Shown: positions 1-64,000 of the stretch, in pieces | How the letters are laid out: each line of letters begins with the position of its first letter | How positions within the stretch are numbered: position 1 is the stretch's first letter | IMG/VR virus record: IMGVR_UViG_3300029288_000057 | Coordinates: 32,001 to 96,000 of that record | Origin: a virus | Taxonomy: Duplodnaviria; Caudoviricetes | Direction: 5' to 3' (one strand) | Length of the DNA: 64,000 bases | Made by a program: the position numbers and the translations under genes | The notes under the pieces: model-generated | The model's input: only the letters and a program-made list of their open reading frames with translations | What the model was told of the DNA's origin: nothing | Database searches by the model: none

Positions 1-257
1 CCACTCGGTGAAAATGTTATTAACGTAAAAATTCACGATGTAGATGGCGAATAAATTAGATTTAGCAGAAGCTCAATTACAAGGATATGCATTGGGAAAA
101 TTGCAACCTTTCTTATGACCACCTAATCAGTTTGTGCAAGTGTCTAGAAGACAATGAAACGCAACAATTAACAGATTATTGCAACTTTTACTTTAGTAAA
201 GAGGAAGCAAATGATACGAGTGATAAAAAAATTGATAACTATTAAAGAAAAGCCCCC

Positions 258-506
258 ATGAAGTTAAAAGAAATAAAAGAATGGATTGAAAGACTCCCAG
301 AAGAATTCCTTGAATTCGATGTGGTAAATGCAGAAGAAGGACCCAACGATGGGGGCGATGTATATTACAGATTGGATAAACCAATTACTTCTCTTAATGT
401 GAACGAAGAAAGTGAAGAAATTCTGTTTTTGAATGATAAACCAAAAGTTATATCCCCAGAAATTTTTTTGAATGATAAACCAAAAATTATATCCCCAGAA
501 AATTAA
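258..506 (+). CDS. Hypothetical protein with C-terminal 13-aa tandem duplication
   Basis: ORF; FLNDKPK(V/I)ISPE twice. Confidence 0.75.
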   Translation: MKLKEIKEWIERLPEEFLEFDVVNAEEGPNDGGDVYYRLDKPITSLNVNEESEEILFLNDKPKVISPEIFLNDKPKIISPEN

Positions 507-511
507 AACCC

Positions 512-744
512 ATGAAAGTAATTGTAGAAACAGAAGAAAGAAAATTTAAGCCCGTAACAGTACAAATAACCTTCGAATCATTATCAGAAATCGCCGTTAT
601 GTTGGCAGCCTCAATACTCACGAAGAGGAATTAAGAGAAAACTTTCCATTCCCAGAAACTCATGAAAGAAACCTTTTATTGAGCGAAGGCGTAAATGCCG
701 ACCTGTACGAAAAAATTAAAAAACTGTACAAAGAGAATGAATAA
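512..744 (+). pseudogene. Frameshifted small gene
   Basis: MKVIVETEERKF... continues in the -1 frame from ~610 to TAA 744. Confidence 0.45.
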
Positions 745-746
745 TT

Positions 747-774
747 TGAAACTTTTTCAAGGATTTTTCGTATA
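747..774 (+). promoter_or_regulatory. Class II ECF-type promoter TGAAAC-N16-CGTATA
   Basis: Matches the SigW-like TGAAAC-N16-CGTA architecture; 17 nt before ATG 792. Confidence 0.75.
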
Positions 775-791
775 ATATAAAAAAGGATTAT

Positions 792-1058
792 ATGAAAAAT
801 GAGGTTCTAAAAGAGAATGTAAGGTTTATCAGATATATGAGCGGAACAACTCTTGTTTGGATGTTGCCACATCCTTATAGAAAATATCATGTGGCTAATT
901 TAGCAAAAGGACATATCCCAAGAAATAAAAAAGTTTTGGAAGATTTTGTAAGACATATGACTCCACCAAGAGGAGGAACATTTAAATTTACACTTGAACA
1001 GTTGTTGACAATCAATTTTGAAGAAGCATATCAAAACGGAACAGAACCATTTATTTAA
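792..1058 (+). CDS. Hypothetical protein
   Basis: ORF after class II promoter. Confidence 0.75.
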   Translation: MKNEVLKENVRFIRYMSGTTLVWMLPHPYRKYHVANLAKGHIPRNKKVLEDFVRHMTPPRGGTFKFTLEQLLTINFEEAYQNGTEPFI

Positions 1059-1068
1059 AATAAACACC

Positions 1069-1368
1069 ATGAAATTTCATTGGACAAAATATTTAGACGA
1101 AGTTGGAACAATATATTCTCATGACGGATTCTTCCAAGAACGGGCAAAAACAAAAATTGAGCACTTGGAAGAAAAAATAAAGACTTTAAAAGAAAGATAT
1201 GAAGCCGAAGAAATAAGACTTTATAAAGCCGTCTTAAAAGATTGGACACAAGAAGAAATCCAAGAAGCAAAAGCAAAGGCATATGTTAACAACTTGTCTT
1301 ATGAGGAAAAGCAAAACTTAAGTGAAGAAGTGAAAATAGAATTAAGAAAACAAAACTTTGCCATATGA
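1069..1368 (+). CDS. Hypothetical coiled-coil protein
   Basis: ORF, start moved to MKFHW. Confidence 0.7.
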   Translation: MKFHWTKYLDEVGTIYSHDGFFQERAKTKIEHLEEKIKTLKERYEAEEIRLYKAVLKDWTQEEIQEAKAKAYVNNLSYEEKQNLSEEVKIELRKQNFAI

Positions 1369-1688
1369 AAGATACAAAATTCTGGAGTAGAAAAATAATG
1401 TTGCCTTTGGGGTTTGAAGTCCTCGGAGCTAATTTTGGTAACAATAGTTGCTATTATAAATATGTCACCTTTTTCCCCGAAAAATTGGCCATGCTCTTTT
1501 TCTCCGCATTCAAAAACAGAATGCTCCTGTATACATTTAAATCCAAAAAAGAATATAACGAATTCCGAGCAGGTAAATTCGCCATTACAGAAGACCAAAA
1601 CAAAGATGGAGATACGGGAATTGTGGGGAACCACTTAAATATATCAACCCCATTAATATTAACCACAGAATTAATCGCCACTCCATAG
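1365..1688 (+). CDS. Hypothetical protein
   Basis: ATGA overlap with previous gene. Confidence 0.65.
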   Translation: MKDTKFWSRKIMLPLGFEVLGANFGNNSCYYKYVTFFPEKLAMLFFSAFKNRMLLYTFKSKKEYNEFRAGKFAITEDQNKDGDTGIVGNHLNISTPLILTTELIATP

Positions 1689-1751
1689 AGAATATTAAAC
1701 AAATGAGAGAAGCTATTAAAACCGCAAACGATTTAATATCTAAACTTTAAT

Positions 1752-2084
1752 ATGGATAAGATAGAAGCATTTATTCTTCGTCTTGATAAAATTGGCATTA
1801 AGGTAAAACTTACCAGCAATGCCCCCTGGATATATCTCACCGAAATTAATGGTAAAAGAGTAACAGAAACATTCCACGGTGAACACGGATTTACAATCGC
1901 CTTCACCCCCATCCGCCCAGACCAAGAACTGCAGTTTACAGATATTGGAAAAATATTTCGACTGATTAGAAAGTATTGTGTGGAAAGATTATCTAATGAA
2001 GTACAGCTTTGTTCTTGGTGTGGGAAGAAACCAAGATATGGAACAGAAACAACTTGTGTAGATTGTACTGATGATATTGATTAA
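1752..2084 (+). CDS. Hypothetical protein with C-terminal CxxC-CxxC
   Basis: ORF; CSWC...CVDC. Confidence 0.75.
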   Translation: MDKIEAFILRLDKIGIKVKLTSNAPWIYLTEINGKRVTETFHGEHGFTIAFTPIRPDQELQFTDIGKIFRLIRKYCVERLSNEVQLCSWCGKKPRYGTETTCVDCTDDID

Positions 2085-2144
2085 TAAAGACACTGTGAGG
2101 AATAAAGAATTTTAAGTATATAGAGGGGTGTTAATTATTTGACA

Positions 2145-2540
2145 TTATGTGGGAAGATAATATCTAAAACAATATTTAATTCCACTTCTTCCAAAGGTAA
2201 AATATTTATCACTTCCAGCATATATTTCTGTATGTACATAAAATCTTATTTTTTGAATAGCATTATCTTTTAAAATTCTGCCAACTATTTTTCTGTAGGT
2301 TCTTTTGTATTCCAGCATTCCTTGAACATAAGACTCTGCTGGTAATTTTACAACAATTTCATGGTTATAAGGCAATGTTCTCTTATCAGTTTTTACAACA
2401 GCATTAATCTGAAGCTGTTTAAAAATATATATAAAGTCATTTTCCATGATAGATTCTATCTCATCCAGGACAACATTAAAGTCAGGGATAAAGCTTCTGA
2501 AATGTTCGGTGAAAATAGCAGGATTGTTTCTCAATTCCAT
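2145..2540 (-). CDS. Hypothetical protein
   Basis: ORF in operon. Confidence 0.75.
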   Translation of the reverse strand: MELRNNPAIFTEHFRSFIPDFNVVLDEIESIMENDFIYIFKQLQINAVVKTDKRTLPYNHEIVVKLPAESYVQGMLEYKRTYRKIVGRILKDNAIQKIRFYVHTEIYAGSDKYFTFGRSGIKYCFRYYLPT

Positions 2541-2543
2541 ATA

Positions 2544-2825
2544 CTAATAATTGATACGTAATATAATCCAACTTGGTTGCGAATTAAAAAAGTCTTCATC
2601 ACAAGTAATAGTCGCCCATTCTTGGTCTATACCCCACAATAAATAATTATCTTCTTGTTGTATTTCCCAACCAGTATTATTACTTGCATTGTATTCATCA
2701 ATTAAGTTCTTTATTTCGTTTAATGGGGTGTGTTTTGATAACCAAATAGCATCACCATCACCGCCTTCTGAAATAATTGATGAATAAATTAAATCTAAAA
2801 CCTTTTTATTATTTTCTGAATTCAT
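2544..2825 (-). CDS. Hypothetical protein
   Basis: ORF in operon. Confidence 0.75.
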   Translation of the reverse strand: MNSENNKKVLDLIYSSIISEGGDGDAIWLSKHTPLNEIKNLIDEYNASNNTGWEIQQEDNYLLWGIDQEWATITCDEDFFNSQPSWIILRINY

Positions 2826-2863
2826 AGCTGTTTATTTAAGTTACTATTTTTGTTTAATATAAG

Positions 2864-3232
2864 CTAACACTTCTTTTCATCCTGTATAATTGGTTTCCTA
2901 ACATCCCAATGGAGAACAACATAATCATCATTCAAACTTAAAAGTGGAAAACAATTCGTCAAAATTCCTTGTTCCATGATTGTTGTATATTGAACTGTTT
3001 TTGTATAATCCCTTTTGTACCCATGTCTGCCAGATAAACCACCATATGTTTTTTTTAACCATTCTTTAAAAAACAAAATATCAGAGTTTTCTGACAATTT
3101 GATTTTCAGGCAGCCTCTTTTTAATAGTTTACCCGTATAAGTTTTATTATTTAATTGTACATTCATTTTCATTTTGTTAAATTTATTGTGTTTTTTAATA
3201 TAATAATTGGAAACTCTTGTTGTGAAACTCAT
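2864..3232 (-). CDS. Hypothetical protein
   Basis: ORF; start uncertain. Confidence 0.65.
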   Translation of the reverse strand: MSFTTRVSNYYIKKHNKFNKMKMNVQLNNKTYTGKLLKRGCLKIKLSENSDILFFKEWLKKTYGGLSGRHGYKRDYTKTVQYTTIMEQGILTNCFPLLSLNDDYVVLHWDVRKPIIQDEKKC

Positions 3233-3717
3233 AATGAGGTTTTATTTCCCATTTCATTGGATGATTTTATTATATCATCATCCTTTATTAACCCTTCAAC
3301 TTCTGCGGATTTTATAACATCAATTTTCGCCAACAATGTCGGTTTTGTTTTCATTAATTTTTCAATTCTTTCAATTTCAGCTTCGAGCTCTTTTGTTTTT
3401 ATTTCTTTTAATTTATCTGATGTTGGTGCAAATTTTGAATTCTTGATATCAATTGGTTCATTATTTAAAAAGAAAATATAGTCATATGATGTCCATCCAA
3501 ACGAGTGAAACCCCCAACATTCAACCGCATCAAAACTAAAAGACCTAATTTTATCTGTTTTATCATCAAAATAAACCCAATTGTTAACTTTGTTGGTCTT
3601 AAATACTGTTATTGGATGTCCATGATTACACCACCCAACATTGACAAAGATAAATTCATTATCAGTTATTCTAGACATATCGTACAAAAAGAATTCTTTC
3701 TTTTCTACATTTTCCAT
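3229..3717 (-). CDS. Hypothetical protein
   Basis: ORF. Confidence 0.75.
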   Translation of the reverse strand: MENVEKKEFFLYDMSRITDNEFIFVNVGWCNHGHPITVFKTNKVNNWVYFDDKTDKIRSFSFDAVECWGFHSFGWTSYDYIFFLNNEPIDIKNSKFAPTSDKLKEIKTKELEAEIERIEKLMKTKPTLLAKIDVIKSAEVEGLIKDDDIIKSSNEMGNKTSL

Positions 3718-3873
3718 ATTAATTATTTATTGTGCAAATATAACATTAATTCCCAATATAAACAACTTTTCCCCAATATTTTTTACAAATATAAATAAAA
3801 GCAGTAAACATAATAATCGTTTCGATGGACCATGATTTTTTCTGCCCCATATAAAATTGAGAATATTTTTAAC

Positions 3874-3881
3874 TATTTATA
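3874..3881 (+). promoter_or_regulatory. Class III (putative late) promoter motif TATTTATA
   Basis: Same octamer shortly before starts at 5784, 20004, 55691, 57253 (+) and 14466 (-); variant TATTTATG at 4563; also at 50290 before a candidate ncRNA. Confidence 0.55.
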
Positions 3882-3882
3882 G

Positions 3883-4365
3883 GTGATGAACGGAAAAAAA
3901 TACATAAAAGAAACCATAAGAAAAGCGGTCAATAAAATCTTCGAAAATGAAGTAGTAGATTCTATACTCGATAAAATAAATCGCTTTGGCATGGAATCTT
4001 TAACCCCATTGGAAATTGGTTATCTCAATAAAAGCTCAAAGGGAATAAATGACACAGAAGCAAAAGAGCTTCTTTCTATTGACACTGGGTATGTATTTAG
4101 AAAGAATATTCCTGAAATCGGAGATGTTTCATTTACCTACGACTCAACAGAAGAATATGACGAGGGGGAAATCGTACACAAAGGAGATACCACTATAAGC
4201 GGAGATAGAATAGTCTATTCTACAGATATATTTGCCGATGATGATACACCCTTTTCATTTACTTTACACGATGGAAATGATTATGTGGAATTTAATGATG
4301 CAACAGAGGAATTGTTGTCAAAATTCTTCGAAGAAATTGCAGAAAAAATTAATAAAACATTATAA
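3883..4365 (+). CDS. Acidic hypothetical protein, putative late/virion-packaged
   Basis: TATTTATA upstream; N-terminal YIKETIRK..FENE. Confidence 0.75.
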   Translation: MMNGKKYIKETIRKAVNKIFENEVVDSILDKINRFGMESLTPLEIGYLNKSSKGINDTEAKELLSIDTGYVFRKNIPEIGDVSFTYDSTEEYDEGEIVHKGDTTISGDRIVYSTDIFADDDTPFSFTLHDGNDYVEFNDATEELLSKFFEEIAEKINKTL

Positions 4366-4412
4366 AAGCCACAGGAGTTAGCCAATAATTAAATCATTTT
4401 TTCACTCTTCCC

Positions 4413-4496
4413 ACCCCCTCCGACAAATAACCCATCCCATTTGTTCATAAACGTAAAACAAGTAAATAATTGATATAGCTAACCCCCTCCGACAAA
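4413..4496. repeat. 15-bp direct repeat ACCCCCTCCGACAAA
   Basis: Copies at 4413-4427 and 4482-4496, intergenic. Confidence 0.8.
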
Positions 4497-4584
4497 CACA
4501 CCCCGCAAAAATAAAAGCCCAAAGCGAAGCTCTTTATTTGATTTTCATTATCTTTTTTGTTATATTTATGGTAAAACAAAGGAA

Positions 4585-5535
4585 ATGCAAGAAAAAATTA
4601 TTCCTGAATCGGGGGGGAAACAAGAGGAAATATACAACTTCTCTGGCCAAATCACAGAAACTTTAATAATGCTCTTAAATAATTATATAAAATTTTATGA
4701 AGCGAAATTAAAAGATGGCGCTGAATGGCATTTTGGGGTTTCAGAAATCCCCACAGAATTCTTAAAAGAAAAAACAAACATAGGAAAGATAAAAACAGAA
4801 GTAAACTTTACCTATTCTCTGGAAAATATAATTAACGGGAAATTTGAAACTTCTAAAACTATTCTCTTAAATGATGATTCTTATGAAATAACACTTCTTC
4901 TCTCAATTAAAACACAAAATGATATAAAAACATTCTCTTATGAACTGGAGGAAATTGTTGTACACGAACTCCATCATGCATTTAGATATATAAAAACCCT
5001 TAATAAAAACTCTAAAGCAAATGCTTTGAATAAAACCAAAAACTTTACTTGGAAACAATTACAATTAACCATCCAAGATAATCCCACAATTAAAGAATTT
5101 ATGCAAATGATTTATCTTTCACTCCCCCAGGAAATAGAAGCCCGTGTCCAAGAAACCGCCACAAAACTTAAATACATAAAAAAAACAACACCCAATCAAA
5201 CTATTGAAACACTTAGACAGTTCCAACCACTTAGAGATGCAAAAAGAATGTTGAACTATTCAACAAAAGAAATTAAAAAAATAGACCCAGAAGTAATTAA
5301 ACCATTTGTTAATGCTTTTAATAAAAACCTTAAAACACTTTCTGAATATAATATAAAAAATACCACAGAATCCTTTTTTGAATATTGGGGTAAAATTATC
5401 CGAAACAAAGGAGATGTGCTATTTAAAAAAATTCTTAGATTGGTCGCTGATAAATATCAGGTTAAAAATGAAAATGTCCTTATAACAGAAATAGACGAAA
5501 AACTATTAAAGGATATTTCTGGATATGAATTTTAA
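4585..5535 (+). CDS. Putative zincin-like metallopeptidase
   Basis: HELHH (HExxH) and downstream EIEAR third-ligand motif. Confidence 0.6.
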   Translation: MQEKIIPESGGKQEEIYNFSGQITETLIMLLNNYIKFYEAKLKDGAEWHFGVSEIPTEFLKEKTNIGKIKTEVNFTYSLENIINGKFETSKTILLNDDSYEITLLLSIKTQNDIKTFSYELEEIVVHELHHAFRYIKTLNKNSKANALNKTKNFTWKQLQLTIQDNPTIKEFMQMIYLSLPQEIEARVQETATKLKYIKKTTPNQTIETLRQFQPLRDAKRMLNYSTKEIKKIDPEVIKPFVNAFNKNLKTLSEYNIKNTTESFFEYWGKIIRNKGDVLFKKILRLVADKYQVKNENVLITEIDEKLLKDISGYEF

Positions 5536-5583
5536 ATTGATTTTGATGAAAATAATAACCCAGTAAAAACTAACTTGTAAAAA

Positions 5584-5742
5584 ATGGAAGAAAAAAAAGA
5601 ATATGAACATCTAACCATATCCCTGTCCCCAGAAATTCTTAAGAAACTTGAAGAAGGGGGCTATAATAAATCTAAAATAATAAATAGACTTCTTACTGAA
5701 TATTTCGAGAAAGCCAAAGGCGAAGCCATTAATAAAAAATAA
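5584..5742 (+). CDS. Ribbon-helix-helix-like DNA-binding protein (52 aa, absent from ORF track)
   Basis: MEEKKEYEHLTISLSPEILKKLEEGGYNKSKIINRLLTEYF. Confidence 0.65.
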   Translation: MEEKKEYEHLTISLSPEILKKLEEGGYNKSKIINRLLTEYFEKAKGEAINKK

Positions 5743-5814
5743 ATATATTTTTCATTCTGGGATGATTTTTACTTTTTTCTACCTATTTATAGGAAACAGT
5801 TAAAACTTATAATT

Positions 5815-6000
5815 ATGGGACGCAAGAAAATTGAAACAGAAAAGAAAAAGGATAGGTTGTCTATAACCATTCGAAGGGAGACTTACGACCACTTTGAAGA
5901 GTTGGGTATAACCAATAAATCAAAGTTGATTGAGTGGCTCCTAAATGAGCATTTTGAACTTAATAGCGGGAGGGGTTATGGAAACGTTGAAAGTTTGTAA
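5815..6000 (+). CDS. Ribbon-helix-helix-like DNA-binding protein
   Basis: RLSITI..NKSKLIEWLL; paralogous to 5584..5742. Confidence 0.65.
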   Translation: MGRKKIETEKKKDRLSITIRRETYDHFEELGITNKSKLIEWLLNEHFELNSGRGYGNVESL

Positions 6001-6889
6001 AATATGTGGCCAGGAAAAGTTTATTGGGGACTTTGGACTTAACAAAGATTCTGAAGATGGCTTCAAAGATTATTGTAAAATATGCTGGAGTACATTAAGA
6101 GAAGATGCTAAGGAAAAGAAAAAACTATTGGAGATTGAAAAATTGAAAATAGCCGAAGAAACAGCCACCAAAAAAAAGCAAGAACAAGAGAAAATTAAAC
6201 AGGAGGAAGAATATCTTATACTTTGTGAACAAAGGGAAAAGGAAGATGCGTTAAAATGTGAACAAAGAAAAAAAGAAGATAAGTTAAAAAGAGAAAAAAT
6301 TCAGAAGGAATATGTAAAGTTTAGAAACAAACAAAAACTGATAGAAAGAAAATTAACGTTAGAAAGAAAGATGAAGCTAAATTATAAAAAGAAATGGGAA
6401 GATAAATTAAAACCTATTATTAAAGAAATAGAATTCGAATTAGAAAAAGAAAAATGTGAAATTCGTGGAATTTATAAAGCTAAAAAAGATGTTAGACATA
6501 CTGTGGGGAGATTCTTTATAAGCAAAAATTCTTCCAAGAAGAAATTAAAAAAGATTAATAAGACTGAAAAAATACTTGGATGTTCTTTTGAAGAGTTTAA
6601 GCTATATTTAACAAGCAAATTTGAGCCTTGGATGAATTGGAATAACCACGGATGCTATACAGGAAATAAATATGAGACATGGCAACTTGACCATATTGTT
6701 CCACTGACATTGGCAAAGTCTTTTGAGGATATAATTAAACTAAACCATTATACAAATTTTCAGCCTCTAGATAGTTATATTAACGTAAAAGAAAAAAGAG
6801 ATAAATTGAACTGGGGAGAGGTACCAGTTTTAAATAAAACCTTTATTAATTGTGGGGAGAATTGTGAATTAAACCAGTTACAAATATAG
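5978..6889 (+). CDS. HNH-type endonuclease with N-terminal Zn motif and coiled coil
   Basis: CKIC..CKIC; LGCS..F..WMNWNNHG..WQLDHIVPL..NHYTNFQPL. Confidence 0.75.
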   Translation: METLKVCKICGQEKFIGDFGLNKDSEDGFKDYCKICWSTLREDAKEKKKLLEIEKLKIAEETATKKKQEQEKIKQEEEYLILCEQREKEDALKCEQRKKEDKLKREKIQKEYVKFRNKQKLIERKLTLERKMKLNYKKKWEDKLKPIIKEIEFELEKEKCEIRGIYKAKKDVRHTVGRFFISKNSSKKKLKKINKTEKILGCSFEEFKLYLTSKFEPWMNWNNHGCYTGNKYETWQLDHIVPLTLAKSFEDIIKLNHYTNFQPLDSYINVKEKRDKLNWGEVPVLNKTFINCGENCELNQLQI

Positions 6890-7519
6890 TAATAATTCAC
6901 CACAAAACTCTATATAATTACAGGGAGAGTTTCGTGTAATAATTTATGTGAAATATTAACCTAGAATGATATGAAAGTTTTGGTATAAAACTAAGTAGTC
7001 TTCCTCCCACTTTTTACCACTTCTCAACACAAAATCTATAGTATAAAGCGCAACTAGTTGGTTCTTAGATAAGTAATTAATTGTAAAATAACAAGAAAAA
7101 TGGTAATATAGAATCTAAAAATTTACCAAACGGGAGCGGATAAGTTTTACGTGCCATTGTGTCAGAAAAACTGACACCCCCGATTTTTTTTAAATTCAGG
7201 AACATTTATATTTTTACAAAAGAATTTATGATTATTTGAGGTCAGAATTTGGGTAAACATTAAAAGGGGTCAGATTTGAGGTGGGGGAAATAAACCCCCA
7301 CCGTAAATTAAAGTTGACCGTATAAACAGAACAAAGAGATTTCCCCCCAGGAGGCCTTTAATATTTTTAATAAATTATAAAGATTTTTAACAAAGTTTTT
7401 AAGATGTAATTAATCTGATAAAAAATCCTAATCTTATATTGAGAAGAGGTCAGAAATTACCTGGGGGGATTTTATCCGCCGATGGGGTTTTAAAAGAGAA
7501 CGGGAAAAGATAAATTTAA
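6890..7519. other. 630-bp non-coding block between convergent genes (putative origin or terminal signal)
   Basis: GTGTCAG-AAAAA-CTGACAC palindrome 7159-7177; three GGTCAGA repeats; no ORF of 60 aa or more. Confidence 0.45.
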
Positions 7520-7714
7520 TTATTCAAGAACTTCAATTTCGACGGTAACCTTCATCCTGATTTTTTTATCCTCAAAAGGTTTAATAAGTCTGTTTACGAC
7601 ATGTCCTGGAGAGAGTCTTCTTTTACCCTCATCAATATACATATCTTCTTGTCCCCCCTCGTATACGGTTCCTGTGTATTCTTCAACTACTAGATTCTTT
7701 TTCATAATGGCCAT
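7520..7714 (-). CDS. Hypothetical protein
   Basis: ORF after class II promoter. Confidence 0.65.
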   Translation of the reverse strand: MAIMKKNLVVEEYTGTVYEGGQEDMYIDEGKRRLSPGHVVNRLIKPFEDKKIRMKVTVEIEVLE

Positions 7715-7778
7715 CCTTTACTTTTTCGTTTATATCTTTTTGTCTTTGTTATGCGGGTCATCCCCTTTTATTATATGC

Positions 7779-7804
7779 TACGTGATTTCTTCAAAAAAGT
7801 TTCA
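7779..7804 (-). promoter_or_regulatory. Class II promoter TGAAAC-N16-CGTA
   Basis: + strand tacg-N16-gtttca. Confidence 0.65.
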
Positions 7805-8051
7805 CTTATTCAAAGAAAAAAAGAAATAATTTTTTTGACAGGATGGACGGGCGGAGGCGTTTGTATTAGGGTTTTCTGTCCATACGTTTCAGAAGATAAT
7901 TAAGGGCATATATTCCTATAATAAGTAGAATAAGTTGCCACACAGCGAGAGAAAATACGAATACAGCCACTAGAGCAACAATGATAAAGAACATTAGCCA
8001 CAGGAGGCCATGAATAATAAAAGGTTTCATTGGATATTGGGTTTTAGATAT

Positions 8052-8079
8052 TATACGGGAAAATTGGTGAAATGTTTCA
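8052..8079 (-). promoter_or_regulatory. Class II promoter TGAAAC-N16-CGTATA
   Basis: + strand tatacg-N16-gtttca. Confidence 0.7.
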
Positions 8080-8202
8080 CATTTGTTGCGAGGTTATAAA
8101 AAGGCGAAACCTCGAAGGGACAAGCTCCGAGGTTTCTAAAAAACAAAGACAGAATGCAAGTTGGAGTTTGGGAGCTCCTAGATGAATTCATAGACGGTAG
8201 AT

Positions 8203-8230
8203 TATACGAAAGAAAATTAAAAAGGTTACA
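8203..8230 (-). promoter_or_regulatory. Class II promoter TGTAAC-N16-CGTATA
   Basis: + strand tatacg-N16-gttaca. Confidence 0.7.
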
Positions 8231-8247
8231 ACTTTTGGTAAAAATAA

Positions 8248-8607
8248 TTATAATGCCATTTTTTCCTTGAAGGCTCCCACTTCTTTTGTTCCTTTATTTT
8301 TGTTACAATTTTTGCAGGATACGGTAAGATTAGTTTCATCATATTTGGCGCCCCCATTTGCAAGAGCTGTTATATGGTCAATGGTTGCCAGATTTGGATT
8401 TTTATTATTTTGTATTAATTCTTGAGGGGTAAGTCCCCCAACTTCCAAATGAGGTTTCCCGCAATAGGAGCAAACTAAATCTCCTTTTTGTTTCAGGATT
8501 TTCTTCAGGTATTCATCACGGAATTTGAGCCAAGTCCAGAAGCTATCTTCAACGAAGTCTACGTCCTGGTATAGGAGTTTATTTCGAAGGAGCAGGCCTG
8601 CGGCCAT
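8248..8607 (-). CDS. HNH endonuclease
   Basis: CSYCG..TIDHI..GG..NL..SCKNCNKNKG. Confidence 0.85.
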   Translation of the reverse strand: MAAGLLLRNKLLYQDVDFVEDSFWTWLKFRDEYLKKILKQKGDLVCSYCGKPHLEVGGLTPQELIQNNKNPNLATIDHITALANGGAKYDETNLTVSCKNCNKNKGTKEVGAFKEKMAL

Positions 8608-8774
8608 AGATTTAATATGGGGTTTATCCGCAGTAAATATTACATTTCTTTGTTTGGTTCTTCCTGATTGAGAGCTCCTGACAATAATTGTTGTGGGGGG
8701 GGTTGGGATTATTCTTCGGTTGTTTCGTAAAAAGTTTCCAGAGCTTCATCATTCTGTTCATTAGAAGGATTTTT

Positions 8775-9155
8775 TTAACTCAAATAACATTTGGCGTAGC
8801 AACTGATTCCATTATCTTTCAGGACTTGGACAAAAGCTCTGGCGCAGGCTTCATATTTTTCTGCTGACTGGCCGTAATAGTCTTCGTGGTCAATAAAGAG
8901 ATTATATCCTTTATAGACGTTTTTGTTTAATCCTTTCAGGTTATTTTTCTTTGCCCATCTGACGAAGGGGGAATTTCCCCCCAATCCAGATACATAAGCT
9001 CCGCCGCATAAACCTTCAGGTTCATAATAAGACTTTCCAATGGGTTTATCATTCAGGTCGGACTCCACGAATGTGACGGGAGTTGGAACGCATTTTCTGA
9101 GTGCTTCCATACCAGCCATTTGAGCTTTGGCTAGGATTTCTTTATAGTCTTCCAT
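8775..9155 (-). CDS. Hypothetical phage protein
   Basis: Start moved to MEDYK. Confidence 0.75.
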   Translation of the reverse strand: MEDYKEILAKAQMAGMEALRKCVPTPVTFVESDLNDKPIGKSYYEPEGLCGGAYVSGLGGNSPFVRWAKKNNLKGLNKNVYKGYNLFIDHEDYYGQSAEKYEACARAFVQVLKDNGISCYAKCYLS

Positions 9156-9165
9156 TATACAATGT

Positions 9166-9384
9166 TTAATTTTTCCCTGATAAATTTGAGCATTTTGCTT
9201 CCGCTTTTGAAGCAGATGCAATCTTCCCTACGACTTGAAGCGGGTGGTTTCCATTTAGGCTATACACGGGACAATCTGAGTCACAAGATGCATGCACTCT
9301 ATCGCAGACTTCATAAAGTTCATTTGCGATATCTTCATCGGTTATTCTTTCACCCTTGATGAGTTTCATTAAAATATCTTCCAT
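9166..9384 (-). CDS. Small Cys/His-containing protein
   Basis: After class I element. Confidence 0.7.
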   Translation of the reverse strand: MEDILMKLIKGERITDEDIANELYEVCDRVHASCDSDCPVYSLNGNHPLQVVGKIASASKAEAKCSNLSGKN

Positions 9385-9439
9385 TGTGTTTATTTTTTAA
9401 ATTCAAATATATAAAGCAAAGATTTTAAAAAGAGGGAAA

Positions 9440-9736
9440 TTAATCCACTGTGGCTCCAAGTTCATTAATCAAATCAAGAGCTCTATTTATATCTTCAAAG
9501 ATTTCTTCGATGCTATCCCCGTAGCTCACTCCATTAAGGAAAAATTCTGTCTCGACTCCATTTTTCTTGCCGATATATTTCACCCCCATAATAAAATCTG
9601 AGCAATTAGAATATACCACTTCATCTTTATCGGACTTTACAAGAGCTTCGGCATTGCGTACTTCCACTACAGGATGTAGTTGTTTTCCACATTTGTCCTG
9701 GATTGTTTCACCGCAATAGACTGTTATTTTTTTCAT
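9440..9736 (-). CDS. Hypothetical protein
   Basis: ORF; stop abuts element. Confidence 0.75.
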   Translation of the reverse strand: MKKITVYCGETIQDKCGKQLHPVVEVRNAEALVKSDKDEVVYSNCSDFIMGVKYIGKKNGVETEFFLNGVSYGDSIEEIFEDINRALDLINELGATVD

Positions 9737-9839
9737 GATTATTTAATTTAAGTTTATAAAAAACCCCAAAGCCATACACTGGGAAGATGGAGTTGGGGGT
9801 TGGCGTAATATTTAGATTATGTCAAACTTTATACTATAT

Positions 9840-9867
9840 TATACGTATTTTTTTAAAAAAGGTTCCA
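9840..9867 (-). promoter_or_regulatory. Class II promoter TGGAAC-N16-CGTATA
   Basis: + strand tatacg-N16-gttcca. Confidence 0.65.
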
Positions 9868-9876
9868 ATAAAAAAC

Positions 9877-10012
9877 AAAAAACCCCCTCAAGTGGGGGTT
9901 TTAAGGCTGAGCCAGCGGAATAAGAATGGTTGTTCACTGATTTATTGGTAGCCACTCCAATCATATCTCATCCATTTTTTTCAGAACGGAACTATTCCGC
10001 CTCCCAGCTCGT
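9877..10012 (-). ncRNA. Candidate small RNA
   Basis: Class II promoter upstream; closing stem GCGGAATA/TATTCCGC; terminator CCCCCACTTGAGGGGG plus U-run; no plausible ORF. Confidence 0.5.
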
Positions 10013-10020
10013 GACTTATT

Positions 10021-10049
10021 TATACGGATAAGAGAAAGGAAAGGTTACA
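10021..10049 (-). promoter_or_regulatory. Class II promoter TGTAAC-N17-CGTATA
   Basis: + strand tatacg-N17-gttaca. Confidence 0.65.
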
Positions 10050-10057
10050 TATAAATT

Positions 10058-10146
10058 CAAAGAGCCCCTCAAGTGGGGCTCTAAGAGATTCAGCCTGCTG
10101 GAAAATTCCACGGCGCACATGTAGCTCGCCAGCATCTAATCTGTGA
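10058..10146 (-). ncRNA. Candidate small RNA
   Basis: Class II promoter upstream; stems AGATT/AATCT and TGCTGG/CCAGCA; terminator GAGCCCCACTTGAGGGGCTC. Confidence 0.5.
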
Positions 10147-10153
10147 ACTAGGT

Positions 10154-10182
10154 TATACGGATTTCTGTGCAAAAGAGTTGCA
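10154..10182 (-). promoter_or_regulatory. Class II promoter TGCAAC-N17-CGTATA
   Basis: + strand tatacg-N17-gttgca. Confidence 0.6.
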
Positions 10183-10342
10183 AAAAATCCCAGAATAAAA
10201 TTCACTCTGGGGTTTCCTGGTCAATAACAAATTAAAAAAATGAATATACAAATATACGATAAAAAATGATAGGGTGGTAGTTTTTTTAAAAAATAAACCC
10301 CAGAAAAAAATCTTCTGGGGGCAGGCCTTCGCAGCTGGTCAC

Positions 10343-10936
10343 CTATTTTTGTTTTCTTTTATTAATTTCGTCTCTGATTTCCGCAGCTTTTTCAAATTCA
10401 TCTTTATCCAGGGAGTTATTAAGAGCTACATTTAATTCTTCTAAAGAGAGTCTAGACAAATCAGTTTGTTTTTTATGCCATTCTTTTAAATCAAAACTTT
10501 TTTCCCATTGGGGAGATTTAAAGGTTTTGATTATAGAGTCCAGGTTATCGGCGAACATGGGGAATTTCTTTTTAATTTCTTCGATTTCTTCTGGGGTTGT
10601 ATCCTGGGTAATATTTATAAGGGTTGAGAACTCATCAGAATTATTTATAGCAATTGGTTTGTTTTTTTGGGGAGAGGTTCCTGATAATAAGTTGGGGAGA
10701 GATTCCACAAAGTTTGCCAGGGCTGTTATAACTTCCTGGTTAACATAAATGATTCTAATTCCCAAATAAATAACAACCCCCAGCGACAATAGAACAACTC
10801 CATTAAATATGGGGAGAGCTGTAAAAAATGAGGCTACAATTATTATGAGGCCTGCGATTGTTAAACCTAGTGCGAGAAGCCCGCAGAAGATTCCTGTCAT
10901 GAAGTCAAAAATATAGTTTGGGTTTTTTCTTTCCAT
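10343..10936 (-). CDS. Membrane protein with C-terminal UVR (UvrB/C) motif
   Basis: Two hydrophobic helices; L..SLDKDEFEKAAEIRDEI. Confidence 0.7.
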   Translation of the reverse strand: MERKNPNYIFDFMTGIFCGLLALGLTIAGLIIIVASFFTALPIFNGVVLLSLGVVIYLGIRIIYVNQEVITALANFVESLPNLLSGTSPQKNKPIAINNSDEFSTLINITQDTTPEEIEEIKKKFPMFADNLDSIIKTFKSPQWEKSFDLKEWHKKQTDLSRLSLEELNVALNNSLDKDEFEKAAEIRDEINKRKQK

Positions 10937-10959
10937 GGGGTAAATATAGTAAAATTAAA

Positions 10960-11205
10960 TTAACTTTCCAAGAAATCTTCATAAATATTTTCCAATTTAA
11001 GCATAATTTCTGGGGAGAAGTCTTCTGCGAAAAGGGGAATAATGTTGAGTAGTTCTTTTATGGCTGTTTCGTATTTATTTTTACTTTTATCTCTTTTTGT
11101 TATGGAGTCCAGGGAGACGAGTTCCTCATGGAGTTGGGGGTAATCTTCGTCATAACAGATTGAGAGCATTTCTTTAAATACTTCTCTGGCGTTTTTATCT
11201 GGCAT
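10960..11205 (-). CDS. Hypothetical protein
   Basis: ORF. Confidence 0.7.
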   Translation of the reverse strand: MPDKNAREVFKEMLSICYDEDYPQLHEELVSLDSITKRDKSKNKYETAIKELLNIIPLFAEDFSPEIMLKLENIYEDFLES

Positions 11206-11255
11206 ATATTTTAAAAGTTTATTTTCTTTTAAATATGCCGAAAAAATTTAGAAAT

Positions 11256-11525
11256 TTATATTTCGTCTCTATGGTAGTATGAACCGAATGCTACAACAAA
11301 AGCAAACAGTCCCATTACTCTTAGACTTAAGTGTTCTGCGGGGTTAAATATGTGAATTGTGCTTATAAAAATGGAGGAATCCAGAAATAAAACATAAGCA
11401 AGTGATGTTATTGCTGCAATGATTAAGCAGGCAGCAATTGTTATTAGGATAAAGTATACAATTCCCCCCAGGATTACTCCAAAGAATGAGCCACCAAAAT
11501 CAAAGAATTTTACTAATTTTTTCAT
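11256..11525 (-). CDS. Membrane protein
   Basis: Hydrophobic ORF in operon. Confidence 0.7.
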   Translation of the reverse strand: MKKLVKFFDFGGSFFGVILGGIVYFILITIAACLIIAAITSLAYVLFLDSSIFISTIHIFNPAEHLSLRVMGLFAFVVAFGSYYHRDEI

Positions 11526-11527
11526 GA

Positions 11528-11815
11528 TTATTTTTTTTGTTTTGTTTGATAAGCCGTTCTTCGAGCTTCATTTTTCTTTGGTGTGCCGTCGGCTTTTAAT
11601 TCAGGACCTTCGTATATACAAGAAGGAAGACTTGTATTGAAATCATATTCATAACCAATATTTTCCACTCTGATGGAGCCGATGTGGTCTGTAAATATGT
11701 CTCCTTCTTTTACTGTGTTGTTCGAGTTGGCATATTCTCTGGCCAAGGCATTCTTTTTCTTTATAAATTCCTTTCCCAACTCCTCAAGCCTACTTTTATA
11801 TTCTTCTATTTCCAT
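11528..11815 (-). CDS. Hypothetical protein
   Basis: ORF in operon. Confidence 0.75.
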   Translation of the reverse strand: MEIEEYKSRLEELGKEFIKKKNALAREYANSNNTVKEGDIFTDHIGSIRVENIGYEYDFNTSLPSCIYEGPELKADGTPKKNEARRTAYQTKQKK

Positions 11816-11817
11816 GG

Positions 11818-12126
11818 TTATACAAGTTTTGATTCATCATAATCTTCAAAAGAAATTGTGGCCTCGCATTTCTGTATTTTCCCGTTTTTGTAATATTCAA
11901 TCCAGATGTCTCCCGATTCTTCTCCTTCTCCACTCAGTTTAAATAGAACATTGGGGTGTTTCTTAGAATATTTTCTCATATCTTTTTCATGTTCATACCA
12001 TTTAATGGAGTCATCAAAGCAATTACTATACCCAGCTCCTGTTGCTTCGCTTATTTCTTTAGCGTAATCTGTAACAAAATCATTGCCTTCAATGATTTCT
12101 AATTTGTGATGTGTGTAGTATCCCAT
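11818..12126 (-). CDS. Hypothetical phage protein (MGY..KWY..GEGEE..D.W type)
   Basis: ORF in operon. Confidence 0.75.
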   Translation of the reverse strand: MGYYTHHKLEIIEGNDFVTDYAKEISEATGAGYSNCFDDSIKWYEHEKDMRKYSKKHPNVLFKLSGEGEESGDIWIEYYKNGKIQKCEATISFEDYDESKLV

Positions 12127-12138
12127 AATTAATTTATT

Positions 12139-13047
12139 TTAAAGATTATATTCTTCAATTTTTTTCTGTATAACTTTAATACAGCTGATGGTTGTATCCA
12201 ACCTGTTCAGGTTTGCCTCCATGATGAGGGAGATTTGCTGATTCAGGTCTTTTTGGAACTCTTTATATTGGGGAGACTTTCTATCCAGTGATTTCATAAA
12301 GTTGAGAGCTGCTTCGAGAATGAAGTCTTCCAAATCTTTTTCCTGTTTAATATTCTGGTATTGTTCAGCTGTATAGAATTCGAGGGATTTTTCTCCGAAC
12401 ACGTAGAAAAGAGTTTGGTCTATAGAACCTTTTCTGTTTTTTGACCAAGAAAGGGTTCTTGTATTTTTCCCCTTATCAAAAATCATTTCCAGGTGGGCAT
12501 CGAAGAGGTGTTCGATGGTATTCTTTCCCTCAAACGAACCGTCTTTATTAACGTGGCCGATAACAATCAGCACGGCGTTATTTTTATCTGTCCAAGCCCG
12601 CAGGTTCTGAATCAGGTTAAATGCTGCGGTATCTGCAGGAACATCAATAAAATCTTCTTTCAGGAGAATCTGCAGAGAATCGATAATGACAATGGATGGT
12701 TTCATATCATCCAGTTCTCTCATATAATCCTCGATGGAAGCGCACATGCTTCTGTCTACAATAAATGCATTGTGGTGGAGGATTTTATAGCGCTCCATTT
12801 GCATGACCACGCTTGAGTTTGTCATTTCACGGGAATAGAGAGAAGTTTTAATGTTTTCGAAGAATTTCTGCAGCACCACAGAGAATGTGGTTTTTCCTGC
12901 TCCAGGGGTACCTGTCAGGAATATTGCGCTTCCCCTCACGAATCCGCCCACTCCACTTATAAACTGGTCGAGAGTATCGTCTCCTGTTTTCAGGGCTTCC
13001 TCTGCCGAGTGGTCTATTTTTACATCCGAATAATTTATGCTTTTCAT
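12139..13047 (-). CDS. radA: RadA/Sms-like RecA-superfamily ATPase lacking the Zn finger and Lon-like domain
   Basis: Walker A GTPGAGKT, Walker B IIDSLQ, IGHVNKDG..G...EHLFDA, KNR motif. Confidence 0.8.
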   Translation of the reverse strand: MKSINYSDVKIDHSAEEALKTGDDTLDQFISGVGGFVRGSAIFLTGTPGAGKTTFSVVLQKFFENIKTSLYSREMTNSSVVMQMERYKILHHNAFIVDRSMCASIEDYMRELDDMKPSIVIIDSLQILLKEDFIDVPADTAAFNLIQNLRAWTDKNNAVLIVIGHVNKDGSFEGKNTIEHLFDAHLEMIFDKGKNTRTLSWSKNRKGSIDQTLFYVFGEKSLEFYTAEQYQNIKQEKDLEDFILEAALNFMKSLDRKSPQYKEFQKDLNQQISLIMEANLNRLDTTISCIKVIQKKIEEYNL

Positions 13048-13119
13048 TTTTTACCTACCTTTCATCGCTCGCACCTGATTTAAATATATAAAGAAGTTTG
13101 GTTAAAAAAGAGGGAACTT

Positions 13120-13404
13120 TTACCAATTTTCAAATCTGATTTTATAAACTCCTTTTGGAATCTCAGAAACGACGATTTCAAAACCCGTCATACCATCTTC
13201 AAAAATTTGGTGTTTTGGAATATCAACCGTCAATTTTTCTTTTAGAAGATATTTTTCTGGGTACTTGCTACCGAAATATTCAGCGGTTTCTTTTGGCATT
13301 TCTTTTACGCTTGCTTCTGCACAAGCGATTAATACTTTTGCGTGCTTTTTATAAATTGGGTCATCTTCGGACACCATACCTATAACGCGTGTTGACATAC
13401 TCAT
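13120..13404 (-). CDS. Hypothetical protein
   Basis: Array cassette ORF. Confidence 0.75.
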   Translation of the reverse strand: MSMSTRVIGMVSEDDPIYKKHAKVLIACAEASVKEMPKETAEYFGSKYPEKYLLKEKLTVDIPKHQIFEDGMTGFEIVVSEIPKGVYKIRFENW

Positions 13405-13683
13405 AATAATTGTTTTTTAGAATTAATTTCTTCTTCAATTTCGCTTTTGTCTCTACGGACATTTCTTTTGGAAACTTTCTTGTAGATTTTATCTTTCTTC
13501 CGTCCCCTCAGCTCACCATGTTTCTTGTAAGTTTTATTGCCCATTGTCTTTATTTAAATACATAAAGAGAATTCTAAAAAAAGAGGGAACCCCTAATCAT
13601 CCTCATCATCCCCATCCCCATCTAATAATACAATGAGGAATATTGGAATCCAGATGCACATAAACAATAAGAAATCTTCCATC

Positions 13684-13887
13684 TTATTCCCCATCCCCCG
13701 TATAAAAATTAATATCCACCCTGTCTGAGATTGAGTCATCAATCATCTCGATTGGCACCAATTCGAAGGTTTCGTCTTCTGGGGTTGTGATGTATCCAAA
13801 GACAGGCCTGGTTTTGTTCTTTAATTTCATGAGCTCACCAATGAGGTCTTGAACTGTCTCGATTGTTTTAATTTTTGGTGCTGCCAT
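13684..13887 (-). CDS. Hypothetical protein
   Basis: After class II promoter. Confidence 0.7.
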   Translation of the reverse strand: MAAPKIKTIETVQDLIGELMKLKNKTRPVFGYITTPEDETFELVPIEMIDDSISDRVDINFYTGDGE

Positions 13888-13913
13888 TTTGCGTTTTTTT
13901 AGTTATAATATAT

Positions 13914-13941
13914 TATACGCAAATGGGGGTTAAATGTTACA
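13914..13941 (-). promoter_or_regulatory. Class II promoter TGTAAC-N16-CGTATA
   Basis: Upstream of 13684..13887. Confidence 0.7.
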
Positions 13942-13969
13942 AAAAAGTTAAAAATAGCAGTGTAATATA

Positions 13970-14449
13970 TTAAACCTCATAAACCTCTGTTATTTTATAA
14001 AACCCCTTATATTCATTGAGGTCAAATTGTGTATAAAATGCCATTGATTTAAATCCAGTAACACTATTTGGTGGTGGAGAGTTTGCAATTACTTGCAACA
14101 TATTTCCAGGGGAATTGTAATCAATTTTCATTAATTCTTCGCCTGGTTCATAAGGTTTTCCATTGGAGTCTGTGTTTATAAGTTCATTACGGAATGAGGA
14201 GTATTTGGGGTCATTATCCAAAACAAGGTCTCCATCCCCAGTTTCCAAGTATTTCTTGCGAAAAAAAATTTCAAATTTCGCCTGTTCAAGGGTATCTGTC
14301 ATACAGATTAATGTCCAATCCTTGATTTTATCAATTGCTGGATTGAAATACACTGCATATTTAGGTTTAAGTTCAGTTACATCATAATCTCTCTTAGCAT
14401 ATTTCTGCAAGAGATATTGTTTTTTCTGTTGGGGAGTTAGAGCTGTCAT
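13970..14449 (-). CDS. Hypothetical protein
   Basis: After TATTTATA. Confidence 0.75.
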   Translation of the reverse strand: MTALTPQQKKQYLLQKYAKRDYDVTELKPKYAVYFNPAIDKIKDWTLICMTDTLEQAKFEIFFRKKYLETGDGDLVLDNDPKYSSFRNELINTDSNGKPYEPGEELMKIDYNSPGNMLQVIANSPPPNSVTGFKSMAFYTQFDLNEYKGFYKITEVYEV

Positions 14450-14508
14450 AAAATAAAAAATTCCTTATAAATAAATATAAGGAATTTTCTAAGAATTATC
14501 AAAAATAT

Positions 14509-14865
14509 TTAGGATGTTTTTTTAGAATCTTCATATCCCGCCTCATAAGCTTTATTTAAATAATCCCATTTTAAGGTTTCAAGAGTCATCTTCTCAGCTA
14601 AATCACTGCTATTTACATCACCTATTCCAAGTGTTTCTTTACACCAATCTGTAAAACTTTCAAGTTTTCTTTCCTCAACAGCCTCTCTATCTTGTTTCAG
14701 AGACTTGCTGAGTTCAGCAATTAGAGTTCGATAATTCGAGGATTTTTCTTTAAGTCTCGAATAATCAGGATTTGAGGGGCAGTTAGATGGAAGTTTTTCA
14801 ATTTCTATCAAGACTGTTTTAAGTCTCCTCTCGTAATCTTCGAGTAATAATTTTGTATTTTTCAT
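14509..14865 (-). CDS. Hypothetical protein
   Basis: ORF in sigma operon. Confidence 0.75.
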   Translation of the reverse strand: MKNTKLLLEDYERRLKTVLIEIEKLPSNCPSNPDYSRLKEKSSNYRTLIAELSKSLKQDREAVEERKLESFTDWCKETLGIGDVNSSDLAEKMTLETLKWDYLNKAYEAGYEDSKKTS

Positions 14866-14876
14866 TTTGTTATTTT

Positions 14877-15137
14877 TTAGATTAATTTTTCAGGCTTACC
14901 TCTGAACTCTTTTGAAGCATAAACACATGGTTCAGTTGGAACGATTCCGTCCATTGCTCTTCCCCAACATCCTTTGTGATAATAGTTCTTTATTATTGAG
15001 GGAGACATGTATGTTCCGAGGGCTTTGTTAATGAGTTCAACTGCTTGTTTCATTGAGTAGGCAGCAACATAAACGCTCCCATACTTATAATCCCCCGACC
15101 ACACGGTGCCGTTCCAAATCTTCAATTGCTTTCCCAT
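14877..15137 (-). CDS. Hypothetical protein
   Basis: ORF in sigma operon. Confidence 0.75.
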   Translation of the reverse strand: MGKQLKIWNGTVWSGDYKYGSVYVAAYSMKQAVELINKALGTYMSPSIIKNYYHKGCWGRAMDGIVPTEPCVYASKEFRGKPEKLI

Positions 15138-15138
15138 G

Positions 15139-15810
15139 TTATGCTTCCTCCAGTTCAGCGTTTTCTTTTACGCTCTTCTTTTTGTTATTTACGGGAAGAG
15201 CGATATCTGCTTTGACAAACTCCTCTCTTAAGATTTGTTTAGCTCTGAATAAGAAAGCTTTGACAGTCCCAATGGGTTTACCAGTTTCTTGACTGATTTC
15301 TTCGTAAGACATTCCGCCAAAGAATCTCATCTTTATGACTTCCGCCAATTCTTTATTTTCCATTGCATTGATGATATTGTTTATTCTTCTGTTCTTTTCG
15401 ACGGTCAGCATTTTGTCTTCGGGAGTTCCGTCCGCATCAGCGACTTCAAATTCAACGGTGTGATTTTCGTCATCGGTGATTGCCAAATCAGAGATAAGCA
15501 AACAGTCATCCTTTTTCTTTCTCAAATTGTCAATAAAGATGTGTTGGGTTAATTTAAATAACCACGTACTGAATGCAGAGACTTCCTCATTGTATTTATC
15601 CAAGTTATTATTCATCTTCACAAAAGCTTCGAGAACAAGTTCTTTCGCAGTCTCCTCATCTCTTCCGAGACTCCTGAAATGGAACAACATGGAATCGTGA
15701 TACTTTTTGTAGATAGCACTGAATGCCTCTTCGGATTTTCTTCCTGTTTTTGCTTTGATTGCCTCAACCAATTCTAAATCAGCCTTTGCACTTTTGCTCA
15801 TTTCTTTCAT
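15139..15810 (-). CDS. ECF-type RNA polymerase sigma-70 factor
   Basis: Region 2 (AF..IY..Y..A.ELV.EAF.K..FSTWL.K...IDNLRK) and region 4 HTH (GMSYEEIS...G.PIGTVK..L.RAK..LR). Confidence 0.92.
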   Translation of the reverse strand: MKEMSKSAKADLELVEAIKAKTGRKSEEAFSAIYKKYHDSMLFHFRSLGRDEETAKELVLEAFVKMNNNLDKYNEEVSAFSTWLFKLTQHIFIDNLRKKKDDCLLISDLAITDDENHTVEFEVADADGTPEDKMLTVEKNRRINNIINAMENKELAEVIKMRFFGGMSYEEISQETGKPIGTVKAFLFRAKQILREEFVKADIALPVNNKKKSVKENAELEEA

Positions 15811-15837
15811 CTCTCTTTGTTTTTTTAATTATTCAAA

Positions 15838-15867
15838 TATATAAAGTCTTCGTTTTAAAAAAGAGGG
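15838..15867 (-). promoter_or_regulatory. Class I element upstream of the ECF sigma gene
   Basis: tatataaagtcttcgttttaaaaaagaggg, about 28 nt before the ATG at 15810. Confidence 0.8.
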
Positions 15868-15874
15868 AACCCCG

Positions 15875-16492
15875 CTACTGCAGCAATGATTTTAACATCA
15901 ACTTAAATTCTTCCAACGAGCCGTTGAATCTTGAATTTAACCTGATTTCGTCAAGCATGATATCTTTCAAAACTTTGAGTTGTGCATCTTGGGCATTCTC
16001 TTTTGGGTAGGTTTTTTCAGGAAGCGGGATACATTTATTGATTGAGTAATCCACAATTAGACGTTCTCCGTCAACTACATTGTTAACAATGTTAATTTCA
16101 CCATGGTCACCAAATTCTTCACCTTCATAATCAACCACACCGTTCAGAACGTATCCTCTGGGGGCAAGAACTTTTGAGATAATATATTTAATCCACGGAA
16201 TATATTCACTAAATTTTTCTTCTTTATCCCACTCAATTCCCATTTTGTCTTTGGTTGGTCTCCACTGACACCAGAGACTAGGTTGAGTTGACGGTGGACA
16301 ATTTCCGTCGACAACGTCTTCAGAAAGACCATTGCTACCATTAACATAAAATTCTCCTTCTACTCCATACAAATGATGTACATTTCTTTTCATTCTGCGA
16401 GTTGTGCTGAGCTTTTTCAAAAACTCAAAAGTGTTTTCATCCAGTTCTTTGTTGAGTCCAAATTGTCCTCGAAATTCTATGTTGTATCCCAT
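15875..16492 (-). CDS. Hypothetical phage protein (MGY..QP.LWCQW..GEE..D type)
   Basis: Array cassette ORF. Confidence 0.8.
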   Translation of the reverse strand: MGYNIEFRGQFGLNKELDENTFEFLKKLSTTRRMKRNVHHLYGVEGEFYVNGSNGLSEDVVDGNCPPSTQPSLWCQWRPTKDKMGIEWDKEEKFSEYIPWIKYIISKVLAPRGYVLNGVVDYEGEEFGDHGEINIVNNVVDGERLIVDYSINKCIPLPEKTYPKENAQDAQLKVLKDIMLDEIRLNSRFNGSLEEFKLMLKSLLQ

Positions 16493-16601
16493 GATTATAA
16501 ATTTTTAATTTGACAAAAGTAATTTAATTTTATTTACTAAACAAATATATAAAGCAAATAAATAAAAAAGAGGGAAGAATCATTTTCTTCCCCTTCTTTT
16601 T

Positions 16602-17405
16602 TTATTTAAAAAGCTCAATAAGGCTTTCGGTGCTTTCACCTGCTTTGAGGCGGGACAGCAATTTGATAAAGAAATCACGGTGTACCGTTTTGACTTCATG
16701 TTCTTTCAGAGCTTCTTTTAATTCTTCCAGTCTTTTCATTGGAGAGAGAGATGCAATCTGTTTTATATTTTTCTTTGTAACTTTCTTTTTCTTTCCATCA
16801 GAAGCGATTGGGGCTTCAACAACAGCTTCCTGCAGTTTTACAATCAGCTCATCTTCATCCTTCACAACCTTTGAGAGTTCGACGGCGGTGTGGCCAGAGA
16901 CAGAACCGTCGGCAACGAGGTCACGGACTTTTTTGGGGAGAGAAGCGATACTGATACAATTGTTAATATGTGAGGGAGACTTCGCAACTTTCTTTGCAAT
17001 TTCTTTCACATCATAGCCTCTGTCGACCAACTGGGAGAATACGATTCCCTGTTCCAGACTGGAATAAGGTTTTCCATCATTCATAACAATCTGGTCAAAC
17101 AGACTGTTTTCAATTGAGTAGTTGGTGGGGGCAAGGAAACATTTAACCCCAGGGAAATCAACTCCACGGTTAATTAAAAGTTCGATTGCTTTCATTCTAC
17201 GTTTTCCTTGCATCAGGGTATACTGGTCTTCTCCTCTTACCTTCTTTACAAGAATTGGGATACGCAGTCCGACTTCTTCGATGGACTTTGATAGTTCAGT
17301 TATGTCGCCGAAATCAATACGGCCTTTATTTACTTCTTCGTCGATGACAATTTTGTCGAAGGGGACGAGGAATACTTCACCTGTTCTTTTGAGTCTGTCT
17401 TCCAT
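16602..17405 (-). CDS. ParB/Srx-like N-terminal domain plus HTH protein
   Basis: EL..SI...GL..PI.V..G.RR..A; EIAKKVAKS..HI. Confidence 0.8.
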   Translation of the reverse strand: MEDRLKRTGEVFLVPFDKIVIDEEVNKGRIDFGDITELSKSIEEVGLRIPILVKKVRGEDQYTLMQGKRRMKAIELLINRGVDFPGVKCFLAPTNYSIENSLFDQIVMNDGKPYSSLEQGIVFSQLVDRGYDVKEIAKKVAKSPSHINNCISIASLPKKVRDLVADGSVSGHTAVELSKVVKDEDELIVKLQEAVVEAPIASDGKKKKVTKKNIKQIASLSPMKRLEELKEALKEHEVKTVHRDFFIKLLSRLKAGESTESLIELFK

Positions 17406-17433
17406 TGTTTTTGTTTTTTATGAATAAATGATT

Positions 17434-17616
17434 TTATTTGTTTTCTATTTTTCCTAAGAGTTGATTTATCAGAGATAGAATGCGTAGTATTTCATCGTCA
17501 TCTTTTGCATTACATCTTTCAAATTTGTTGCGAGCCATGCATATTTCATTCTGCAGAACAAGTTTTGAATTATTTTTAATACATTCTTTAATTTCTTCTG
17601 AATTTCTTGGCTTCAT
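17434..17616 (-). CDS. Hypothetical protein
   Basis: ORF in operon. Confidence 0.6.
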   Translation of the reverse strand: MKPRNSEEIKECIKNNSKLVLQNEICMARNKFERCNAKDDDEILRILSLINQLLGKIENK

Positions 17617-17622
17617 ATTTTG

Positions 17623-18141
17623 TTATGCATTTTCATTGTTAATTTCAAACGTTTCGCTTCCGCAGAAGGGACATTTTTCATCTACGTGCTCATCAAAATA
17701 CTCTCCGCAGATGGTGCATTTATATTTCATGTCATCATTCAAGTTTTCCAGTTTGACGTCGGTTTCACAAACAAACTCTTCTTCTGTGATTAAGTATCCC
17801 AACCTGTTTACGAGATGGTATCCTGCGCTGTAATACATTCTCTCCTCAGCCTCTATGATTGTCCAAACTCTCTTGGGGTTCTCTTTTGCGAAATCAAGGA
17901 TATAATCGATTTCTGTTCCATAGGTCTCGAACATACATCCGCCAAAAGCGGCATTGTCATCAATGTGATTCTTTACAAAATTGAACTGTTCATGGAATTC
18001 GTCCTCTGTAAGTTCTAACAAAGTAACATCAACATCAAAAGATGAGTCGCATTTTGGGCAGGTTGTATGAAGTCCCAGTTCGTCGTTAAAGACTTTTGTG
18101 ACTTTGAATTCGTGTCCGCAATTTAAACATGAAGTTTTCAT
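17623..18141 (-). CDS. Protein with terminal CxxC zinc ribbons
   Basis: CLNC..CPKC and CTIC..CPFC. Confidence 0.75.
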   Translation of the reverse strand: MKTSCLNCGHEFKVTKVFNDELGLHTTCPKCDSSFDVDVTLLELTEDEFHEQFNFVKNHIDDNAAFGGCMFETYGTEIDYILDFAKENPKRVWTIIEAEERMYYSAGYHLVNRLGYLITEEEFVCETDVKLENLNDDMKYKCTICGEYFDEHVDEKCPFCGSETFEINNENA

Positions 18142-18203
18142 TTTTCTTTTTTTGGTTATTATGAATGTATAAAGAAAACTTTCTCAAAAAGAGGGAACTG
18201 TTT

Positions 18204-18521
18204 TTATATAACAGCGTAAGCCCCCAGGATTCGTCCCCCCTCGTCAATATGACATTCTACTTTTACCTCGAAGTTTACATCTCTCATTTCAGGGTCCTGA
18301 AGTTCATATTTGCCCACATTCAAAACCACAAAGGTGTTTTTATCCATCTTATAAGTATCAGGGAGTTTCATCACTTCCTTCTTATAAATGAATTCCTGGT
18401 TAAAGTCTTTTTGGAGGCGTGTGATGTATTTTGACGCTCGAATATAATATTCGGCAATACGCCGCACACTTTTAAAAATCTTTGATTCTTTTCTTTCTTC
18501 TAATTTAAAATACTGTGCCAT
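18204..18521 (-). CDS. Hypothetical protein
   Basis: Array ORF. Confidence 0.7.
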   Translation of the reverse strand: MAQYFKLEERKESKIFKSVRRIAEYYIRASKYITRLQKDFNQEFIYKKEVMKLPDTYKMDKNTFVVLNVGKYELQDPEMRDVNFEVKVECHIDEGGRILGAYAVI

Positions 18522-18551
18522 TAAGTATAAATTTAAAAGGGAATTGGGATT

Positions 18552-19130
18552 TTATAATTTAATCCCCAACTCCTTTAAGTTTGTGTTTAAAATTCTTTCT
18601 CCTTTTTGTAATTGTGATTTTAGATTATCGTAGGCTCTTTGAATTAAAGCAATTGCTTCGTCTCCATAGGAGGTAACCATTTCTTTCATTGGAGTTCTAA
18701 AATCACACTGTAACCTGCAGCTTTTATCCGTTCCAACAATAACACTCTTTAAGCAATTCTTTTCAATTTTCTTTTGAAACTTTTTAATTGCTTGGAGGTT
18801 TACAGTTTCGTCGATTACATTTTCAGCTTGGCAATGCAGGTCAATCTTCTTTATGTCTTTCAAAAAGTCCCAACCATTCTCAAACATCAGCTGAGCCACT
18901 TTGTTGTCTGAAAGAAATTTCTCAAATTCTTTTTGGTGTGCGGGGGACAAATAAACAACATCGGTTTCACCTCTGTTGCCATCATCGCTAAAGTAGCCCA
19001 TTTTTTTGCCTTTAAGATAAAAATCGGCGTACATACCTGCTAGGTCGTGTCCAATGTCAAGTTTTACATTCTTTAATGTAACCTGCTCGACAATTTCTCT
19101 TCCTTTTTCTGTATCAAGAATTGATTTCAT
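18552..19130 (-). CDS. Hypothetical protein
   Basis: Start moved to MKSIL, downstream of element. Confidence 0.75.
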   Translation of the reverse strand: MKSILDTEKGREIVEQVTLKNVKLDIGHDLAGMYADFYLKGKKMGYFSDDGNRGETDVVYLSPAHQKEFEKFLSDNKVAQLMFENGWDFLKDIKKIDLHCQAENVIDETVNLQAIKKFQKKIEKNCLKSVIVGTDKSCRLQCDFRTPMKEMVTSYGDEAIALIQRAYDNLKSQLQKGERILNTNLKELGIKL

Positions 19131-19179
19131 AATGGTATTATTTTGATTATATAAAGCGAATTTATTTGAAGGGGGGTTG

Positions 19180-19392
19180 TTATTTGTCTGTGTCAATAGA
19201 CCCGAAGGGACACTCTTCATCTTCTTCAATGCTTTCAATGTGGTCTCCAATTCCATCATTCAAAATTTGGTCAACACATTTCTTTCTTACATTGGTTGCA
19301 ATTGCATCCAATTCTTCTTCTTCTGAAAGATTATCTTCAACGATTACCCTTACCATTAAAGACACGCCTATAAGTTTTGCTATTTTTCCCAT
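19180..19392 (-). CDS. Acidic hypothetical protein
   Basis: Single-gene cassette. Confidence 0.75.
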   Translation of the reverse strand: MGKIAKLIGVSLMVRVIVEDNLSEEEELDAIATNVRKKCVDQILNDGIGDHIESIEEDEECPFGSIDTDK

Positions 19393-19443
19393 GATTTCTA
19401 TTTTTATGTTATAAAGCCATTCTTTTGAAAAAGAGGGAAATCC

Positions 19444-19911
19444 CTATTCTTCCTCTCTCATTTGTTTTCTCAGCAAGGAAACAATTTGCCTAATGGATTT
19501 TACAGGAACCGACACTTTGCCGAAACCGTTCAAGTCTGCTAATGAACCTGTAGGATATGGTTGGTTATTTCTTTCACCAGGTTCAATTTTGAGTTCACCA
19601 TTTTTCAGGTCTCCAGGGACAAAACTAAGCATAAGACACTTTTCTTTAAAATAGGGGAATACTGATACTCTGCAGCACAGACCCATAGGAATATATTTTT
19701 CATTCTCCTCAAATGTTAATTCGGGCATTCGTTTTTTAACTTCTTCTATTAATGGTTTTATCAGGTTTTCTGTCCAGTGGGGATAAGCTTTTTCTCTCTT
19801 TACTTTCAACCTTTCAATTTGTCTTTCTTTGAGTGCAATCTTTGCCTCTATGGCTGTTTGTGCTTTTTTCTTTTCGACAAAAAGATTCTGAATTTCTGTA
19901 AATTTTTCCAT
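19444..19911 (-). CDS. Hypothetical protein
   Basis: Start moved to MEKF. Confidence 0.75.
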   Translation of the reverse strand: MEKFTEIQNLFVEKKKAQTAIEAKIALKERQIERLKVKREKAYPHWTENLIKPLIEEVKKRMPELTFEENEKYIPMGLCCRVSVFPYFKEKCLMLSFVPGDLKNGELKIEPGERNNQPYPTGSLADLNGFGKVSVPVKSIRQIVSLLRKQMREEE

Positions 19912-20025
19912 GACTTTAATTTTGGTATATAAAGCAAATTGTTTTAAAAAGAGGGAAATTTCACAAAATCTTAGGTTCAAATCTAATTTCCGCTTTTTTA
20001 GACTATTTATAGAAAAGATGAAATT

Positions 20026-21054
20026 ATGAATACATGTTTAAATTGCGGACAAGAAACAAATAACAAAAAATTTTGTTCTATTAAATGCCAAATGGAGTAT
20101 CAGAACAAAGAAAGATGTGATAAGAGGTTTGGGTTGTTTAAAAATTTTACAGTAAAATGTAATAAGTGCGAAAAAGAGCTTATAGTTAATGAAAGAGAAA
20201 AACTATTCCCACAAAAGGAAAAATATTATTGTGGGAGGGGTTGCGCTAATAGTAGAGTACATAATGACATTTCTAAAGAAAAAATTAGAAAAGCGCTAAC
20301 TAAAAACAATGTAGTCAAAATAATTTGTAAACAGTGCAGTGGGGAGTTTGAAGTTCCTTATAAAGAAAGAAAACAGCTGTTTTGTTCCAGAAGCTGTGCT
20401 GCTATATTTAAAGGTAACGTTATAAGAAACACAATAAAAAATAAACCAATAATTAAAATAAGAAAAGAAAAAGATATAAATAAAATTACGTTCATATACA
20501 GTTTAGAATATCCATTGGGGAATATACGATATATAGGAAAATCTGACCATCCAAAAGCCAGATTAAAAGACCACATTAAAGAAGCAAAACAAAGAAATAA
20601 AAGTCATAAAGATAAATGGTTAAATAGCTTAAGCGAGCTTCCAATACTGAACATTATTGAGGAAACTACATACGCCGATTGGCAAGCCAGGGAGATGTAT
20701 TGGATTAAATTTTATAAAGGCAAAGGATTTAATCTTGTTAATGGAACTGACGGAGGGGAAGGTAGTAATGGGTTTCTGGGGAAAACTCATACAATTGAAA
20801 ATAGAAAAAAGCTTGCAGAATGTAATAAAAATAGAATTATTTCACAAGAAACCAAAGATAAATTGAGTGGGGAAAACAGTGGAAGGTGTAAATTAAAGGA
20901 TGATGAGGTGAGAGATGTTTTTCATATGTTTTGTGACGAGCATAAAACTCGTAGGGAGATTGCTGATAAATATAATATTAATCCAAATTATATTAATCAA
21001 CTAATTTCAGGGAGAAAACGCAAAAATATATTTAATGAGTTTAACTCATTATAA
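20026..21054 (+). CDS. GIY-YIG homing endonuclease with Cys-rich repeats, NUMOD3-like and HTH motifs
   Basis: FIY..RYIGKS...R..DH..E..WI..N.TDGGEG; GKTHT.E.RKK; repeated CxxC/FCS..C. Confidence 0.85.
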   Translation: MNTCLNCGQETNNKKFCSIKCQMEYQNKERCDKRFGLFKNFTVKCNKCEKELIVNEREKLFPQKEKYYCGRGCANSRVHNDISKEKIRKALTKNNVVKIICKQCSGEFEVPYKERKQLFCSRSCAAIFKGNVIRNTIKNKPIIKIRKEKDINKITFIYSLEYPLGNIRYIGKSDHPKARLKDHIKEAKQRNKSHKDKWLNSLSELPILNIIEETTYADWQAREMYWIKFYKGKGFNLVNGTDGGEGSNGFLGKTHTIENRKKLAECNKNRIISQETKDKLSGENSGRCKLKDDEVRDVFHMFCDEHKTRREIADKYNINPNYINQLISGRKRKNIFNEFNSL

Positions 21055-21066
21055 ATCAGTATATTG

Positions 21067-21140
21067 TCATGCTGGTGGGAATTGAACCCAACATTGCTGA
21101 TGTGAAAGACCAGATTCCTAACCATTTAGAAGACAGCACG
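21067..21140 (-). tRNA. trnE: tRNA-Glu(TTC)
   Basis: Acceptor CGTGCTG/CAGCATG, anticodon arm CTGGT-CTTTCAC-ATCAG, T loop TTCAATT; no encoded CCA. Confidence 0.85.
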
Positions 21141-21143
21141 TTG

Positions 21144-21220
21144 TACCATGTATGGGACTCGAACCCATGACCTTTGCAGTGAAAGTGCAATGACTTACAA
21201 TCCATCTCGTCGAACATGGC
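21144..21220 (-). tRNA. trnE: tRNA-Glu(TTC)
   Basis: Acceptor GCCATGT/ACATGGT, anticodon arm TTGCA-CTTTCAC-TGCAA, T arm ATGGG-TTCGAGT-CCCAT. Confidence 0.9.
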
Positions 21221-21225
21221 ATAAA

Positions 21226-21254
21226 AAAAGCGGGAGACTTTCGTATCCCGCTTC
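21226..21254 (-). terminator. Intrinsic terminator
   Basis: AAGCGGGA/TCCCGCTT hairpin plus U-run on minus strand. Confidence 0.6.
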
Positions 21255-21374
21255 TAAGCTTTTTGTAAATTAACCTTTTACATAGTTTTGTCAGGGACAC
21301 AATTGTTGTGAACTTCCTCGCTTTCCTCTGTGTAAAAATTAATCTTCATTTTATTCGTAACTTGTTAATTTGTA

Positions 21375-21445
21375 GTGCGGGAGCAGGAGTTGAACCTACA
21401 TATGCTGCTTATGAGACAGCCAATCTACCATTAATATATCCCGCA
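21375..21445 (-). tRNA. tRNA with CAT anticodon (Met or Ile2), weak D arm
   Basis: Acceptor TGCGGGA/TCCCGCA, anticodon arm GCTGT-CTCATAA-GCAGC, T arm GTAGG-TTCAACT-CCTGC. Confidence 0.8.
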
Positions 21446-21492
21446 ATATATTGTATCTTTAAATAGTCAAAAAAAATCTTTTCTACGACTTT

Positions 21493-21520
21493 TATACGCA
21501 AATATACGAAAAAAGTTTCA
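21493..21520 (-). promoter_or_regulatory. Class II promoter TGAAAC-N16-CGTATA for the tRNA cluster
   Basis: About 48 nt upstream of tRNA(CAT). Confidence 0.7.
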
Positions 21521-21548
21521 ATAAACGCAAGAAAAAAGCAAAATATTT

Positions 21549-21917
21549 TTAAAAAACCTTCTTAATATTTATCAATTTTCTTAACTCATACTGTGTTCCA
21601 TCAACAATAGTAATTAATCCCAATTGGTCTTTATATTCCACTTTTCCTTTAAGAGGCTTGCTGTTTACATCATTACAACAATCTTGAAACTCTATTGTGT
21701 CGCCTGGTTTAACAGTTGTATTTTTCACAAATTGTTTACGTATCACAACATTGTCGGGGTGATTTTCAATTTCTTCTTTTGTCATAGGCACTACTTTGTA
21801 CATAAAATCTGGTGTTTGCGTTGCCGCAAAGTCTTCACATTCTTGTTTTGTGCCATCAAAACAACCTTGCCCTTCATCTTCGTGATAGTGTAAGTCTAAT
21901 ACTTGATGTGTTTTCAT
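21549..21917 (-). CDS. Hypothetical protein
   Basis: Array ORF. Confidence 0.7.
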   Translation of the reverse strand: MKTHQVLDLHYHEDEGQGCFDGTKQECEDFAATQTPDFMYKVVPMTKEEIENHPDNVVIRKQFVKNTTVKPGDTIEFQDCCNDVNSKPLKGKVEYKDQLGLITIVDGTQYELRKLINIKKVF

Positions 21918-21936
21918 ACTCAAAATTTTTTAAAAT

Positions 21937-22215
21937 TTATTTTAACAGATAAATAACTGTTGTAACAGCTTTATTCGTCACCATCTGCTTGGCTTTTTTT
22001 ACGTTTTTGTTTACTTCCTTTTTTGCTTCTTTCTTTAAGTTCACTTTCTTTGCATCGGAAATAATCATAGAAGCATGTTCTTCGGTTATCTGTCCGTTTT
22101 TCACCAGTGCGTTTGCATTGGCTTTGCTTCTTTTAACGTAATTGTTTTGTTCAATCGTTGCACAACTGGCAAAGGCAAACATTGCAATGACTAATAGAAT
22201 AACTAACTTTTTCAT
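21937..22215 (-). CDS. Putative lipoprotein
   Basis: MKKLVILLVIAMFAFASC lipobox. Confidence 0.7.
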   Translation of the reverse strand: MKKLVILLVIAMFAFASCATIEQNNYVKRSKANANALVKNGQITEEHASMIISDAKKVNLKKEAKKEVNKNVKKAKQMVTNKAVTTVIYLLK

Positions 22216-22276
22216 CTTGTTTATTTTTTTAATTTATTATATAAAGACATCTGCTCAAAAAAGAAGGAAACTGTCT

Positions 22277-22681
22277 TTAATGTCCCCTCAATACACAATA
22301 CAATTCTTCTCCCTTAAAACCTCTTATCATTTCTCTGAGCAACGCAATTGCCATTTTGAATCTTCGGTATGGTTCAAGCTTGTTGTCAGTAACAATCGCT
22401 TCTAAAACTTCTTTTATGGGGACAAGTCGAAGGGGGGCGCCGTAGCAATCTGTTTTAATTTCAAATTCTTCATCACACTTTTTACAATATCCCTCATAGT
22501 AATAAGTGCGGGGGTACTTCTTGGCATTTCTCTTTTTTTGAATTCTTTCAATAAGCTTACCAAAATTGCCAGTATAAACTTTGGATAGTTCTAAGGAAGC
22601 AAGCTTTATAAAATAAGTCTTTACTCTTCTATGAGGCTCGTCAAGTTTCCTCCCAATCAATAATTCGGTTTCGTATCCCAT
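22277..22681 (-). CDS. Hypothetical protein (MGY start)
   Basis: Array ORF. Confidence 0.75.
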   Translation of the reverse strand: MGYETELLIGRKLDEPHRRVKTYFIKLASLELSKVYTGNFGKLIERIQKKRNAKKYPRTYYYEGYCKKCDEEFEIKTDCYGAPLRLVPIKEVLEAIVTDNKLEPYRRFKMAIALLREMIRGFKGEELYCVLRGH

Positions 22682-22690
22682 GGCATTTAG

Positions 22691-22915
22691 TTATTTTGAG
22701 TTAATAATTTCGAGATATGCCTTTGCTTCTGTTTCGTTGTACATTGCATAGCGATTCATTTGTTTTCCTTTATATGGTTTCAAAGTTTCTTTGTCAACAA
22801 CTTTTCCTTCTTCATTTAAAAAATAGTAATAGGTTGCACAAACTGGCATTCCGCTGGGCAAAGATTTTGCATGATAAGGGATATACTGAGTAAATTGTAA
22901 TGTAAACTTTGCCAT
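22691..22915 (-). CDS. Hypothetical protein
   Basis: Array ORF. Confidence 0.7.
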   Translation of the reverse strand: MAKFTLQFTQYIPYHAKSLPSGMPVCATYYYFLNEEGKVVDKETLKPYKGKQMNRYAMYNETEAKAYLEIINSK

Positions 22916-22990
22916 TGTTATAAATAATTAAGAGTTGAATATATAAAGGATGAGTTCAAAAAAGAGGGAGAGTTTTCACTCTCCGTCTTT

Positions 22991-23512
22991 TTAAGTATGC
23001 ACAAGGTTAAAAAACACTTCTGTATATCCTTTTGGTTTGCGAGGTTCAATAGAAATCAGGTGCCTTGCCCATGAACCAACCAGATTTTGGGGGTCTGTGC
23101 TTCTAAAGTCGCCGCCGCCCCGTCCGTTTTCCTCGCAAGTAAGCAGAGGTAGGGGGTGAATTTGCCAACCGCCTTTATTGGGTACTTTGCTTTTATCCAC
23201 AAACTGTTTTGTAGTATGGTTCACAATGTATTTAGCTTTAACAAGCTGTAAGGGGGGGGAGACTTTGAGTTTATCTTTACAGCGTTGGTAAACATTTGTT
23301 TTTAATCCTTTGTCTTCATCTGCATAGTCGCCTGCCCATACAACAATCTGTGGCTTTTGCAAAATCAGATTTTCAAATGCTCCAACAAATTTGTTTCCCA
23401 ACCATGAATGCTCCATGAGTTTTGCTCCACAGGTATAATCCCATGATTCCATAAACAATTCAACTGTTCTTTTGTTTTTTCCAAGAATACTTGGTTTATA
23501 ATATTGTCCCAT
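22991..23512 (-). CDS. Hypothetical phage protein (MGQYY..KLMEHSW..WAGDY..HPLPLL..GSWA)
   Basis: Single-gene cassette. Confidence 0.8.
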   Translation of the reverse strand: MGQYYKPSILGKNKRTVELFMESWDYTCGAKLMEHSWLGNKFVGAFENLILQKPQIVVWAGDYADEDKGLKTNVYQRCKDKLKVSPPLQLVKAKYIVNHTTKQFVDKSKVPNKGGWQIHPLPLLTCEENGRGGGDFRSTDPQNLVGSWARHLISIEPRKPKGYTEVFFNLVHT

Positions 23513-23574
23513 GACTTCAATTTTTTGGTTAATAATTTATTATATAAAGCAAATTTTTTATAAAAGAGGGAGAG

Positions 23575-23898
23575 TTATTTTGCCAAGTTCATATCTAAAT
23601 CAAAATCAGCTTGGTTATTTTGAACCAGTTCAACTTTCAAATCGAATAATCTGTATTTGTCCGCAATGCTGAGAAAATAACCGTCATGTGCGGCAATAGC
23701 CAAATCTGCAAAGTTAAATTCTCCGCCTGAATATTCCCACATTCTTCTGCCATTTTCATTATAAGTTATATATGTGCTAATGGCGTGTTTAAGAGATTCC
23801 AAAAAAGCATCTGCATGAAGCTTTTCTTCATTTGAAATTGTCATAATAACAGTAATGGTTTTGTCGGCATTTTGCCCTCTTGCAATAAATCTGTTCAT
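23575..23898 (-). CDS. Hypothetical protein
   Basis: Single-gene cassette. Confidence 0.75.
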   Translation of the reverse strand: MNRFIARGQNADKTITVIMTISNEEKLHADAFLESLKHAISTYITYNENGRRMWEYSGGEFNFADLAIAAHDGYFLSIADKYRLFDLKVELVQNNQADFDLDMNLAK

Positions 23899-23955
23899 GG
23901 TTTTTGTTTTTGATTTATGAATATATAAAGCAAATGTTTTTAAAAAGAGGGAGAG

Positions 23956-24702
23956 TTATTTTTTGTTAATAATAAGAATCTTTCCGCCCACTTCTGTGCC
24001 GCTTTCTTTAAATTCTCCAGCGGGAATTGTTTCTGCATATGCAGTTACGTTAACCAACCAATCACGAAATTCTTTTTCTTTCCTGTTGTTTGATGTTTCC
24101 CAGTGTTTGGAAGTAATAGAAACTAACATGCCTCCTTTTTTTAACAGGCTATACATTTTCATTACATGGTCAATATCTTGGTTTTTTGAAAATGGGGGAT
24201 TAGCAATTATTCGGTCATAGTAACCTTCATATTGCTTTGGAATTTTCAAAAAGTCCTCACAAATAAAATGAACATTTGGATGTTTTGCTAATATATTTCC
24301 ATTAATGGCCATTATTTCGCAGCAGTCAACCCAAATAGTTGAAATCTTTCTTACAATAGCATCAACTATTGCGCCTTGCCCTGCTGATGGTTCTAATATT
24401 TTGTGTGAATTTTTTATATCTGCAATACTAACTAATTTATCAGCAAGTTTTTCGGGTGTTCCAAAAAATTGAAATTCTTTTTTTAAATTTCTATTTCCTC
24501 CCTTTGCAATTTGAGTGAGTAATTCTGTGGGGTCTTCCTGGAAAATAAATCCAGCTATTTTCCCACCTTTCCACTTTCCGCCGATTAATTTCAAAGATTC
24601 CGCAACATCCAAATATAGATTTCTATCAAGTTTACCATTTGGCAACTTGACAATTAATCCATCAACCGTACAAGCCTTTAAAATATCTTCTTTTGTTTTC
24701 AT
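23956..24702 (-). CDS. SAM-dependent amino (probably N6-adenine DNA) methyltransferase
   Basis: QFF.TP, LEPSAGQG motif I, DF, IANPPF motif IV, F..SGT. Confidence 0.85.
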   Translation of the reverse strand: MKTKEDILKACTVDGLIVKLPNGKLDRNLYLDVAESLKLIGGKWKGGKIAGFIFQEDPTELLTQIAKGGNRNLKKEFQFFGTPEKLADKLVSIADIKNSHKILEPSAGQGAIVDAIVRKISTIWVDCCEIMAINGNILAKHPNVHFICEDFLKIPKQYEGYYDRIIANPPFSKNQDIDHVMKMYSLLKKGGMLVSITSKHWETSNNRKEKEFRDWLVNVTAYAETIPAGEFKESGTEVGGKILIINKK

Positions 24703-24777
24703 CTTGGTAAATTATAAATATATAAAGCGAATTTATTTAAAAAGAGGGAGAGTTTCTCCCCCTGGTTCATATTTTCT

Positions 24778-25542
24778 TTATGCAGCTACGTTCATTCTTC
24801 TCCCGTCCCCAACTTTTCCCCTTTTATAACCCATGATTCCGTCCTTTCTCATTTTCATAATTGCATCCATTGCACGGCTATTTTTCGCCTGTGTTCCATG
24901 TAAAAGTAGAGCAAACTTTTTACATTTTCTGTCGTAGCAATGGCTGTCGTCGTGGTCGATTTCGATATTCTTTGCTTTTGCTTCTTCTTCGCTAAAAACC
25001 ACTTCTACATTCTTAAGGTTATGTTTTTCAATTAAGCTATCATTTTTTCCGCCCTTTGAAGCAATAAGGTGAAAGTTTTCAGGAATTTCATTTAACTTTG
25101 CAACCCAGAATTTCAGGCTCTTTGTATAAGCATAAAATGTTTTTTCAGGCATTGCTTTGGCAAAGATTAACCAAGCATTAAAATACTTTTGATTAAAAAA
25201 GTCTCCGCTTGAATGTATTCTTACTTTGGCGGCATTCTGCGCCTTTAAATTTGCATTAAAAGAAGCAGCAATCAATTCCGCAATTTCTTTTGATGTATCG
25301 CATTTTCTGATAAGATTATAATTTCTCCACCTTTTTACACGTGCTGCGGGGCTAATTAATTCACTTGTGGCTGCGAAGCAACGGAATTTTGCTTTGGGGT
25401 TAAAAATCATTTTCCCTGTTTTGGGGTTAACCTTATCGCCGCAATCTTTTGAGTAAGGACACGTAAATCCTGCTGGAAGGTCCACTATAACAACGTCATT
25501 CTTTAATTTTGCATTGCCGATACCTAACTGTAAATATTTCAT
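24778..25542 (-). CDS. GP88-like phage protein
   Basis: GNAKL, LPAG.TCP...C..C.A, RIHSSGDF, YAYTKS. Confidence 0.7.
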   Translation of the reverse strand: MKYLQLGIGNAKLKNDVVIVDLPAGFTCPYSKDCGDKVNPKTGKMIFNPKAKFRCFAATSELISPAARVKRWRNYNLIRKCDTSKEIAELIAASFNANLKAQNAAKVRIHSSGDFFNQKYFNAWLIFAKAMPEKTFYAYTKSLKFWVAKLNEIPENFHLIASKGGKNDSLIEKHNLKNVEVVFSEEEAKAKNIEIDHDDSHCYDRKCKKFALLLHGTQAKNSRAMDAIMKMRKDGIMGYKRGKVGDGRRMNVAA

Positions 25543-25654
25543 GATAATATGTTTTTGGTTATAAAAATATAAAGAAACAAAAATAGAAAAGAGGGAAGAA
25601 TTGTCACCAAATTGTTAACAATTGCTAGGTCATTGCTTGAAAAAAAGTGTATAC

Positions 25655-25688
25655 AAAAAACCCCCGCATCCATGCTTGGAGCGGGGGT
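25655..25688 (-). terminator. Intrinsic terminator
   Basis: ACCCCCGC/GCGGGGGT hairpin plus U-run. Confidence 0.7.
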
Positions 25689-25734
25689 CTCACCTTAAAA
25701 CAGCGGGGTCGTGGGTGCGAAGCACGGGCGCCCG

Positions 25735-25968
25735 CTAATAGTTAGTATACGTCTTTCTCGTTAACTTTATTGTGTCTCCGACGTTATAGAAGCGGCAACT
25801 GATTACAGCTTCTTTGCGTCCCGTTCTAACACCCGCTCTGTTTATTGGGGTCATAGTAACCACACAATTGTGTTCGACGCCATTGGGGGTCTTTGAGGTT
25901 ACCACAAATTGAGGGGCTGAGCAGGAACCGAGAAGTGCTATAATTAGTATTAAAAATAACTTTTTCAT
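25735..25968 (-). CDS. Putative lipoprotein
   Basis: MKKLFLILIIALLGSC lipobox; start moved. Confidence 0.7.
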   Translation of the reverse strand: MKKLFLILIIALLGSCSAPQFVVTSKTPNGVEHNCVVTMTPINRAGVRTGRKEAVISCRFYNVGDTIKLTRKTYTNY

Positions 25969-25972
25969 TTTC

Positions 25973-26344
25973 TTAGTTTTCTTCTGATGTGTAATTGTCT
26001 CTGTCCTGAGTGTCTGTATAATTGTCTCTGTCCTGCCCGCTTGTCCCGTCTTCTTCAAACGCTCCTTTTTCCAAAATTTCCAAAATTTCAATCTGTAAGT
26101 GAATTGGCAGGTCGTCTAATAATATTTCACCCAAGTCATAATTAACGTCTGTAATGACTGTTAATTCTCCCGTATACTCATTATCTCTGATACCAACGAG
26201 GTTCTCATTGAGCCCATCTTCATGTTCGACATGAGTAATTGCATCAAACCTCAAATGTTTATTACCAATGATGTTTCTGACAAGCATTTCAATGTCAGCT
26301 TGCATCCTTGTAAGTTCTTGTTTTAAATTTTTGCTAACTAACAT
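25973..26344 (-). CDS. Acidic hypothetical protein with QDRDNYT repeat
   Basis: Array ORF. Confidence 0.75.
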   Translation of the reverse strand: MLVSKNLKQELTRMQADIEMLVRNIIGNKHLRFDAITHVEHEDGLNENLVGIRDNEYTGELTVITDVNYDLGEILLDDLPIHLQIEILEILEKGAFEEDGTSGQDRDNYTDTQDRDNYTSEEN

Positions 26345-26421
26345 TGCCTTAATTTTTTTGGTTATACGAATTTATAAAGTAAATGTTTCGGAAAAGAGGG
26401 AGAGGTTCAATCTCACCCTAT

Positions 26422-26883
26422 TTAATCGTATCGTCCTTTTAAAATCCCTGATTTCTTAACAATTTCCCTTTCTTCCATCGTCATCCCACGCTCCATAAAC
26501 GTGTTGAATGAACCATGAAACGATTTAAATTCGGTAATATTTTTGGCAACATACACACCTATTTTGCTCATGACACTTTCAGGTGTCCTACCAAAATAGC
26601 AATCAAACTGGAGAGTGCCGTCTGGGGGTACAAAACATTCGCCTAATGCTTTTGGATTCCAGTATCTTTTGAAATCTTCGTAGCTGTTGATTTTGTCTTT
26701 GGGGAACATGTGTTCAGGAAAAGTGCCTTTGCCCTGTATAAACCATTCATACTGTGCAATCGTATCAGCTTCGGAAGAAAAACGATATTTCTTAGGAACT
26801 TTTAAGATTTCCAAGCGTGCATTTTGCCTGTCAATGTTCGCTCTCGAACAATCATGTAATTTTATTTGAGTAAATCCGTCCAT
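26422..26883 (-). CDS. Hypothetical protein
   Basis: Single-gene cassette. Confidence 0.8.
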   Translation of the reverse strand: MDGFTQIKLHDCSRANIDRQNARLEILKVPKKYRFSSEADTIAQYEWFIQGKGTFPEHMFPKDKINSYEDFKRYWNPKALGECFVPPDGTLQFDCYFGRTPESVMSKIGVYVAKNITEFKSFHGSFNTFMERGMTMEEREIVKKSGILKGRYD

Positions 26884-26946
26884 GATTTTTATTTTTAAGA
26901 TTATGATTATATAAAGTAAATTGTTTGGAAAAGAGAGAAAGGTGTG

Positions 26947-27933
26947 TTATTTAAACACACTGTAAAACTCTTCCAATCTTTTATTAAATACGTCCTTAAT
27001 TCTGTGCTGTAGTTTTCCATTTACCAGATAATGAAACCTTGCCTCCAAATATAAGTCCAATTTGTTTAAATCAACTTTGAATATTTTTCTTTGTGCTTCC
27101 AAATAATCCACAAATTCACTGCCGACCAAATACTTTTCTAATATATTTTTCAGGTGTATCAATGCTTCATCAAAGGTGGGGAGCGTTTTGCTTTCCATAA
27201 AAATCCACGTGCAAGTTTCTCTTTGATTGTCTTCGCCCCTATCGTAGCCCAAGAAAAATACTACATATAGGTTTTTATTTTCAGTCAGTGTTTTGTTTTT
27301 GAGGTATTGGTTAAACTGAAAGTGGCTCATTGGCAAAATCTCTTGTAAGTGCTTGATGATTTCAACATCACTGAATGGAACGATTTTCATTTTAAAAGGG
27401 TTTCCAAGTGCCAGTTTTTCGTAAAGAGTTTGGGGATTTGGTTCTATGTATTCTCCCAAACATCTTTTTTTAAACCTCCAAGCCTTTTCGTCTTTGACAA
27501 GGATTTCGCCTTTGTCGTCCAATAGTGCATAAACTGGGGCTTGCACTTTGTATCCCCAATAAGTATCAGTTGGCGGTCTTAATACATCACGCAACCAAAC
27601 AATACTAAACCCTTTGCCCTTAAATAAAACTTTTTGTGTTTCACCTTTGGAAAGAATTTCTTCGGAAGTCATTTTACCGTATTTCATATAGTTTGGAAAG
27701 TCTCTCCAGATACTATAAGCTGTAATTATACGTGAATTTGAACCATTTATTTGTAACGGATACTGCCAAATATCACCAACCTTTTTGGCATCTTCAATAT
27801 AAAGTTCGTCTTGAAATCTTACCGACATGAATCTATCATCAGACGGCAGCGACATTTCAATTTTCTTAAGCTGTGCTTTAATGTCTTTTTCTTTTGCAAA
27901 TGCTTTATCGACTTGACTTGCTAATATTTTCAT
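26947..27933 (-). CDS. Hypothetical protein
   Basis: Single-gene cassette, 328 aa. Confidence 0.85.
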   Translation of the reverse strand: MKILASQVDKAFAKEKDIKAQLKKIEMSLPSDDRFMSVRFQDELYIEDAKKVGDIWQYPLQINGSNSRIITAYSIWRDFPNYMKYGKMTSEEILSKGETQKVLFKGKGFSIVWLRDVLRPPTDTYWGYKVQAPVYALLDDKGEILVKDEKAWRFKKRCLGEYIEPNPQTLYEKLALGNPFKMKIVPFSDVEIIKHLQEILPMSHFQFNQYLKNKTLTENKNLYVVFFLGYDRGEDNQRETCTWIFMESKTLPTFDEALIHLKNILEKYLVGSEFVDYLEAQRKIFKVDLNKLDLYLEARFHYLVNGKLQHRIKDVFNKRLEEFYSVFK

Positions 27934-27977
27934 GGCTGTTATTTTGGTTATAAAGAAAACTGTTTTGAAAAGAAGGA

Positions 27978-28238
27978 TTATAATGTGCTTTTTAACACAA
28001 ATCTTTTTATATATTCTATACCAGTAACTTTGTCTTTTTTAACTTCAAATAAATAAAGACCAGTTTTTAAAACCTCCAAAAGAAGATTGTCGGGAACAGG
28101 AACACAAAAACCGCTGTTGTTCCCATAATACTTATTATATCTTTCTTGCGCTTCTTTTTTGGTAATGGGGCTTTTAAATTCAATTACCTCTGCTGGGTAA
28201 TGACTATATTTCACTTTAAAAAAATTATATTTTTTCAT
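27978..28238 (-). CDS. Hypothetical protein
   Basis: Single-gene cassette. Confidence 0.75.
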   Translation of the reverse strand: MKKYNFFKVKYSHYPAEVIEFKSPITKKEAQERYNKYYGNNSGFCVPVPDNLLLEVLKTGLYLFEVKKDKVTGIEYIKRFVLKSTL

Positions 28239-28300
28239 ACCTTTATTTTTTGGTTACAAATACATAAAGACAATAAAATATAAAAGAGGGAAGTCCCCCC

Positions 28301-28513
28301 TTAGCCTGCCAGTTGCAAAACAAAAGTGTCAATCGCTTTTTCTGAAAGTTCTTTCATGGAGAAATATGTTCCGTGTTCGTTTTCCACCACCACGTCATCT
28401 TTAACGCCAACACGAACCAGTTTTACAACTTCTGAATTATCCAGTGTAATTGGCACTGATTCTCTCTTGCCAGAGGCAACAAATAATTTTTTTAGTTTTT
28501 TCATTTTGTCCAT
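28301..28513 (-). CDS. Hypothetical protein
   Basis: Single-gene cassette. Confidence 0.75.
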   Translation of the reverse strand: MDKMKKLKKLFVASGKRESVPITLDNSEVVKLVRVGVKDDVVVENEHGTYFSMKELSEKAIDTFVLQLAG

Positions 28514-28720
28514 TTCTTTTTTTCTTAATTATATAAAGAGAATTGTTTTGAAAAGAGGGAGAGTTTTGTGTATCCAACAAAACAAATGGGATTCGGCCAA
28601 ATCCGAATCCCAATGTCATAACCAAAAAGCCGTTTGTGTTATGGCTGGGGACAGAACGGCGAACCCCAATATTTTTAAAAGCTGTCTTTTAAGTCATTTC
28701 CTTCAGCATCCAGGAGGGAA

Positions 28721-29044
28721 TTATTTGTTGTCAAAATAATACTTAGAGAGAAATTCTTTACAAGCGCCTTCACTCTCCATTAATTCCTTTTGTGTTTCCT
28801 TGGACATCCAAAATCCCATTAAGGAAAAATAAACTCCGCTTCTTTTATCTACAAAGCAGGCACGATTTCCGTTGGGGGTTTCCAACGCTATATTTTCATT
28901 CATGCAAATACAAATATTATCCAACCACTCTTTCAGCGAGGCATATTCTTTTACATCTTTGTATTCAAACCCTTTTACAAAGTTGTCTTGTATGTGATTC
29001 ATACCAAAATATTTGTTAGCGTCTCTGCGATGAATTCTTTTCAT
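28721..29044 (-). CDS. Hypothetical protein
   Basis: Single-gene cassette. Confidence 0.75.
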   Translation of the reverse strand: MKRIHRRDANKYFGMNHIQDNFVKGFEYKDVKEYASLKEWLDNICICMNENIALETPNGNRACFVDKRSGVYFSLMGFWMSKETQKELMESEGACKEFLSKYYFDNK

Positions 29045-29090
29045 GTCTCTGTTTTTTATATAAAGCGAATCTCCTGAAAAAGAGGGAGAG

Positions 29091-29585
29091 TTATCTATCC
29101 CACTTAATCACAAATTTCCAGTCTCCAGTAAATTTTTCTTTAAAGATTCTTTTGCCTGCTGCAATTAAATCTTTTGTTGTCAGGAATCCTGCAATGTAAT
29201 CACCTTCTTTGTAATATTCGTATCTATCAGGGTCAGCTTCCTTTTCTTCTTTTGGTAAAGGTCTGCGGACAACTATATTAAAACTCCTCGTTATTTCTGG
29301 CTGTCTGTTGCTTGATATTCTACTCGTTTTTTCCTTATTAACAAATTCCAAACCTTGAACATGTAATTTTCCATAAAAATGAATTGCACCAATGCTAATC
29401 CCCATCCATGAAGTTATTTCTAATACCACCGTTCTTTTCTTCTCATTATATGGTAAACTTGCAGAACGAATATCTCCATTTCCCACGTCCCACTTTGTTT
29501 TCAAACCTCTCTTGGAATCAAATATTGGAAGGTCTGCGTAATCCTTTTTATAAAGTTCGGGGTGGCTGCTGTCTAAATAATCCAT
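29091..29585 (-). CDS. Hypothetical protein
   Basis: Array ORF. Confidence 0.8.
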   Translation of the reverse strand: MDYLDSSHPELYKKDYADLPIFDSKRGLKTKWDVGNGDIRSASLPYNEKKRTVVLEITSWMGISIGAIHFYGKLHVQGLEFVNKEKTSRISSNRQPEITRSFNIVVRRPLPKEEKEADPDRYEYYKEGDYIAGFLTTKDLIAAGKRIFKEKFTGDWKFVIKWDR

Positions 29586-29589
29586 CTGA

Positions 29590-29901
29590 TTATGATTTTA
29601 TAGGTATATACTCGATTTCTGTCTTGGTTCTGTGGTCTGTTTTCAAAACAAAAACAAATTGTGAATATTGAAATATTGTTTCTTTATCGGTGAGAAAAGT
29701 GGTTGTTGGATTTTCAGGCAAATATAAAATTCCTCCATATACTTGCTCATTAAGAGAACATCTTAACTTTGAACCAACCACTGTTTCTTCTACATGCTCT
29801 ATTAAAGCCTGTATTTTTTCAGGAAGAGCGTCAAGCAATACTCTCATTCTTATATACTCTTCAATTGATTTTGCTGTAATTTTAATATTTTTGTTTGGCA
29901 T
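29590..29901 (-). CDS. Hypothetical protein
   Basis: Array ORF. Confidence 0.75.
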   Translation of the reverse strand: MPNKNIKITAKSIEEYIRMRVLLDALPEKIQALIEHVEETVVGSKLRCSLNEQVYGGILYLPENPTTTFLTDKETIFQYSQFVFVLKTDHRTKTEIEYIPIKS

Positions 29902-29951
29902 AAGAATTATTATTTAAATATATAAAGCAAATGTTTCAGAAAAGAAGGAAA

Positions 29952-30191
29952 CTAATATATTTTATAAACTTTTAAATTTCTGTGGGTTTTCTTTAATACA
30001 CCCTTTTCTGTTCCGATAGTAAATGATGTGTCACCATTACTAATTTCTTCTTTACCCAATATTATACCATCTATTAAAGATGTGCTAAAGTGAAAAGTTA
30101 TTTTATCAGCCACTTTTAATTTTTTAATTTCAGCTAATGAAAAACCTCTTTCACCCAAACCATCTAAATATGTTTTCCCTTCTTTTTTCAT
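29952..30191 (-). CDS. Hypothetical protein
   Basis: Start moved to MKKEG. Confidence 0.7.
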   Translation of the reverse strand: MKKEGKTYLDGLGERGFSLAEIKKLKVADKITFHFSTSLIDGIILGKEEISNGDTSFTIGTEKGVLKKTHRNLKVYKIY

Positions 30192-30241
30192 ACTGATTAA
30201 TTTTATTATATAAAGCAAATAAAAATGAAAAGAGGGAGACT

Positions 30242-30808
30242 TTAGAACTCCCCCCTATACTTAAGCATTAATTTGTTTAACGTTCTGCGAACCTTATAAT
30301 CTTCAAATTTTTCTCCTTCCATTCTTTCTGAGGGAGCGTTTAAGAAATAGTCTCTTTGTTCGGGGGTGAGGTTTAGTTTCCTTAACATCTGTAACTTGTT
30401 TGGAACATCACCATAATCGGAAAACTTCTCCACAATATGAATGTAGTCGGGAGTTTGCAACAATGTTGATGTGTTTTCAGAAATAAGTGTGCCAAGTTCT
30501 CCTGAAGTAACAGCAACGGTCTTGCCAAGCTTCTCTGCTGATTTCATTGCTTCTACAATGAGGGCGGCTTTGCCTGCATCGGCATGACCTGCAATTATAA
30601 CGGAGGGAGTTTCTTTAAAAATACTCCATTCAGCAGTTTCAGACTGTCGTACTGCCCAAAACTCATCGAATCTTGTTCCGTGTACAACTCCATCTTCTGT
30701 CTGAATTTTCCTGTCTTTATTTAGGAAAACATATTCTTTAACGTCGTAATATTCGTTGGTTACTTTGTGTCCGTCAAGCATTGCTTGATATGCTTCTTCT
30801 TTGTTCAT
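30242..30808 (-). CDS. Hypothetical protein; N-terminus resembles DUF2829/Tad2, internal GHADAGK segment
   Basis: EA..AM.DG.KV...W.I pattern (function is inference). Confidence 0.7.
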   Translation of the reverse strand: MNKEEAYQAMLDGHKVTNEYYDVKEYVFLNKDRKIQTEDGVVHGTRFDEFWAVRQSETAEWSIFKETPSVIIAGHADAGKAALIVEAMKSAEKLGKTVAVTSGELGTLISENTSTLLQTPDYIHIVEKFSDYGDVPNKLQMLRKLNLTPEQRDYFLNAPSERMEGEKFEDYKVRRTLNKLMLKYRGEF

Positions 30809-30856
30809 TTTTATCAGTTTGGTATATAAAGAAAACTAAATGTGAAAGAGGGGTTC

Positions 30857-31126
30857 TTAATTTTCATCAGGGTCAATACCTGCTTGTTTCATTTTATGAC
30901 TCCACCATGGGTCATCTTCATCAGTAATAGGGTCAAGATGTGAATTCTTATATCCGCTTCCAAAAAATTTGTTATCCAAAACAGACTGCCCGCTAAGGAT
31001 AAGATTTTTTTCATCTCTCAGGTATTCTGCAATTCTGTTACGATATTGCTGATTTGTTTCGTTGGCTCGCTTCTTGTCTTGTTTATATTTCTCTGCGAAA
31101 TGGTCTGCTACAAAATTTTCATTCAT
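30857..31126 (-). CDS. Hypothetical protein
   Basis: Array ORF. Confidence 0.75.
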   Translation of the reverse strand: MNENFVADHFAEKYKQDKKRANETNQQYRNRIAEYLRDEKNLILSGQSVLDNKFFGSGYKNSHLDPITDEDDPWWSHKMKQAGIDPDEN

Positions 31127-31218
31127 GATGTTTTGTGTTTGGTTATAAATATATAAAACAAATATACGAAAAAGAAGAGAACTGTCCCCTCCTTTTATAC
31201 GATTATTTTCTTGTTTTG

Positions 31219-31488
31219 TTATTCCATACTGCCGAATAATACATGGACTGCTAATATTCCGTATTTTTCAGCAATTTCAATGTTGTTAATCATGTTTTTT
31301 ACGGCAACAGAATCACTTTTAACTTCATAAATACCACCACTCATGCTTGAGGCTTTATGTTCTAAATCTTCGGGTTTAACTCCAACCAATTTTGCCACAG
31401 CAACTTCTACATTTTCATCAGAGAAATTTTTAACTTCTGCTGCGCAAAGAGGCGAGGTAAGATTTTTAATGAATATAATGTTTTTCAT
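31219..31488 (-). CDS. Hypothetical protein
   Basis: Start moved to MKNII. Confidence 0.7.
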   Translation of the reverse strand: MKNIIFIKNLTSPLCAAEVKNFSDENVEVAVAKLVGVKPEDLEHKASSMSGGIYEVKSDSVAVKNMINNIEIAEKYGILAVHVLFGSME

Positions 31489-31687
31489 TTTGTTTATGGG
31501 TTTTAAGTTTGACAATTATATAAAGAACTGAGATGAAAAAAGAGGGGAGAGTTGTCTGACATCTAAAAGCAGAAAACCCCAGAATTTCTCCCAGGGATTC
31601 CAGTCTGGTTTCCCTGTCTTTGTTAGGTTCTTAACACCTCAAAGCAATGGAGGGTTTCCATTAGCACCCAAAGACACCAGCAAGTCT

Positions 31688-32227
31688 TTATTTCTTTGTC
31701 AGAACTTTCTCCTGCAATTTCTTTACAGAGAAGTTTTGACTTCCGCCTTCGTGAATTAGAATTGTACGGTCTTTTAAATTCACAAGGTACACATACTCCA
31801 AATCACCGTGATGTTTAACATTTGTTGTAGGTTCATACGCTCCCACTTTCCATCCCATTCTGCTTTTTTTTCTCTCTTTTGCTGAGGGGTTAAAAATAGT
31901 TTCGGCAGGTAAATGGATTTCGCCCCACTTAAACCCTCCATCATCTTTATTGCCACATTCTTTGCATTTTTTATTACGTCTGTATTTCGTCGTGACTGCA
32001 CCACAGTCACAAATGTAACCGTACACATGGTTATATTCCATTGCTCCAATCAAAACAAGCCATCCACTTGCTTGGTTTACGTTGTCACGGATTTGTTTTC
32101 TTTTAACAAGGTTTAAGAATTTACGAAGAGTGGGGAGCGTTCCTTTGGGATAACCGTCTGAATGACGATAAAAATGAATTGTGTCTCCATTTTCATCTAT
32201 TAGTACTATTCCTGCTCGTGTACTCAT
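31688..32227 (-). CDS. Phage protein of MSTR..YxHxDGYP type with inserted Zn ribbon
   Basis: YRHSDGYP; CDC..CKEC; EYVY. Confidence 0.8.
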   Translation of the reverse strand: MSTRAGIVLIDENGDTIHFYRHSDGYPKGTLPTLRKFLNLVKRKQIRDNVNQASGWLVLIGAMEYNHVYGYICDCGAVTTKYRRNKKCKECGNKDDGGFKWGEIHLPAETIFNPSAKERKKSRMGWKVGAYEPTTNVKHHGDLEYVYLVNLKDRTILIHEGGSQNFSVKKLQEKVLTKK

Positions 32228-32918
32228 GGTTCTTGTTTTTGGTTATTAATTTATTATATAAAGCCATAGGTTTTGAAAAGAGGGAGAGTTTGCATTCGTC
32301 CCAAAGTTTTTTTAGTGCCAGTTTATTCAAATAAGCCTCACTTCTTTTTACATACTTTTCATCGACATCTGAACCAATACGAACAGAAAGCCCAATATGT
32401 ATTATTCCTATTTCCACATCTGTTAAAACTTTTCTTGCCAATGCAAAAATATATTTGTCGGCAGATTCTTCACTGGTATCATTATAATATTCAAAACAAA
32501 AGTGGTGCCCTAATTCGTGAGCAAGCACATACGTTTCACTATATCCTTCTCTATTTGAAAAGGTCGGAAGCACAACGTGAATTTTTGGGAATTCTTTAGA
32601 TATTCTGTTGAGGGGAGTGTTGTATTCTTTGGTAAGATGTTGATAAGCCCCCGCCGCATTTCTTTCGCTTTCATTTTCACAAACCGCCTCATTCAACTCT
32701 TTGGTGTTATTGTAATAGCGAACATATATTAGTTCCTGACGGCAAATCTTTATTAGTTCATCATAAAACTTTTTAAGAACCCTTCTTTCTTCTTCGCCTT
32801 CAATGAAAAATTTCTTTTCAAATTTTTTTAAGGAAAAATGATTAATAGCAAGTGCAATAAAAGCCAATACAAAAAGTATTGAGGAGAAGATAACCATTGT
32901 AAAGGGAAGGATAGCCAT
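32193..32918 (-). CDS. Membrane-anchored ImmA/IrrE-like (M78) metallopeptidase
   Basis: N-terminal TM; LAHELGHH...EESAD. Confidence 0.65.
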   Translation of the reverse strand: MAILPFTMVIFSSILFVLAFIALAINHFSLKKFEKKFFIEGEEERRVLKKFYDELIKICRQELIYVRYYNNTKELNEAVCENESERNAAGAYQHLTKEYNTPLNRISKEFPKIHVVLPTFSNREGYSETYVLAHELGHHFCFEYYNDTSEESADKYIFALARKVLTDVEIGIIHIGLSVRIGSDVDEKYVKRSEAYLNKLALKKLWDECKLSLFSKPMALYNKLITKNKNHEYTSRNSTNR

Positions 32919-33101
32919 TATAAATTACCAGTATTTATAAACGAAGTGAATTACACAATAAATTATTCCAATGACTATTGCAATATCAACAAGGACAAAT
33001 AACGCCCAAAAAGCAATTATAAGTTTTCTTTTTTTCATAACAAGTGTTTTATTGTGTTATACGATTATATAAAGTAAAAGTTTTGAGAAAGAAGGGAGAC
33101 T

Positions 33102-33329
33102 TTAGTTATATTTCTCATATAATTTTTTGCCTTTGTTCCAGGAGGTTATTGAAGTATAAAAGTCGGCTCCAGTTTCATTACACAATTCTTTGAGCTTCAT
33201 GTATTGGTCTTTTATCACAACTTCAATTTCTTCTTCATTAACTTCATCAATGAATCCAATGGGGTCAGATGCGAACATGGATATTGTGTATTCAACACAT
33301 TCTTTTGTAGTAGTCAATATTCTTTTCAT
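33102..33329 (-). CDS. Hypothetical protein
   Basis: Single-gene cassette. Confidence 0.75.
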   Translation of the reverse strand: MKRILTTTKECVEYTISMFASDPIGFIDEVNEEEIEVVIKDQYMKLKELCNETGADFYTSITSWNKGKKLYEKYN

Positions 33330-33386
33330 TTTATGATTCTTTGATTATGAATATATAAAGAAAGGGTTCAGGAAAGAGGGAGAGTT

Positions 33387-33638
33387 TTAAGAGCCATGAA
33401 TACCCTTAATGGTCACTTGGTCGCTCATATCAGCACCTGTCAAATTTATCTTTTTTTCAATATCAATCAGGAATGACCAATGCAATAAATCAAGGTCTTC
33501 ATCATTCTGAGCTTGAAAATAATCTGGCACTTGCCACAAAACTGTTTCGGGGCAAGCAAGAATTTCTTCTACAGTGCTGTTTTGGTTAATGTTGTTTCCA
33601 GTTTCGGTTGGAACAACTGCAACTCTAAAATCTTTCAT
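33387..33638 (-). CDS. Hypothetical protein
   Basis: Single-gene cassette. Confidence 0.75.
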   Translation of the reverse strand: MKDFRVAVVPTETGNNINQNSTVEEILACPETVLWQVPDYFQAQNDEDLDLLHWSFLIDIEKKINLTGADMSDQVTIKGIHGS

Positions 33639-33694
33639 GACTTTGTTTTTGGTTTATAACAAATATATAAAGCGAATTTATTTGGAAAGAGGGA

Positions 33695-34021
33695 TTATTC
33701 TTTTGAGCATTCCTCAACAAGTTTTTTCTCTAGCTTTTTTGCCATTTTTATATAGGTTTCTTCAGCCTTGTTTGCTCTCTTCTTTGCATCCTCCAGCTCC
33801 TTCCTTGTTGCCCATAAAGTCTTGTCAGAAAACATCATAAACATCCATATCATTAAATAATAACTAAAAGCAAATATACCAATTACTATTGCAACTCTGA
33901 TTGGTGTATTTATTACCACTGGCTCAGGCAAGGTCAATAAAGTTATCAATCCAAGTACTGCGAAAAATGAAGGAATGAAACATATAAGCCCCACAGTCCT
34001 TAAGAATTTCTTTGTTATCAT
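33695..34021 (-). CDS. Membrane protein
   Basis: Two TM helices; single-gene cassette. Confidence 0.75.
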   Translation of the reverse strand: MITKKFLRTVGLICFIPSFFAVLGLITLLTLPEPVVINTPIRVAIVIGIFAFSYYLMIWMFMMFSDKTLWATRKELEDAKKRANKAEETYIKMAKKLEKKLVEECSKE

Positions 34022-34082
34022 GGTTTTTTGTTTTTTGATTTAATAAATATATAAAGAAAGAATTTCAGAAAAGAGGGAGACT

Positions 34083-34436
34083 TTAACCTCTCGGTTCGTG
34101 TTTAAAACAACTTAAGAAATAATCAATTGTAGGTTCAACAACATCTACGAACACGGTTTCTTCTCTGTGGCTTCGTGGAGTGATTCTCTTTACTGCTTTT
34201 TTTCCTGTGCAAGATTGACCGTTTAAATTACCTGTATAGAAACGCAAGGCACAGCTTTCATCATTTGCAAGTTGCAACAAATGTTCTTTGTTCTCAATAA
34301 AATATGCACCCTCGTAAACGTGCAACCAACTCCTATACACATTAATCCTGATAACTTCTTTACCATTATGTTCACTGGCTTCCGCCTCGAATGTATGTTC
34401 ACCCCAATGGGCAACTTTTCCTTTTATTTGTTCCAT
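34083..34436 (-). CDS. Hypothetical protein
   Basis: Array ORF. Confidence 0.75.
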   Translation of the reverse strand: MEQIKGKVAHWGEHTFEAEASEHNGKEVIRINVYRSWLHVYEGAYFIENKEHLLQLANDESCALRFYTGNLNGQSCTGKKAVKRITPRSHREETVFVDVVEPTIDYFLSCFKHEPRG

Positions 34437-34446
34437 CGTGTTTGGT

Positions 34447-34674
34447 TTATAGTTGGGATTTTTCTGTTAATATTATTTTTCTAAACAGCAAAACTTTGCT
34501 TGCACTTTCAGGCATAACTCTTAAACGCTCTTTAATAGCAATAAATTCATCTTCACTCTTAGCCGTCTTTAGCATATCATCGACTATTTTTTCAAAGTGT
34601 GCATTCATTTCATCCTCGGCTTCTTTGAGTTCTAATCGCTTTCTTTTATATTGCTCTATTAATTTAGCTTCCAT
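34447..34674 (-). CDS. Hypothetical protein
   Basis: Array ORF. Confidence 0.75.
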   Translation of the reverse strand: MEAKLIEQYKRKRLELKEAEDEMNAHFEKIVDDMLKTAKSEDEFIAIKERLRVMPESASKVLLFRKIILTEKSQL

Positions 34675-34729
34675 TTATCTTATTTTTTATATAAAGAAAT
34701 AATTTTAGAAAAGAGGGAGAGTTGTCTTT

Positions 34730-35596
34730 TTAAGGTTTCTTCCCGAACATATTTTTAAATGACTCTTCAAACGCTTCATTTTGTTTTTCCACTTTTTTAA
34801 CTTCTTCGGGAAAGATTGAACCGTAATACCAACGGGTTAATGAATAAACATCTTGCCAACTTTTACTATCAGCACCATTTGTTCCCTTTAGAATTAAGCC
34901 AACCCCGTGATAATATTCATCTTTAAGGTCTGTTTTAACGTCTAACACTTTGTGAGTGCCTAACATTTCACCTTTCTTAATAGTTTTAATCTTTTCAAAC
35001 ATATCCGTTTGGGCAAAGAGTTCCAAATACTTTCCGAACAACTCTTCAAGGCAGAAAATAAAATCATCAATGCTACTGAAATACTCTCCACCATTCCAAA
35101 CATTTTTTATTTTAATGTATTTTTCTCTTTTAAATGAAAAGTCATTCCACAGACTATGTATATTTCCTTCTCCAATGAAATCCATTAGAGCTACAATGTA
35201 TTTGTTTAAATCGTAAAATTCATTATCACACCTTGCGTCTGATTCATCATCTGACAACATATCACTGTCTGTGTTGAATGTAAAACAACCAAGTTTTGTG
35301 CCGTATCTATCCTCTTTTACAACCTTTGTGAAAATGGTAAAATGGCTTTGATACTGGCGTAAAATGAAAATTACATTGTCTTTCTGAATGATTGCCCAGT
35401 TATAGTTTTTTCCTTTGTTCCATTTCAATTTGCTCAAATCTTTTTTGAGTTTCTGTACTGGCAATTTTGTAAGGAGATAATCAAATGCAGATTTAAGCTT
35501 TTCACACAACTTTAAATCATAATACATGTGCATTGTTATATCGTTTTTGTCAAATTTAAAAACGTCGTGCTTGGTAAAATACATATTCTTTGACAT
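34730..35596 (-). CDS. Hypothetical protein
   Basis: Single-gene cassette, 288 aa. Confidence 0.85.
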   Translation of the reverse strand: MSKNMYFTKHDVFKFDKNDITMHMYYDLKLCEKLKSAFDYLLTKLPVQKLKKDLSKLKWNKGKNYNWAIIQKDNVIFILRQYQSHFTIFTKVVKEDRYGTKLGCFTFNTDSDMLSDDESDARCDNEFYDLNKYIVALMDFIGEGNIHSLWNDFSFKREKYIKIKNVWNGGEYFSSIDDFIFCLEELFGKYLELFAQTDMFEKIKTIKKGEMLGTHKVLDVKTDLKDEYYHGVGLILKGTNGADSKSWQDVYSLTRWYYGSIFPEEVKKVEKQNEAFEESFKNMFGKKP

Positions 35597-35657
35597 AATA
35601 GTTTATTTTTGGTTATACGAATATATAAAGAAAGAATTTTGAGAAAGAGGGGAACTC

Positions 35658-36704
35658 TTACTCTGTTCCCAGAACCTGTATGTTGCCATTTTTAAATCCT
35701 GCTTTTCCCAATATTGAAAACATTTTAGCAATCATTTTATAGCTTTCAGCTTCGCTGTCTTTGTCGGTTAAATCAAAGCCCTCACCTGAAAATCCATCCA
35801 TAAGACTGGCGGGAGACATTTTATAATCCAAAAATCTTTCGACATTAACAGGACGGACAAAAGATTCAGCTTTAAACCATTTTTCAGGTTTTCTGTTTCC
35901 AATATTAAAAATATACATTTCGTTGTCCTGTATGGTCTCTTTTAAAAGCACGGCTTCAATTTCTTTTAGGTTTCTCAACCTTGCGTCTATATATTCTATC
36001 ATATCACCGTAGCCGTTGCCAACTCCAATGTCATTTTTAAAAAATTCATTTTTGAAATCTGTATGTTTCAGTTTTTTCAAAATGTTTCCTTTGAACTCTT
36101 TTGAAAGTAACATTCTCATTGAGTAGCTTTGTATATCTTCAATCATATCCTGAATGATTGGGAGTACCTTTCCATTCTTAATTTTGAGAGGACAGAGCAA
36201 AAATTCGCCCTCGTCTGAAAGAGTAATTAAGGCAGAAGGAACTTTTTTAGATATTTCTATCAGTGCTTTAAAAACGAGCAAGCTGTTAAATTCATTGCCC
36301 TGTGTCTTTGTGAAGCCGTGAAACTCATTGTCCCCCTTGTCATGTGCAAGAATATATCCTTTTTTCTCCATTTCAAAAACAGCGTCAATAAAACTGCCCG
36401 TTTCCTTTTCGGCTTTTTCCATGAGCTGATTAATCAAAGCCCAACCTGCCTCTGAACCGCCTCCATTTGTCTTTGTAACGAGTTTTACAGCGTTATTTTC
36501 CCAGTTGGGATAGTAATTACCCACACCAAGCCAAAAGTTCTCACAAGTCCAAAGATTCTTTAGTTTGGTTTTGTAAGTAGTATTAATTTCTTTTAACAAA
36601 CCTTTTGAATTGTAAAAAGTAGAAACCTGATACATGGATTCAAGTTCTTTGCGTGTGAAATTTCCTTTGTCACGCTTTATTGTGTAGTGGAGTGTCCTGC
36701 CCAT
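35658..36704 (-). CDS. Hypothetical protein (MG...HY..FTKTQ..SDEG type)
   Basis: Single-gene cassette, 348 aa. Confidence 0.85.
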   Translation of the reverse strand: MGRTLHYTIKRDKGNFTRKELESMYQVSTFYNSKGLLKEINTTYKTKLKNLWTCENFWLGVGNYYPNWENNAVKLVTKTNGGGSEAGWALINQLMEKAEKETGSFIDAVFEMEKKGYILAHDKGDNEFHGFTKTQGNEFNSLLVFKALIEISKKVPSALITLSDEGEFLLCPLKIKNGKVLPIIQDMIEDIQSYSMRMLLSKEFKGNILKKLKHTDFKNEFFKNDIGVGNGYGDMIEYIDARLRNLKEIEAVLLKETIQDNEMYIFNIGNRKPEKWFKAESFVRPVNVERFLDYKMSPASLMDGFSGEGFDLTDKDSEAESYKMIAKMFSILGKAGFKNGNIQVLGTE

Positions 36705-36762
36705 AGCATTGTTTTTTGGTTTACAAACATATAAAGAAATCTTTAATAAAAAGAGGGGGCTT

Positions 36763-37254
36763 TTACCAAAACCCTATATAAATTTCTGTATCGCCACAAT
36801 TAAGAATAGCATCATAAAATCCGTTTATCTTTTCCAATTCACACTTAATGGCTTCTTTATTTTCTTTTGAGAATATCTCACTGGGAGTTCCGCCAAGCAT
36901 AGAAATAAGATTCTTAAACATATTGTGCTTTTCATCTTGTGAATAACTCCCAATCTGACTACTTATCCCTTCATCAGACCCCAAATAATTTAACTTTTCC
37001 TTAGCAAGATTAATCTGTTCAGTAGAAAAAACCTCGTCCCCTCCGTCTCCGCTGCATCCACTGTTAAACTTTTGTGCATCCAAACTTTCATAAAACAAAA
37101 ATTGACCAACGACATTGCCTGCTGAAAAACGAACGTAAGCAACTTCTTCGCCGACCTCAACTCCATTGCTAAGCCTAATCACATCATCATCGTGCGATTT
37201 CTCTTCAAAAGGAAGTCTTACTTTAAATCTGCGTGCTGAAATATCGTGTCCCAT
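36763..37254 (-). CDS. Hypothetical protein
   Basis: Single-gene cassette. Confidence 0.8.
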   Translation of the reverse strand: MGHDISARRFKVRLPFEEKSHDDDVIRLSNGVEVGEEVAYVRFSAGNVVGQFLFYESLDAQKFNSGCSGDGGDEVFSTEQINLAKEKLNYLGSDEGISSQIGSYSQDEKHNMFKNLISMLGGTPSEIFSKENKEAIKCELEKINGFYDAILNCGDTEIYIGFW

Positions 37255-37451
37255 TTGTTTTGGTTTATACGAATATATAAAGCAAAAGTTTTAAAAAAGA
37301 GGGAAAGTTATACTGGTCAACCACACGCATCCCACCGTTTTATTGTCTCAAGTTTTCTCCAGTGCAAACGACTTTTTAAGTCTCCTGTGTAATCATTTTC
37401 AACTCACACGCCAAAGCCTTGTCCGTTGTGTATAACGAATATTTTTTAAAG

Positions 37452-37682
37452 CTAAAATCTTCGGGGGTAATTATTAAGGGCTTCATTCATTTTACTCATC
37501 CAATTAACTTGTTTTCCATCTGACGAATAAAACACCTTATACTGCGGAAAGAAATGGAATACCTCATTATAAGTTCTATAACGTTCCACCTTTTCTTTAA
37601 CTCCAAATAACCCTTGAAGCCAGTTCGGTATTTTTGTTACGTAGTAAACATTTTCCTTTAGTTCTATTTTTCCAATTTTCAT
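37452..37682 (-). CDS. Hypothetical protein
   Basis: Array ORF. Confidence 0.7.
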   Translation of the reverse strand: MKIGKIELKENVYYVTKIPNWLQGLFGVKEKVERYRTYNEVFHFFPQYKVFYSSDGKQVNWMSKMNEALNNYPRRF

Positions 37683-37701
37683 AACTTTGTTTTTTAGTTT
37701 A

Positions 37702-37983
37702 TTAATAGAGACAAGTTTCAGAAACTCTTATTTGTCTTATTTCAGCTTCTCCATCTGTGTTATATTCTACATTAATTATTACACTTCCTCCATATTTAAA
37801 GTTTTCTGATATTGAAAGTGTGTCAACATTGGTAATTTCATCATTAGCCCCAAGGCAAAGCATATCTGTTAACGCTTTTGTAAGTTTAACATTAAGCTTT
37901 TTATCAGAGGTGGCTTGAATAACAGACGTGTTGCTGCTGTTGTCACTATCAACTTCTTCGACTAAAAAAAATCTCTTTTCCAT
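37702..37983 (-). CDS. Hypothetical protein
   Basis: Array ORF. Confidence 0.75.
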   Translation of the reverse strand: MEKRFFLVEEVDSDNSSNTSVIQATSDKKLNVKLTKALTDMLCLGANDEITNVDTLSISENFKYGGSVIINVEYNTDGEAEIRQIRVSETCLY

Positions 37984-38289
37984 AACTTTAAATTTTATTG
38001 GTTTATGATATTATAAAGAAAAATTTTTAAAAAGAGGGAGAGTTTATTCAATCAATTTAAAATTAGTCTTATCTATATTCCAAAATTTATCAACATAGTT
38101 TTTTTGATATTCCCAACCAATGTGAAAAGTGGTGCCAGCCCCATAGTGATAAGTTTGCAAACAATAGTAGTAGGGCTTTTTTAAATCGTTTATCATTGTA
38201 CTCATGATTTTAAGATTTTTGGTTACAAATACATAAAGAAATTAAACAAAAAAGAGGGGGAGACGTTTCCGTTTCCCCCTCCCTCAGTT

Positions 38290-38520
38290 TTATTTTACGG
38301 CCAGCGGTCTTTTTGCTGTTGCCTTTTTGTTTTTGCGAATCGTTTTCCACGCTTTTAAAGCACGTTCACGGTTCTTTCTCTTTCTTTCATTGGCGTGTCG
38401 TGTTACCCAGGCAGCACGAGCAGCAGCACTTCTTTTTTCAGCTCTTGCCCGTTCATTCTTTTTACGAGTGGCAGCAGCCTTGAGCGCAATTTTAGAAAGT
38501 TCTTCTTTTGTTTTCTTCAT
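38290..38520 (-). CDS. Small very basic K/R/A-rich protein (putative nucleic-acid binder)
   Basis: Three A.(K/A)A..T(R/I) repeats; class II promoter. Confidence 0.75.
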   Translation of the reverse strand: MKKTKEELSKIALKAAATRKKNERARAEKRSAAARAAWVTRHANERKRKNRERALKAWKTIRKNKKATAKRPLAVK

Positions 38521-38558
38521 GATTGTCTTTTATTAATTAATTAATATTGAGACTGGTT

Positions 38559-38586
38559 TATACGAATCTAATTTAAAAAGGTTACA
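38559..38586 (-). promoter_or_regulatory. Class II promoter TGTAAC-N16-CGTATA
   Basis: Upstream of basic protein 38290..38520. Confidence 0.7.
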
Positions 38587-38639
38587 TATAATAAAAAAAG
38601 GGGAGAGTTTCACCCACCCCCATTCTATAAATATTGTTC

Positions 38640-39551
38640 TTATTTTATGCGTTTCACAACCATTAGAAGCATGGGAGGGTTTTCTAAGCCGTCTTTGTAA
38701 GAAAGGTAATTGATACGTTTGAAATTGCCAAACTTGCTCATAAAACTACTCATTGCACTTAGCGTTTTAGACTCTTCTCTTTTGTATTTTCTCTCCCCAT
38801 TCAGCCTGTCAATAATATTTACTTCTCCTTCTTTGCTTCTACCATAACGCTGACTGAAAGTGAAAGAAATTGTACCGCCCCTTTTTACAATTTTATGTTT
38901 CATTGCAGTTGTAAGGTCTTTGTTTATACTTTCAAAAGAAGCGCAATAATCGAGCAATAAATGAGAGTATTTGTCAGCTTTTGATTCTGCAATCATATCC
39001 GAAATGTTTTCAGAAATCGTTGCTACTGGCAACCCATCTTTTAAAATGGTGCGCATCATTTTTACTTTTGTGCTTGGTTCAATTTCGGCAACGTCAAACT
39101 TGAAGTGCTTAGAAACTTCATTGACAATCTTTTTTTCCAAAATGCACTTGGCAGCGGGTAAAGACAAGATTTTGCCTTCTACAAGTCCACTTTCTTTGAT
39201 AGACTCCGCCATCATATTCCTTGCAATTTCTTTCTTCTCTCCAAAGTAATTGCCAAATGAAGCTTTTTTAACCCTTTTACGAGTTCTTTTTGGCTTTTGG
39301 GACTTTGCTATGTCTGTCAAAAGAAAATCGTTGCTAATAACCCCTAAGCGTTTTAAAGCAGCAATACACCCCGCAATTCTGATAGGTTTTATTTTTAACC
39401 TCTTTGCCATTTTTTCATTGCTCATTTCTGAACCATTGGCAAGTACAAAATCACGAACGGTATCGATGGAAACAACTTTTTGAGGTCTACCAACTTTTCG
39501 AGGTGGTAACTTCTTTGCTTTCCTTACTGATAATTTTTTATTTTTTGCCAT
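38640..39551 (-). CDS. Basic HTH-like N-terminus plus methyltransferase-like Rossmann domain
   Basis: GRP motif; ILSLPA, DVAEIE, LLLDYC pattern (inference). Confidence 0.6.
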   Translation of the reverse strand: MAKNKKLSVRKAKKLPPRKVGRPQKVVSIDTVRDFVLANGSEMSNEKMAKRLKIKPIRIAGCIAALKRLGVISNDFLLTDIAKSQKPKRTRKRVKKASFGNYFGEKKEIARNMMAESIKESGLVEGKILSLPAAKCILEKKIVNEVSKHFKFDVAEIEPSTKVKMMRTILKDGLPVATISENISDMIAESKADKYSHLLLDYCASFESINKDLTTAMKHKIVKRGGTISFTFSQRYGRSKEGEVNIIDRLNGERKYKREESKTLSAMSSFMSKFGNFKRINYLSYKDGLENPPMLLMVVKRIK

Positions 39552-39607
39552 TGTTTTAGTTTTTTGGTTATAAACATATAAAGAAACTCGTTTGTGAAAG
39601 AGGGGAT

Positions 39608-39775
39608 AAAAAAATGGGAGGTTCAGGCCTCCCAGTTTTTATGAAGTGTGGGGCTCTAACCCACGCAAAACAATTCCTGAATCTTTTTATAAAAGCGAGA
39701 GAATCTAACTCCCCAACGGCTGCCTGCACTTTCAAAATTCAAGGAACAAAAATCTGTTTCGGTTTTTCTTTCTTC
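39608..39775 (-). ncRNA. Candidate structured RNA cassette
   Basis: Class I element upstream; no ATG; long stem TTCCTTGAAT..GAAAGTG/CGCTTTT..ATTCAGGAA; terminator TGGGAGG/CCTCCCA plus U-run. Confidence 0.5.
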
Positions 39776-39926
39776 GAATATATAAAGAGTTTTATTTTGA
39801 AAAGAAGGGCTCTCCGTTGTCACTGCAGTAAAAAAGAGAAAAGGGCTCCTTGGGAGGGAACCCTTTCTCACTTGTTAAACCACATATGTTAAACCACAAA
39901 CATATGTCAGAATATATTCAAGGACC

Positions 39927-40211
39927 TTAGCCTTTTTTTCCAAATTTATTGTGACATTCCTGCCAGAGGCTGTTAAGTTCATTCTCTGTCATTTCTTTTA
40001 CTCCGTCACTTAATTTACTTACAAGCATTTTAACATAATTCACTTCCATTCTTATTTTCTCTTCCTGTCCTTGGAACCTTAACATTTCCTGTACATCACT
40101 AAGGTGAGAAAAAATTGCCATCTTTAGGCTTAGCTTTAATGTAGCTTTTATTTCTTCGTCAGATTCACCCTCAAATTCTGTGTATGCATCGTTTTTAATT
40201 AAATCAGCCAT
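39927..40211 (-). CDS. Hypothetical protein
   Basis: Single-gene cassette. Confidence 0.75.
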   Translation of the reverse strand: MADLIKNDAYTEFEGESDEEIKATLKLSLKMAIFSHLSDVQEMLRFQGQEEKIRMEVNYVKMLVSKLSDGVKEMTENELNSLWQECHNKFGKKG

Positions 40212-40261
40212 AGTACTTTGTTTTGATTGTATAAAGCCTTTTGTTAAGAAAGAAGGAGTTT

Positions 40262-40474
40262 TTATCCCAAAACAATTCCTCTTATATCCAACTCCCTTTG
40301 CAACGCTTCTTTATCATGACAAGCGGCAACTCTGTCATAAGTGGGAATCCCGAACATAACATAATCATAACAAAGGATATATCCCATATAAGGCTTGCCC
40401 TCATAATAATAAATTCTGTTTTCAACTGACCATCCACATCCGTGGAAAAGAAAATGTATAAATCTTTTTAACAT
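40262..40474 (-). CDS. Hypothetical protein
   Basis: Array ORF. Confidence 0.7.
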   Translation of the reverse strand: MLKRFIHFLFHGCGWSVENRIYYYEGKPYMGYILCYDYVMFGIPTYDRVAACHDKEALQRELDIRGIVLG

Positions 40475-40725
40475 AACTTTGAGTTTTTATTGATTATTTT
40501 CTGCGTTTTTTCTTGGGTGTAAAATTTGTGCATTTTCTTCGGTGCTTCTTTATTTTAGAATCAAAGTGTTTTGTAAGCGTGTCTGCGCTCTTCTCATAAT
40601 TGTATATGCGTATCGGCTCAGGCTCAAAAGCATTGTCTCTTATTTCCATTCTTATTTCCATAACGTTTTGTTTTTTGGTTTATAAACATATAAAGGAATC
40701 CATTCGGGGAAGAGGGGAACAGAGT

Positions 40726-41046
40726 TTACTTCAATCCCAAAATCTCTCTTATTCTTTCTGCAACAATGGGGTCTTTACCTCCAATGTGCCAGTTGGTAAT
40801 TTCTTCAAGCTCTAACCCCTGTGCGCCTTTATAATTCTTGCCATCTTTCCAATTATAGATTGTGGCAACCTTGCGGTCAGGAAATTTAATAGACCACTCG
40901 GCATCCACCTTATATCCGTCTCCTCTTGAATAATCTGTGCCAAATGTTTCACACAGTTTTTTGAAAGATATTGATATTTCATCTATCAAACTTGTTCCAG
41001 TAGTGTCAATTTCTTTTCCGTTGCTTTCACGAAGTTTAAATTTCAT
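40726..41046 (-). CDS. Hypothetical phage protein (FG..D..KV..EW..TIYNWK..WHIGG)
   Basis: Single-gene cassette. Confidence 0.8.
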   Translation of the reverse strand: MKFKLRESNGKEIDTTGTSLIDEISISFKKLCETFGTDYSRGDGYKVDAEWSIKFPDRKVATIYNWKDGKNYKGAQGLELEEITNWHIGGKDPIVAERIREILGLK

Positions 41047-41108
41047 AGCGTTTGATTTTTATAATGATTTAAATATATAAAGCATTTCTGTCAGGAAAGA
41101 GGGAGAGT

Positions 41109-41360
41109 TTAAAACATTTCACTTCTGCACATTAAAATTTCCAACCGCCTGCCCACACCAACAAATAACACAGACACTCTCTTTGTTTCTCCGAAGGGAT
41201 AATCTTCCAAAGGATGAGTACCCTCAATAGCCATTTCACAATCAAAATGTGATTCACAAGCACGTTGCATGCCCAATTCTAAATCTACTTTGTTATTGGC
41301 TTGAACAGTTCCAATATGTTCGCCAGTAACTTCACGTAATGAATAATATCTGTAATCCAT
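41109..41360 (-). CDS. Hypothetical protein
   Basis: Array ORF. Confidence 0.7.
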   Translation of the reverse strand: MDYRYYSLREVTGEHIGTVQANNKVDLELGMQRACESHFDCEMAIEGTHPLEDYPFGETKRVSVLFVGVGRRLEILMCRSEMF

Positions 41361-41364
41361 TTTA

Positions 41365-41820
41365 TTATTTTTTATCGTTTATAATTTCTTCGAGTTCTTT
41401 ATCTGACATTATACCCCCCGTAATCAGAAACAGAATACCAAACAAATAATGTTTCGTTCTCTTGGTGCATTTTGTCCTACGCCAATATGAAACCAATTCA
41501 TCGTCTCTAAATGACGCTGAATATTCACCTTTGCTGATTGTGGTGTAACTATAAAACTGTTTGAAAGGTTTGAAAACACATTGAAAAAACATTTTTACTT
41601 TTATAACAAAAATTGAAGTTTTTACCAGTATTTTTTGAAGTCGGGGGGATTTTATTGCGTTGCTCCACTTAAGAACTATTGCAGCCATTGTCTCAGTACC
41701 CTTTAACACAATTAAAAACTGCTTAAATAATTTGAAATATGCTTTCCAACCCCCAAATCTTTGATTGAGGGTGTTTTTAAACGCTTTCGTGGTGTCTTTA
41801 CAATTTACTGTTGTTATCAT
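41365..41820 (-). CDS. Hypothetical protein
   Basis: Array ORF. Confidence 0.65.
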   Translation of the reverse strand: MITTVNCKDTTKAFKNTLNQRFGGWKAYFKLFKQFLIVLKGTETMAAIVLKWSNAIKSPRLQKILVKTSIFVIKVKMFFQCVFKPFKQFYSYTTISKGEYSASFRDDELVSYWRRTKCTKRTKHYLFGILFLITGGIMSDKELEEIINDKK

Positions 41821-42100
41821 TGGTTTCGTTTATTTCTTCGTAATTACGCTTAAATTGACTTACAACCCAGTCCCTTTGGCTTCGGGAAAGGTTTGATTTC
41901 TTTAACTCAATTAAACCGTATTCTTTTACAATATCAACGTTTGGACGTTCACCGCCACCCCCACCAACACAACTGCCCTGCACCCCAAACAAAGAAACCA
42001 TAGCCATAACCGTTAACACACTCCTCGATTTTAGATAACTTGGAGTTTTCCGTTCTCTCTTTTGATAAAGTTTTCCGTTTACTTCAACTGCGTTTTCCAT
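41798..42100 (-). CDS. Hypothetical protein
   Basis: Array ORF. Confidence 0.75.
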   Translation of the reverse strand: MENAVEVNGKLYQKRERKTPSYLKSRSVLTVMAMVSLFGVQGSCVGGGGGERPNVDIVKEYGLIELKKSNLSRSQRDWVVSQFKRNYEEINETNDNNSKL

Positions 42101-42152
42101 TGGTTCTGTTTTGTGAATATATAAAGGAAATAAAACAGGAAAGAGGGAGAGT

Positions 42153-42557
42153 TTACCACTTCTTCCGTTTCTTTTCCATAACTATTTCTTTAATTTCTCT
42201 TGCGTGTTCCAAAATAACTTCAAAGAATTTATTTCCGTAGAAATCGAATTCATCACTGTTCAAAGGTCTGTCAATGGGGTAATCAATGACTTCATCCATC
42301 CTGTCTGTAATAATATGCGCCAAATAATCGTGAACAGGCATCGTGGCTTTTACAACATTTTCTGTTTCTTCATTTCGGGGCGCACCCTCACATAAAAAAA
42401 ACATAGCAAGTCTCTGCGAAATTTCAATATGATTGCTCGCCTTTTCGCCCCCATCTTCACGCCCTTTTGAATTGCACATCATATACCTGCAAATGTAAAA
42501 ATCCAACAGATAATGAAGCATCCAGACTTCTCTCTTTGTTAATATAATTCTTGCCAT
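42153..42557 (-). CDS. Hypothetical protein
   Basis: Array ORF. Confidence 0.75.
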   Translation of the reverse strand: MARIILTKREVWMLHYLLDFYICRYMMCNSKGREDGGEKASNHIEISQRLAMFFLCEGAPRNEETENVVKATMPVHDYLAHIITDRMDEVIDYPIDRPLNSDEFDFYGNKFFEVILEHAREIKEIVMEKKRKKW

Positions 42558-42562
42558 TGGTT

Positions 42563-42760
42563 TTATATTGTTATATTATAATATTTTGTTATTGCAAAAG
42601 CAACGGCAATAACAAATAAAATTAAACTTGTTATCAATGTAAGCCGAGACAAATCTTTATTACTGGTTACTCCTAAAACACAATAATAAAAAACAAATGA
42701 TATAGCCCAAAGAGCTGCATAAATAAAAGCAAATATCAATAAAAGGACTACTGGATTCAT
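42563..42760 (-). CDS. Small membrane protein
   Basis: Two TM helices. Confidence 0.7.
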   Translation of the reverse strand: MNPVVLLLIFAFIYAALWAISFVFYYCVLGVTSNKDLSRLTLITSLILFVIAVAFAITKYYNITI

Positions 42761-42823
42761 AATTTTATATTTAATTGGTTATACGAATATATTAAGCAAA
42801 AGTTTAAGAAAAGAGGGGAGAGT

Positions 42824-43510
42824 TTACATCCCTCCCAACACAAAGAAAAATGAATTTATATCAGCAATGTGTTTATAGTGTGTGAAAGTACCAGTTTCAT
42901 AGTAGGTAAATTTATCATAATCAAAATGATAATTAATTTCCATTATCTTGTTTCCTTTACAGAAAAACTCAACTCTCTTTACTACCATCTTTTCAGAAAA
43001 TTTATCATTACTGGTAAATTCCTTGCTCATTTTCTTATAAAGAACCGCATCCCCTTCAAATCCGCTTTTGTGATTAGATACGTTAAAAGATATTTTTTGT
43101 GCTTTCGTTTTGCATGGAATTGATTTAAAAGAATTTTCTCCTGTTTCAGTTTTAAAACATTCAACATGAAAATCATCTGCCAAATAATCTTCTGTTTTAA
43201 TTCCATCAACTATATAATCTTCCTGCCCTTTGGTGTGAGCAATCCTATTCTCAATGGACTTTACAAATCCCTGAATATTGTTGTTAAAAAAGGCTTTGGC
43301 AATCGAATCATCAAATCTTGACATACCCATCAAAATAGTGCCTACTTCTTCATATCGTGGGTAGTTGCTCTGTGCAATAGCATCAGCTAATGTAAAATTG
43401 AAATGATATAAATCATCTCTTTTTGTTCCTTCATCTTCAGCAGTACACGCTTCGAGAAATTCTTCGAGAAATTTATTTGTGAGGTCTAAAAGCCTTTTGC
43501 TTACTTCCAT
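42824..43510 (-). CDS. Hypothetical protein
   Basis: Single-gene cassette. Confidence 0.8.
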   Translation of the reverse strand: MEVSKRLLDLTNKFLEEFLEACTAEDEGTKRDDLYHFNFTLADAIAQSNYPRYEEVGTILMGMSRFDDSIAKAFFNNNIQGFVKSIENRIAHTKGQEDYIVDGIKTEDYLADDFHVECFKTETGENSFKSIPCKTKAQKISFNVSNHKSGFEGDAVLYKKMSKEFTSNDKFSEKMVVKRVEFFCKGNKIMEINYHFDYDKFTYYETGTFTHYKHIADINSFFFVLGGM

Positions 43511-43566
43511 GATATTTAATTTATTGATTGAATATATAAAGCAAATTTGTTTGGAAAGAGGGCGGC

Positions 43567-43935
43567 CTATTTTCTTATAATGAGTGTAATTGTTGAGGCG
43601 TGTTTTACATATATTCGTTTTGTTAAAAACGACATCCCTGTGCTATTCCCAAACAAATATGCGACATTGACATAAAACAAACTGTTTGCATGTTCAAATT
43701 TAACATATCCAAATCCCTGTTCGCCAAACCCCATATTGGGTTTGAAAATATGAACATAATCGTCCACCTTTACATCTGTTTTCTTAATTTCAGGAAACTT
43801 TTTTATTCCTCTGCTTTCGGTCAGATATTGCAAATACAAATCAACATCAAGTTTATTTGCTTCCCTGTATGAAATACTCTTGAAATCTTTATCGAGGCAA
43901 GCAAGCGGTTTTCCGTCCATTAGTTTTGTTTTCAT
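43567..43935 (-). CDS. Hypothetical protein
   Basis: Single-gene cassette. Confidence 0.75.
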   Translation of the reverse strand: MKTKLMDGKPLACLDKDFKSISYREANKLDVDLYLQYLTESRGIKKFPEIKKTDVKVDDYVHIFKPNMGFGEQGFGYVKFEHANSLFYVNVAYLFGNSTGMSFLTKRIYVKHASTITLIIRK

Positions 43936-44111
43936 TGTTTTGTTTGTTGGTTATAAATACATAAAGCAAATAAACGTGGAAAGAGGGAAAACTTACCTCC
44001 CCCCCCTTTTTCGGTTGTTCCGAATTATCTGTCTTGCGTTTTGGCTTTGGGGAGTTTGCCCTGTTCGGTGCATCCTTTGCGTTCTCCCGTGCCTTTTCGT
44101 GCTTGTCCATT

Positions 44112-44276
44112 TTATCCCCTTGCCAGTTTACGTCTCTGTTCTCTCATACTTGCCTTTATAATTGTGTTCTTTGTGCTGACAACTTCAGCAGAGCGAACCG
44201 ATACAAAGGTAAGGGAGAATAAGGAAATGATAATTACAAATAAAATGTTTGCGGATAATTCAAATGCTTTTTTCAT
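44112..44276 (-). CDS. Small membrane protein (54 aa, absent from ORF track)
   Basis: MKKAFELSANILFVIIISLFSLTFV after class I element. Confidence 0.55.
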   Translation of the reverse strand: MKKAFELSANILFVIIISLFSLTFVSVRSAEVVSTKNTIIKASMREQRRKLARG

Positions 44277-44341
44277 AGTGTCTAAAATTTTTAATTGGTT
44301 ATGAATATGTAAAGAAATCCGTTCGGGGAAGAGGGAGACTT

Positions 44342-45301
44342 TTACTGATAAGCCACATCATCATCAAAAATTTCAAGCTCCAATTCTTCTCTTGCCGTCC
44401 TTGCTTGTGCTTGCGTCAATCTTTTGCCGCTGTTCGGGTGCAAATGCTTCATGTCAGCGAAAATATGAATCCATCCCTTTGCTTCAATTGTAGGCACATC
44501 TGATTCTAAAATCGTATGCACATATTCAATATGATTAGTATATTTACAATAATGCATTGTTCCATCGGGGGAGAGCCAACCCATCTTTAAACTTTTATCT
44601 GTGGAATCTTTTAACAAGTCCTGATAGTGTGTTGTCTTTGCTCTCTGTTCTATTGTATTAACCACATCCCAACTTTTCGCCTTAACAGTTTCGAGAATCT
44701 TATCTTTTGACCCAAGTATACACCAACTAAAGCCATTTGATGCTAAAAGTATTTGTGAGCCGTCTGCGTGCTTTCCTCCAAGCTCTTTCCAAGAAATTTG
44801 AAAATCCGTTTCGCTTGCACCAATGAATTGTTTTACCAATACAAGCGTTTTCATATCAATAGCTTTTTTTTCATTTACAATTATTCTGTAGCAAAATTCA
44901 CCATCTGAACCAACCCATTTGCCTATACGTTTCATCTCAAAATTCTTTGGTATGCTGCCCAAATCCCTTTCAATGTTTTTAGGCTCGGAAACATATAAAA
45001 CTGTTTCAAACCTCTCAAGGTTATTTTCAATCGTTTCTTCGGGAAAACCACTGTGACAAGGACGAATGAAAACGGGTAAACAACTATCGGGGAATTTAAA
45101 TTTGGTGCAATCCAAAGGTAATACCTTTGATAAGGTTTTACCTGCATCAGCTATGCCCCCTGGCAATATATCCAAACTGATTACTTTATCCATCAAAGAG
45201 CCAAGCAACCCCTCACCTGCCCCACAATCTACAACCACACGCCCTTTGGCTTCCTTTTTAATTATCGCTAAAAGTCCTTTGTCAATTTGACAGAATATCA
45301 T
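44342..45301 (-). CDS. Protein with N-terminal SAM-methyltransferase-like domain and C-terminal GWLSPDG..H domain
   Basis: VVVDCGAGEG motif I, ISLD. Confidence 0.65.
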   Translation of the reverse strand: MIFCQIDKGLLAIIKKEAKGRVVVDCGAGEGLLGSLMDKVISLDILPGGIADAGKTLSKVLPLDCTKFKFPDSCLPVFIRPCHSGFPEETIENNLERFETVLYVSEPKNIERDLGSIPKNFEMKRIGKWVGSDGEFCYRIIVNEKKAIDMKTLVLVKQFIGASETDFQISWKELGGKHADGSQILLASNGFSWCILGSKDKILETVKAKSWDVVNTIEQRAKTTHYQDLLKDSTDKSLKMGWLSPDGTMHYCKYTNHIEYVHTILESDVPTIEAKGWIHIFADMKHLHPNSGKRLTQAQARTAREELELEIFDDDVAYQ

Positions 45302-45578
45302 AGCAGTTTGGTTTTATTGGTTTATAAACATATAAAGGAATATGTTCAGGAAAGAGGGGATAAACCACATAGAATTGTTTCTTGTGGGGTGCGTAATTAT
45401 TTTCTGCGTTTAAATATTGCCTGAAATATATATATAAGTCCTTGCATTATGTAATAAACTGAAACGAGAAATATTACTCCATATCCTAATAATCTACCAG
45501 AACTCTGTTGGTTTAAAAATTCAAATAGTGTTTCCATTGTAATTTGTTTTTATTGATTGAATATATAAAGCAAAAGTT

Positions 45579-45881
45579 TTAGGAAAGAAGGGATTTGTCT
45601 TTTCTTACACACCACGTCTGAGTGCAATTTGAAGTATGAAGATATTCAGGACGCCCTTTGCAGGAGATATAATTAGGAAATGTTTCTACATCTATTCTTT
45701 TAGCATTCAGTAAATTGTTTCCCACATTTTCGGGAGTTACCGAATATTCATACGTATTACCCCCCATCTTATCCCACGTAACAATACAATCATAAAAAGC
45801 TCTTTCGCTCTCAAATAATTGTTTTCTTATTAATTTGCCTTTTGCACTCGTTAATGTATATTCAAATTCAAATGCGTACAT
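45579..45881 (-). CDS. Hypothetical protein
   Basis: Start moved to MYAFE. Confidence 0.7.
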   Translation of the reverse strand: MYAFEFEYTLTSAKGKLIRKQLFESERAFYDCIVTWDKMGGNTYEYSVTPENVGNNLLNAKRIDVETFPNYISCKGRPEYLHTSNCTQTWCVRKDKSLLS

Positions 45882-45900
45882 GGTTGCGTTTTTTATTGGT

Positions 45901-46143
45901 TTATAAAGATACTTTAATTTTTGTTGACAGTTCATCCAGTTCCTTTTTTGTTTCGTCGTCTGATACACTTCTTACTCTCTCAATCATTCGACCAATTTGG
46001 AACGCTTCTATTGGCGTTAAGTCTTTTGGTGTTTCTACAGTTTTCTTTGCTAATTTTCTCCATGTGCTTTCCTGTAGACCGTTTAGTGGTCTTGATGAAA
46101 AATTCTCATTCGCAAATTCTAATAATAATTTTGGGAAGTTCAT
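45901..46143 (-). CDS. Hypothetical protein
   Basis: Array ORF. Confidence 0.7.
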   Translation of the reverse strand: MNFPKLLLEFANENFSSRPLNGLQESTWRKLAKKTVETPKDLTPIEAFQIGRMIERVRSVSDDETKKELDELSTKIKVSL

Positions 46144-46204
46144 AGTGCAAAGTTTTATTGATTGAATATATAAAGCGAATTTATTTGGAAAGAGGGGAGA
46201 GTTT

Positions 46205-46408
46205 TTAATCCAAAAACATTAATTCCTTTTGAATGCTTTCAGCTTGCCTGCTGTATTTTTTGTACATTTCTAAACACGCATGTCTGCCGTATGTATTGTT
46301 TTTGTCTTCACCAAAAAAAAGACGTGCGCAGAACCTTCTGCTGCTTATTACACTGTTTAATTGGTATTTCAGGTATATTCTTTTGAGAAATTTCTTGAGC
46401 CTTTTCAT
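46205..46408 (-). CDS. Hypothetical protein
   Basis: Single-gene cassette. Confidence 0.7.
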   Translation of the reverse strand: MKRLKKFLKRIYLKYQLNSVISSRRFCARLFFGEDKNNTYGRHACLEMYKKYSRQAESIQKELMFLD

Positions 46409-46466
46409 GGTATTTGGTTTTTATTGGTCGCTAAATATATAAAGCAAACAAAAATGAAAAGAGGGA

Positions 46467-46655
46467 TTAATTAAAAGAATGATAAATGTACTTTGCCCCA
46501 CGCCATGTTTTCGGAAGGGGTTGTATTCGTTCTGCGTTTACTTCCAGCCCAAACTTTTGATTCTTAAAATGTACCCTTTTGGAATTAATCATGTCAATAA
46601 AACAAAGTTTGGTTCCAGAATGAGTAATAACTTTTACATATTCACCGAGTTGCAT
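46467..46655 (-). CDS. Hypothetical protein
   Basis: Array ORF. Confidence 0.7.
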   Translation of the reverse strand: MQLGEYVKVITHSGTKLCFIDMINSKRVHFKNQKFGLEVNAERIQPLPKTWRGAKYIYHSFN

Positions 46656-46660
46656 AGCTC

Positions 46661-46906
46661 TTAGTTTTTAGGGAATATTGTATTAAAATCAAAAGTCTCA
46701 AGTATGGGTGCGTTTCCTGGCATTTTACCAGTTCTTCTGTTTATCCTTTGAGCATAAATAGTGTCGCCTTCAAAACCAAAAACCTTGTACAATATTTCAT
46801 ATTCTCTGCCAAAGCATTTTTTAGGAGAAGGAATAAGAAAAAAACGACCTGTTTCAATCCCTTTGTGGTTTGATTCAAATTTTATGTCTGAGAGTTTCCT
46901 GCACAT
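46661..46906 (-). CDS. Hypothetical protein
   Basis: Array ORF. Confidence 0.7.
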   Translation of the reverse strand: MCRKLSDIKFESNHKGIETGRFFLIPSPKKCFGREYEILYKVFGFEGDTIYAQRINRRTGKMPGNAPILETFDFNTIFPKN

Positions 46907-46963
46907 GGTAATTGTTTTTTTGGTTAAATATATAAAGCAAAAGGAAATGGAAAGAAGGAGTGT

Positions 46964-47302
46964 TTACTCCCTGTATATAGCCTCATTGAGAAAGATTTCA
47001 AAGTCTTTAATAGCTATATCAACGTTTTCACAGCTATGAAAATTGTTCTTATGGTTTGGGTGAGATAACCCACAGAATTTTTTATGCTTCATGAATACAC
47101 TATATAAATTTTCTTGATGGTCAGGATTGTATAGGGTAACTTTTAACGGTTCAATTGCACCAGCGAATGAACTTTCATCTAATGGAATTTCATATTCACA
47201 GGCTTGTGAATTAAGACTGTGAACCTTAGTCCCAGCATGATTGAGTATGATTTTCTGTATTTCTGAAACGAATTTTATTCTGTCTTTTTTTGTATTTTTC
47301 AT
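46964..47302 (-). CDS. Hypothetical protein
   Basis: Start moved to MKNTK. Confidence 0.75.
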   Translation of the reverse strand: MKNTKKDRIKFVSEIQKIILNHAGTKVHSLNSQACEYEIPLDESSFAGAIEPLKVTLYNPDHQENLYSVFMKHKKFCGLSHPNHKNNFHSCENVDIAIKDFEIFLNEAIYRE

Positions 47303-47363
47303 AGTTTGTGGTTTTGGCTTGTTAAATATATAAAGCAAAATATTAAAAGAAGAAGGAATCGGT

Positions 47364-47603
47364 TTAATTCCACCCCCTCAGCTTTTGAACGTATTGGATA
47401 AACATAAACCTGCAATCATTTTCAAATTCTTCGTAGGTCATTGGGGCAAACATCTCACTATTGAACTTACCTGCGATAATGAATTGCATCATATTTCTTT
47501 TAACATCGTAACGGTAAGTCGTCTCTGAACCAACTACGTGATAATAGTAAACATCCTCTGTACGAGACTTAATAAGCATTGGTTGTTTTATAGACTTTTT
47601 CAT
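47364..47603 (-). CDS. Hypothetical protein
   Basis: Start moved to MKKSI. Confidence 0.7.
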   Translation of the reverse strand: MKKSIKQPMLIKSRTEDVYYYHVVGSETTYRYDVKRNMMQFIIAGKFNSEMFAPMTYEEFENDCRFMFIQYVQKLRGWN

Positions 47604-47832
47604 ACCGATTGTTTGTAAGTTTATAAAGCCATTTTTAAATAAAGAGGGAAGACGGGGTACCAAACCCGTCTTCCAAAACCAACTAAACCTAAACATGAAA
47701 AAACCAACTTCGCTAACTAATATTTTTATAACATGTGTATTTTCTTTTTATCATGCCAGAAACTTTTATCTGGCTCTTCACCTCTGGTTCTGGAGTTATA
47801 AAGAAACCTCTCCAGAAAAGAGGGAGAATCAC

Positions 47833-48210
47833 TCAACCCGTCGTTTCAATAACTTCACAGAAGTTTGCAGTATATAAGGCGGAATTAAGCAAAAGACTTT
47901 CATAAAACGACAGTGCTTTTTCTCTATCCTCAAAGTTTTGAAAGTAGTCTGTTAAATCTTTATCCCGCCCCTCAATAACATAAGCCACACAATATTTAAT
48001 ATGAAATGTATTCTTTTTTTTAAAAAACTTATCTATAAAAGTGTTAATTCCATAAGCTGCAAAAAGAATAAGCAATATAGAAACACAAAAAGAAATAAAC
48101 CCCGACGTTACGTCCCACACTGCACCCCACCCACCACAAATAGTAATGACAATTGCAACGGCAAGTATAATTAAAATAAGTCTTTTGGATATTAAAATTT
48201 CTTTTTTCAT
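47833..48210 (-). CDS. Membrane protein
   Basis: Two TM helices. Confidence 0.75.
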   Translation of the reverse strand: MKKEILISKRLILIILAVAIVITICGGWGAVWDVTSGFISFCVSILLILFAAYGINTFIDKFFKKKNTFHIKYCVAYVIEGRDKDLTDYFQNFEDREKALSFYESLLLNSALYTANFCEVIETTG

Positions 48211-48261
48211 AGTGGTTAGTTTTTATTGGTTTATAAATGTATAAAAGAAAGGAAGGAAAGA

Positions 48262-48468
48262 TTATTTTGACTCGTTTAAATCAATTATCAAATGGGTTTT
48301 AGTTTCACTAATATTAAACGTTCTCCAATCTGAATTTTGCTTTTTCGTATTGCAAACGAATATTGTTGTTTTCCTGACATCATGCTCAAATATTGCAAAG
48401 CATTTTCCGTCTTGTATCGCATAATCTGAATAAAATGTTCCTTGAGGTTTTTTAATTCTGCGTTTCAT
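48262..48468 (-). CDS. Hypothetical protein
   Basis: Array ORF. Confidence 0.7.
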   Translation of the reverse strand: MKRRIKKPQGTFYSDYAIQDGKCFAIFEHDVRKTTIFVCNTKKQNSDWRTFNISETKTHLIIDLNESK

Positions 48469-48530
48469 TTTGGTTTGTTTTGGTTTAACAAATATATAAA
48501 GCGAATTTATTTTGAAAGAAGGGAAGTTTT

Positions 48531-48809
48531 TTAAACATTAATAGTTGTTGTTATTGTTGTAATAGTTTGAATCTGGAATTGAGAATTTTCGTAAGTTTTT
48601 TCCCCTTCATAAACACTTTCTCTTAATTCCTGTATATGTTCAAGTGCTTGTTCATATCCATAAATATCAAGAGTTGTCTTTCCTCCTTCGGGGTTAAACT
48701 TTTTCCATCTTTCATCAAATTTTGAATATCCTTCTGGTGAAAAATAACCATTCATATCTTTAGTTTTTACAACTAAATATGTATTTGTTTCTGTTGTTGT
48801 GTCTTTCAT
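48531..48809 (-). CDS. Hypothetical protein
   Basis: Single-gene cassette. Confidence 0.75.
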   Translation of the reverse strand: MKDTTTETNTYLVVKTKDMNGYFSPEGYSKFDERWKKFNPEGGKTTLDIYGYEQALEHIQELRESVYEGEKTYENSQFQIQTITTITTTINV

Positions 48810-48877
48810 GGTTTCTATATTTGAATATATAAAGTAAATTGTTTCAAAAAGAAGGGATTTATTATTGACTTTTGGTT

Positions 48878-49183
48878 TTATAATTTACTTGCAATAGATT
48901 TTAGCAAATTATGGAACTCTTCAAAGTCTTCTAATGACTTCCGTATTGTAAACACATTACAGTAATCTTCTGCCTGCCTATAGGTTGTAATTTGTTCATC
49001 AACATTAAAATCATTCACATAAGAAACAAATTCCTCTTTGGTAAATGGGCGTAAAAGAATAATCATATCCACCCCGCCAGAAGTCCATATTTCTAATTCG
49101 GCAACTTGTGTTTTTTCTTCTTTGAACAAAGATACGTTAAACCCGTTGTCTTCAAAAAATTTGGTTAATTGTTTTATTTTCAT
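48878..49183 (-). CDS. Hypothetical protein downstream of tRNA-like element
   Basis: Start moved to MKIKQ. Confidence 0.75.
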   Translation of the reverse strand: MKIKQLTKFFEDNGFNVSLFKEEKTQVAELEIWTSGGVDMIILLRPFTKEEFVSYVNDFNVDEQITTYRQAEDYCNVFTIRKSLEDFEEFHNLLKSIASKL

Positions 49184-49205
49184 GTTTGACAGTTTTTTGT
49201 CTTTT

Positions 49206-49291
49206 GCCCCACGAACAGGACTCGAACCTGTCACAGTATTATTTCCTGCGTTGTTCACAACATTACATTGTGTGCCTGACAAGACGTGGAG
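49206..49291 (-). ncRNA. Degenerate tRNA-like element (possibly His-GTG derived)
   Basis: Acceptor CTCCACG/CGTGGGG, T arm ACAGG-TTCGAGT-CCTGT, D-like TTGT/ACAA; loop TTGTGAA on a mismatched stem; directly after class I element 49298-49326. Confidence 0.55.
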
Positions 49292-49316
49292 TGTAAGTAT
49301 ATAAAGCAAATTTATC

Positions 49317-49544
49317 TTAAAGAAGGAGACTTTTTTCACCAGCCAGGATTTCTTTCATTTCTTTAGAGCTTACAAAGTCAGCTCCTCTTGAAAATGGTTC
49401 GTCAAATGCTTTGATTTCTTTTTTTAATTTCCTTGCTCCACATTTGCATTCAAAGATTATTTCTCTTGTGTGAAAAGAAATATACATACATGCTATTGGT
49501 TTGCTGAAATTATGTATATGCAGCTTTTTAAATAATTTTTTCAT
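49317..49544 (-). CDS. Hypothetical protein
   Basis: Array ORF. Confidence 0.7.
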   Translation of the reverse strand: MKKLFKKLHIHNFSKPIACMYISFHTREIIFECKCGARKLKKEIKAFDEPFSRGADFVSSKEMKEILAGEKSLLL

Positions 49545-49576
49545 TTGTTATAGGTTTATTGGTTAAATATATAAAA

Positions 49577-49984
49577 TTACCGAAAACTTGTCCTGTATGG
49601 GTAGCTTGGCTGCGTTTTAGAGATTAATATTCCATACCTCCAAACTTCTTTTGTGTTTTGTTCATACCACTTGTTTATTATATAATGTCTTGCTTCAATA
49701 TGAGGGGGCAATTTATCAATATAAGAATTAACATTCAATTTATTAAATTCCTGAAACGTTATTTTGCTCCTTTCATCAACAAATTTTTCAGCAGCCTTCA
49801 ATGGACTTGGATAATTGCATTGTTTCAAAAAATCATAAACAGCTTGCAAAGATTTACCTTCAATATAAGCGTGCCTGTAAAAATCATCAATCCATGAATT
49901 AAAAATAAATTTAGGGCAGTTCAAATAGTTTCTTGAATAATATACATAGTCAATAAACTTTTCAGTGGGGTTTAAAAGTTCCAT
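49577..49984 (-). CDS. Hypothetical protein
   Basis: Array ORF. Confidence 0.75.
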   Translation of the reverse strand: MELLNPTEKFIDYVYYSRNYLNCPKFIFNSWIDDFYRHAYIEGKSLQAVYDFLKQCNYPSPLKAAEKFVDERSKITFQEFNKLNVNSYIDKLPPHIEARHYIINKWYEQNTKEVWRYGILISKTQPSYPYRTSFR

Positions 49985-50317
49985 TTGTTTTAATTTTTAT
50001 TGGTTAAGTATATAAAGCAAAATTCCCTCCAAGAAGGAAACATTTGCTATTTTTTTACTTTGCCCTTACTCCTCTTTTACGTGCAAAAGTGGTATTCGGA
50101 TTGCCTTTTTCCAGTCTGATTGCTTCAGCAGTTTTGCGAGCAAATTTACGTGCTGTCCTGAGAATAGATTTGTCGTTCATGTTGTTTTATTTTTATGGGT
50201 TATGATTATATAAAGCAAAATTCCCTCAAAAGAGGGAGGTTTATAAAATAATTATAAATAAGTCTTTGTTTTTTTAAATTTCTTTTTTATATTTATAATA
50301 AAGTTCTTTAAAATATT

Positions 50318-50494
50318 GCTGTGGTGAATAGGGACATTCGTTGCAGGATAAACAAAAAAACGGTGAGGCGTTGACAATAGTCAAGTCTGTGAAACGTTAA
50401 ATTCCACTATTAATTTGGATAAGTTCACGGGTTAATAACTAAAGTAAATTTTTTTAGAAAATGACCAAAAAGCCCCTGACTTTGGGGCTTTTTT
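50318..50494 (+). ncRNA. Candidate ncRNA with boxA-like leader
   Basis: TATTTATA at 50290, GTTCTTTAAAA at 50303, hairpins TTGAC/GTCAA and GTGAA/TTCAC, terminator 50467-50494; no ORF. Confidence 0.4.
50467..50494. terminator. Bidirectional intrinsic terminator
   Basis: AAAAAGCCCC-tgacttt-GGGGCTTTTT. Confidence 0.75.
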
Positions 50495-50654
50495 ATTATT
50501 ATAATGTAAGATTTAAAATGTTTTTTACAGTTAGAAGAAAGTCGGCGCTCGTATCATATCTATTCAGTATTTAAGGTAAATCAATAAGGCGTTAATTAAC
50601 TCAATCTTTTTGCAGGGAAGGACTTTTATTTCTCAGCATAGCTTTTAAGGCTTT

Positions 50655-50945
50655 TTAGATGATTAATAGATTTGTTTTCGTTGTCAGCTCAATATTTAAA
50701 GCAACCGCATTGATTAAGCTTTTTATGGTTACAACTTTTTGTGCTTCGTTGAATTGTGAAAAATCTTTATCCACAATAATCTCAGAAAGATTCTGAATGG
50801 TCTCTAAAAGGTCAGCCTGTGCAGGCGAAATAGGTACTGTCTTTTCTCCCTGTGGAACAACTGAAATTTGCTCTAATGGTGCAGACAAGTTTTCGGAGGG
50901 GTTATCATCATAACTCTTGAACCCGATTTTGTTTCTAGTTTTCAT
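50655..50945 (-). CDS. Hypothetical protein
   Basis: Start moved to MKTRN. Confidence 0.7.
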   Translation of the reverse strand: MKTRNKIGFKSYDDNPSENLSAPLEQISVVPQGEKTVPISPAQADLLETIQNLSEIIVDKDFSQFNEAQKVVTIKSLINAVALNIELTTKTNLLII

Positions 50946-51240
50946 GGCTCGTAGTTTTAATTGGTTTGCGGATATATAAAGCAAATAAAAACAAAAAGAG
51001 GGAGAGACAAACAGCCCCAAAAATACCCCAATCCCGCACCTTGTGAGTGCAGGTCAACAAACTTTCGTTCTCTGAGAAAAGGACTGAACCTCTTAACGCT
51101 TAATCATAATTGTTTTCCTTTCATTGTTTCTTATTCTGTTATGTATATAAAGAAAATCATTAGCAAAGAGGGAAACTTTTTTGAGTGAAAAAAAAAGAGA
51201 GTGCGACTTGTACCCCCTTTTTACCTATTTTTTTTAACCC

Positions 51241-51798
51241 TTATTCAATTTCAATCGTTTCGCCGCTTACTTTAACTTTGCTTGTAATGTTAGCAATTTT
51301 ATAATAGCGAATTTTTGATGTTTTAAGGTCAAGCACCTTTTCAATATGCTTTTTTGCAAGTGTCAAAGGACGGCTTTTTACTTCTTTGTAAATGCCTGCC
51401 TTGATAACATTTTTGCGTACCACCGTACCCGAAATTAATACACTGCCTGTTTCCTTGCAATATTTCAGCGTACCCTTATCGTTTAAAGAAATGTAAGCTT
51501 CTTTTTGTCCATTTGAACGTACTTCGTTCGGCTTAACAAGGGACTGCAATTTTTCAGTAAGTGCCTGCTCAATTAGTGAATGACCAAAATTGTCATTTAC
51601 TAAATCATTTAACTTTGCACCCTTTAAAGTTTCAATGTCGGCTTCTTTCATATTGCCGTAACTTGCACCTACGTTAATTAAAACGTCTGCAATTTCACTG
51701 TTTTCGGATGAATCTGAACAGTAACCCTTAATTGCAACAAAGGAAACACCGTTAAAGTTGAATCCCTCAATCAGTTTTAGTAATGTTATATATTCCAT
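51241..51798 (-). CDS. Hypothetical phage protein, first gene of the array
   Basis: Overlapping class I and class II promoters upstream. Confidence 0.85.
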   Translation of the reverse strand: MEYITLLKLIEGFNFNGVSFVAIKGYCSDSSENSEIADVLINVGASYGNMKEADIETLKGAKLNDLVNDNFGHSLIEQALTEKLQSLVKPNEVRSNGQKEAYISLNDKGTLKYCKETGSVLISGTVVRKNVIKAGIYKEVKSRPLTLAKKHIEKVLDLKTSKIRYYKIANITSKVKVSGETIEIE

Positions 51799-51877
51799 TT
51801 TATTCGTGTTTTAATTAGTTTACGCATATATAAAGGAAAAAGTTACAAAAGAGGGACAAAAATTATCAACACCACCG

Positions 51878-51907
51878 CCCTCTTTTCATAACAAATATCT
51901 TTATATG
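51878..51907 (+). promoter_or_regulatory. Single inverted class I element driving 51930..52130
   Basis: CCCTCTTTTcataacaaatatCTTTATATG, then AACCAAAAAACCAAAC leader and ATG; divergent from the copy at 51827-51855. Confidence 0.8.
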
Positions 51908-51929
51908 TTTAACCAAAAAACCAAACGAT

Positions 51930-52130
51930 ATGTTTAAGCTATTAGAAAAAAAAATAAGGGGCTTGCTTATGCAAATTGAAAGTGGAAAAACCACCCCAGA
52001 AGAAAGTGGTATCGCAGACTTGTTAAACAGAATGAAAGAAATTGACGAACCTTGTTGGGAAGGACTGGCACAACGATACATAAAAGCTTTAGGAAAGATT
52101 GAAGCAGCTGAAGTAAAACAAACCGCCTAA
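51930..52130 (+). CDS. Hypothetical protein
   Basis: After inverted class I element. Confidence 0.75.
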   Translation: MFKLLEKKIRGLLMQIESGKTTPEESGIADLLNRMKEIDEPCWEGLAQRYIKALGKIEAAEVKQTA

Positions 52131-52717
52131 ACGTAGGGTGTTAATTTAGACCCCCTATATAGATTAAACCCCCTAATTAGACCCCTTAATTAGCCCCCTC
52201 GTACCTATAATAAGGGGCTTAATTGACCCCCTATTTGACCCCCCTCCCGTACCGCTCACAATTTTTTTCCCAATTTTTTCCCAAAAATCTCAACCATTGA
52301 AATTCCCCCAAATCCCATCTTCATTTCCAATTTCCTTCCACCTTCACTCCTAAAGTGGTCAAGCTTCACTCCAATATGGGGAATTGTTTCTTTATATGGG
52401 GAATTGTTTCGGGGCATTTACGCCCATTTTCCTTCGATATGGGGAACTTTTATCTTAATATGGGGAATTGTGCCAGCTATACTCCAAAATAGCAACAGGT
52501 GTTCTTATTTTTACATTGGTGGTGATTTGTCAGGTTATGCCCTGACTTTTACCCCCCCTTTGTCAGGTTATAGCCTGACAAATTCTTTTGGGATATTTTA
52601 AAGTGAGTCCTCAAAAAAATTTTTCCCCCAATTTTTTAGCCAAAATTTCAACCTTTAAGACAGGGGCAGAAAAGATATAGGTTTTTCTATATTCATCCTG
52701 GCAAAAAATTTTTTTTC
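52131..52717. repeat. Non-coding block of short direct and inverted repeats (putative origin or terminal signal)
   Basis: Six TTAGACCCCCT-like repeats 52146-52245; four ATATGGGGAA at 52374, 52394, 52437, 52458; two TGTCAGG..CCTGAC palindromes at 52528 and 52561. Confidence 0.7.
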
Positions 52718-53005
52718 TTATTTTTTTGTTAAAATTATACCACTCCATGCATCTCTTGCATTATCTGCTTTTCTAAGGTGTTTGGGGAGTTCTAGCTTTA
52801 TGGTTTCAAACAATGTTTTCACTCCGTCTTCGTGTGGTTTAAGATAATGTTCCCCCAGGTGCTGATAGAAACATTTAAGGAATGCTTCGGTGCCATATCC
52901 AACGATTGCTTCAAGAGCTCTGGCTTCTTGTTCTGTTAAACTAAGAATTATTTGCACATCCAATTTAGATGTTGATTTAATTTTATTTTCCATTTGTATA
53001 CTCAT
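52718..53005 (-). CDS. Hypothetical protein
   Basis: ORF in operon. Confidence 0.75.
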   Translation of the reverse strand: MSIQMENKIKSTSKLDVQIILSLTEQEARALEAIVGYGTEAFLKCFYQHLGEHYLKPHEDGVKTLFETIKLELPKHLRKADNARDAWSGIILTKK

Positions 53006-53018
53006 ATAGTTTATATTG

Positions 53019-53432
53019 TTAAAATCGTTCTACCATATCAAGCGCATTACTTTCAGTACAGTCAGTTTTTTTAAATAATCTGTCCAGGTGATTTCTCAAC
53101 GCTTCAATTTTTTGTTCTTGTTTTTCCAACAGAGCACATTCCTTTTCAATTTCCTCTAGCAATTTAATATTTCTTTCGGTGTTTTCAATGAATGCCCAGC
53201 CGTAAGTGCAGGTATATTTTTTATTTTTATCTTCCCCTTCCCCTTTAATATTAAAGCAATAGTCTCCAGCGTCTAGTTGTTCTACGTTTTCGACAATTAT
53301 TCCTTTTCCTATTGGAAAATGGCCTTCACAGGAACCTTTTTCCCAAATCATATCCAAGTTATAGATATATTCTGTGTTTGGTTTTGGTTCTAAGTTTTCT
53401 TCCGAAATAATGTTTCCAAATGTTTTTCTCAT
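53019..53432 (-). CDS. Hypothetical protein
   Basis: ORF in operon. Confidence 0.75.
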   Translation of the reverse strand: MRKTFGNIISEENLEPKPNTEYIYNLDMIWEKGSCEGHFPIGKGIIVENVEQLDAGDYCFNIKGEGEDKNKKYTCTYGWAFIENTERNIKLLEEIEKECALLEKQEQKIEALRNHLDRLFKKTDCTESNALDMVERF

Positions 53433-53442
53433 ATAGATTAGT

Positions 53443-53694
53443 TTAATTATTTTTTTCCATTTTTTGTTTTTTTATATGTTCTATGACTGCAGGTCTCAAT
53501 GACATGAATACATCAGAACCTGCATATTGAGCGAAGGATATGTTGGGGTCATTTTTGACTTCATAAAACAACCTGCCATCTTCACTTTCGTACCATTCGG
53601 TTTCTGTGTCTATATGTTTGTGGTAATATTCAACTATTTCCTTTTCGGTCATTCCTTGGTCTGAGTTTGGGTCTAATAGTAATTCTATATTCAT
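53443..53694 (-). CDS. Hypothetical protein
   Basis: ORF in operon. Confidence 0.75.
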   Translation of the reverse strand: MNIELLLDPNSDQGMTEKEIVEYYHKHIDTETEWYESEDGRLFYEVKNDPNISFAQYAGSDVFMSLRPAVIEHIKKQKMEKNN

Positions 53695-53915
53695 ATAGAT
53701 TGTTTTTGTGCGTCTTCCAATTTTTTAATTTTTTCTTCCATGTAATCATTTTTAGTTGATTGCATTACATCGTTTAAATAGATGTAAAATGATATTACTG
53801 CTGCCATCCATGTATCTATTGAAATAAATTCAGTAATCAAAAGAAATGGGATGAACCAGCTTGTTACGCAAAAGAAAAGATTAAAGACAAGATATTTAAG
53901 TTTTTCCTTATTCAT
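53691..53915 (-). CDS. Small membrane protein
   Basis: Two TM helices. Confidence 0.7.
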   Translation of the reverse strand: MNKEKLKYLVFNLFFCVTSWFIPFLLITEFISIDTWMAAVISFYIYLNDVMQSTKNDYMEEKIKKLEDAQKQSI

Positions 53916-53917
53916 AT

Positions 53918-55048
53918 TTAATTCCAGTTTTCGTTTTTATCTACGGATACGTAATAGGTATCGGGGTTAAAATATTTATCACAGGCTTTTAAGACCTGTC
54001 CCAGGTTGAAGTCTTTTCTTTTAAAAAGTTTTTTGCTGTCCCAGTTTGGTTGTCTTATATATTTGAAAGGGTAGTTATATCTTTCGATTTCATTTTTCTT
54101 GAAGTTGATTTCAAGGTATTTTTTGATGGAGTTAAATCTTTCCTGGGTGATGAACTTTTCTTTGTTGGCCATTACTTCTTTGATGGTTGAGATGAATTCT
54201 TCCACATTTTCGTTGGAGGCTTCGCTGGAGATGAATATGGAGCCGTTTGTATTAAATTCCTGCAGGTAGCAATGAATATAATATACGAGTCCTTTTTTCT
54301 CTCTTACTTCCTGGTAAAATGGGGATTGGAGTCCGAATCCGAACAGTTTACAGATAAATGAGACCATGGCCACATCTTTATCTTTTACGATGGGGGAAAC
54401 AAGGATGATGGATGATTTTTCTTTAAAGTCGTTTGATTTCTCGTAGACGACTTCTTTTTTCTTTTCCTTCAGTTTCAATTTACCTTCTGGAATAACAAGG
54501 TCTGTTTCGACAAATCCCTCCAGAGAGAATTTATTTTTTTTGGATACGTTTATGATTTGGGGGTTTTTGTATTGCTGGTTGAAGTGTTCTTCACAATCTT
54601 TGAGGGTGATTGCTTCTATACTTTCTCTTTGACCTATGGCATTATAGTCCCCGTACAATTTTCTCAGCAGGTTAAGTGCATGAGCTTCGTTTTGTGTATT
54701 GAAAGAGTCTTTATATTCTTCCAGCACGATTAATTTTTCCTTATCTAGGGTTTCCTGTGTAACGTTAAAGTTTTTCAATCTTTCGTAGAATATATATTTC
54801 CATTTGTTGATATATTCGTCGAGGCCTGTGATGTGAAAGCAGATTACATCTGAGGAGGTATATGCGTTCCATTGTATTCCGTCTTGGTCGAATGATTTTT
54901 GTAGGTCTTCGAATGTTTTGCACATCAGGTGTTCCATAAGGTGGGAAATTCCGTAGGTGCCAGGTTTTTCAATAAATGTACTTCCGTGGTATACCATATA
55001 AAATCCTGAGAGTTCGGTTTTGCTTTTTAGGTTGATTAAATTTTTCAT
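53918..55048 (-). CDS. M16 (insulinase/pitrilysin) family zinc peptidase
   Basis: E..G..G.SHLMEH (HxxEH), NAYT, EK.IV.EE, S..Y.EVREKKGLVY. Confidence 0.92.
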   Translation of the reverse strand: MKNLINLKSKTELSGFYMVYHGSTFIEKPGTYGISHLMEHLMCKTFEDLQKSFDQDGIQWNAYTSSDVICFHITGLDEYINKWKYIFYERLKNFNVTQETLDKEKLIVLEEYKDSFNTQNEAHALNLLRKLYGDYNAIGQRESIEAITLKDCEEHFNQQYKNPQIINVSKKNKFSLEGFVETDLVIPEGKLKLKEKKKEVVYEKSNDFKEKSSIILVSPIVKDKDVAMVSFICKLFGFGLQSPFYQEVREKKGLVYYIHCYLQEFNTNGSIFISSEASNENVEEFISTIKEVMANKEKFITQERFNSIKKYLEINFKKNEIERYNYPFKYIRQPNWDSKKLFKRKDFNLGQVLKACDKYFNPDTYYVSVDKNENWN

Positions 55049-55100
55049 ATTTATTTTGTGGGTTATATTGTTTTTTTAACAGGCTTCGCCTTTGGGGTTT

Positions 55101-55493
55101 TTATTCGCTATAATAATGTCTTCTACAATCAGCTGTGCAAAATACGGTTCCGCTTTCCAATTCTTTCCCGCATTCTTCGCAGTGGTTTTTTGTTTCGTAT
55201 TTGCCAATTTTCAATTCAGCCCCCACTCCCATTTGCTGAAGTTTTTTAACGGCGTCTTGGACTATTTTTGTATAATGTTTTACTGAATCATTTTCATCGG
55301 TAAAGGTGTAGTAATGACTTTCTTGTCCTGTTCCTTCATAGTCCCACTTGTCGAAAAGCACTTTAAAACCGAATGGTTTAAAATATTCTCCATCTTCTTC
55401 TACACAAAGGAATGCATCTTTAAGTTCTTCAAACTTTTTATCGGTCAGTTCAATCTTTGTATTGAATGTGAAAAAAAATTCTTGTGCTGGCAT
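55101..55493 (-). CDS. Hypothetical protein with C-terminal CxxC..CxxxC
   Basis: CEECG..FCTADC. Confidence 0.75.
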   Translation of the reverse strand: MPAQEFFFTFNTKIELTDKKFEELKDAFLCVEEDGEYFKPFGFKVLFDKWDYEGTGQESHYYTFTDENDSVKHYTKIVQDAVKKLQQMGVGAELKIGKYETKNHCEECGKELESGTVFCTADCRRHYYSE

Positions 55494-55712
55494 AGGATTA
55501 TAAATTTTCCTGCTAAATTAAAAAAAAGTTATGAATTAAACAAGTTTTTTGTAATATTTATATAAAATTGTTCATTTTGGAAAAGTATATAAGGAAAATA
55601 ATAAGAAATAACATATCTTTTATATTCTGTGAGGTCACTTCTGTAATGAGCAATACCAAACACTTAAGTTAATGTTGCATAATTTTATAATATTTATAAA
55701 CAAAATCATCAT

Positions 55713-55937
55713 ATGGATATAAGAGAATTTATAAAAGAAGAAGTAAAAAGGCTTCACAAAAAAACTTTAAAAGAAGATATATTTACAGGTGGATATATAA
55801 ATCCTGCGGCGCTTGCTGATGTTCTTGTACAAGCTGGTGTAATAAAAGATGAGTATACGGATTTATCGGGACAAAAGGCATCATCTAAATTGGCTTTTAT
55901 TGTAAAAAAAGCGGTGGATAAGGTTAAAGATATTTAA
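55713..55937 (+). CDS. Putative late protein
   Basis: TATTTATA upstream; FIKEEVKRLHKKTLKE. Confidence 0.75.
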   Translation: MDIREFIKEEVKRLHKKTLKEDIFTGGYINPAALADVLVQAGVIKDEYTDLSGQKASSKLAFIVKKAVDKVKDI

Positions 55938-55940
55938 TCA

Positions 55941-56581
55941 ATGTTATTGTCGGAGTCATATAAAAGAAGATTGCAGGAGCTCGCTGGACTTGTGAAAATG
56001 GATTATTTTTCCGCTGGGGATGAGCGCTTTAATTTAGAAGATGAAGATGCTATTCCGTTCTTATATTATAATGGAGAATTGCTCATGAAGGATGAGGGCG
56101 GATATTTTTATAAAAGAGAAAGTCATTGGGATATTATTAATGATATGGTGGATGAGTTTCTTAAAGCAAGAAGAATTGCACACCAAGTGGGCGATTATGA
56201 TATGATGGAAGGTTATGGGTTGACAGTAAAGTAATTTCGTTTTGGGAAATGCCAGAAAATAAAGCTGTTTTGGACAAAATTGTGAATGATTTAAATAAAG
56301 AAAGCAATGGGGATTTTCACATAGATAGCTCATGGAGATTAAGAATTGGGGAAGAAGGAAACCAAATTCCATATAAATTAATTCCAATAGATGATTATAC
56401 GGGCGCAGAAATAAGCGATGAAGAAAAGAAAGATTTGGAGGGAAAATGGAAACAACACATCATGTCTCCGTTGGAAAAAACTAAGCTGGGGTTAAATAAA
56501 GCTCCCCAGGGGTTTGGGTCGAAGCACAAAGACTATTTGGGACACAGAGCGATTGATAGAGCTGTGGGAAGAGCGGAATAA
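55941..56581 (+). pseudogene. Probable single gene split by a frameshift (ORFs 55941..56234 and 56249..56581)
   Basis: TATGA duplicated at 56196-56205; removing one copy gives continuous ...DYDGRLWVDSKVISFWEMP... Confidence 0.6.
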
Positions 56582-56584
56582 AAG

Positions 56585-56612
56585 AAAAAAGCCCCAAATT
56601 AAGGGGCTTTCT
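56585..56612. terminator. Bidirectional terminator between convergent genes
   Basis: AAAGCCCC-aaattaa-GGGGCTTT. Confidence 0.75.
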
Positions 56613-57179
56613 TTATTTTATAGGTTGAACAACTACATAGTTTTGGTATTCGTCGGGGACATCACGATATATAAATGCAGGTAGCCATATGTTTCCTCGA
56701 TATATTTTAATACTTGCTATTTTGTCTTGTATTTCTATTTGGGAGTTGTATACAAGTGAGTTAAGAGAGTCCATTCTAACGACCAGAGCAATAAGAGATG
56801 GTTGATATTTTGTTTGGGGATATTGCGGAAGCACATTAATAGAAACTTCTCCTTTTGCACTCATAGCCGATTTGTTTACATTGGTCATTTTGTCGAACAG
56901 CCCAGATTCGTATTTATTATAATTTGTATCCAGCAGTTGCTTATATTGTTTCTGCAGATTGTCACGCTGGTTTTCGTATATTTTAACCTTGTTTTCCATA
57001 ACATTTAGACACTGAATTTCGTAGTTGTTGCAGCTGAGCGCAATACCTGCTATAATAACAACAACAATAATTGTAACAAAATCAGCGACCCAAAATCCAA
57101 TGGCGCTGTTTTTCCATTTCATAGCATGGCAAAAGATTGCGATTGACGCAAATAAAAGTAATAAAATCGGAAAAATCAT
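56613..57179 (-). CDS. Membrane-anchored coiled-coil protein
   Basis: Two N-terminal TM helices. Confidence 0.8.
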   Translation of the reverse strand: MIFPILLLLFASIAIFCHAMKWKNSAIGFWVADFVTIIVVVIIAGIALSCNNYEIQCLNVMENKVKIYENQRDNLQKQYKQLLDTNYNKYESGLFDKMTNVNKSAMSAKGEVSINVLPQYPQTKYQPSLIALVVRMDSLNSLVYNSQIEIQDKIASIKIYRGNIWLPAFIYRDVPDEYQNYVVVQPIK

Positions 57180-57216
57180 AGTTTTAAGTTTTAAGTGAAT
57201 AATTTGTACTTACTAA

Positions 57217-57242
57217 TACGAAAAAAAATATAGAAAGTTACA
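57217..57242 (-). promoter_or_regulatory. Class II promoter TGTAAC-N16-CGTA
   Basis: Upstream of 56613..57179. Confidence 0.65.
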
Positions 57243-57284
57243 AAAATCTTTATATTTATATAAGAACTGAAAAATCAAATCACT

Positions 57285-57854
57285 ATGTTAACTTATCAAA
57301 CCCTCCCAGAAAAGGTAAAAAAGTATTTCCACAGGAATATTACTATGAGTGTGGCCTTTGTAAAAAAGGACGGAAGCGTAAGACACATATCTTTTAGGAG
57401 AAATCTCAAGTCTTATGTTAAAAGTGATGCTGAAAAATCAAATTCCCAGACAAACATGCTGCAGAATAATAATTTGATGTTGGTTTATGATACAAATTTA
57501 TATATTAAGGCGCTTAAGGGCGGTGCTGATGAAGGAGCTGCGTCAAAGGTAAGTTATAGAAACTTTAAATTGGAGAATGTAATGGTTTTCTTATGTGGCG
57601 GAGAGCTTTTTGATTTGCGTCAGGAGAATGATATTGCAAAAAGGTTTGGAGAAGGGGTGGCTGGCCAGCTAACCAAAAGCATGGTAAGTGCAATGAAAAA
57701 AGATGAAGATGATGCTATGGAATTAACGGGGGGTCTTGCTGAAAGCTCCCTCAAACAGTTCATTAAAGAAACAGCAACAAAGCTTCATAAGAAGACTTTG
57801 TTGGAAAATGCGAAGAGTGAAATTTTAAAAGAAATAAAGTTATTAGAAGAATAA
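57285..57854 (+). CDS. Putative late protein, SH3/Sm-like (DUF2693-like) N-terminal domain
   Basis: F.KKDG..R...VYD...YRNF (fold is inference); C-terminal FIKETATKLHKKTLLE. Confidence 0.7.
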   Translation: MLTYQTLPEKVKKYFHRNITMSVAFVKKDGSVRHISFRRNLKSYVKSDAEKSNSQTNMLQNNNLMLVYDTNLYIKALKGGADEGAASKVSYRNFKLENVMVFLCGGELFDLRQENDIAKRFGEGVAGQLTKSMVSAMKKDEDDAMELTGGLAESSLKQFIKETATKLHKKTLLENAKSEILKEIKLLEE

Positions 57855-57906
57855 ATAAAAGCACCACAACATTATATTTTCATATAAATATTATGAATTT
57901 TTAAAG

Positions 57907-58224
57907 TCAAAAAACAAATTCTGGCCAGGAGAATTTGGGAGTTTTGAATCTTGGCATATGTATTGGTTCAGGAAAGCGTTCTATGGTTGCCACGTCTAGT
58001 ATTGATGCTAGCATGACAATATCTTTATAATCAGACAGGCGTATCTTTCTTTTCTTTCCCCCCTCGTTTGTTTGTCCGAAGCAATAGAAGTCGCACCATC
58101 TGTTTACAATATTGCCTTCGATGGATGCGGGCAGCTTTTTATTGTGGGGATTTTTGCAGAAAACATAGTCTCCTGTGTGGAACTTTTGTCCTTTGTGTTT
58201 GTAGATATAGATTGTATTGTTCAT
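57907..58224 (-). CDS. Hypothetical protein
   Basis: ORF in operon. Confidence 0.7.
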   Translation of the reverse strand: MNNTIYIYKHKGQKFHTGDYVFCKNPHNKKLPASIEGNIVNRWCDFYCFGQTNEGGKKRKIRLSDYKDIVMLASILDVATIERFPEPIHMPRFKTPKFSWPEFVF

Positions 58225-58226
58225 AT

Positions 58227-58568
58227 TTATTCTTCTATTTCTGTTTCTCTTATGTCCCAGTATTGGTCGAATCCAAATTTATTTTCTTCCTGGTCTTTTT
58301 TTGTTGGGTATGTTTGTTGCCATTCTTCCCATTTTTGTTTTTTATGGAATTCCAATGCCATTTCGGCACCTTTTCTGGTTCGGTGGATGCTCATGGTTGC
58401 GCATGCGCTTTCGCATGCCTCAGCGGTGTAGATGAATTCATAAAGAGTGGAGGTCTCGGCGATTATTTGTCGTGCGTATTCTTCGGCTGCAAGTTGATAT
58501 GCTGCTTCTGTGGTTCCGTAATATTCTATTTTACATTTAAGAATTTTTTGAAATGCTAGGTTTTCCAT
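58227..58568 (-). CDS. Hypothetical protein
   Basis: ORF in operon. Confidence 0.75.
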   Translation of the reverse strand: MENLAFQKILKCKIEYYGTTEAAYQLAAEEYARQIIAETSTLYEFIYTAEACESACATMSIHRTRKGAEMALEFHKKQKWEEWQQTYPTKKDQEENKFGFDQYWDIRETEIEE

Positions 58569-58629
58569 TTGCGGGTTTTGGTTTTGGAGGGTGGGGTTTA
58601 GGACATACGAAAAAAAATCAGGGCCGAGG

Positions 58630-59442
58630 TCACTTTATACATTTTAAGGATTGTAGGTATTTTGCACTTACCATTGCTTTGGAGAAAGGTTGATTGGTGA
58701 TTGTTCTATATCCTTTTTTGTTTAGATAATCTGCTATTTCTGGACAAGTTTTCTTTTTTTGTCTCATATTCTTTATCATTTTCAGAATTCGCTTGTTTTC
58801 ATTGATATGTCCCTTTTCTGCTCTGATTAGTTTGGGAGTGCGTTGGCAGTTTGCTTCTCCAATTATTTTATAAATTCTATTGATGTCTTTGATTGCAAGG
58901 ACGCCTTTTTCTACAATTTCTTTTGCCGACAATCCCTGTTTGTATAGCTTTATTATTTCTTTATTTCTTTTTCTTTTTAAGCTGTTTACGTTTGGGAGTC
59001 CGTGTCTTATAAGTGTTTGTAGACGATAATCTTTGGAAATTTTGATTTTACGAACGCCTTGTTCGGCTTGGTTTTGCATTTCTTCTGACAATTCCTTTAC
59101 AATCTTTTTGTATTTGTCAGCCTTAAGGGCTTTGGAACTCAATCTTATTTCGCTAGCTATCTGTTGTATTCTTTGTCTTGTAAGCTGAAACTTGTCAGCC
59201 ACCTCAGTATAACTGCTGCCGTTCTTAATCATTTCGATAATTTCATAATTTCTATCAAAATTATCCCTGTTCCACTTTAAAAGTTTTTTGGGAGGAACAA
59301 TTCCATTTTTTCTGCATATAAAAAGAACACTGTTATAAGTAAGATTAACACAAAATGCAACCTCTTTATAACTATATCCTGATTGAATTAGCTCCTCTAT
59401 TTCTTTATTTCTCTTTCTGAGGCCTTCTTGAAATGTGGTCAT
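58630..59442 (-). CDS. Multi-HTH DNA-binding protein (sigma region-4-like repeats)
   Basis: Repeated RN.EI....G.S..E.A; LTRQRIQQI; IADYLNKKGY.T. Confidence 0.75.
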   Translation of the reverse strand: MTTFQEGLRKRNKEIEELIQSGYSYKEVAFCVNLTYNSVLFICRKNGIVPPKKLLKWNRDNFDRNYEIIEMIKNGSSYTEVADKFQLTRQRIQQIASEIRLSSKALKADKYKKIVKELSEEMQNQAEQGVRKIKISKDYRLQTLIRHGLPNVNSLKRKRNKEIIKLYKQGLSAKEIVEKGVLAIKDINRIYKIIGEANCQRTPKLIRAEKGHINENKRILKMIKNMRQKKKTCPEIADYLNKKGYRTITNQPFSKAMVSAKYLQSLKCIK

Positions 59443-59450
59443 TGGTTTTT

Positions 59451-59741
59451 TTAATAAAAAAATGGTTTATAATCGGTCTTTATTGGTCTTTGTTCATAGG
59501 TATATTGTTTCGTTCCGCAGAGCTTACATTCTCTACTCCATCTATCCTTTTGAACATCTCTATATCCAGCATAACTCCAATGGGGGTCAGAGCCCGCTCC
59601 ATCTTGAACAGAGCCATATCCTTCTTGAACAGTTTCTGGGTCATAGATTGGGTCTTTGAAGTCATGCTTACAGTTCCTGATTTTTTCTTTCAGAGAATTG
59701 ATTTTCTCTTGTAGCTGGTTTATTTCTTCTTGTGTATTCAT
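59451..59741 (-). CDS. Hypothetical protein (CxH..CxxC)
   Basis: ORF in operon. Confidence 0.75.
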   Translation of the reverse strand: MNTQEEINQLQEKINSLKEKIRNCKHDFKDPIYDPETVQEGYGSVQDGAGSDPHWSYAGYRDVQKDRWSRECKLCGTKQYTYEQRPIKTDYKPFFY

Positions 59742-59753
59742 GATTCATTCTTT

Positions 59754-60104
59754 TTATTCTTTAATTAGCCTTGCGTTTGCTGGGATAAGTTCACATTTTT
59801 CTGAAGCGGTATCTCCACTCTTTGTGTACTTTGCATATCCGTTTTTAACATCAAGGATTATAATGGTGTCCCTTGTCGGTTTTTGAAACGGGTTGTTGAG
59901 GTTGTATTCCTTCACCCATATCTGACCAGGATTGATTTTTTTATTTTTTCGAAAAGGGATTCCGTTTGCAGCTGATAGCAGCACAATGATTGATATAATT
60001 ATTAATGCAACACAAGTTATTAACGTTGCCTTGTGTTCTGTGATAGCTGCAAGAACGACACATAGAATGAGAACAGTGCCAGATATAATTATTGTTGGTA
60101 ACAT
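59754..60104 (-). CDS. Membrane protein
   Basis: Two TM helices. Confidence 0.75.
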   Translation of the reverse strand: MLPTIIISGTVLILCVVLAAITEHKATLITCVALIIISIIVLLSAANGIPFRKNKKINPGQIWVKEYNLNNPFQKPTRDTIIILDVKNGYAKYTKSGDTASEKCELIPANARLIKE

Positions 60105-60114
60105 ATATTAATCT

Positions 60115-60312
60115 TTAAATGTTTATAAGCTTTTCTTTAAGGTCATACCCAATACGCATCCATGTGCTTCTTAATTGTTCCTGCGATTGGTCATATCTCG
60201 TGTTGTTTACTTTTGGCGCTATTACACAAATTGCTCCTATGATGGACAGTGCCAGGACAAGTGTAAAAATCATCCAAAAAACCAATGTAATTGTAATACA
60301 AGTTGTTTTCAT
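60115..60312 (-). CDS. Small membrane protein
   Basis: Hydrophobic N-terminus. Confidence 0.7.
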   Translation of the reverse strand: MKTTCITITLVFWMIFTLVLALSIIGAICVIAPKVNNTRYDQSQEQLRSTWMRIGYDLKEKLINI

Positions 60313-60315
60313 AAT

Positions 60316-60612
60316 TTATGAATTAACATCGTTTTCAAGCTGATTGAATCTTTTCAAATCCGATTCTTCCTTGCGCTTTTTAACCTCTTCTATAAATAAA
60401 GAATACAATTCTTTGTACTCCTTTTTCGTTAATGGCACTATGGCATTGGAATACTTAAGACACTTGTTGTCTTCCCCTATAATTTCAATGGTGTGATTGC
60501 CATATAAAACGGCTACTTTTTTATGAGAAGAGTAGAATCTTGTACTCAACACAGACCTTTTATTTTCGATTAAAGCTTTAAGAATTCTAACTGCTTTTTC
60601 TTTTTCAATCAT
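60316..60612 (-). CDS. Hypothetical protein
   Basis: ORF in operon. Confidence 0.7.
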   Translation of the reverse strand: MIEKEKAVRILKALIENKRSVLSTRFYSSHKKVAVLYGNHTIEIIGEDNKCLKYSNAIVPLTKKEYKELYSLFIEEVKKRKEESDLKRFNQLENDVNS

Positions 60613-60616
60613 GATT

Positions 60617-61528
60617 TTAAATTTTATTATTTCTAACTGAGTCTTTTATTTCAATGTAAATGGGTGAAGCCCCAGCGTACTTTTCTACAACATCGAGCTT
60701 TATCTGTTCTATAACGTTTTCGATTTCATAAGCGTGAACCTCATCTTCAATATCCAATGACAAAAGTAACATAAATTTTTCTTTCCCAATAAACATTGTT
60801 TGAATTTTATTTATGTGTTTGACGATTGAGTATTCATGAATTATAGATTTTATGTCAGCACGAACTTCTCTTGGCACACTTTCTCCAACCATAAGCTTTC
60901 TGAGTTCATTAGAGAGCGTATAAGAGATGATAATAAGGATTGAGCCCACAAGTATTGACCCGATGGCATCGAAGATTGGGGACACTGTAAATGCCAAAAT
61001 CGTCGTAATAAGAACAACAATTAATCCCAATAGCGCAGCAAAATCTTCCAACAATATAACCATAAGATTTGTATTGCTCATGGCAATTATGGTTTTATAC
61101 AGTGATTCTTTATGTTTAAGTTGATTATATGCAACTCTAAAGGAGTTAAATTCTATTACAATAGCAATACTCAACACAACGAATGCCCACACCACGTTTT
61201 GTATTGGCTCAGGATTAATCAGCTTATGAACTCCTTCGTATACGGAAAATCCCCCTCCCACAAAGAACAATAAAATAGCGACCATAAAACCCCAGAAGTA
61301 TTCTTCCTTTCCATATCCGAAAGAGTGTTGTTCGGTGGGGACTTTTTTTGTTCTTTTATTTCCTATGAGCAAGAATATTTGATTAAAGCAGTCTGCGGTT
61401 GAATGGATAGCCTCGGCCATCATTGCGGCGCTGAACGTTATAATAGCAACAATGAATTTGATAACGGTGATAATAAAATTCCCTGCTAATGCTACGAATA
61501 CTGCTTTTAATGAGTTTGCTTGTGACAT
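60617..61528 (-). CDS. Cation diffusion facilitator (CDF) family transporter
   Basis: S.AM.AEAIHS.AD, P...H.FGYGK.EY, EG..KL..P, ED..A; six TM helices plus C-terminal domain. Confidence 0.92.
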   Translation of the reverse strand: MSQANSLKAVFVALAGNFIITVIKFIVAIITFSAAMMAEAIHSTADCFNQIFLLIGNKRTKKVPTEQHSFGYGKEEYFWGFMVAILLFFVGGGFSVYEGVHKLINPEPIQNVVWAFVVLSIAIVIEFNSFRVAYNQLKHKESLYKTIIAMSNTNLMVILLEDFAALLGLIVVLITTILAFTVSPIFDAIGSILVGSILIIISYTLSNELRKLMVGESVPREVRADIKSIIHEYSIVKHINKIQTMFIGKEKFMLLLSLDIEDEVHAYEIENVIEQIKLDVVEKYAGASPIYIEIKDSVRNNKI

Positions 61529-61806
61529 TATTTTTTAACTATTTTATATCCGTTGTTTTCGAGTTCCATAAGAATTACTCTCGCTTCTTTATTATAACTT
61601 CCTTCTCCAGAGTCGGCATGCTTTAAGCAGGCGCCTGCGATTATTTTAACTACTTCAAACTTTGGATAAAATGGCGCTATTTTTTGCGGAGCATTATCCT
61701 CAGCATTTAATGCTAATAGAACTCCCTGGTAAATTCCAGAATAAAAATCTTTTGTGCAAGGCTTGCACTGGTCAGCAATCATTTTTGCTTTTTTTTCGTT
61801 TGTCAT
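61528..61806 (-). CDS. Hypothetical protein
   Basis: ORF in operon. Confidence 0.7.
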   Translation of the reverse strand: MTNEKKAKMIADQCKPCTKDFYSGIYQGVLLALNAEDNAPQKIAPFYPKFEVVKIIAGACLKHADSGEGSYNKEARVILMELENNGYKIVKK

Positions 61807-61813
61807 AGGTTGT

Positions 61814-62422
61814 TTATTTGTGGTAATCTTCTTTATATTTCATGGACCAAGATGGGTTTGGCCTGTACATTGTGTTGTACAAATAGTCATAAACTTGTTT
61901 CCAGTCTGTTTCTGGATTAAATCCTGCTTTATCTTCAAAGAGTACATTAAAATACATTTTCTTGTAATAATATCCGAATGACCCTTTTGAGTCTGTGATT
62001 TCTGGATTTTCGTTTATGTATTTAAAATCAATTCCATCTTTTTTAAATTGCTCATTGTAAAATTCAATTTCTTGTGGATATGAAGAAGTAAACATGATGA
62101 TGATAGTATCAGGTCTTTTAGATAAAAGCTGCATGGTTTCTTTTGCATATGGATAATAGACAACTTCTTTTACAGTTTTTCTATAATCTGGTTTACATAT
62201 GGTACCGTGCACATCAAATACCCAATATGTTTCAAACCACTGTTTCTTTTCAGCGTGTTCAAACATAGTTTTAATCCAGGTAAGAATTTGTGGCGTGGAT
62301 TCTTTTTGTTCTAATTCTTTAATTTTCTTTTCTAACCAGCCTATGTATCTAGCTGGATAATAAGCTCCACTTAACATCAAAATGCTACCTGTATCCTTTT
62401 CAAATTCTTCTTTTAAGCCCAT
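61814..62422 (-). CDS. HAD-superfamily-like hydrolase
   Basis: FDVHGTI motif I, FTS motif II, INENP, K..F....EDKAG. Confidence 0.7.
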   Translation of the reverse strand: MGLKEEFEKDTGSILMLSGAYYPARYIGWLEKKIKELEQKESTPQILTWIKTMFEHAEKKQWFETYWVFDVHGTICKPDYRKTVKEVVYYPYAKETMQLLSKRPDTIIIMFTSSYPQEIEFYNEQFKKDGIDFKYINENPEITDSKGSFGYYYKKMYFNVLFEDKAGFNPETDWKQVYDYLYNTMYRPNPSWSMKYKEDYHK

Positions 62423-64000
62423 TATTTTTTGTTAACTAAATACAAGTTTTTTGAATCATTTAATAATATACCAGCCTTCGTGTAGAAAACTTGAGTAGTT
62501 TCGTCAACCAAACTACATTTAAACTTAGCCAGCGGCTGCATATCCTCATTTCTAAGGAATATTAGCTGGTTGTCTTCTGGCATGATAATATAATTGTTCG
62601 GATTGTATCCAAAATGTCTTATGGATGATAGTGGATATGAATATTTGTCTACATTCAGTCCATTTATCTTAAACAAGTTGAATTCTACTTTTCCATTCTT
62701 TATTGTTTGGGCAATTCCTACATTTCCGTTCTGATAAACATCACTTAGCACTTCATCATATATGATTGTGTCCAGATTATCATTTGTGTTAAATCTCAGA
62801 TATGTGTTCTTTCCGAAATTTTGTATCATTCCATTGTACTTTTTAAAGCTGCTTCCGAACACTTCTTTTGTTCTGAATTTAATATGAGTTCCAACAGTTT
62901 CGTCGAGGAAAATAGTAAACATTTTATCTTTTTCAATCACAACAAATATGTTCCCATATTGTTTGGCCATCACCATATCTTCAATGCCCATATCATCCAT
63001 TTCAATTCTTTGAAAGGTATTTAAGTCGTATTTGAAAAACTTTTTGTTTTCAAAAACAAACAATCCCTTATCGGTTGGTAGCGGTGCCATGTCCTTGCTT
63101 GTTCTTGGTATTCTTCCAAGCTCCTTGTAATAACTTTTGTCTTTTAAACTATAAACGACTATTTCGTCTTTAAGAGCCACACAAGCCATGTTGTTACTGC
63201 AATTGACATATCGAATTTCAACATTGTTTAGCATTGGTGTAATTGTTAATTCTCCTTCTTTTTCTACAACCTTATCAATGTTAATTACGTGGATTGTCTG
63301 AGTTGCAGCGTCAAGACTTAATATAAATCTTTCTCCATCTTTAAATATTCTTGTAAACTGTTCCATCAAATTCTTATCCTGTAATGGATGATAACATTTT
63401 GGAACAATCAGGTCTTTATCATTGTCAAAGACTGTGATTTTGTGAATTGCACGTTCAGGAAGGCTTTTGTATTTTGAATGTGTTCCTTTGTAGGGATGTA
63501 TGTTTGTTAAGAAATTAAACACTACAACTGCCAAGGCGTAGTAATCACTTTCTTTACTAATTTTTCCAAAGTTTAAATGGTCTCTGATGTCGTCCAATAA
63601 TTTACCAGAATGAACGGTTCCTGGGGTTTGATAAGAGTCTGTATCAATAAAAAATGTAGTTCCAGAATCATTCATCATAATGTTAAATGGATTAAAATCT
63701 CCAATAACAATTTGCTTTGCATGTACAGAATTGATGCTTTCTATAAGCGTCCTTACTACTTTTATTTTAATTTTGTCTGTTAATCCTTTTGTGTTGCAGA
63801 AATTATAGCTATAGGCCGAATATAAAGGAAAAAAATCCTGAGACAATTTCTTCATTATGAAACCTGCTATTTTTTTATTTTTGTTAAAAAGAAGTTCTTC
63901 GGGTTTTATAAAAATTGAGCCGTCTAATGCAGAAAGACAGTCAAGTTTTTTTTCAGTGAACAATGGGTTTATTTGATGATAGACTTTAGCAACCTTTCCT
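62422..64000 (-). CDS. Protein-kinase-like protein (5' end beyond window)
   Basis: Frame open to window edge with VAKVY; H...IVIGDFNPFNI, FIDTDS, SD.YALAV..HPY. Confidence 0.8.
   Translation of the reverse strand, partial: GKVAKVYHQINPLFTEKKLDCLSALDGSIFIKPEELLFNKNKKIAGFIMKKLSQDFFPLYSAYSYNFCNTKGLTDKIKIKVVRTLIESINSVHAKQIVIGDFNPFNIMMNDSGTTFFIDTDSYQTPGTVHSGKLLDDIRDHLNFGKISKESDYYALAVVVFNFLTNIHPYKGTHSKYKSLPERAIHKITVFDNDKDLIVPKCYHPLQDKNLMEQFTRIFKDGERFILSLDAATQTIHVINIDKVVEKEGELTITPMLNNVEIRYVNCSNNMACVALKDEIVVYSLKDKSYYKELGRIPRTSKDMAPLPTDKGLFVFENKKFFKYDLNTFQRIEMDDMGIEDMVMAKQYGNIFVVIEKDKMFTIFLDETVGTHIKFRTKEVFGSSFKKYNGMIQNFGKNTYLRFNTNDNLDTIIYDEVLSDVYQNGNVGIAQTIKNGKVEFNLFKINGLNVDKYSYPLSSIRHFGYNPNNYIIMPEDNQLIFLRNEDMQPLAKFKCSLVDETTQVFYTKAGILLNDSKNLYLVNKK

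Follow-up and report, generated by a model that had tools for sequence, protein, structure and literature searches.

Probable short non-coding transcription units with ECF-type promoters in an uncultured jumbo phage, one of them a conserved predicted small RNA

The window analysed here, a stretch of 64,000 nucleotides, is part of a 290,886-bp record of an uncultured jumbo phage. On its minus strand four credible units, designated UA, U4, U2 and U3, would give rise to short non-coding transcription that begins at an ECF-type promoter and ends at an intrinsic terminator. We consider it probable that all four are transcription units of the phage, short and non-coding, that UA is a conserved RNA acting in trans and that U4 also serves as a leader. 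This interpretation draws on the observed motif statistics, on the terminators, on conservation with covariation and on the lack of ORFs. A preliminary description of the same DNA had proposed ORF-less short minus-strand RNAs that block translation initiation by antisense pairing. The RNAs themselves were borne out in silico by strong promoters, intrinsic terminators, the lack of a conserved ORF and, for UA, covariation across 11 phages, whereas the antisense mechanism was not.

The class-II motif TG(A/T)AAC-N16-CGTATAA was found nine times in the window, while 0.06 matches were expected. With a position weight matrix derived from 23 sites close to genes, only 28 sites of at least 20 bits were detected across the 290-kb genome. 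In total about 35 class-II sites were present genome-wide, nearly all of them 6-48 nt 5' of an ATG, and the tRNA cluster was driven by one such site. The motif is thus a real promoter class of SigW/ECF-like type. The promoters of UA, U4, U2 and U3 scored 25-28 bits, inside the range of gene promoters, and all carried AAC in the -35 box and CGT in the -10 box with 16-17 nt between the boxes. Strong promoters of this kind with no ORF nearby were clustered, four of the approximately 28 sites of at least 20 bits lying within 2.1 kb. Terminator-like sites were also numerous in the region 7400-11000 (7 compared to 2.6 expected), and a blastn search of this region against a phage database gave zero matches.

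The SigW-type (ECF group 4) promoter of Bacillus subtilis is TGAAAC-N16-CGTATA, and the class-II promoters resemble it in the AAC of the -35 box, the CGT of the -10 box and the spacer of 16-17 nt. Their most likely reader is an ECF-type sigma factor of the phage itself, encoded at 15139-15810 on the minus strand by a gene that is syntenic among the relatives. Its product contains Sigma70_r2 and r4_2 domains and passed the sigma70-ECF superfamily cut-off; SigW was the best NCBIfam match, although the score was under the SigW equivalog cut-off. Phage-encoded sigma/promoter pairs exist, such as that of phiEco32 gp36 (PMC12276001), which likewise involves a small cognate sigma factor encoded by the phage and shares the same box and spacer features, while the pairing suggested here is deduced from sequence. 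An RpoD-like sigma factor of the phage had matches of about 28% identity in metagenome-assembled genomes of AT-rich Firmicutes, a result that gave no guidance on the host.

In UA (8230 to 8098, minus strand) a strong promoter is followed by a short stretch without an ORF and then by an intrinsic terminator, all recognised in silico, and the predicted RNA is about 100 nt long (8196 to 8098). The -35 box TGTAACC (8224-8230) is located directly 3' of the stop codon of an HNH endonuclease gene (8248-8607, minus strand) and was invariant across the aligned homologues. After a spacer of 16 nt follows the -10 box CGTATAA (8202-8208), giving a promoter of 27.1 bits. The predicted transcript comprises a 5' stem-loop (8152-8189), an unpaired U-rich linker (8137-8151) and a terminator hairpin (8106-8136) with a 12-bp stem and an invariant 7-nt loop, CUUGUCC, followed by a U-run (8098-8102) that was present in all homologues. 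The family consensus of the linker is UUUGUCUGUUUUAUUUU, with 13 to 20 of the 20 nt unpaired in each homologue. Immediately beyond UA on the same strand, the next class-II promoter, TGAAAC-N16-CGTATAA (8051-8079, 28.9 bits), drives a gene for a 54-aa membrane protein (8030-7866).

UA was recovered in 11 distinct versions, and the small RNA is shared with at least 10 related phages. Its position was fixed, with the HNH gene directly upstream in every related locus whose upstream flank was covered. The three-part fold of 5' hairpin, unpaired linker and terminator hairpin was common to all 11 versions. Mean pairwise identity among the UA loci was 81% for the promoter and 75% for the core, compared to 60% for the HNH coding DNA and 30% for the body. 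In the terminator stem 94% of the alignment cells were paired and five pairs were altered on both sides; the covariation score was reached by none of 500 shuffled alignments and collapsed in slid controls. The 5' hairpin was predicted in 11 of 11 homologues, although its sequence was not conserved. Body lengths differed by non-multiples of three and no common ATG or frame was present, indicating that the bodies contain no conserved ORF.

A covariance model found a single UA copy in each of two complete-size genomes, and the secondary matches, considered as possible paralogues, were unrelated terminators. When viral contigs were searched with the hairpin pattern, one true relative, already known, was obtained among ten chance matches. 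Against Rfam 15, only tRNAs of the window passed the gathering threshold, and the best sub-threshold matches were terminator look-alikes. Judged from its conservation, UA is a genuine and new conserved small-RNA gene whose transcription is predicted. Selection maintains the promoter, the unpaired linker bearing UUGUC and the terminator hairpin with its CUUGUCC loop; the 5' hairpin is retained in shape but not in sequence.

That micro-proteins are encoded by the units, on whichever strand, or that a transcription-primed origin of replication is located at them, is hardly credible. Minus-strand frames of 46 codons (ATG 8191) and 41 codons (ATG 9964) do exist, as do plus-strand frames of 38 and 34 codons. 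However, the minus-strand frames cross the terminators and stop only inside the next CGTATAA box, the UA bodies share neither an ATG nor a frame, and the plus strand lacks a promoter of either class. Micro-ORFs were rejected, since their frames traverse terminators and lack conservation. Consistent with the preliminary description, no sizeable plus-strand ORF was opened by ATGs 8154, 9819 and 10240 (38, 34 and 9 codons, respectively). An origin might be suggested by a DnaB-like helicase gene 2 kb away and by the gap itself, the third-largest ORF-free stretch of the genome, but a divergent, origin-like skew minimum lies about 165 kb distant. A search for iterons was negative, and the locus is situated close to the global cumulative GC-skew maximum at a convergent gene junction, so a replication origin was rejected as well.

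The remaining units form a battery behind a gene for a 197-aa UVR-motif protein, whose terminator (10298-10320, minus strand) stands at its head. U2 (10051-10182, minus strand) has the promoter TGCAAC-N17-CGTATAA (26.1 bits, -10 box at 10159), a structured body of about 65 nt and a terminator at 10082-10061. U3 (9870-10049, minus strand) has the promoter TGTAACC-N17-CGTATAA (25.1 bits, -10 box at 10026), a structured body of about 110 nt and a terminator at 9902-9879. U4 (9867 to 9756, minus strand) combines the strong promoter TGGAACC-N16-CGTATAA (9839-9867, 28.0 bits) and a short ORF-less stretch with an intrinsic terminator, a hairpin followed by six U residues (9756-9801). Terminators were called on the minus strand at 8136-8106, 9902-9879, 10082-10061, 10211-10189 and 10320-10298, and the hairpin at 9801-9762, followed by U6, was recognised by folding; the hairpin and ATG coordinates reported earlier were correct. 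U2 and U3 folded more stably than shuffled sequences (z -2.4 and -3.2), whereas the U4 hairpin (-13.9 kcal/mol) was no more stable than shuffled sequence (z -1.1).

Three promoter-terminator units had been claimed at first. Those at 8.2 kb (UA, 27.1 bits) and 9.8 kb (U4, 28.0 bits) held, and U2 and U3, two further strong units, were located between the second and the third. The third, at 10.25 kb (U1, 10183-10258, minus strand), has a CGTATAT box without a usable -35 box, the hairpin 10211-10189 and a U-run. With 1.7 bits, compared to 17.8-37.1, its promoter is not credible and the unit is not verified; more plausibly, the site is a second hairpin downstream of the terminator that ends the 197-aa gene. 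In the relatives, the slot after the UVR-motif gene contained 0-4 promoter-terminator units, varying with the lineage. No homologues of the U1-U4 bodies were found in relatives, so any function of these units rests on architecture. A tblastn search with all frames of the relatives for pseudogene remnants in the unit bodies gave matches at chance level, and the neighbouring 98-aa gene had no relatives in viral contigs.

Alternatively, the battery could be a composite terminator/promoter array similar to the PeSLs of T4-type hyperplastic regions. The short stretches in between would then be slots whose cargo is missing or decayed, with the RNAs as by-products. PeSLs are intergenic promoter-plus-stem-loop motifs that mediate insertions and deletions (PMC2839356, PMC4122927). 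The next promoter follows about 10-30 nt after each terminator, and elsewhere in the genome, at 18.44 kb and 288.41 kb, a -35 box is enclosed by a hairpin. The terminators at 10320 and 10211 share the core CCCAGA..TCTGGG, those at 10082 and 9902 share CCCCACTTGAGGGG, and the slot holds 0 to 4 units with unrelated bodies. As in the T4-type elements, terminator hairpins (often CCCC...GGGG in PeSLs) are fused to a strong phage promoter, repeated and variable in copy number in a plastic intergenic region (PMC2839356, PMC4122927). PeSLs, however, carry sigma70-like early promoters and flank ORFans, whereas no ORFans are present at the battery, the intervals here are ORF-less and the UA interval is itself conserved. 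The position of UA is fixed and its sequence conserved in 11 phages, and its loop and linker would not be needed by a plain terminator. In addition, the bodies yielded no gene remnants, shuffled sequences fold less well than U2 and U3, and cassette recombination would remove the spacer instead of preserving 35-110 nt of unique sequence. We regard this explanation as unlikely compared to short non-coding transcription units.

The units might instead be regulated leaders, that is, conditional terminators that are antiterminated or processed and meter the downstream genes, as in lambda pR'-6S-tR' and the premature-termination RNAs of Pseudomonas phage 5'UTRs. For U4 the arrangement is suggestive. 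Its hairpin ends 25 nt 5' of ATG 9736 with no promoter in between, and the operon encoding the 98-aa, 72-aa, 126-aa and HNH proteins would therefore be fed only by read-through. Since no other promoter is present there, U4 probably doubles as leader/attenuator of this operon. In contrast, a new strong promoter comes directly after each of UA, U2 and U3, so that control by read-through would serve no purpose. In relatives, the gene after the last terminator of the slot is preceded by a class-I-type promoter of its own, and no antiterminator was identified. As an account of all units, the leader explanation is therefore very doubtful. In Pseudomonas phages, including the jumbo phage phiKZ, ncRNA candidates defined by a promoter and an early terminator were obtained by ONT-cappable-seq (PMC10914365). 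These RNAs are short, bounded by promoter and terminator, often just 5' of a gene and conserved among relatives, a description that U4 fits directly. They were mapped experimentally, whereas all units described here are predicted. Furthermore, UA, U2 and U3 are stand-alone units with a new promoter after them rather than 5'UTRs, and the present phage differs in its ECF-type promoters and its translation signals without Shine-Dalgarno sequences.

We favour the view that UA acts in trans through the linker and the terminator loop. In the mechanism proposed initially, the single-stranded U-rich parts of the RNAs would base-pair around the AUG in A-rich stretches of phage or host mRNAs and so prevent initiation, the host being one that does not rely on Shine-Dalgarno pairing. 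Start regions of the phage were indeed A-rich (A peak at -14 to -10), depleted in G and without a Shine-Dalgarno signal, and UA exposes, at the usual place of sRNA seeds, a U-rich linker that is conserved and unpaired. The plus-strand complement of this linker is the A-rich, start-like stretch with ATG 8154 on which the proposal had been based. Genome-wide, the window's linker was best complemented by 12 consecutive nt in the ECF sigma gene leader, and sRNAs such as GibS have been reported from Bacteroides (PMC7366714).

However, when an ATG-context profile was built from 364 phage gene starts, the resemblance to a start was weak: ATG 9819 was at the median (51st percentile of all ATGs), and ATGs 8154 and 10240 reached only the 91st and 97th percentiles, so that hundreds of ATGs score equally. 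The RNAs were U-rich to a modest extent (UA 38%, U4 35% and U1 47%, compared to 33.5% genome-wide), and U1 lacks a promoter. An antisense CAT adjoined the linker in only 2 of 11 UA homologues and was further upstream in a third; most of the others had no CAT at the linker and several had TAT (ATA on the plus strand).

Predicted duplex energies gave no support either. Instead of the expected enrichment of complementarity at starts over coding interiors, the opposite was found in 404 phage start regions, where pairing was weaker than in interiors for all five units and the same as in reversed-sequence controls. The top duplex of the UA linker was -18.4 kcal/mol, compared to -18.0 kcal/mol for the reversed control. 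The complement in the sigma leader was not kept in four relatives, and linker complements in a 372-kb relative were not enriched (1+3 matches compared to 2+6 for the control). No conserved complementary site for UA was found in the related phages examined. A start-codon antisense mechanism is thus not supported by these tests, which covered phage genes, and we judge it quite improbable. Compared to trans-acting sRNAs of Bacteroidota such as GibS of B. thetaiotaomicron (PMC7366714), UA is similar in having its own promoter, an intrinsic terminator and a conserved single strand between hairpins, but start-region enrichment was absent, and the host phylum is suggested solely by the A-rich leaders without Shine-Dalgarno sequences.

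The pentamer UUGUC occurs twice in UA, in the linker and in the terminator loop; in homologue L027 a third copy was present in the loop of the 5' hairpin. UA might pair with an RNA or sequester a protein with specificity for the repeated UUGUC. CsrB and RsmZ are motif-repeat RNAs that act as protein sponges through a GGA motif. UA likewise presents a short motif repeatedly in a loop and a single strand, but with just 2-3 copies and a motif other than GGA the comparison is a lead only. No target or partner of UA was found among phage start regions or complements of linker and loop in the phage and its relatives. A T-rich motif similar to the linker also preceded other CGTATAC boxes on the same strand in relatives, which leaves room for a DNA-level role of part of the conserved sequence. 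Two toxin-antitoxin arrangements were rejected. No tandem or direct repeats were present inside the units, as a ToxI-like type III system would have, and for type I no complementarity to the mRNA of the 54-aa membrane protein was seen by eye, this neighbour being not conserved.

A bolder proposal, for which we would claim only a slim likelihood, is that UA regulates the expression of genes in a host lacking Shine-Dalgarno pairing, its linker and loop either pairing with A-rich, GACAA-containing host leaders or capturing a host RNA-binding factor (e.g. S1 or an RRM protein). UA would then be a new takeover device that one clade of jumbo phages has in common. Bolder yet would be a functional coupling of UA to the HNH nuclease gene that always precedes it.

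Cataloguing of small RNAs of virulent and jumbo phages has just begun, and almost none come from phages whose hosts lack Shine-Dalgarno pairing. UA offers a clean experimental case, with a defined promoter class, a phage sigma factor, a predicted RNA of about 100 nt and a conserved single-stranded motif and loop, and its eleven natural variants already indicate which parts matter. The locus also illustrates how the genome of this phage is built from terminator-promoter junctions. For annotation, naive ORF callers set false genes across such units; ORF calling in the present analysis also placed false genes over them.

On the minus strand, a terminator (10320-10298) and a battery of short stretches come after the 197-aa gene for a UVR-motif protein, which ends at 10343; each stretch lies between a promoter or -10-like box and a terminator hairpin. 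U1 has a CGTATAT box at 10258, without a usable -35 box, and a hairpin at 10211-10189. U2 and U3 have -10 boxes at 10159-10153 and 10026-10020 and terminators at 10082-10061 and 9902-9879, respectively, while U4 has a -10 box at 9845-9839 and a hairpin at 9801-9762 with U6, after which comes an ATG at 9736. Four or five small genes separate U4 from UA, the last being an HNH endonuclease gene (8607-8248). UA itself has its promoter at 8230-8202 and its terminator at 8136-8106, and 3' of it lies the class II promoter (8079-8051, minus strand) of a 54-aa membrane-protein gene.

Searching for TTATACG-N14-22-GKTNCA on the plus strand (TGNMC-N-CGTATAA on the minus strand) gave nine occurrences of the class II promoter in the window versus 0.06 expected, bearing out the promoter proposed in the preliminary description. 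The genome-wide consensus was tTG(a/t)AAC-ttt-N-CGTATAA; of 41 loose matches, 31 had a spacer of 16 nt, and nearly all strong intergenic sites lay 6-48 nt 5' of an ATG. The tRNA cluster at 21.5 kb (21067-21445) is predicted to be driven by one class II promoter (21492-21520); ARAGORN identified tRNA-Met and one tRNA-Glu there, and Rfam a further tRNA at 21067-21140. AAC and CGT boxes of this kind are characteristic of promoters for ECF sigmas. An ECF sigma whose best family match is SigW is encoded at 15139-15810, and we infer that it reads the class II promoters; a second phage sigma, RpoD-like, is encoded at genome 289.8 kb.

On a matrix trained with 23 gene-proximal promoters, which themselves scored 17.8-37.1 bits, U2, U3, U4 and UA reached 25-28 bits and U1 reached 1.7 bits. 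Since only 28 sites reached at least 20 bits in 581 kb (both strands), four strong phage promoters, each in front of a stretch with no ORF, are concentrated within 2.1 kb. The three promoter-terminator units first reported were therefore confirmed in part, UA and U4 standing and U1 not, and the battery is larger than reported. The U1 CGTATAT box overlaps TATATTTG (10245-10252, minus), which fits TAnnTTTG, the Bacteroidota housekeeping -7 motif. By chance alone, such a match would arise roughly every 1.4 kb on each strand, so it gives only a hint of a possible host-type promoter for U1. At two sites beyond the window, 18410-18450 and 288385-288420 of the genome record (G000:C1), terminator and promoter form a compact composite, with the -35 box of the following class II promoter lying inside the terminator hairpin.

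Syntenic loci in uncultured relatives, reached via flanking proteins, shared the gene order ECF sigma, UVR-motif protein, small genes, HNH, and UA directly followed HNH in every locus extending past that gene. A metagenome pattern scan added two UA loci, giving 11 distinct versions, all 11 of which were predicted to adopt a three-part fold: a 5' stem-loop unrelated in sequence from phage to phage, about 20 unpaired nt (consensus UUUGUCUGUUUUAUUUU), and a terminator hairpin whose 12-bp stem carries an invariant CUUGUCC loop and is followed by a U-run. The terminator stem showed compensatory change at 5 pairs (94% of cells paired), with a covariation score matched by 0 of 500 shuffles and collapsing in slid controls. 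By mean pairwise identity, the promoter (81%) and the linker-hairpin core (75%) were better conserved than the final 300 nt of the HNH coding DNA (60%) and the UA 5' body (30%). UUGUC occurs in both linker and loop, with a third copy in the 5' hairpin loop of one homologue (L027). Because a plain terminator needs neither the fixed loop nor the linker, sequence-specific selection acts on the UA RNA, or possibly on the DNA. UA occurs once in this genome and once in a relative of 372 kb, and matched no Rfam family. Body length varied from 23 to 56 nt by differences that were not multiples of three, and no ATG was shared, indicating no conserved peptide; micro-ORFs are an unlikely reading of the units generally, as their frames run through the terminators. 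The proposal that the ORF-less units are small-RNA genes thus holds in silico, with a strong prediction of a conserved small RNA for UA; the units would be phage small RNA genes of a known kind, presumably under a phage sigma.

T-rich elements resembling the UA linker, of the form ..TTTCTGTTTT(A/G)T-CGTA(T/G/A)AC-CCCC.., lie 3' of UA on the same strand in relatives (L019 5645-5680 and 6020-6070; L021 5720-5770 and 6215-6260; L008 5990-6090), and could represent either another class of promoter or a motif at the DNA level. The HNH gene encodes 119 aa here versus 146-205 aa in close homologues (56-70% identical) and 130-141 aa in three more distant hits. Its conserved C-terminal 117 aa are intact, a 45-aa ORF 5' of it (8624-8761) is unrelated to the homologues' N-termini, and eight consecutive G residues occur upstream near 8694-8701. 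Truncation, a frameshift or a sequencing error may account for the shorter gene.

The start regions of 364 phage genes were A-rich (peak at -14 to -10) and G-depleted, thus giving no Shine-Dalgarno signal, which fits a Bacteroidota-type host as predicted from these regions. The units had been proposed to be antisense to such starts. When scored with a profile of the phage's start sites, the plus-strand ATGs at 8154, 9819 and 10240 fell at percentiles 91, 51 and 97 among all ATGs and at percentiles 21, 5 and 43 among true starts, which is unremarkable for A-rich DNA. A CAT adjoined the UA linker in 2 of 11 homologues and lay farther upstream in a third. Duplex energies of each unit were weaker against 404 phage starts than against 400 interior windows, and equal to reversed-sequence controls; the UA linker alone reached -18.4 kcal/mol versus -18.0 for its reversed control. 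Its best 17-mer complement genome-wide was in the ECF sigma gene leader (15811-15827, minus; 12 contiguous nt, 2 mismatches in 17); this complement did not exceed a reversed-sequence control and was not kept in four relatives checked. The complement of the consensus linker showed no enrichment in the related loci or in the 372-kb relative; the matches that recurred there were same-strand T-rich copies before other CGTATAC boxes. With pairing at control level and no conserved complement, the start-codon antisense mechanism was not supported for the phage's own targets.

The slot behind the UVR-motif gene held 0, 1 or 2 promoter-terminator units in relatives versus three or four here. Unit bodies were similar between close relatives only, and those of the window matched nothing elsewhere, either as DNA or as gene remnants. 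Neighbouring slot terminators shared cores, which suggests local duplication. U2 and U3 folded better than shuffled sequences (z -2.4 and -3.2). They look paralogous (9868-10147), outer stems closing a variable insert in each; their terminators have CCCCACUUGAGGGG in common with differing outer pairs, and no homologues were found outside this genome. Composite terminator/promoter cassettes like PeSLs (PMC2839356, PMC4122927) would account for the junctions between terminators and promoters and for the differing number of units, but leave UA unexplained. In relatives, a separate promoter of another type, class I, serves the next gene after the last slot terminator. It is missing in the window's phage, so the operon from 9736 can be fed only through the U4 hairpin, and U4 therefore probably doubles as its leader/attenuator. 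A leader/antitermination role fits U4 only, which in this resembles the 5'UTR-derived RNAs of Pseudomonas phages (PMC10914365).

The IMG/VR record is that of a jumbo phage (290,886 bp, estimated completeness 91%), of which the window covers bases 32001-96000, and the locus lies toward the far end of a minus-strand gene block of about 170 kb. A replication origin is unlikely: no iterons were found when looked for, and the locus lies near a convergent gene junction and the global maximum of cumulative GC skew. This maximum, at about 11454 (genome 43,454), coincides with the convergent switch of gene orientation, and the global minimum, at genome 208,873, with a divergent one. Among ORF-free stretches of the genome, those at 6890-7519 and 9737-10342 rank second and third in size. 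The former (630 nt), at the convergent junction just past UA, contains repeated (A/T)TCTGACC words; its counterparts in relatives (L019 5650-7129, L021 5720-7289, L023 6600-7775) span 1.2-1.6 kb and carry many copies of a CTCTCCCCA(G/A)AAT-like word together with G5/C5 runs.

Follow-up and report, generated by a model that had tools for sequence, protein, structure and literature searches.

The DNA examined here, a window of 64,000 nucleotides, belongs to the 291-kb genome (290,886 bp) of an uncultured T4-like jumbo phage, so placed by its Gp23 capsid and T4-type portal, that probably infects a member of the Bacteroidota. Between 9.4 and 51.9 kb of the window, a bipartite element precedes almost every small gene of a 42-kb variable region, in 64 copies (63 on the minus strand and one divergent; Table 1); when the entire genome was scanned with a two-block PWM, no comparable match turned up beyond this block. 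The genes lie on the minus strand, and the reading in the direction of transcription, CCCTCTT...CTTTATA, corrects the orientation used before; given that strand, what the first-pass annotation had called the leader is truly the transcribed leader.

Past the stop codon of the preceding gene, each cassette runs, from 5' to 3', through (A)ACTCTCCCTCTT, a 14-nt A/T spacer with a TTTG end, CTTTATATATT, an A-rich leader, and ATG. Box 1 comprises (A)ACTCTCCCTCTT and a T-run and is -35-like, and box 2, CTTTATATATT, is -10-like and TATA-rich, with CCCTCTT and CTTTATA separated by 14 nt in 45 to 48 copies and by 13 nt in 11 to 14; the fixed 14-nt gap places the boxes about two helical turns apart, center to center. 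The spacer is strongly A/T biased and opens with the T-run. Neither the Bacteroidota sigma-A consensus nor TTGACA-N17-TATAAT fits the element. The leader, (T)ATAACCAAAAA, lacks a Shine-Dalgarno sequence (such 4-mers lie upstream of just 4.4% of genes) and is followed about 25 nt further on by ATG, which lies 20 to 45 nt downstream in 50 of the 63 copies; the median intergenic gap is 64 nt. Terminator-like hairpins are more frequent than expected (39 versus 11.8), many of them overlapping box 1, so that box 1 and the T-run form the descending arm and U-tract. Since such hairpins occur at only about 25 of the 63 copies (∼40%) and are strong at about 10, the terminator half of the element is optional; the remaining majority of copies have no stable fold.

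Table 1. The element array, selected copies, and box sequences by lineage. Coordinates are window positions; copies are named after the position of the C of CTTTATA, the element spanning from about 32 nt below to 29 nt above that position. G0 is this phage genome, and G1 to G4 are related lineages.
Feature	Position	Strand	Remarks
Array (hyperplastic region), 42.5 kb	9380..51945	(-)	63 copies, one ahead of nearly every small gene
Copies, part 1	9416, 13093, 13567, 15846, 16554, 18174, 19156, 19416, 19934, 22246, 22948, 23549, 23930, 24727, 25574, 26379	(-)	C of CTTTATA
Copies, part 2	26916, 27955, 28269, 28538, 29065, 29927, 30215, 30831, 31158, 31525, 32263, 33074, 33360, 33672, 34056, 34696	(-)	C of CTTTATA
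Copies, part 3	35630, 36736, 37282, 38018, 38238, 39583, 39787, 40236, 40695, 41082, 42126, 42796, 43541, 43966, 44314, 45337	(-)	C of CTTTATA
Copies, part 4	45570, 46175, 46444, 46937, 47335, 47628, 47803, 48501, 48834, 49306, 50017, 50215, 50981, 51152, 51835	(-)	C of CTTTATA
ECF-type sigma factor gene, 223 aa	15139..15810	(-)	Within array, headed by copy 15846
Copy 19156	19124..19185	(-)	AAATAAATTCG spacer family; degenerate box 1 CCCCCTT, gap 12
Copy 24727	24695..24763	(-)	AAATAAATTCG spacer family; box 1 is 3' arm of strong terminator-like hairpin GGGGGAGAAACTCTCCCTC, then T-run
Copy 26379	26350..26408	(-)	Overlapping ECF-type promoter from spacer AAC and leader CGTATAA, 16 nt apart
Copy 33672	33640..33701	(-)	Spacer TCCAAATAAATTCG, leader TATATTTGTTA; one arm of 32-nt exact match
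Copy 40695	40663..40724	(-)	Spacer CCCCGAATGGATTC; pairs with 44314
Copy 43541	43509..43570	(-)	Leader TTCAATCAATAAA, common to 46175
Copy 44314	44282..44343	(-)	Spacer CCCCGAACGGATTT; partner of 40695; box 2 variant CTTTACA
Copy 45570	45538..45599	(-)	Leader as in 43541 and 46175; spacer differs (CCTAAAACTTTTG)
Copy 46175	46143..46204	(-)	Other arm of 32-nt match; mosaic
Copy 48501	48469..48530	(-)	AAATAAATTCG spacer family
Adjacent copies 50017 and 50215	49985..50244	(-)	198 nt apart, either side of 41-codon ORF
Sole plus-strand copy	51878..51940	(+)	C of CTTTATA at 51899
G0 boxes			CCCTCTT..CTTTATA
G1 boxes			CCCACTT..CTTTATA
G2 boxes			CCCTCTT..CTTTATA
G3 boxes			CCCTCTT..CTTAAT
G4 boxes			CCCCCTT..CTTGATATAAGT

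Sequence sharing among distant copies, the observation from which this analysis started, was borne out. The 32-nt exact match between 33662-33693 and 46165-46196 is present and has two-mismatch relatives at 24717, 43531, and 48491, neither being reproduced in 100 shuffles; the spacer sequence GCGAATTTATTT recurs exactly at 19156, 24727, 33672, 46175, and 48501 (0.02 expected), and the leader sequence TTGATTGAATATATAAAGC recurs exactly at 43524, 45553, and 46158. The second and third spacer families proposed, AATCC(A/G)TTCGGGGAAGAGGG (∼40697 and ∼44316) and GCAAAATTCCCTC (∼50016 and ∼50215), are each visible as a pair, and the spacer common to the latter two copies, GGAGGGAATTTTG, is able to pair with box 1 (CCCTC-TTTT-GAGGG). 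Copy 46175 is a mosaic, combining the spacer of 33672 with the leader of 43541 and 45570 (TATATTCAATCAATAAA), while 48501 and 33672 have spacer and leader in common (34 nt, one mismatch). Because some 19 of the 32 matched positions barely vary among all 63 copies, the real surprise lies in about 13 identical variable positions. Two nulls were built from all 63 aligned copies, a column permutation (PWM null) and a stricter, position-specific first-order Markov model. Pairs identical at ≥12 of 13 spacer positions numbered 8, against 0.56 under permutation and 1.35 under the Markov null (3/1,000), and pairs with an exact run of ≥20 nt numbered 22, against 1.6 and 2.3 (0/1,000), respectively; a run of ≥32 nt arose in 2 of 2,000 permutations, and shared leader runs of ≥15 nt numbered 7 versus 0.12 under the Markov null (0/1,000). 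Five copies with the identical spacer 11-mer AAATAAATTCG, a haplotype that differs from the genome consensus at about four positions, were never matched in 1,000 simulations of either null.

The first-pass annotation had taken this sharing to indicate recent duplication or gene conversion in front of unrelated genes. The genes are indeed unrelated (no blastp match at E<1e-3 among 108 block ORFs), but recent duplication is not supported in G0: the longest shared segment, in the best pair genome-wide (43541 and 46175), measures 43 nt with two mismatches, and sharing never extends past -33 to +29 of the element. How similar two copies are in the spacer does not predict how similar they are in the leader, either in G0 or in G1 (r ∼ 0), and the invariant core separates two halves that assort independently. 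Similarity is greater between neighboring copies than between distant ones (z ∼ 3 in G0 and ∼6 in G1). Within G0, the copying signal is weak, since only 1 of 1,953 spacer pairs is fully identical, no identity is found outside the element, and the neighbor effect amounts to 1 to 2 nt of 62.

The bipartite element was also found in four related lineages; core genes of the five lineages are 65 to 80% identical at the nucleotide level, and no relative above ∼80% nucleotide identity was found in the search. Box 1-N14-CTTnAT is kept in all five lineages. The spacer is lineage specific and, in the relatives, much more uniform (0.9 to 1.0 bit per position), with the consensus tttcAAATAATTTG in G1, ttttttTTTATTTG in G3, and tTTTatttTAATTG in G4. 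Its T-run start and (A)TT(T/C)G end are retained in every lineage, and a TTCG variant recurs in G0, G1, and G3. The premise that promoter spacers are unconstrained is contradicted by these features; on this evidence, the spacer is not neutral and would form part of the recognized element. Identical-spacer pairs are found in G1 (34/1,540), G3 (7/351), and G4 (11/253), and in G1 and G3, 100%-identical copies of 47 and 54 nt stand ahead of different genes. In seven highly divergent pairs of orthologous G0-G1 promoters, spacer identity (7.1/14) is comparable to that of random pairs (7.6/14), versus 10.3/14 among G1's own copies; orthologous promoters thus appear to resemble the copies of their own genome and not each other. 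Gene content is fluid as well: merely ∼15 to 20 of the ∼90 block ORFs have a G1 homologue, some at changed positions. Copy 50981 matches G1 copy 320045 (62 nt, 87%), but the gene that 50981 precedes has its G1 orthologue behind copy 320344, and G1 carries an extra 78-codon cassette between these two copies.

No RNA polymerase beta-subunit domain was found in the phage genome, which encodes two sigma factors, one RpoD-like (280 amino acids) and one ECF type (Pfam Sigma70_r2, r4_2, and ECF; top NCBIfam matches SigW-like). A host-type TTTG-N17-21-TAnnTTTG motif precedes the gene immediately upstream of the RpoD-like sigma. Comparison of G0 with G1 shows 86% identity for this sigma, whose regions 2.4 and 4.2 are nearly identical. 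Four of the five copies with a CGTATAA leader (26379, 33074, 37282, and 42796) carry a spacer AAC exactly 16 nt upstream, a position at which AAC occurs in just 10 of the 63 copies; AAC-N16-CGTATAA is a SigW-like promoter class found ahead of about 25 other genes. An accessory factor, named beforehand as an explanation that would undo the case for copying, thus applies to this one overlapping subfamily. A separate promoter class, TATTTATA, lies elsewhere, ahead of 54 genes (∼5 expected).

On balance, we favor the view that the copies are composite regulatory cassettes forming one promoter class, whose shared spacers result from constraint together with concerted evolution. The cassettes would be promoters of one temporal class, with start site and timing as predicted from sequence, filling a hyperplastic early/middle region; they would be read by the host core RNA polymerase with a phage sigma factor, the RpoD-like protein being the likeliest candidate. 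One cassette promoter would drive the ECF sigma and, through it, the AAC-N16-CGTATAA class. Sharing would then have two causes. First, the spacer would belong to the recognized element, in a few copies doubling as the -35 of an overlapping ECF-type promoter. Second, the copies would be a population evolving in concert: cassettes would be gained, lost, and moved, a new cassette inheriting an existing copy, and homologous recombination in the invariant core would reassort the upstream half (trailer, box 1, spacer) against the downstream half (leader, gene). The original proposal of copying or recombination is supported in part by the rejected nulls, the mosaics, and the clade-specific marks, and not in its assumptions of recency and neutral spacers.

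The most durable alternative, which we nevertheless consider unlikely, is that spacer and leader haplotypes are discrete functional subclasses (accessory-factor operators, second promoters that overlap the first, or variants in strength and timing) kept alike purely by selection. The ECF-type overlap, the retained spacer ends, and the recurrent TTCG variant all fit this explanation, and selection for lineage-specific factors could also yield a lineage-specific consensus. However, that consensus changes while the candidate sigma stays nearly unchanged between G0 and G1, selection alone does not shift ∼60 independent copies to a new consensus, the perfect 47- to 54-nt copies in relatives include nonconserved leader positions, and, the ECF subclass excepted, spacer and leader states are independent. 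An RNA-level role, in which the array would lie in long polycistronic RNAs and the element would signal processing, termination, or translation initiation, seems improbable: the terminator-like box 1 and T-run of ∼40% of copies and an A-rich leader suited to Shine-Dalgarno-independent initiation are in its favor, but it is at odds with a 14-nt gap that five lineages retain despite changes in the boxes themselves, with the TATA-rich box 2, with the foldless majority, and with the plus-strand copy 51899, which stands back to back with 51835 at the upstream end of the array, as divergent promoters do. Still less credible is recent segmental duplication of promoter and gene together, with shared spacers as remains of tandem duplicates; the neighbors 50017 and 50215 (88% identical across 50 nt) and one 115-nt repeat in G3 (97%), which extends ∼80 nt into coding sequence, would suit it, against the lack of any paralogous protein among the block ORFs and the confinement of all G0 sharing to the element. 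Chance similarity of AT-rich promoter copies, for all the near-invariant positions and A/T bias, was refuted by the simulations under both nulls and is scarcely conceivable.

For the cassette interpretation, the closest known system is the PeSL (promoter-early stem-loop) cassette, described with PmSLs in the T4-type phages RB49/phi1, T4/PST, and KVP40/nt-1 (Arbiol et al. 2010, PMC2839356; Comeau et al. 2014, PMC4122927), in which copies were shown to recombine, the crossovers falling between the -10 element and ATG; the copying mechanism itself would, by analogy, be one already known. Both systems occur in T4-like genomes as reiterated composites of ∼50 to 70 nt (stem-loop with C-rich arm and T-run, promoter, leader, ATG) between small ORFan genes of a hyperplastic region, with a lineage-specific consensus, gene content highly variable among relatives, and identity limited to the element; even the nt-1 stem, A3-4G3-loop-C3T3-4, resembles GGGAG-loop-CTCCCTCTTTT of this phage. 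Unlike in PeSLs, the promoter here (CCCTCTT-N14-CTTTATATATT) does not resemble sigma-70 promoters, and a phage sigma probably reads it; the element lacks a Shine-Dalgarno sequence; the hairpin, found in only ∼40% of copies, overlaps the -35-like box and does not precede it; and 64 copies follow one another in a single 42-kb run, a far more regular array. Recombination here is deduced from sequence patterns.

T4 middle promoters combine a MotA box, (a/t)(a/t)(a/t)TGCTT(t/c)A, at -30 with a sigma-70 -10 element. The most conserved core across the five lineages, (T/A)TTGCTT(T/A/G)A, reads like such a box (the "TGCTT Mot-box" of PMC4122927), but TATATT follows at once and no -10 element lies 11 to 13 bp downstream. 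Neither a MotA C-terminal domain nor an AsiA homologue was found in G0 or G1, and the resemblance is probably coincidental. Phage-encoded sigma cascades are described for gp23-type ("group 2") jumbo phages (Iyer et al. 2021, PMC7824862), which likewise lack a phage RNA polymerase and redirect the host core enzyme with RpoD-like and other sigmas; that work gives proteins alone, with no cognate promoter family or cassette array. Finally, integron attC arrays also line up unrelated single-gene cassettes in one direction, with a repeated site at the junctions, but the repeat in this phage is bipartite and promoter-like and differs from the imperfect inverted repeat that folds as single-stranded attC, and every cassette has its own predicted promoter.

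The element lies in a window that covers bases 32001 to 96000 of an IMG/VR virus record of 290,886 bp (completeness, ~91%), and since the genes between ~8 and 55 kb of the window are carried by the minus strand, the plus-strand motif described in the first-pass annotation is to be read as its reverse complement. In coding direction, a unit starts at the stop codon of the upstream gene, often a TAA within TAAACTCT, and continues with box 1 (CTCCCTCTT, with a T-run), a spacer, (T)TTG, box 2 (CTTTATATATT), and a leader, (Y)(R)TAAACCAAAAA, with the ATG ~25 nt beyond; CCCTCTT and CTTTATATATT are the conserved boxes. Scanning the complete genome with a two-block weight matrix returned 63 minus-strand copies (window 9416 to 51835; copies are named after the window position of the C of CTTTATA), one further, plus-strand copy (51899) arranged back to back with copy 51835, and nothing comparable in the remaining 248 kb. 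The gap between CCCTCTT and CTTTATA measures 14 nt in 45 to 48 copies and 13 nt in 11 to 14, and 50 of the 63 have an ATG 20 to 45 nt downstream of the C of CTTTATA. The median copy-bearing intergenic gap measures 64 nt, and the A-rich AACCAAAAA leader occupies the place of a Shine-Dalgarno (SD) sequence. For annotation, the motif is useful in marking one temporal class of ~64 genes, together with their start codons. Four copies (51152, 49306, 47803, and 39787), with no ORF of at least 30 codons within 90 nt downstream, could be promoter units that lack a gene, perhaps giving small RNAs, or the remains of cassettes that have decayed.

In 25 of the 63 copies, box 1 forms a hairpin in which its CCCTC, with the T-run after it, is paired to a GGGAG-type arm on the upstream side; approximately 10 of these 25 hairpins are strong (-10 to -20 kcal/mol), and the majority of the copies have none. 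In an independent scan, 19 kb yielded 39 terminator-like sites where 11.8 were expected, and many of the 39 coincide with box 1. The element thus joins a terminator tail to a promoter, the hairpin being optional.

The first-pass annotation had claimed that distant copies share spacers and leaders, and all of the strings it quoted were recovered in place. Since ~19 of the 32 positions of the exact match it highlighted are nearly invariant across the family, the variable positions were tested against the family's own composition. Under a position weight matrix (PWM) null, in which each aligned column was permuted among copies, the expectation was 0.56 for pairs whose spacers agree at 12 or more of 13 positions and 1.6 for pairs sharing an exact match of 20 nt or longer, versus 8 and 22 observed. 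A stricter null with position-specific nearest-neighbor (Markov) dependence, which allows for A-tract versus T-tract spacers, gave 1.35 spacer pairs (P ~0.003), 2.3 runs of at least 20 nt (P <0.001), and 0.12 shared leader runs of at least 15 nt, 7 of which were observed. A five-copy family with an identical spacer 11-mer, AAATAAATTCG, was seen in 0 of 1,000 simulations under each null. As both the PWM and the Markov nulls were exceeded, the sharing of spacers and leaders is real and goes beyond chance.

Relatives of the genome under study (G0), recovered by an IMG/VR pattern scan and by protein-based scans, form four lineages (G1 to G4; see the table), with core genes syntenic at 65 to 80% nucleotide identity. 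No informative near-identical pair came out of the IMG/VR pattern, conserved-block-gene protein/alignment, metagenome, or RpoD-like sigma scans, which yielded only lineages at 65 to 80% identity plus a 99.9% duplicate of G2. All four lineages have the element architecture in the corresponding part of the genome, each with its own consensus, the 14-nt gap being kept throughout. Spacer information content amounts to 0.46 bit per position in G0, versus 1.04 in G1, 0.90 in G3, and 0.92 in G4, and fully identical spacer pairs number 1 of 1,953 in G0, versus 34 of 1,540, 7 of 351, and 11 of 253, respectively; on both counts, shared spacers are a property of the whole clade and are least marked in G0. 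With dozens of copies in each, the five lineages offer clean natural material for telling promoter constraint apart from concerted evolution. The G1 array additionally contains a ~110-nt intergenic repeat, longer than the promoter element, with at least five occurrences that are 76 to 90% identical. In G3, a perfect 92-nt direct repeat (L072:10592-10770), the copies of which overlap by 5 nt (offset, 87 nt), is located just downstream of a conserved 185-amino-acid (aa) gene.

Constraint is certainly part of the answer. The spacer, presumed unconstrained in the first-pass annotation, keeps its T-run start and its (A)TT(T/C)G end in every lineage, and copies 26379, 33074, 37282, and 42796 have a spacer AAC exactly 16 nt upstream of a leader CGTATAA. 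An AAC at this position occurs in 4 of the 5 copies with a CGTATAA leader versus 10 of the 63 copies overall, and we predict that the four copies contain overlapping ECF-type promoters. The presumption is not supported; the four ECF-type copies are the accessory-factor case that the same annotation had named as a refutation.

Several observations are not explained by constraint alone. First, the consensus spacer varies by lineage even though the G0 and G1 versions of the candidate sigma factor, an RpoD-like protein, share 86% identity and hardly differ in regions 2.4 and 4.2. Second, spacers of seven orthologous G0-G1 pairs agree at 7.1 of 14 positions, versus 7.6 of 14 for random G0-G1 pairs, and G1 copies agree among themselves at 10.3 of 14; it is the gene-proximal leader that follows orthology (14.1 of 25 for the seven pairs versus 11.7 of 25). 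Third, the five-copy haplotype departs from the genome consensus at ~4 positions. Fourth, spacer similarity and leader similarity are uncorrelated (r = -0.02 in G0 and -0.07 in G1), and copy 46175 is a mosaic that joins the spacer of 33672 to the leader of 43541 and 45570. Fifth, similarity is higher between neighboring than between distant copies (z ~3 in G0 and ~6 in G1). Finally, copies of 47 and 54 nt in the relatives match perfectly although they precede different genes, and the relatives also contain a perfect tandem repeat of 92 nt and one of 115 nt (97%) that extends into a gene start. Whether a spacer travels with its upstream gene gave a mixed result in the five pairs available. Taken together, the six observations support the view that the copies are a repeat family evolving in concert, through cassette turnover and recombination within an invariant core. 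The initial interpretation is thus partly supported: copying and recombination are supported, and its unconstrained spacer and its recent event are not.

As for such a recent event, neither the pairwise segments of all copies nor a self-BLAST revealed any sign of recent segmental duplication in G0, where the best ungapped shared segment of every copy pair is confined to positions -33 to +29 of the element and the proteins are unrelated. The longest of these segments spans 43 nt with 2 mismatches (43541 versus 46175); the pair singled out at first spans 32 nt with none. Gene duplication is rejected, and paralogy of the flanking genes ruled out, since the proteins behind the copies gave no blastp match at E<1e-3 in an all-against-all comparison of the 108 block ORFs.

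A G1 homologue exists for ~15 to 20 of the ~90 block ORFs, the flanking core being syntenic, and homologues at changed relative positions include window genes 24778-25542 and 22691-22915. One junction is suggestive of turnover: the promoter of window gene 50655-50945 matches G1 copy 320045 (62 nt, 87%), the gene itself is an orthologue of the one behind the next G1 copy, 320344, and G1 has an extra 78-codon cassette between the two copies. This is the footprint that would be expected of excision or insertion between two elements, although at the 65 to 80% identity of these relatives no crossover can be placed exactly.

A comparable arrangement is known from the promoter-early stem-loop (PeSL) cassettes of T4-type phages, which combine a stem-loop with an early promoter, populate hyperplastic regions, have a lineage-specific consensus, and flank indels and replacements between close relatives; they recombine to form mini-circles, the crossovers falling between -10 element and ATG (PMC2839356, PMC4122927). 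The array resembles them in its T4-type genome and in its hyperplastic region, with 63 copies between small genes that have no paralogues. It differs in that the element lacks a strong early promoter of the sigma-70-like type (TTGACA-N17-TATAAT or close to it) and an SD sequence (the position of the ATG at the 3' end is kept nonetheless); an adjoining stem-loop is formed in 25 of 63 copies and so is not regular. With the first two of these descriptive features missing, the third irregular, and recombination deduced from sequence, we do not file the element as a PeSL member but as a variant, one that probably works like a PeSL in a T4-like genome. The element extends the PeSL idea, that regulatory cassettes double as recombination joints and make accessory genes modular, from Proteobacteria phages with sigma-70-type promoters, for which alone it had been shown, to uncultured T4-like jumbo phages of one clade, in which the promoter is private rather than of host type and the phage encodes its own sigma factors. 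A more far-reaching scenario, which we consider rather unlikely, is that the 45-nt element, besides being a promoter, serves as the dedicated joint in a system of gene capture that is integron-like but integrase-free, in this clade (hosts probably Bacteroidota). Phage recombination at the invariant TTTGCTTTATA core would continually insert, excise (as mini-circles), and reorder single-gene cassettes while homogenizing the ~60 promoter copies per genome, and promoter specificity and the RpoD-like sigma factor would coevolve as a private code apart from that of the host.

Gp23-type major capsid protein (206 bits) and T4-type portal (226 bits) matches identify G0 as a T4-type myovirus. In G1, the portal match falls into three separate segments of a single 1,147-aa open frame (G001:C1:141024-143480, minus strand; 704 aa in G0), and this suggests that the portal gene contains an intein or some other insertion. 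The genome yielded no RNA polymerase beta-subunit domain; a search for a T7-type RNA polymerase is uninformative, as neither it nor its control gave a match. With two sigma genes and no beta-subunit domain found, G0 agrees with what is described for gp23-type "group 2" jumbo phages, namely, sigma factors and no polymerase (PMC7824862). The ECF sigma factor has homologues of at most 32% identity among GenBank phages, mostly in crAss-like phages, which leaves no cultured relative among them. SD-core 4-mers precede 4.4% of genes versus 7.9% at random. The Bacteroidota sigma-A consensus consists of TTTG at -33 and TAnnTTTG at -7, and TTTG-N17-21-TAnnTTTG was found before 12 genes (2.8 expected). 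The scarcity of SD sequences, these motifs, and the crAss-like ECF homologues point to a likely Bacteroidota host.

The array element matches none of the other promoter classes considered. TTGACA-N17-TATAAT is not enriched in the array (61 matches versus 62.9 in shuffles); the element is sigma-70-family-like in its two-box geometry (CCTCTT-17-TATATA) but not in sequence. The Bacteroidota sigma-A motif occurs in one block copy only, incidentally, its other instances lying outside the array, and the block consensus has CCCTCTT at the position of TTTG and, at best, TATATTYR for TAnnTTTG. Another promoter-like class, TATTTATA, occurs upstream of 54 genes, mostly structural and core ones, at genome 90 to 290 kb, where it lies 10 to 20 nt ahead of the ATG (~5 expected); it is late-promoter-like and is the reverse complement of T4's TATAAATA. 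A SigW-like class, TG(A/T)AAC(T)TTTT..N..CGTATAA (AAC-N16-CGTATAA), precedes ~25 genes outside the array by 12 to 50 nt and is presumably served by the array-encoded ECF sigma factor; AAC-N16-CGTA is present in 4 of the 63 block copies only, as an overlapping second promoter. The element core TTTGCTTTA resembles the T4 Mot box, but T4 MotA middle promoters have their -10 at 11 to 13 bp, whereas here TATATT directly follows TTTGCTTTA. With no -10 element at the right distance and no homologues (the MotA/AsiA profiles PF09158 and PF09010 had no match above the cutoff in G0 or G1), sigma appropriation by MotA/AsiA was dropped. Likewise, neither TTGCTT as a -35 (with a -10 17 nt downstream) nor box 3 (TATAACC) as a -10 had a consistent partner at the required distance in the copies inspected, and a literature search with the motif strings matched only unrelated primer sequences.

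The candidate for reading the array promoters is the RpoD-like sigma factor. Its gene directly follows L065:3271-3759, which is itself preceded by a host-type TTTG..TAnnTTTG motif. We propose a cascade in which host sigma-A would drive expression of this factor, which would then read the 64 array promoters through their CCTCTT-17-TATATA geometry, one of which would in turn yield the ECF sigma factor and, with it, activity of the AAC/CGTATAA class. The motif as defined here can be used to test which phage sigma factor reads the array promoters.

Lineages, sigma factors, and other features of the array and its relatives
Feature	Location	Strand	Details
Lineage G1	372-kb complete record		57 copies; CCCACTT-tttcAAATAATTTG-CTTTATAtActCAtAACCAAAAA
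Lineage G2	102-kb fragment and 99.9% identical metagenome contig
Lineage G3	contigs L072, L073		27 copies; CCCTCTT-ttttttTTTATTTG-CTTAAT...ATAACCAATAAAAC
Lineage G4	contig L074		23 copies; CCCCCTT-tTTTatttTAATTG-CTTGATATAAGTA..AAACCTAAAACC
~110-nt repeat (G1)	G001 317523-317633, 327588-327699, 334650-334760, 345793-345879, 349663-349750
RpoD/RpoS-like sigma	G000 289764-290606 = L065:3764-4606	+	280 aa, full length; regions 1.2, 2, 3, 4
ECF-type sigma	window 15139-15810	-	223 aa; minus-strand array, headed by copy 15846
SigW-like class, examples	genome 2287, 15991, 18448, 22758, 32773	+
SigW-like class, examples	genome 98431, 100706, 104370, 106992	-
DnaB/KaiC-like ATPase	window 12139-13047	-
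ParB-like protein	window 16602-17405	-
Zinc-ribbon protein	window 17623-18141	-

Few array genes have recognizable domains, most others being without a Pfam or PHROG match. The minus-strand array is interrupted on the opposite strand by a gene for a 342-aa HNH plus GIY-YIG-like homing endonuclease (window 20026-21054, plus strand).
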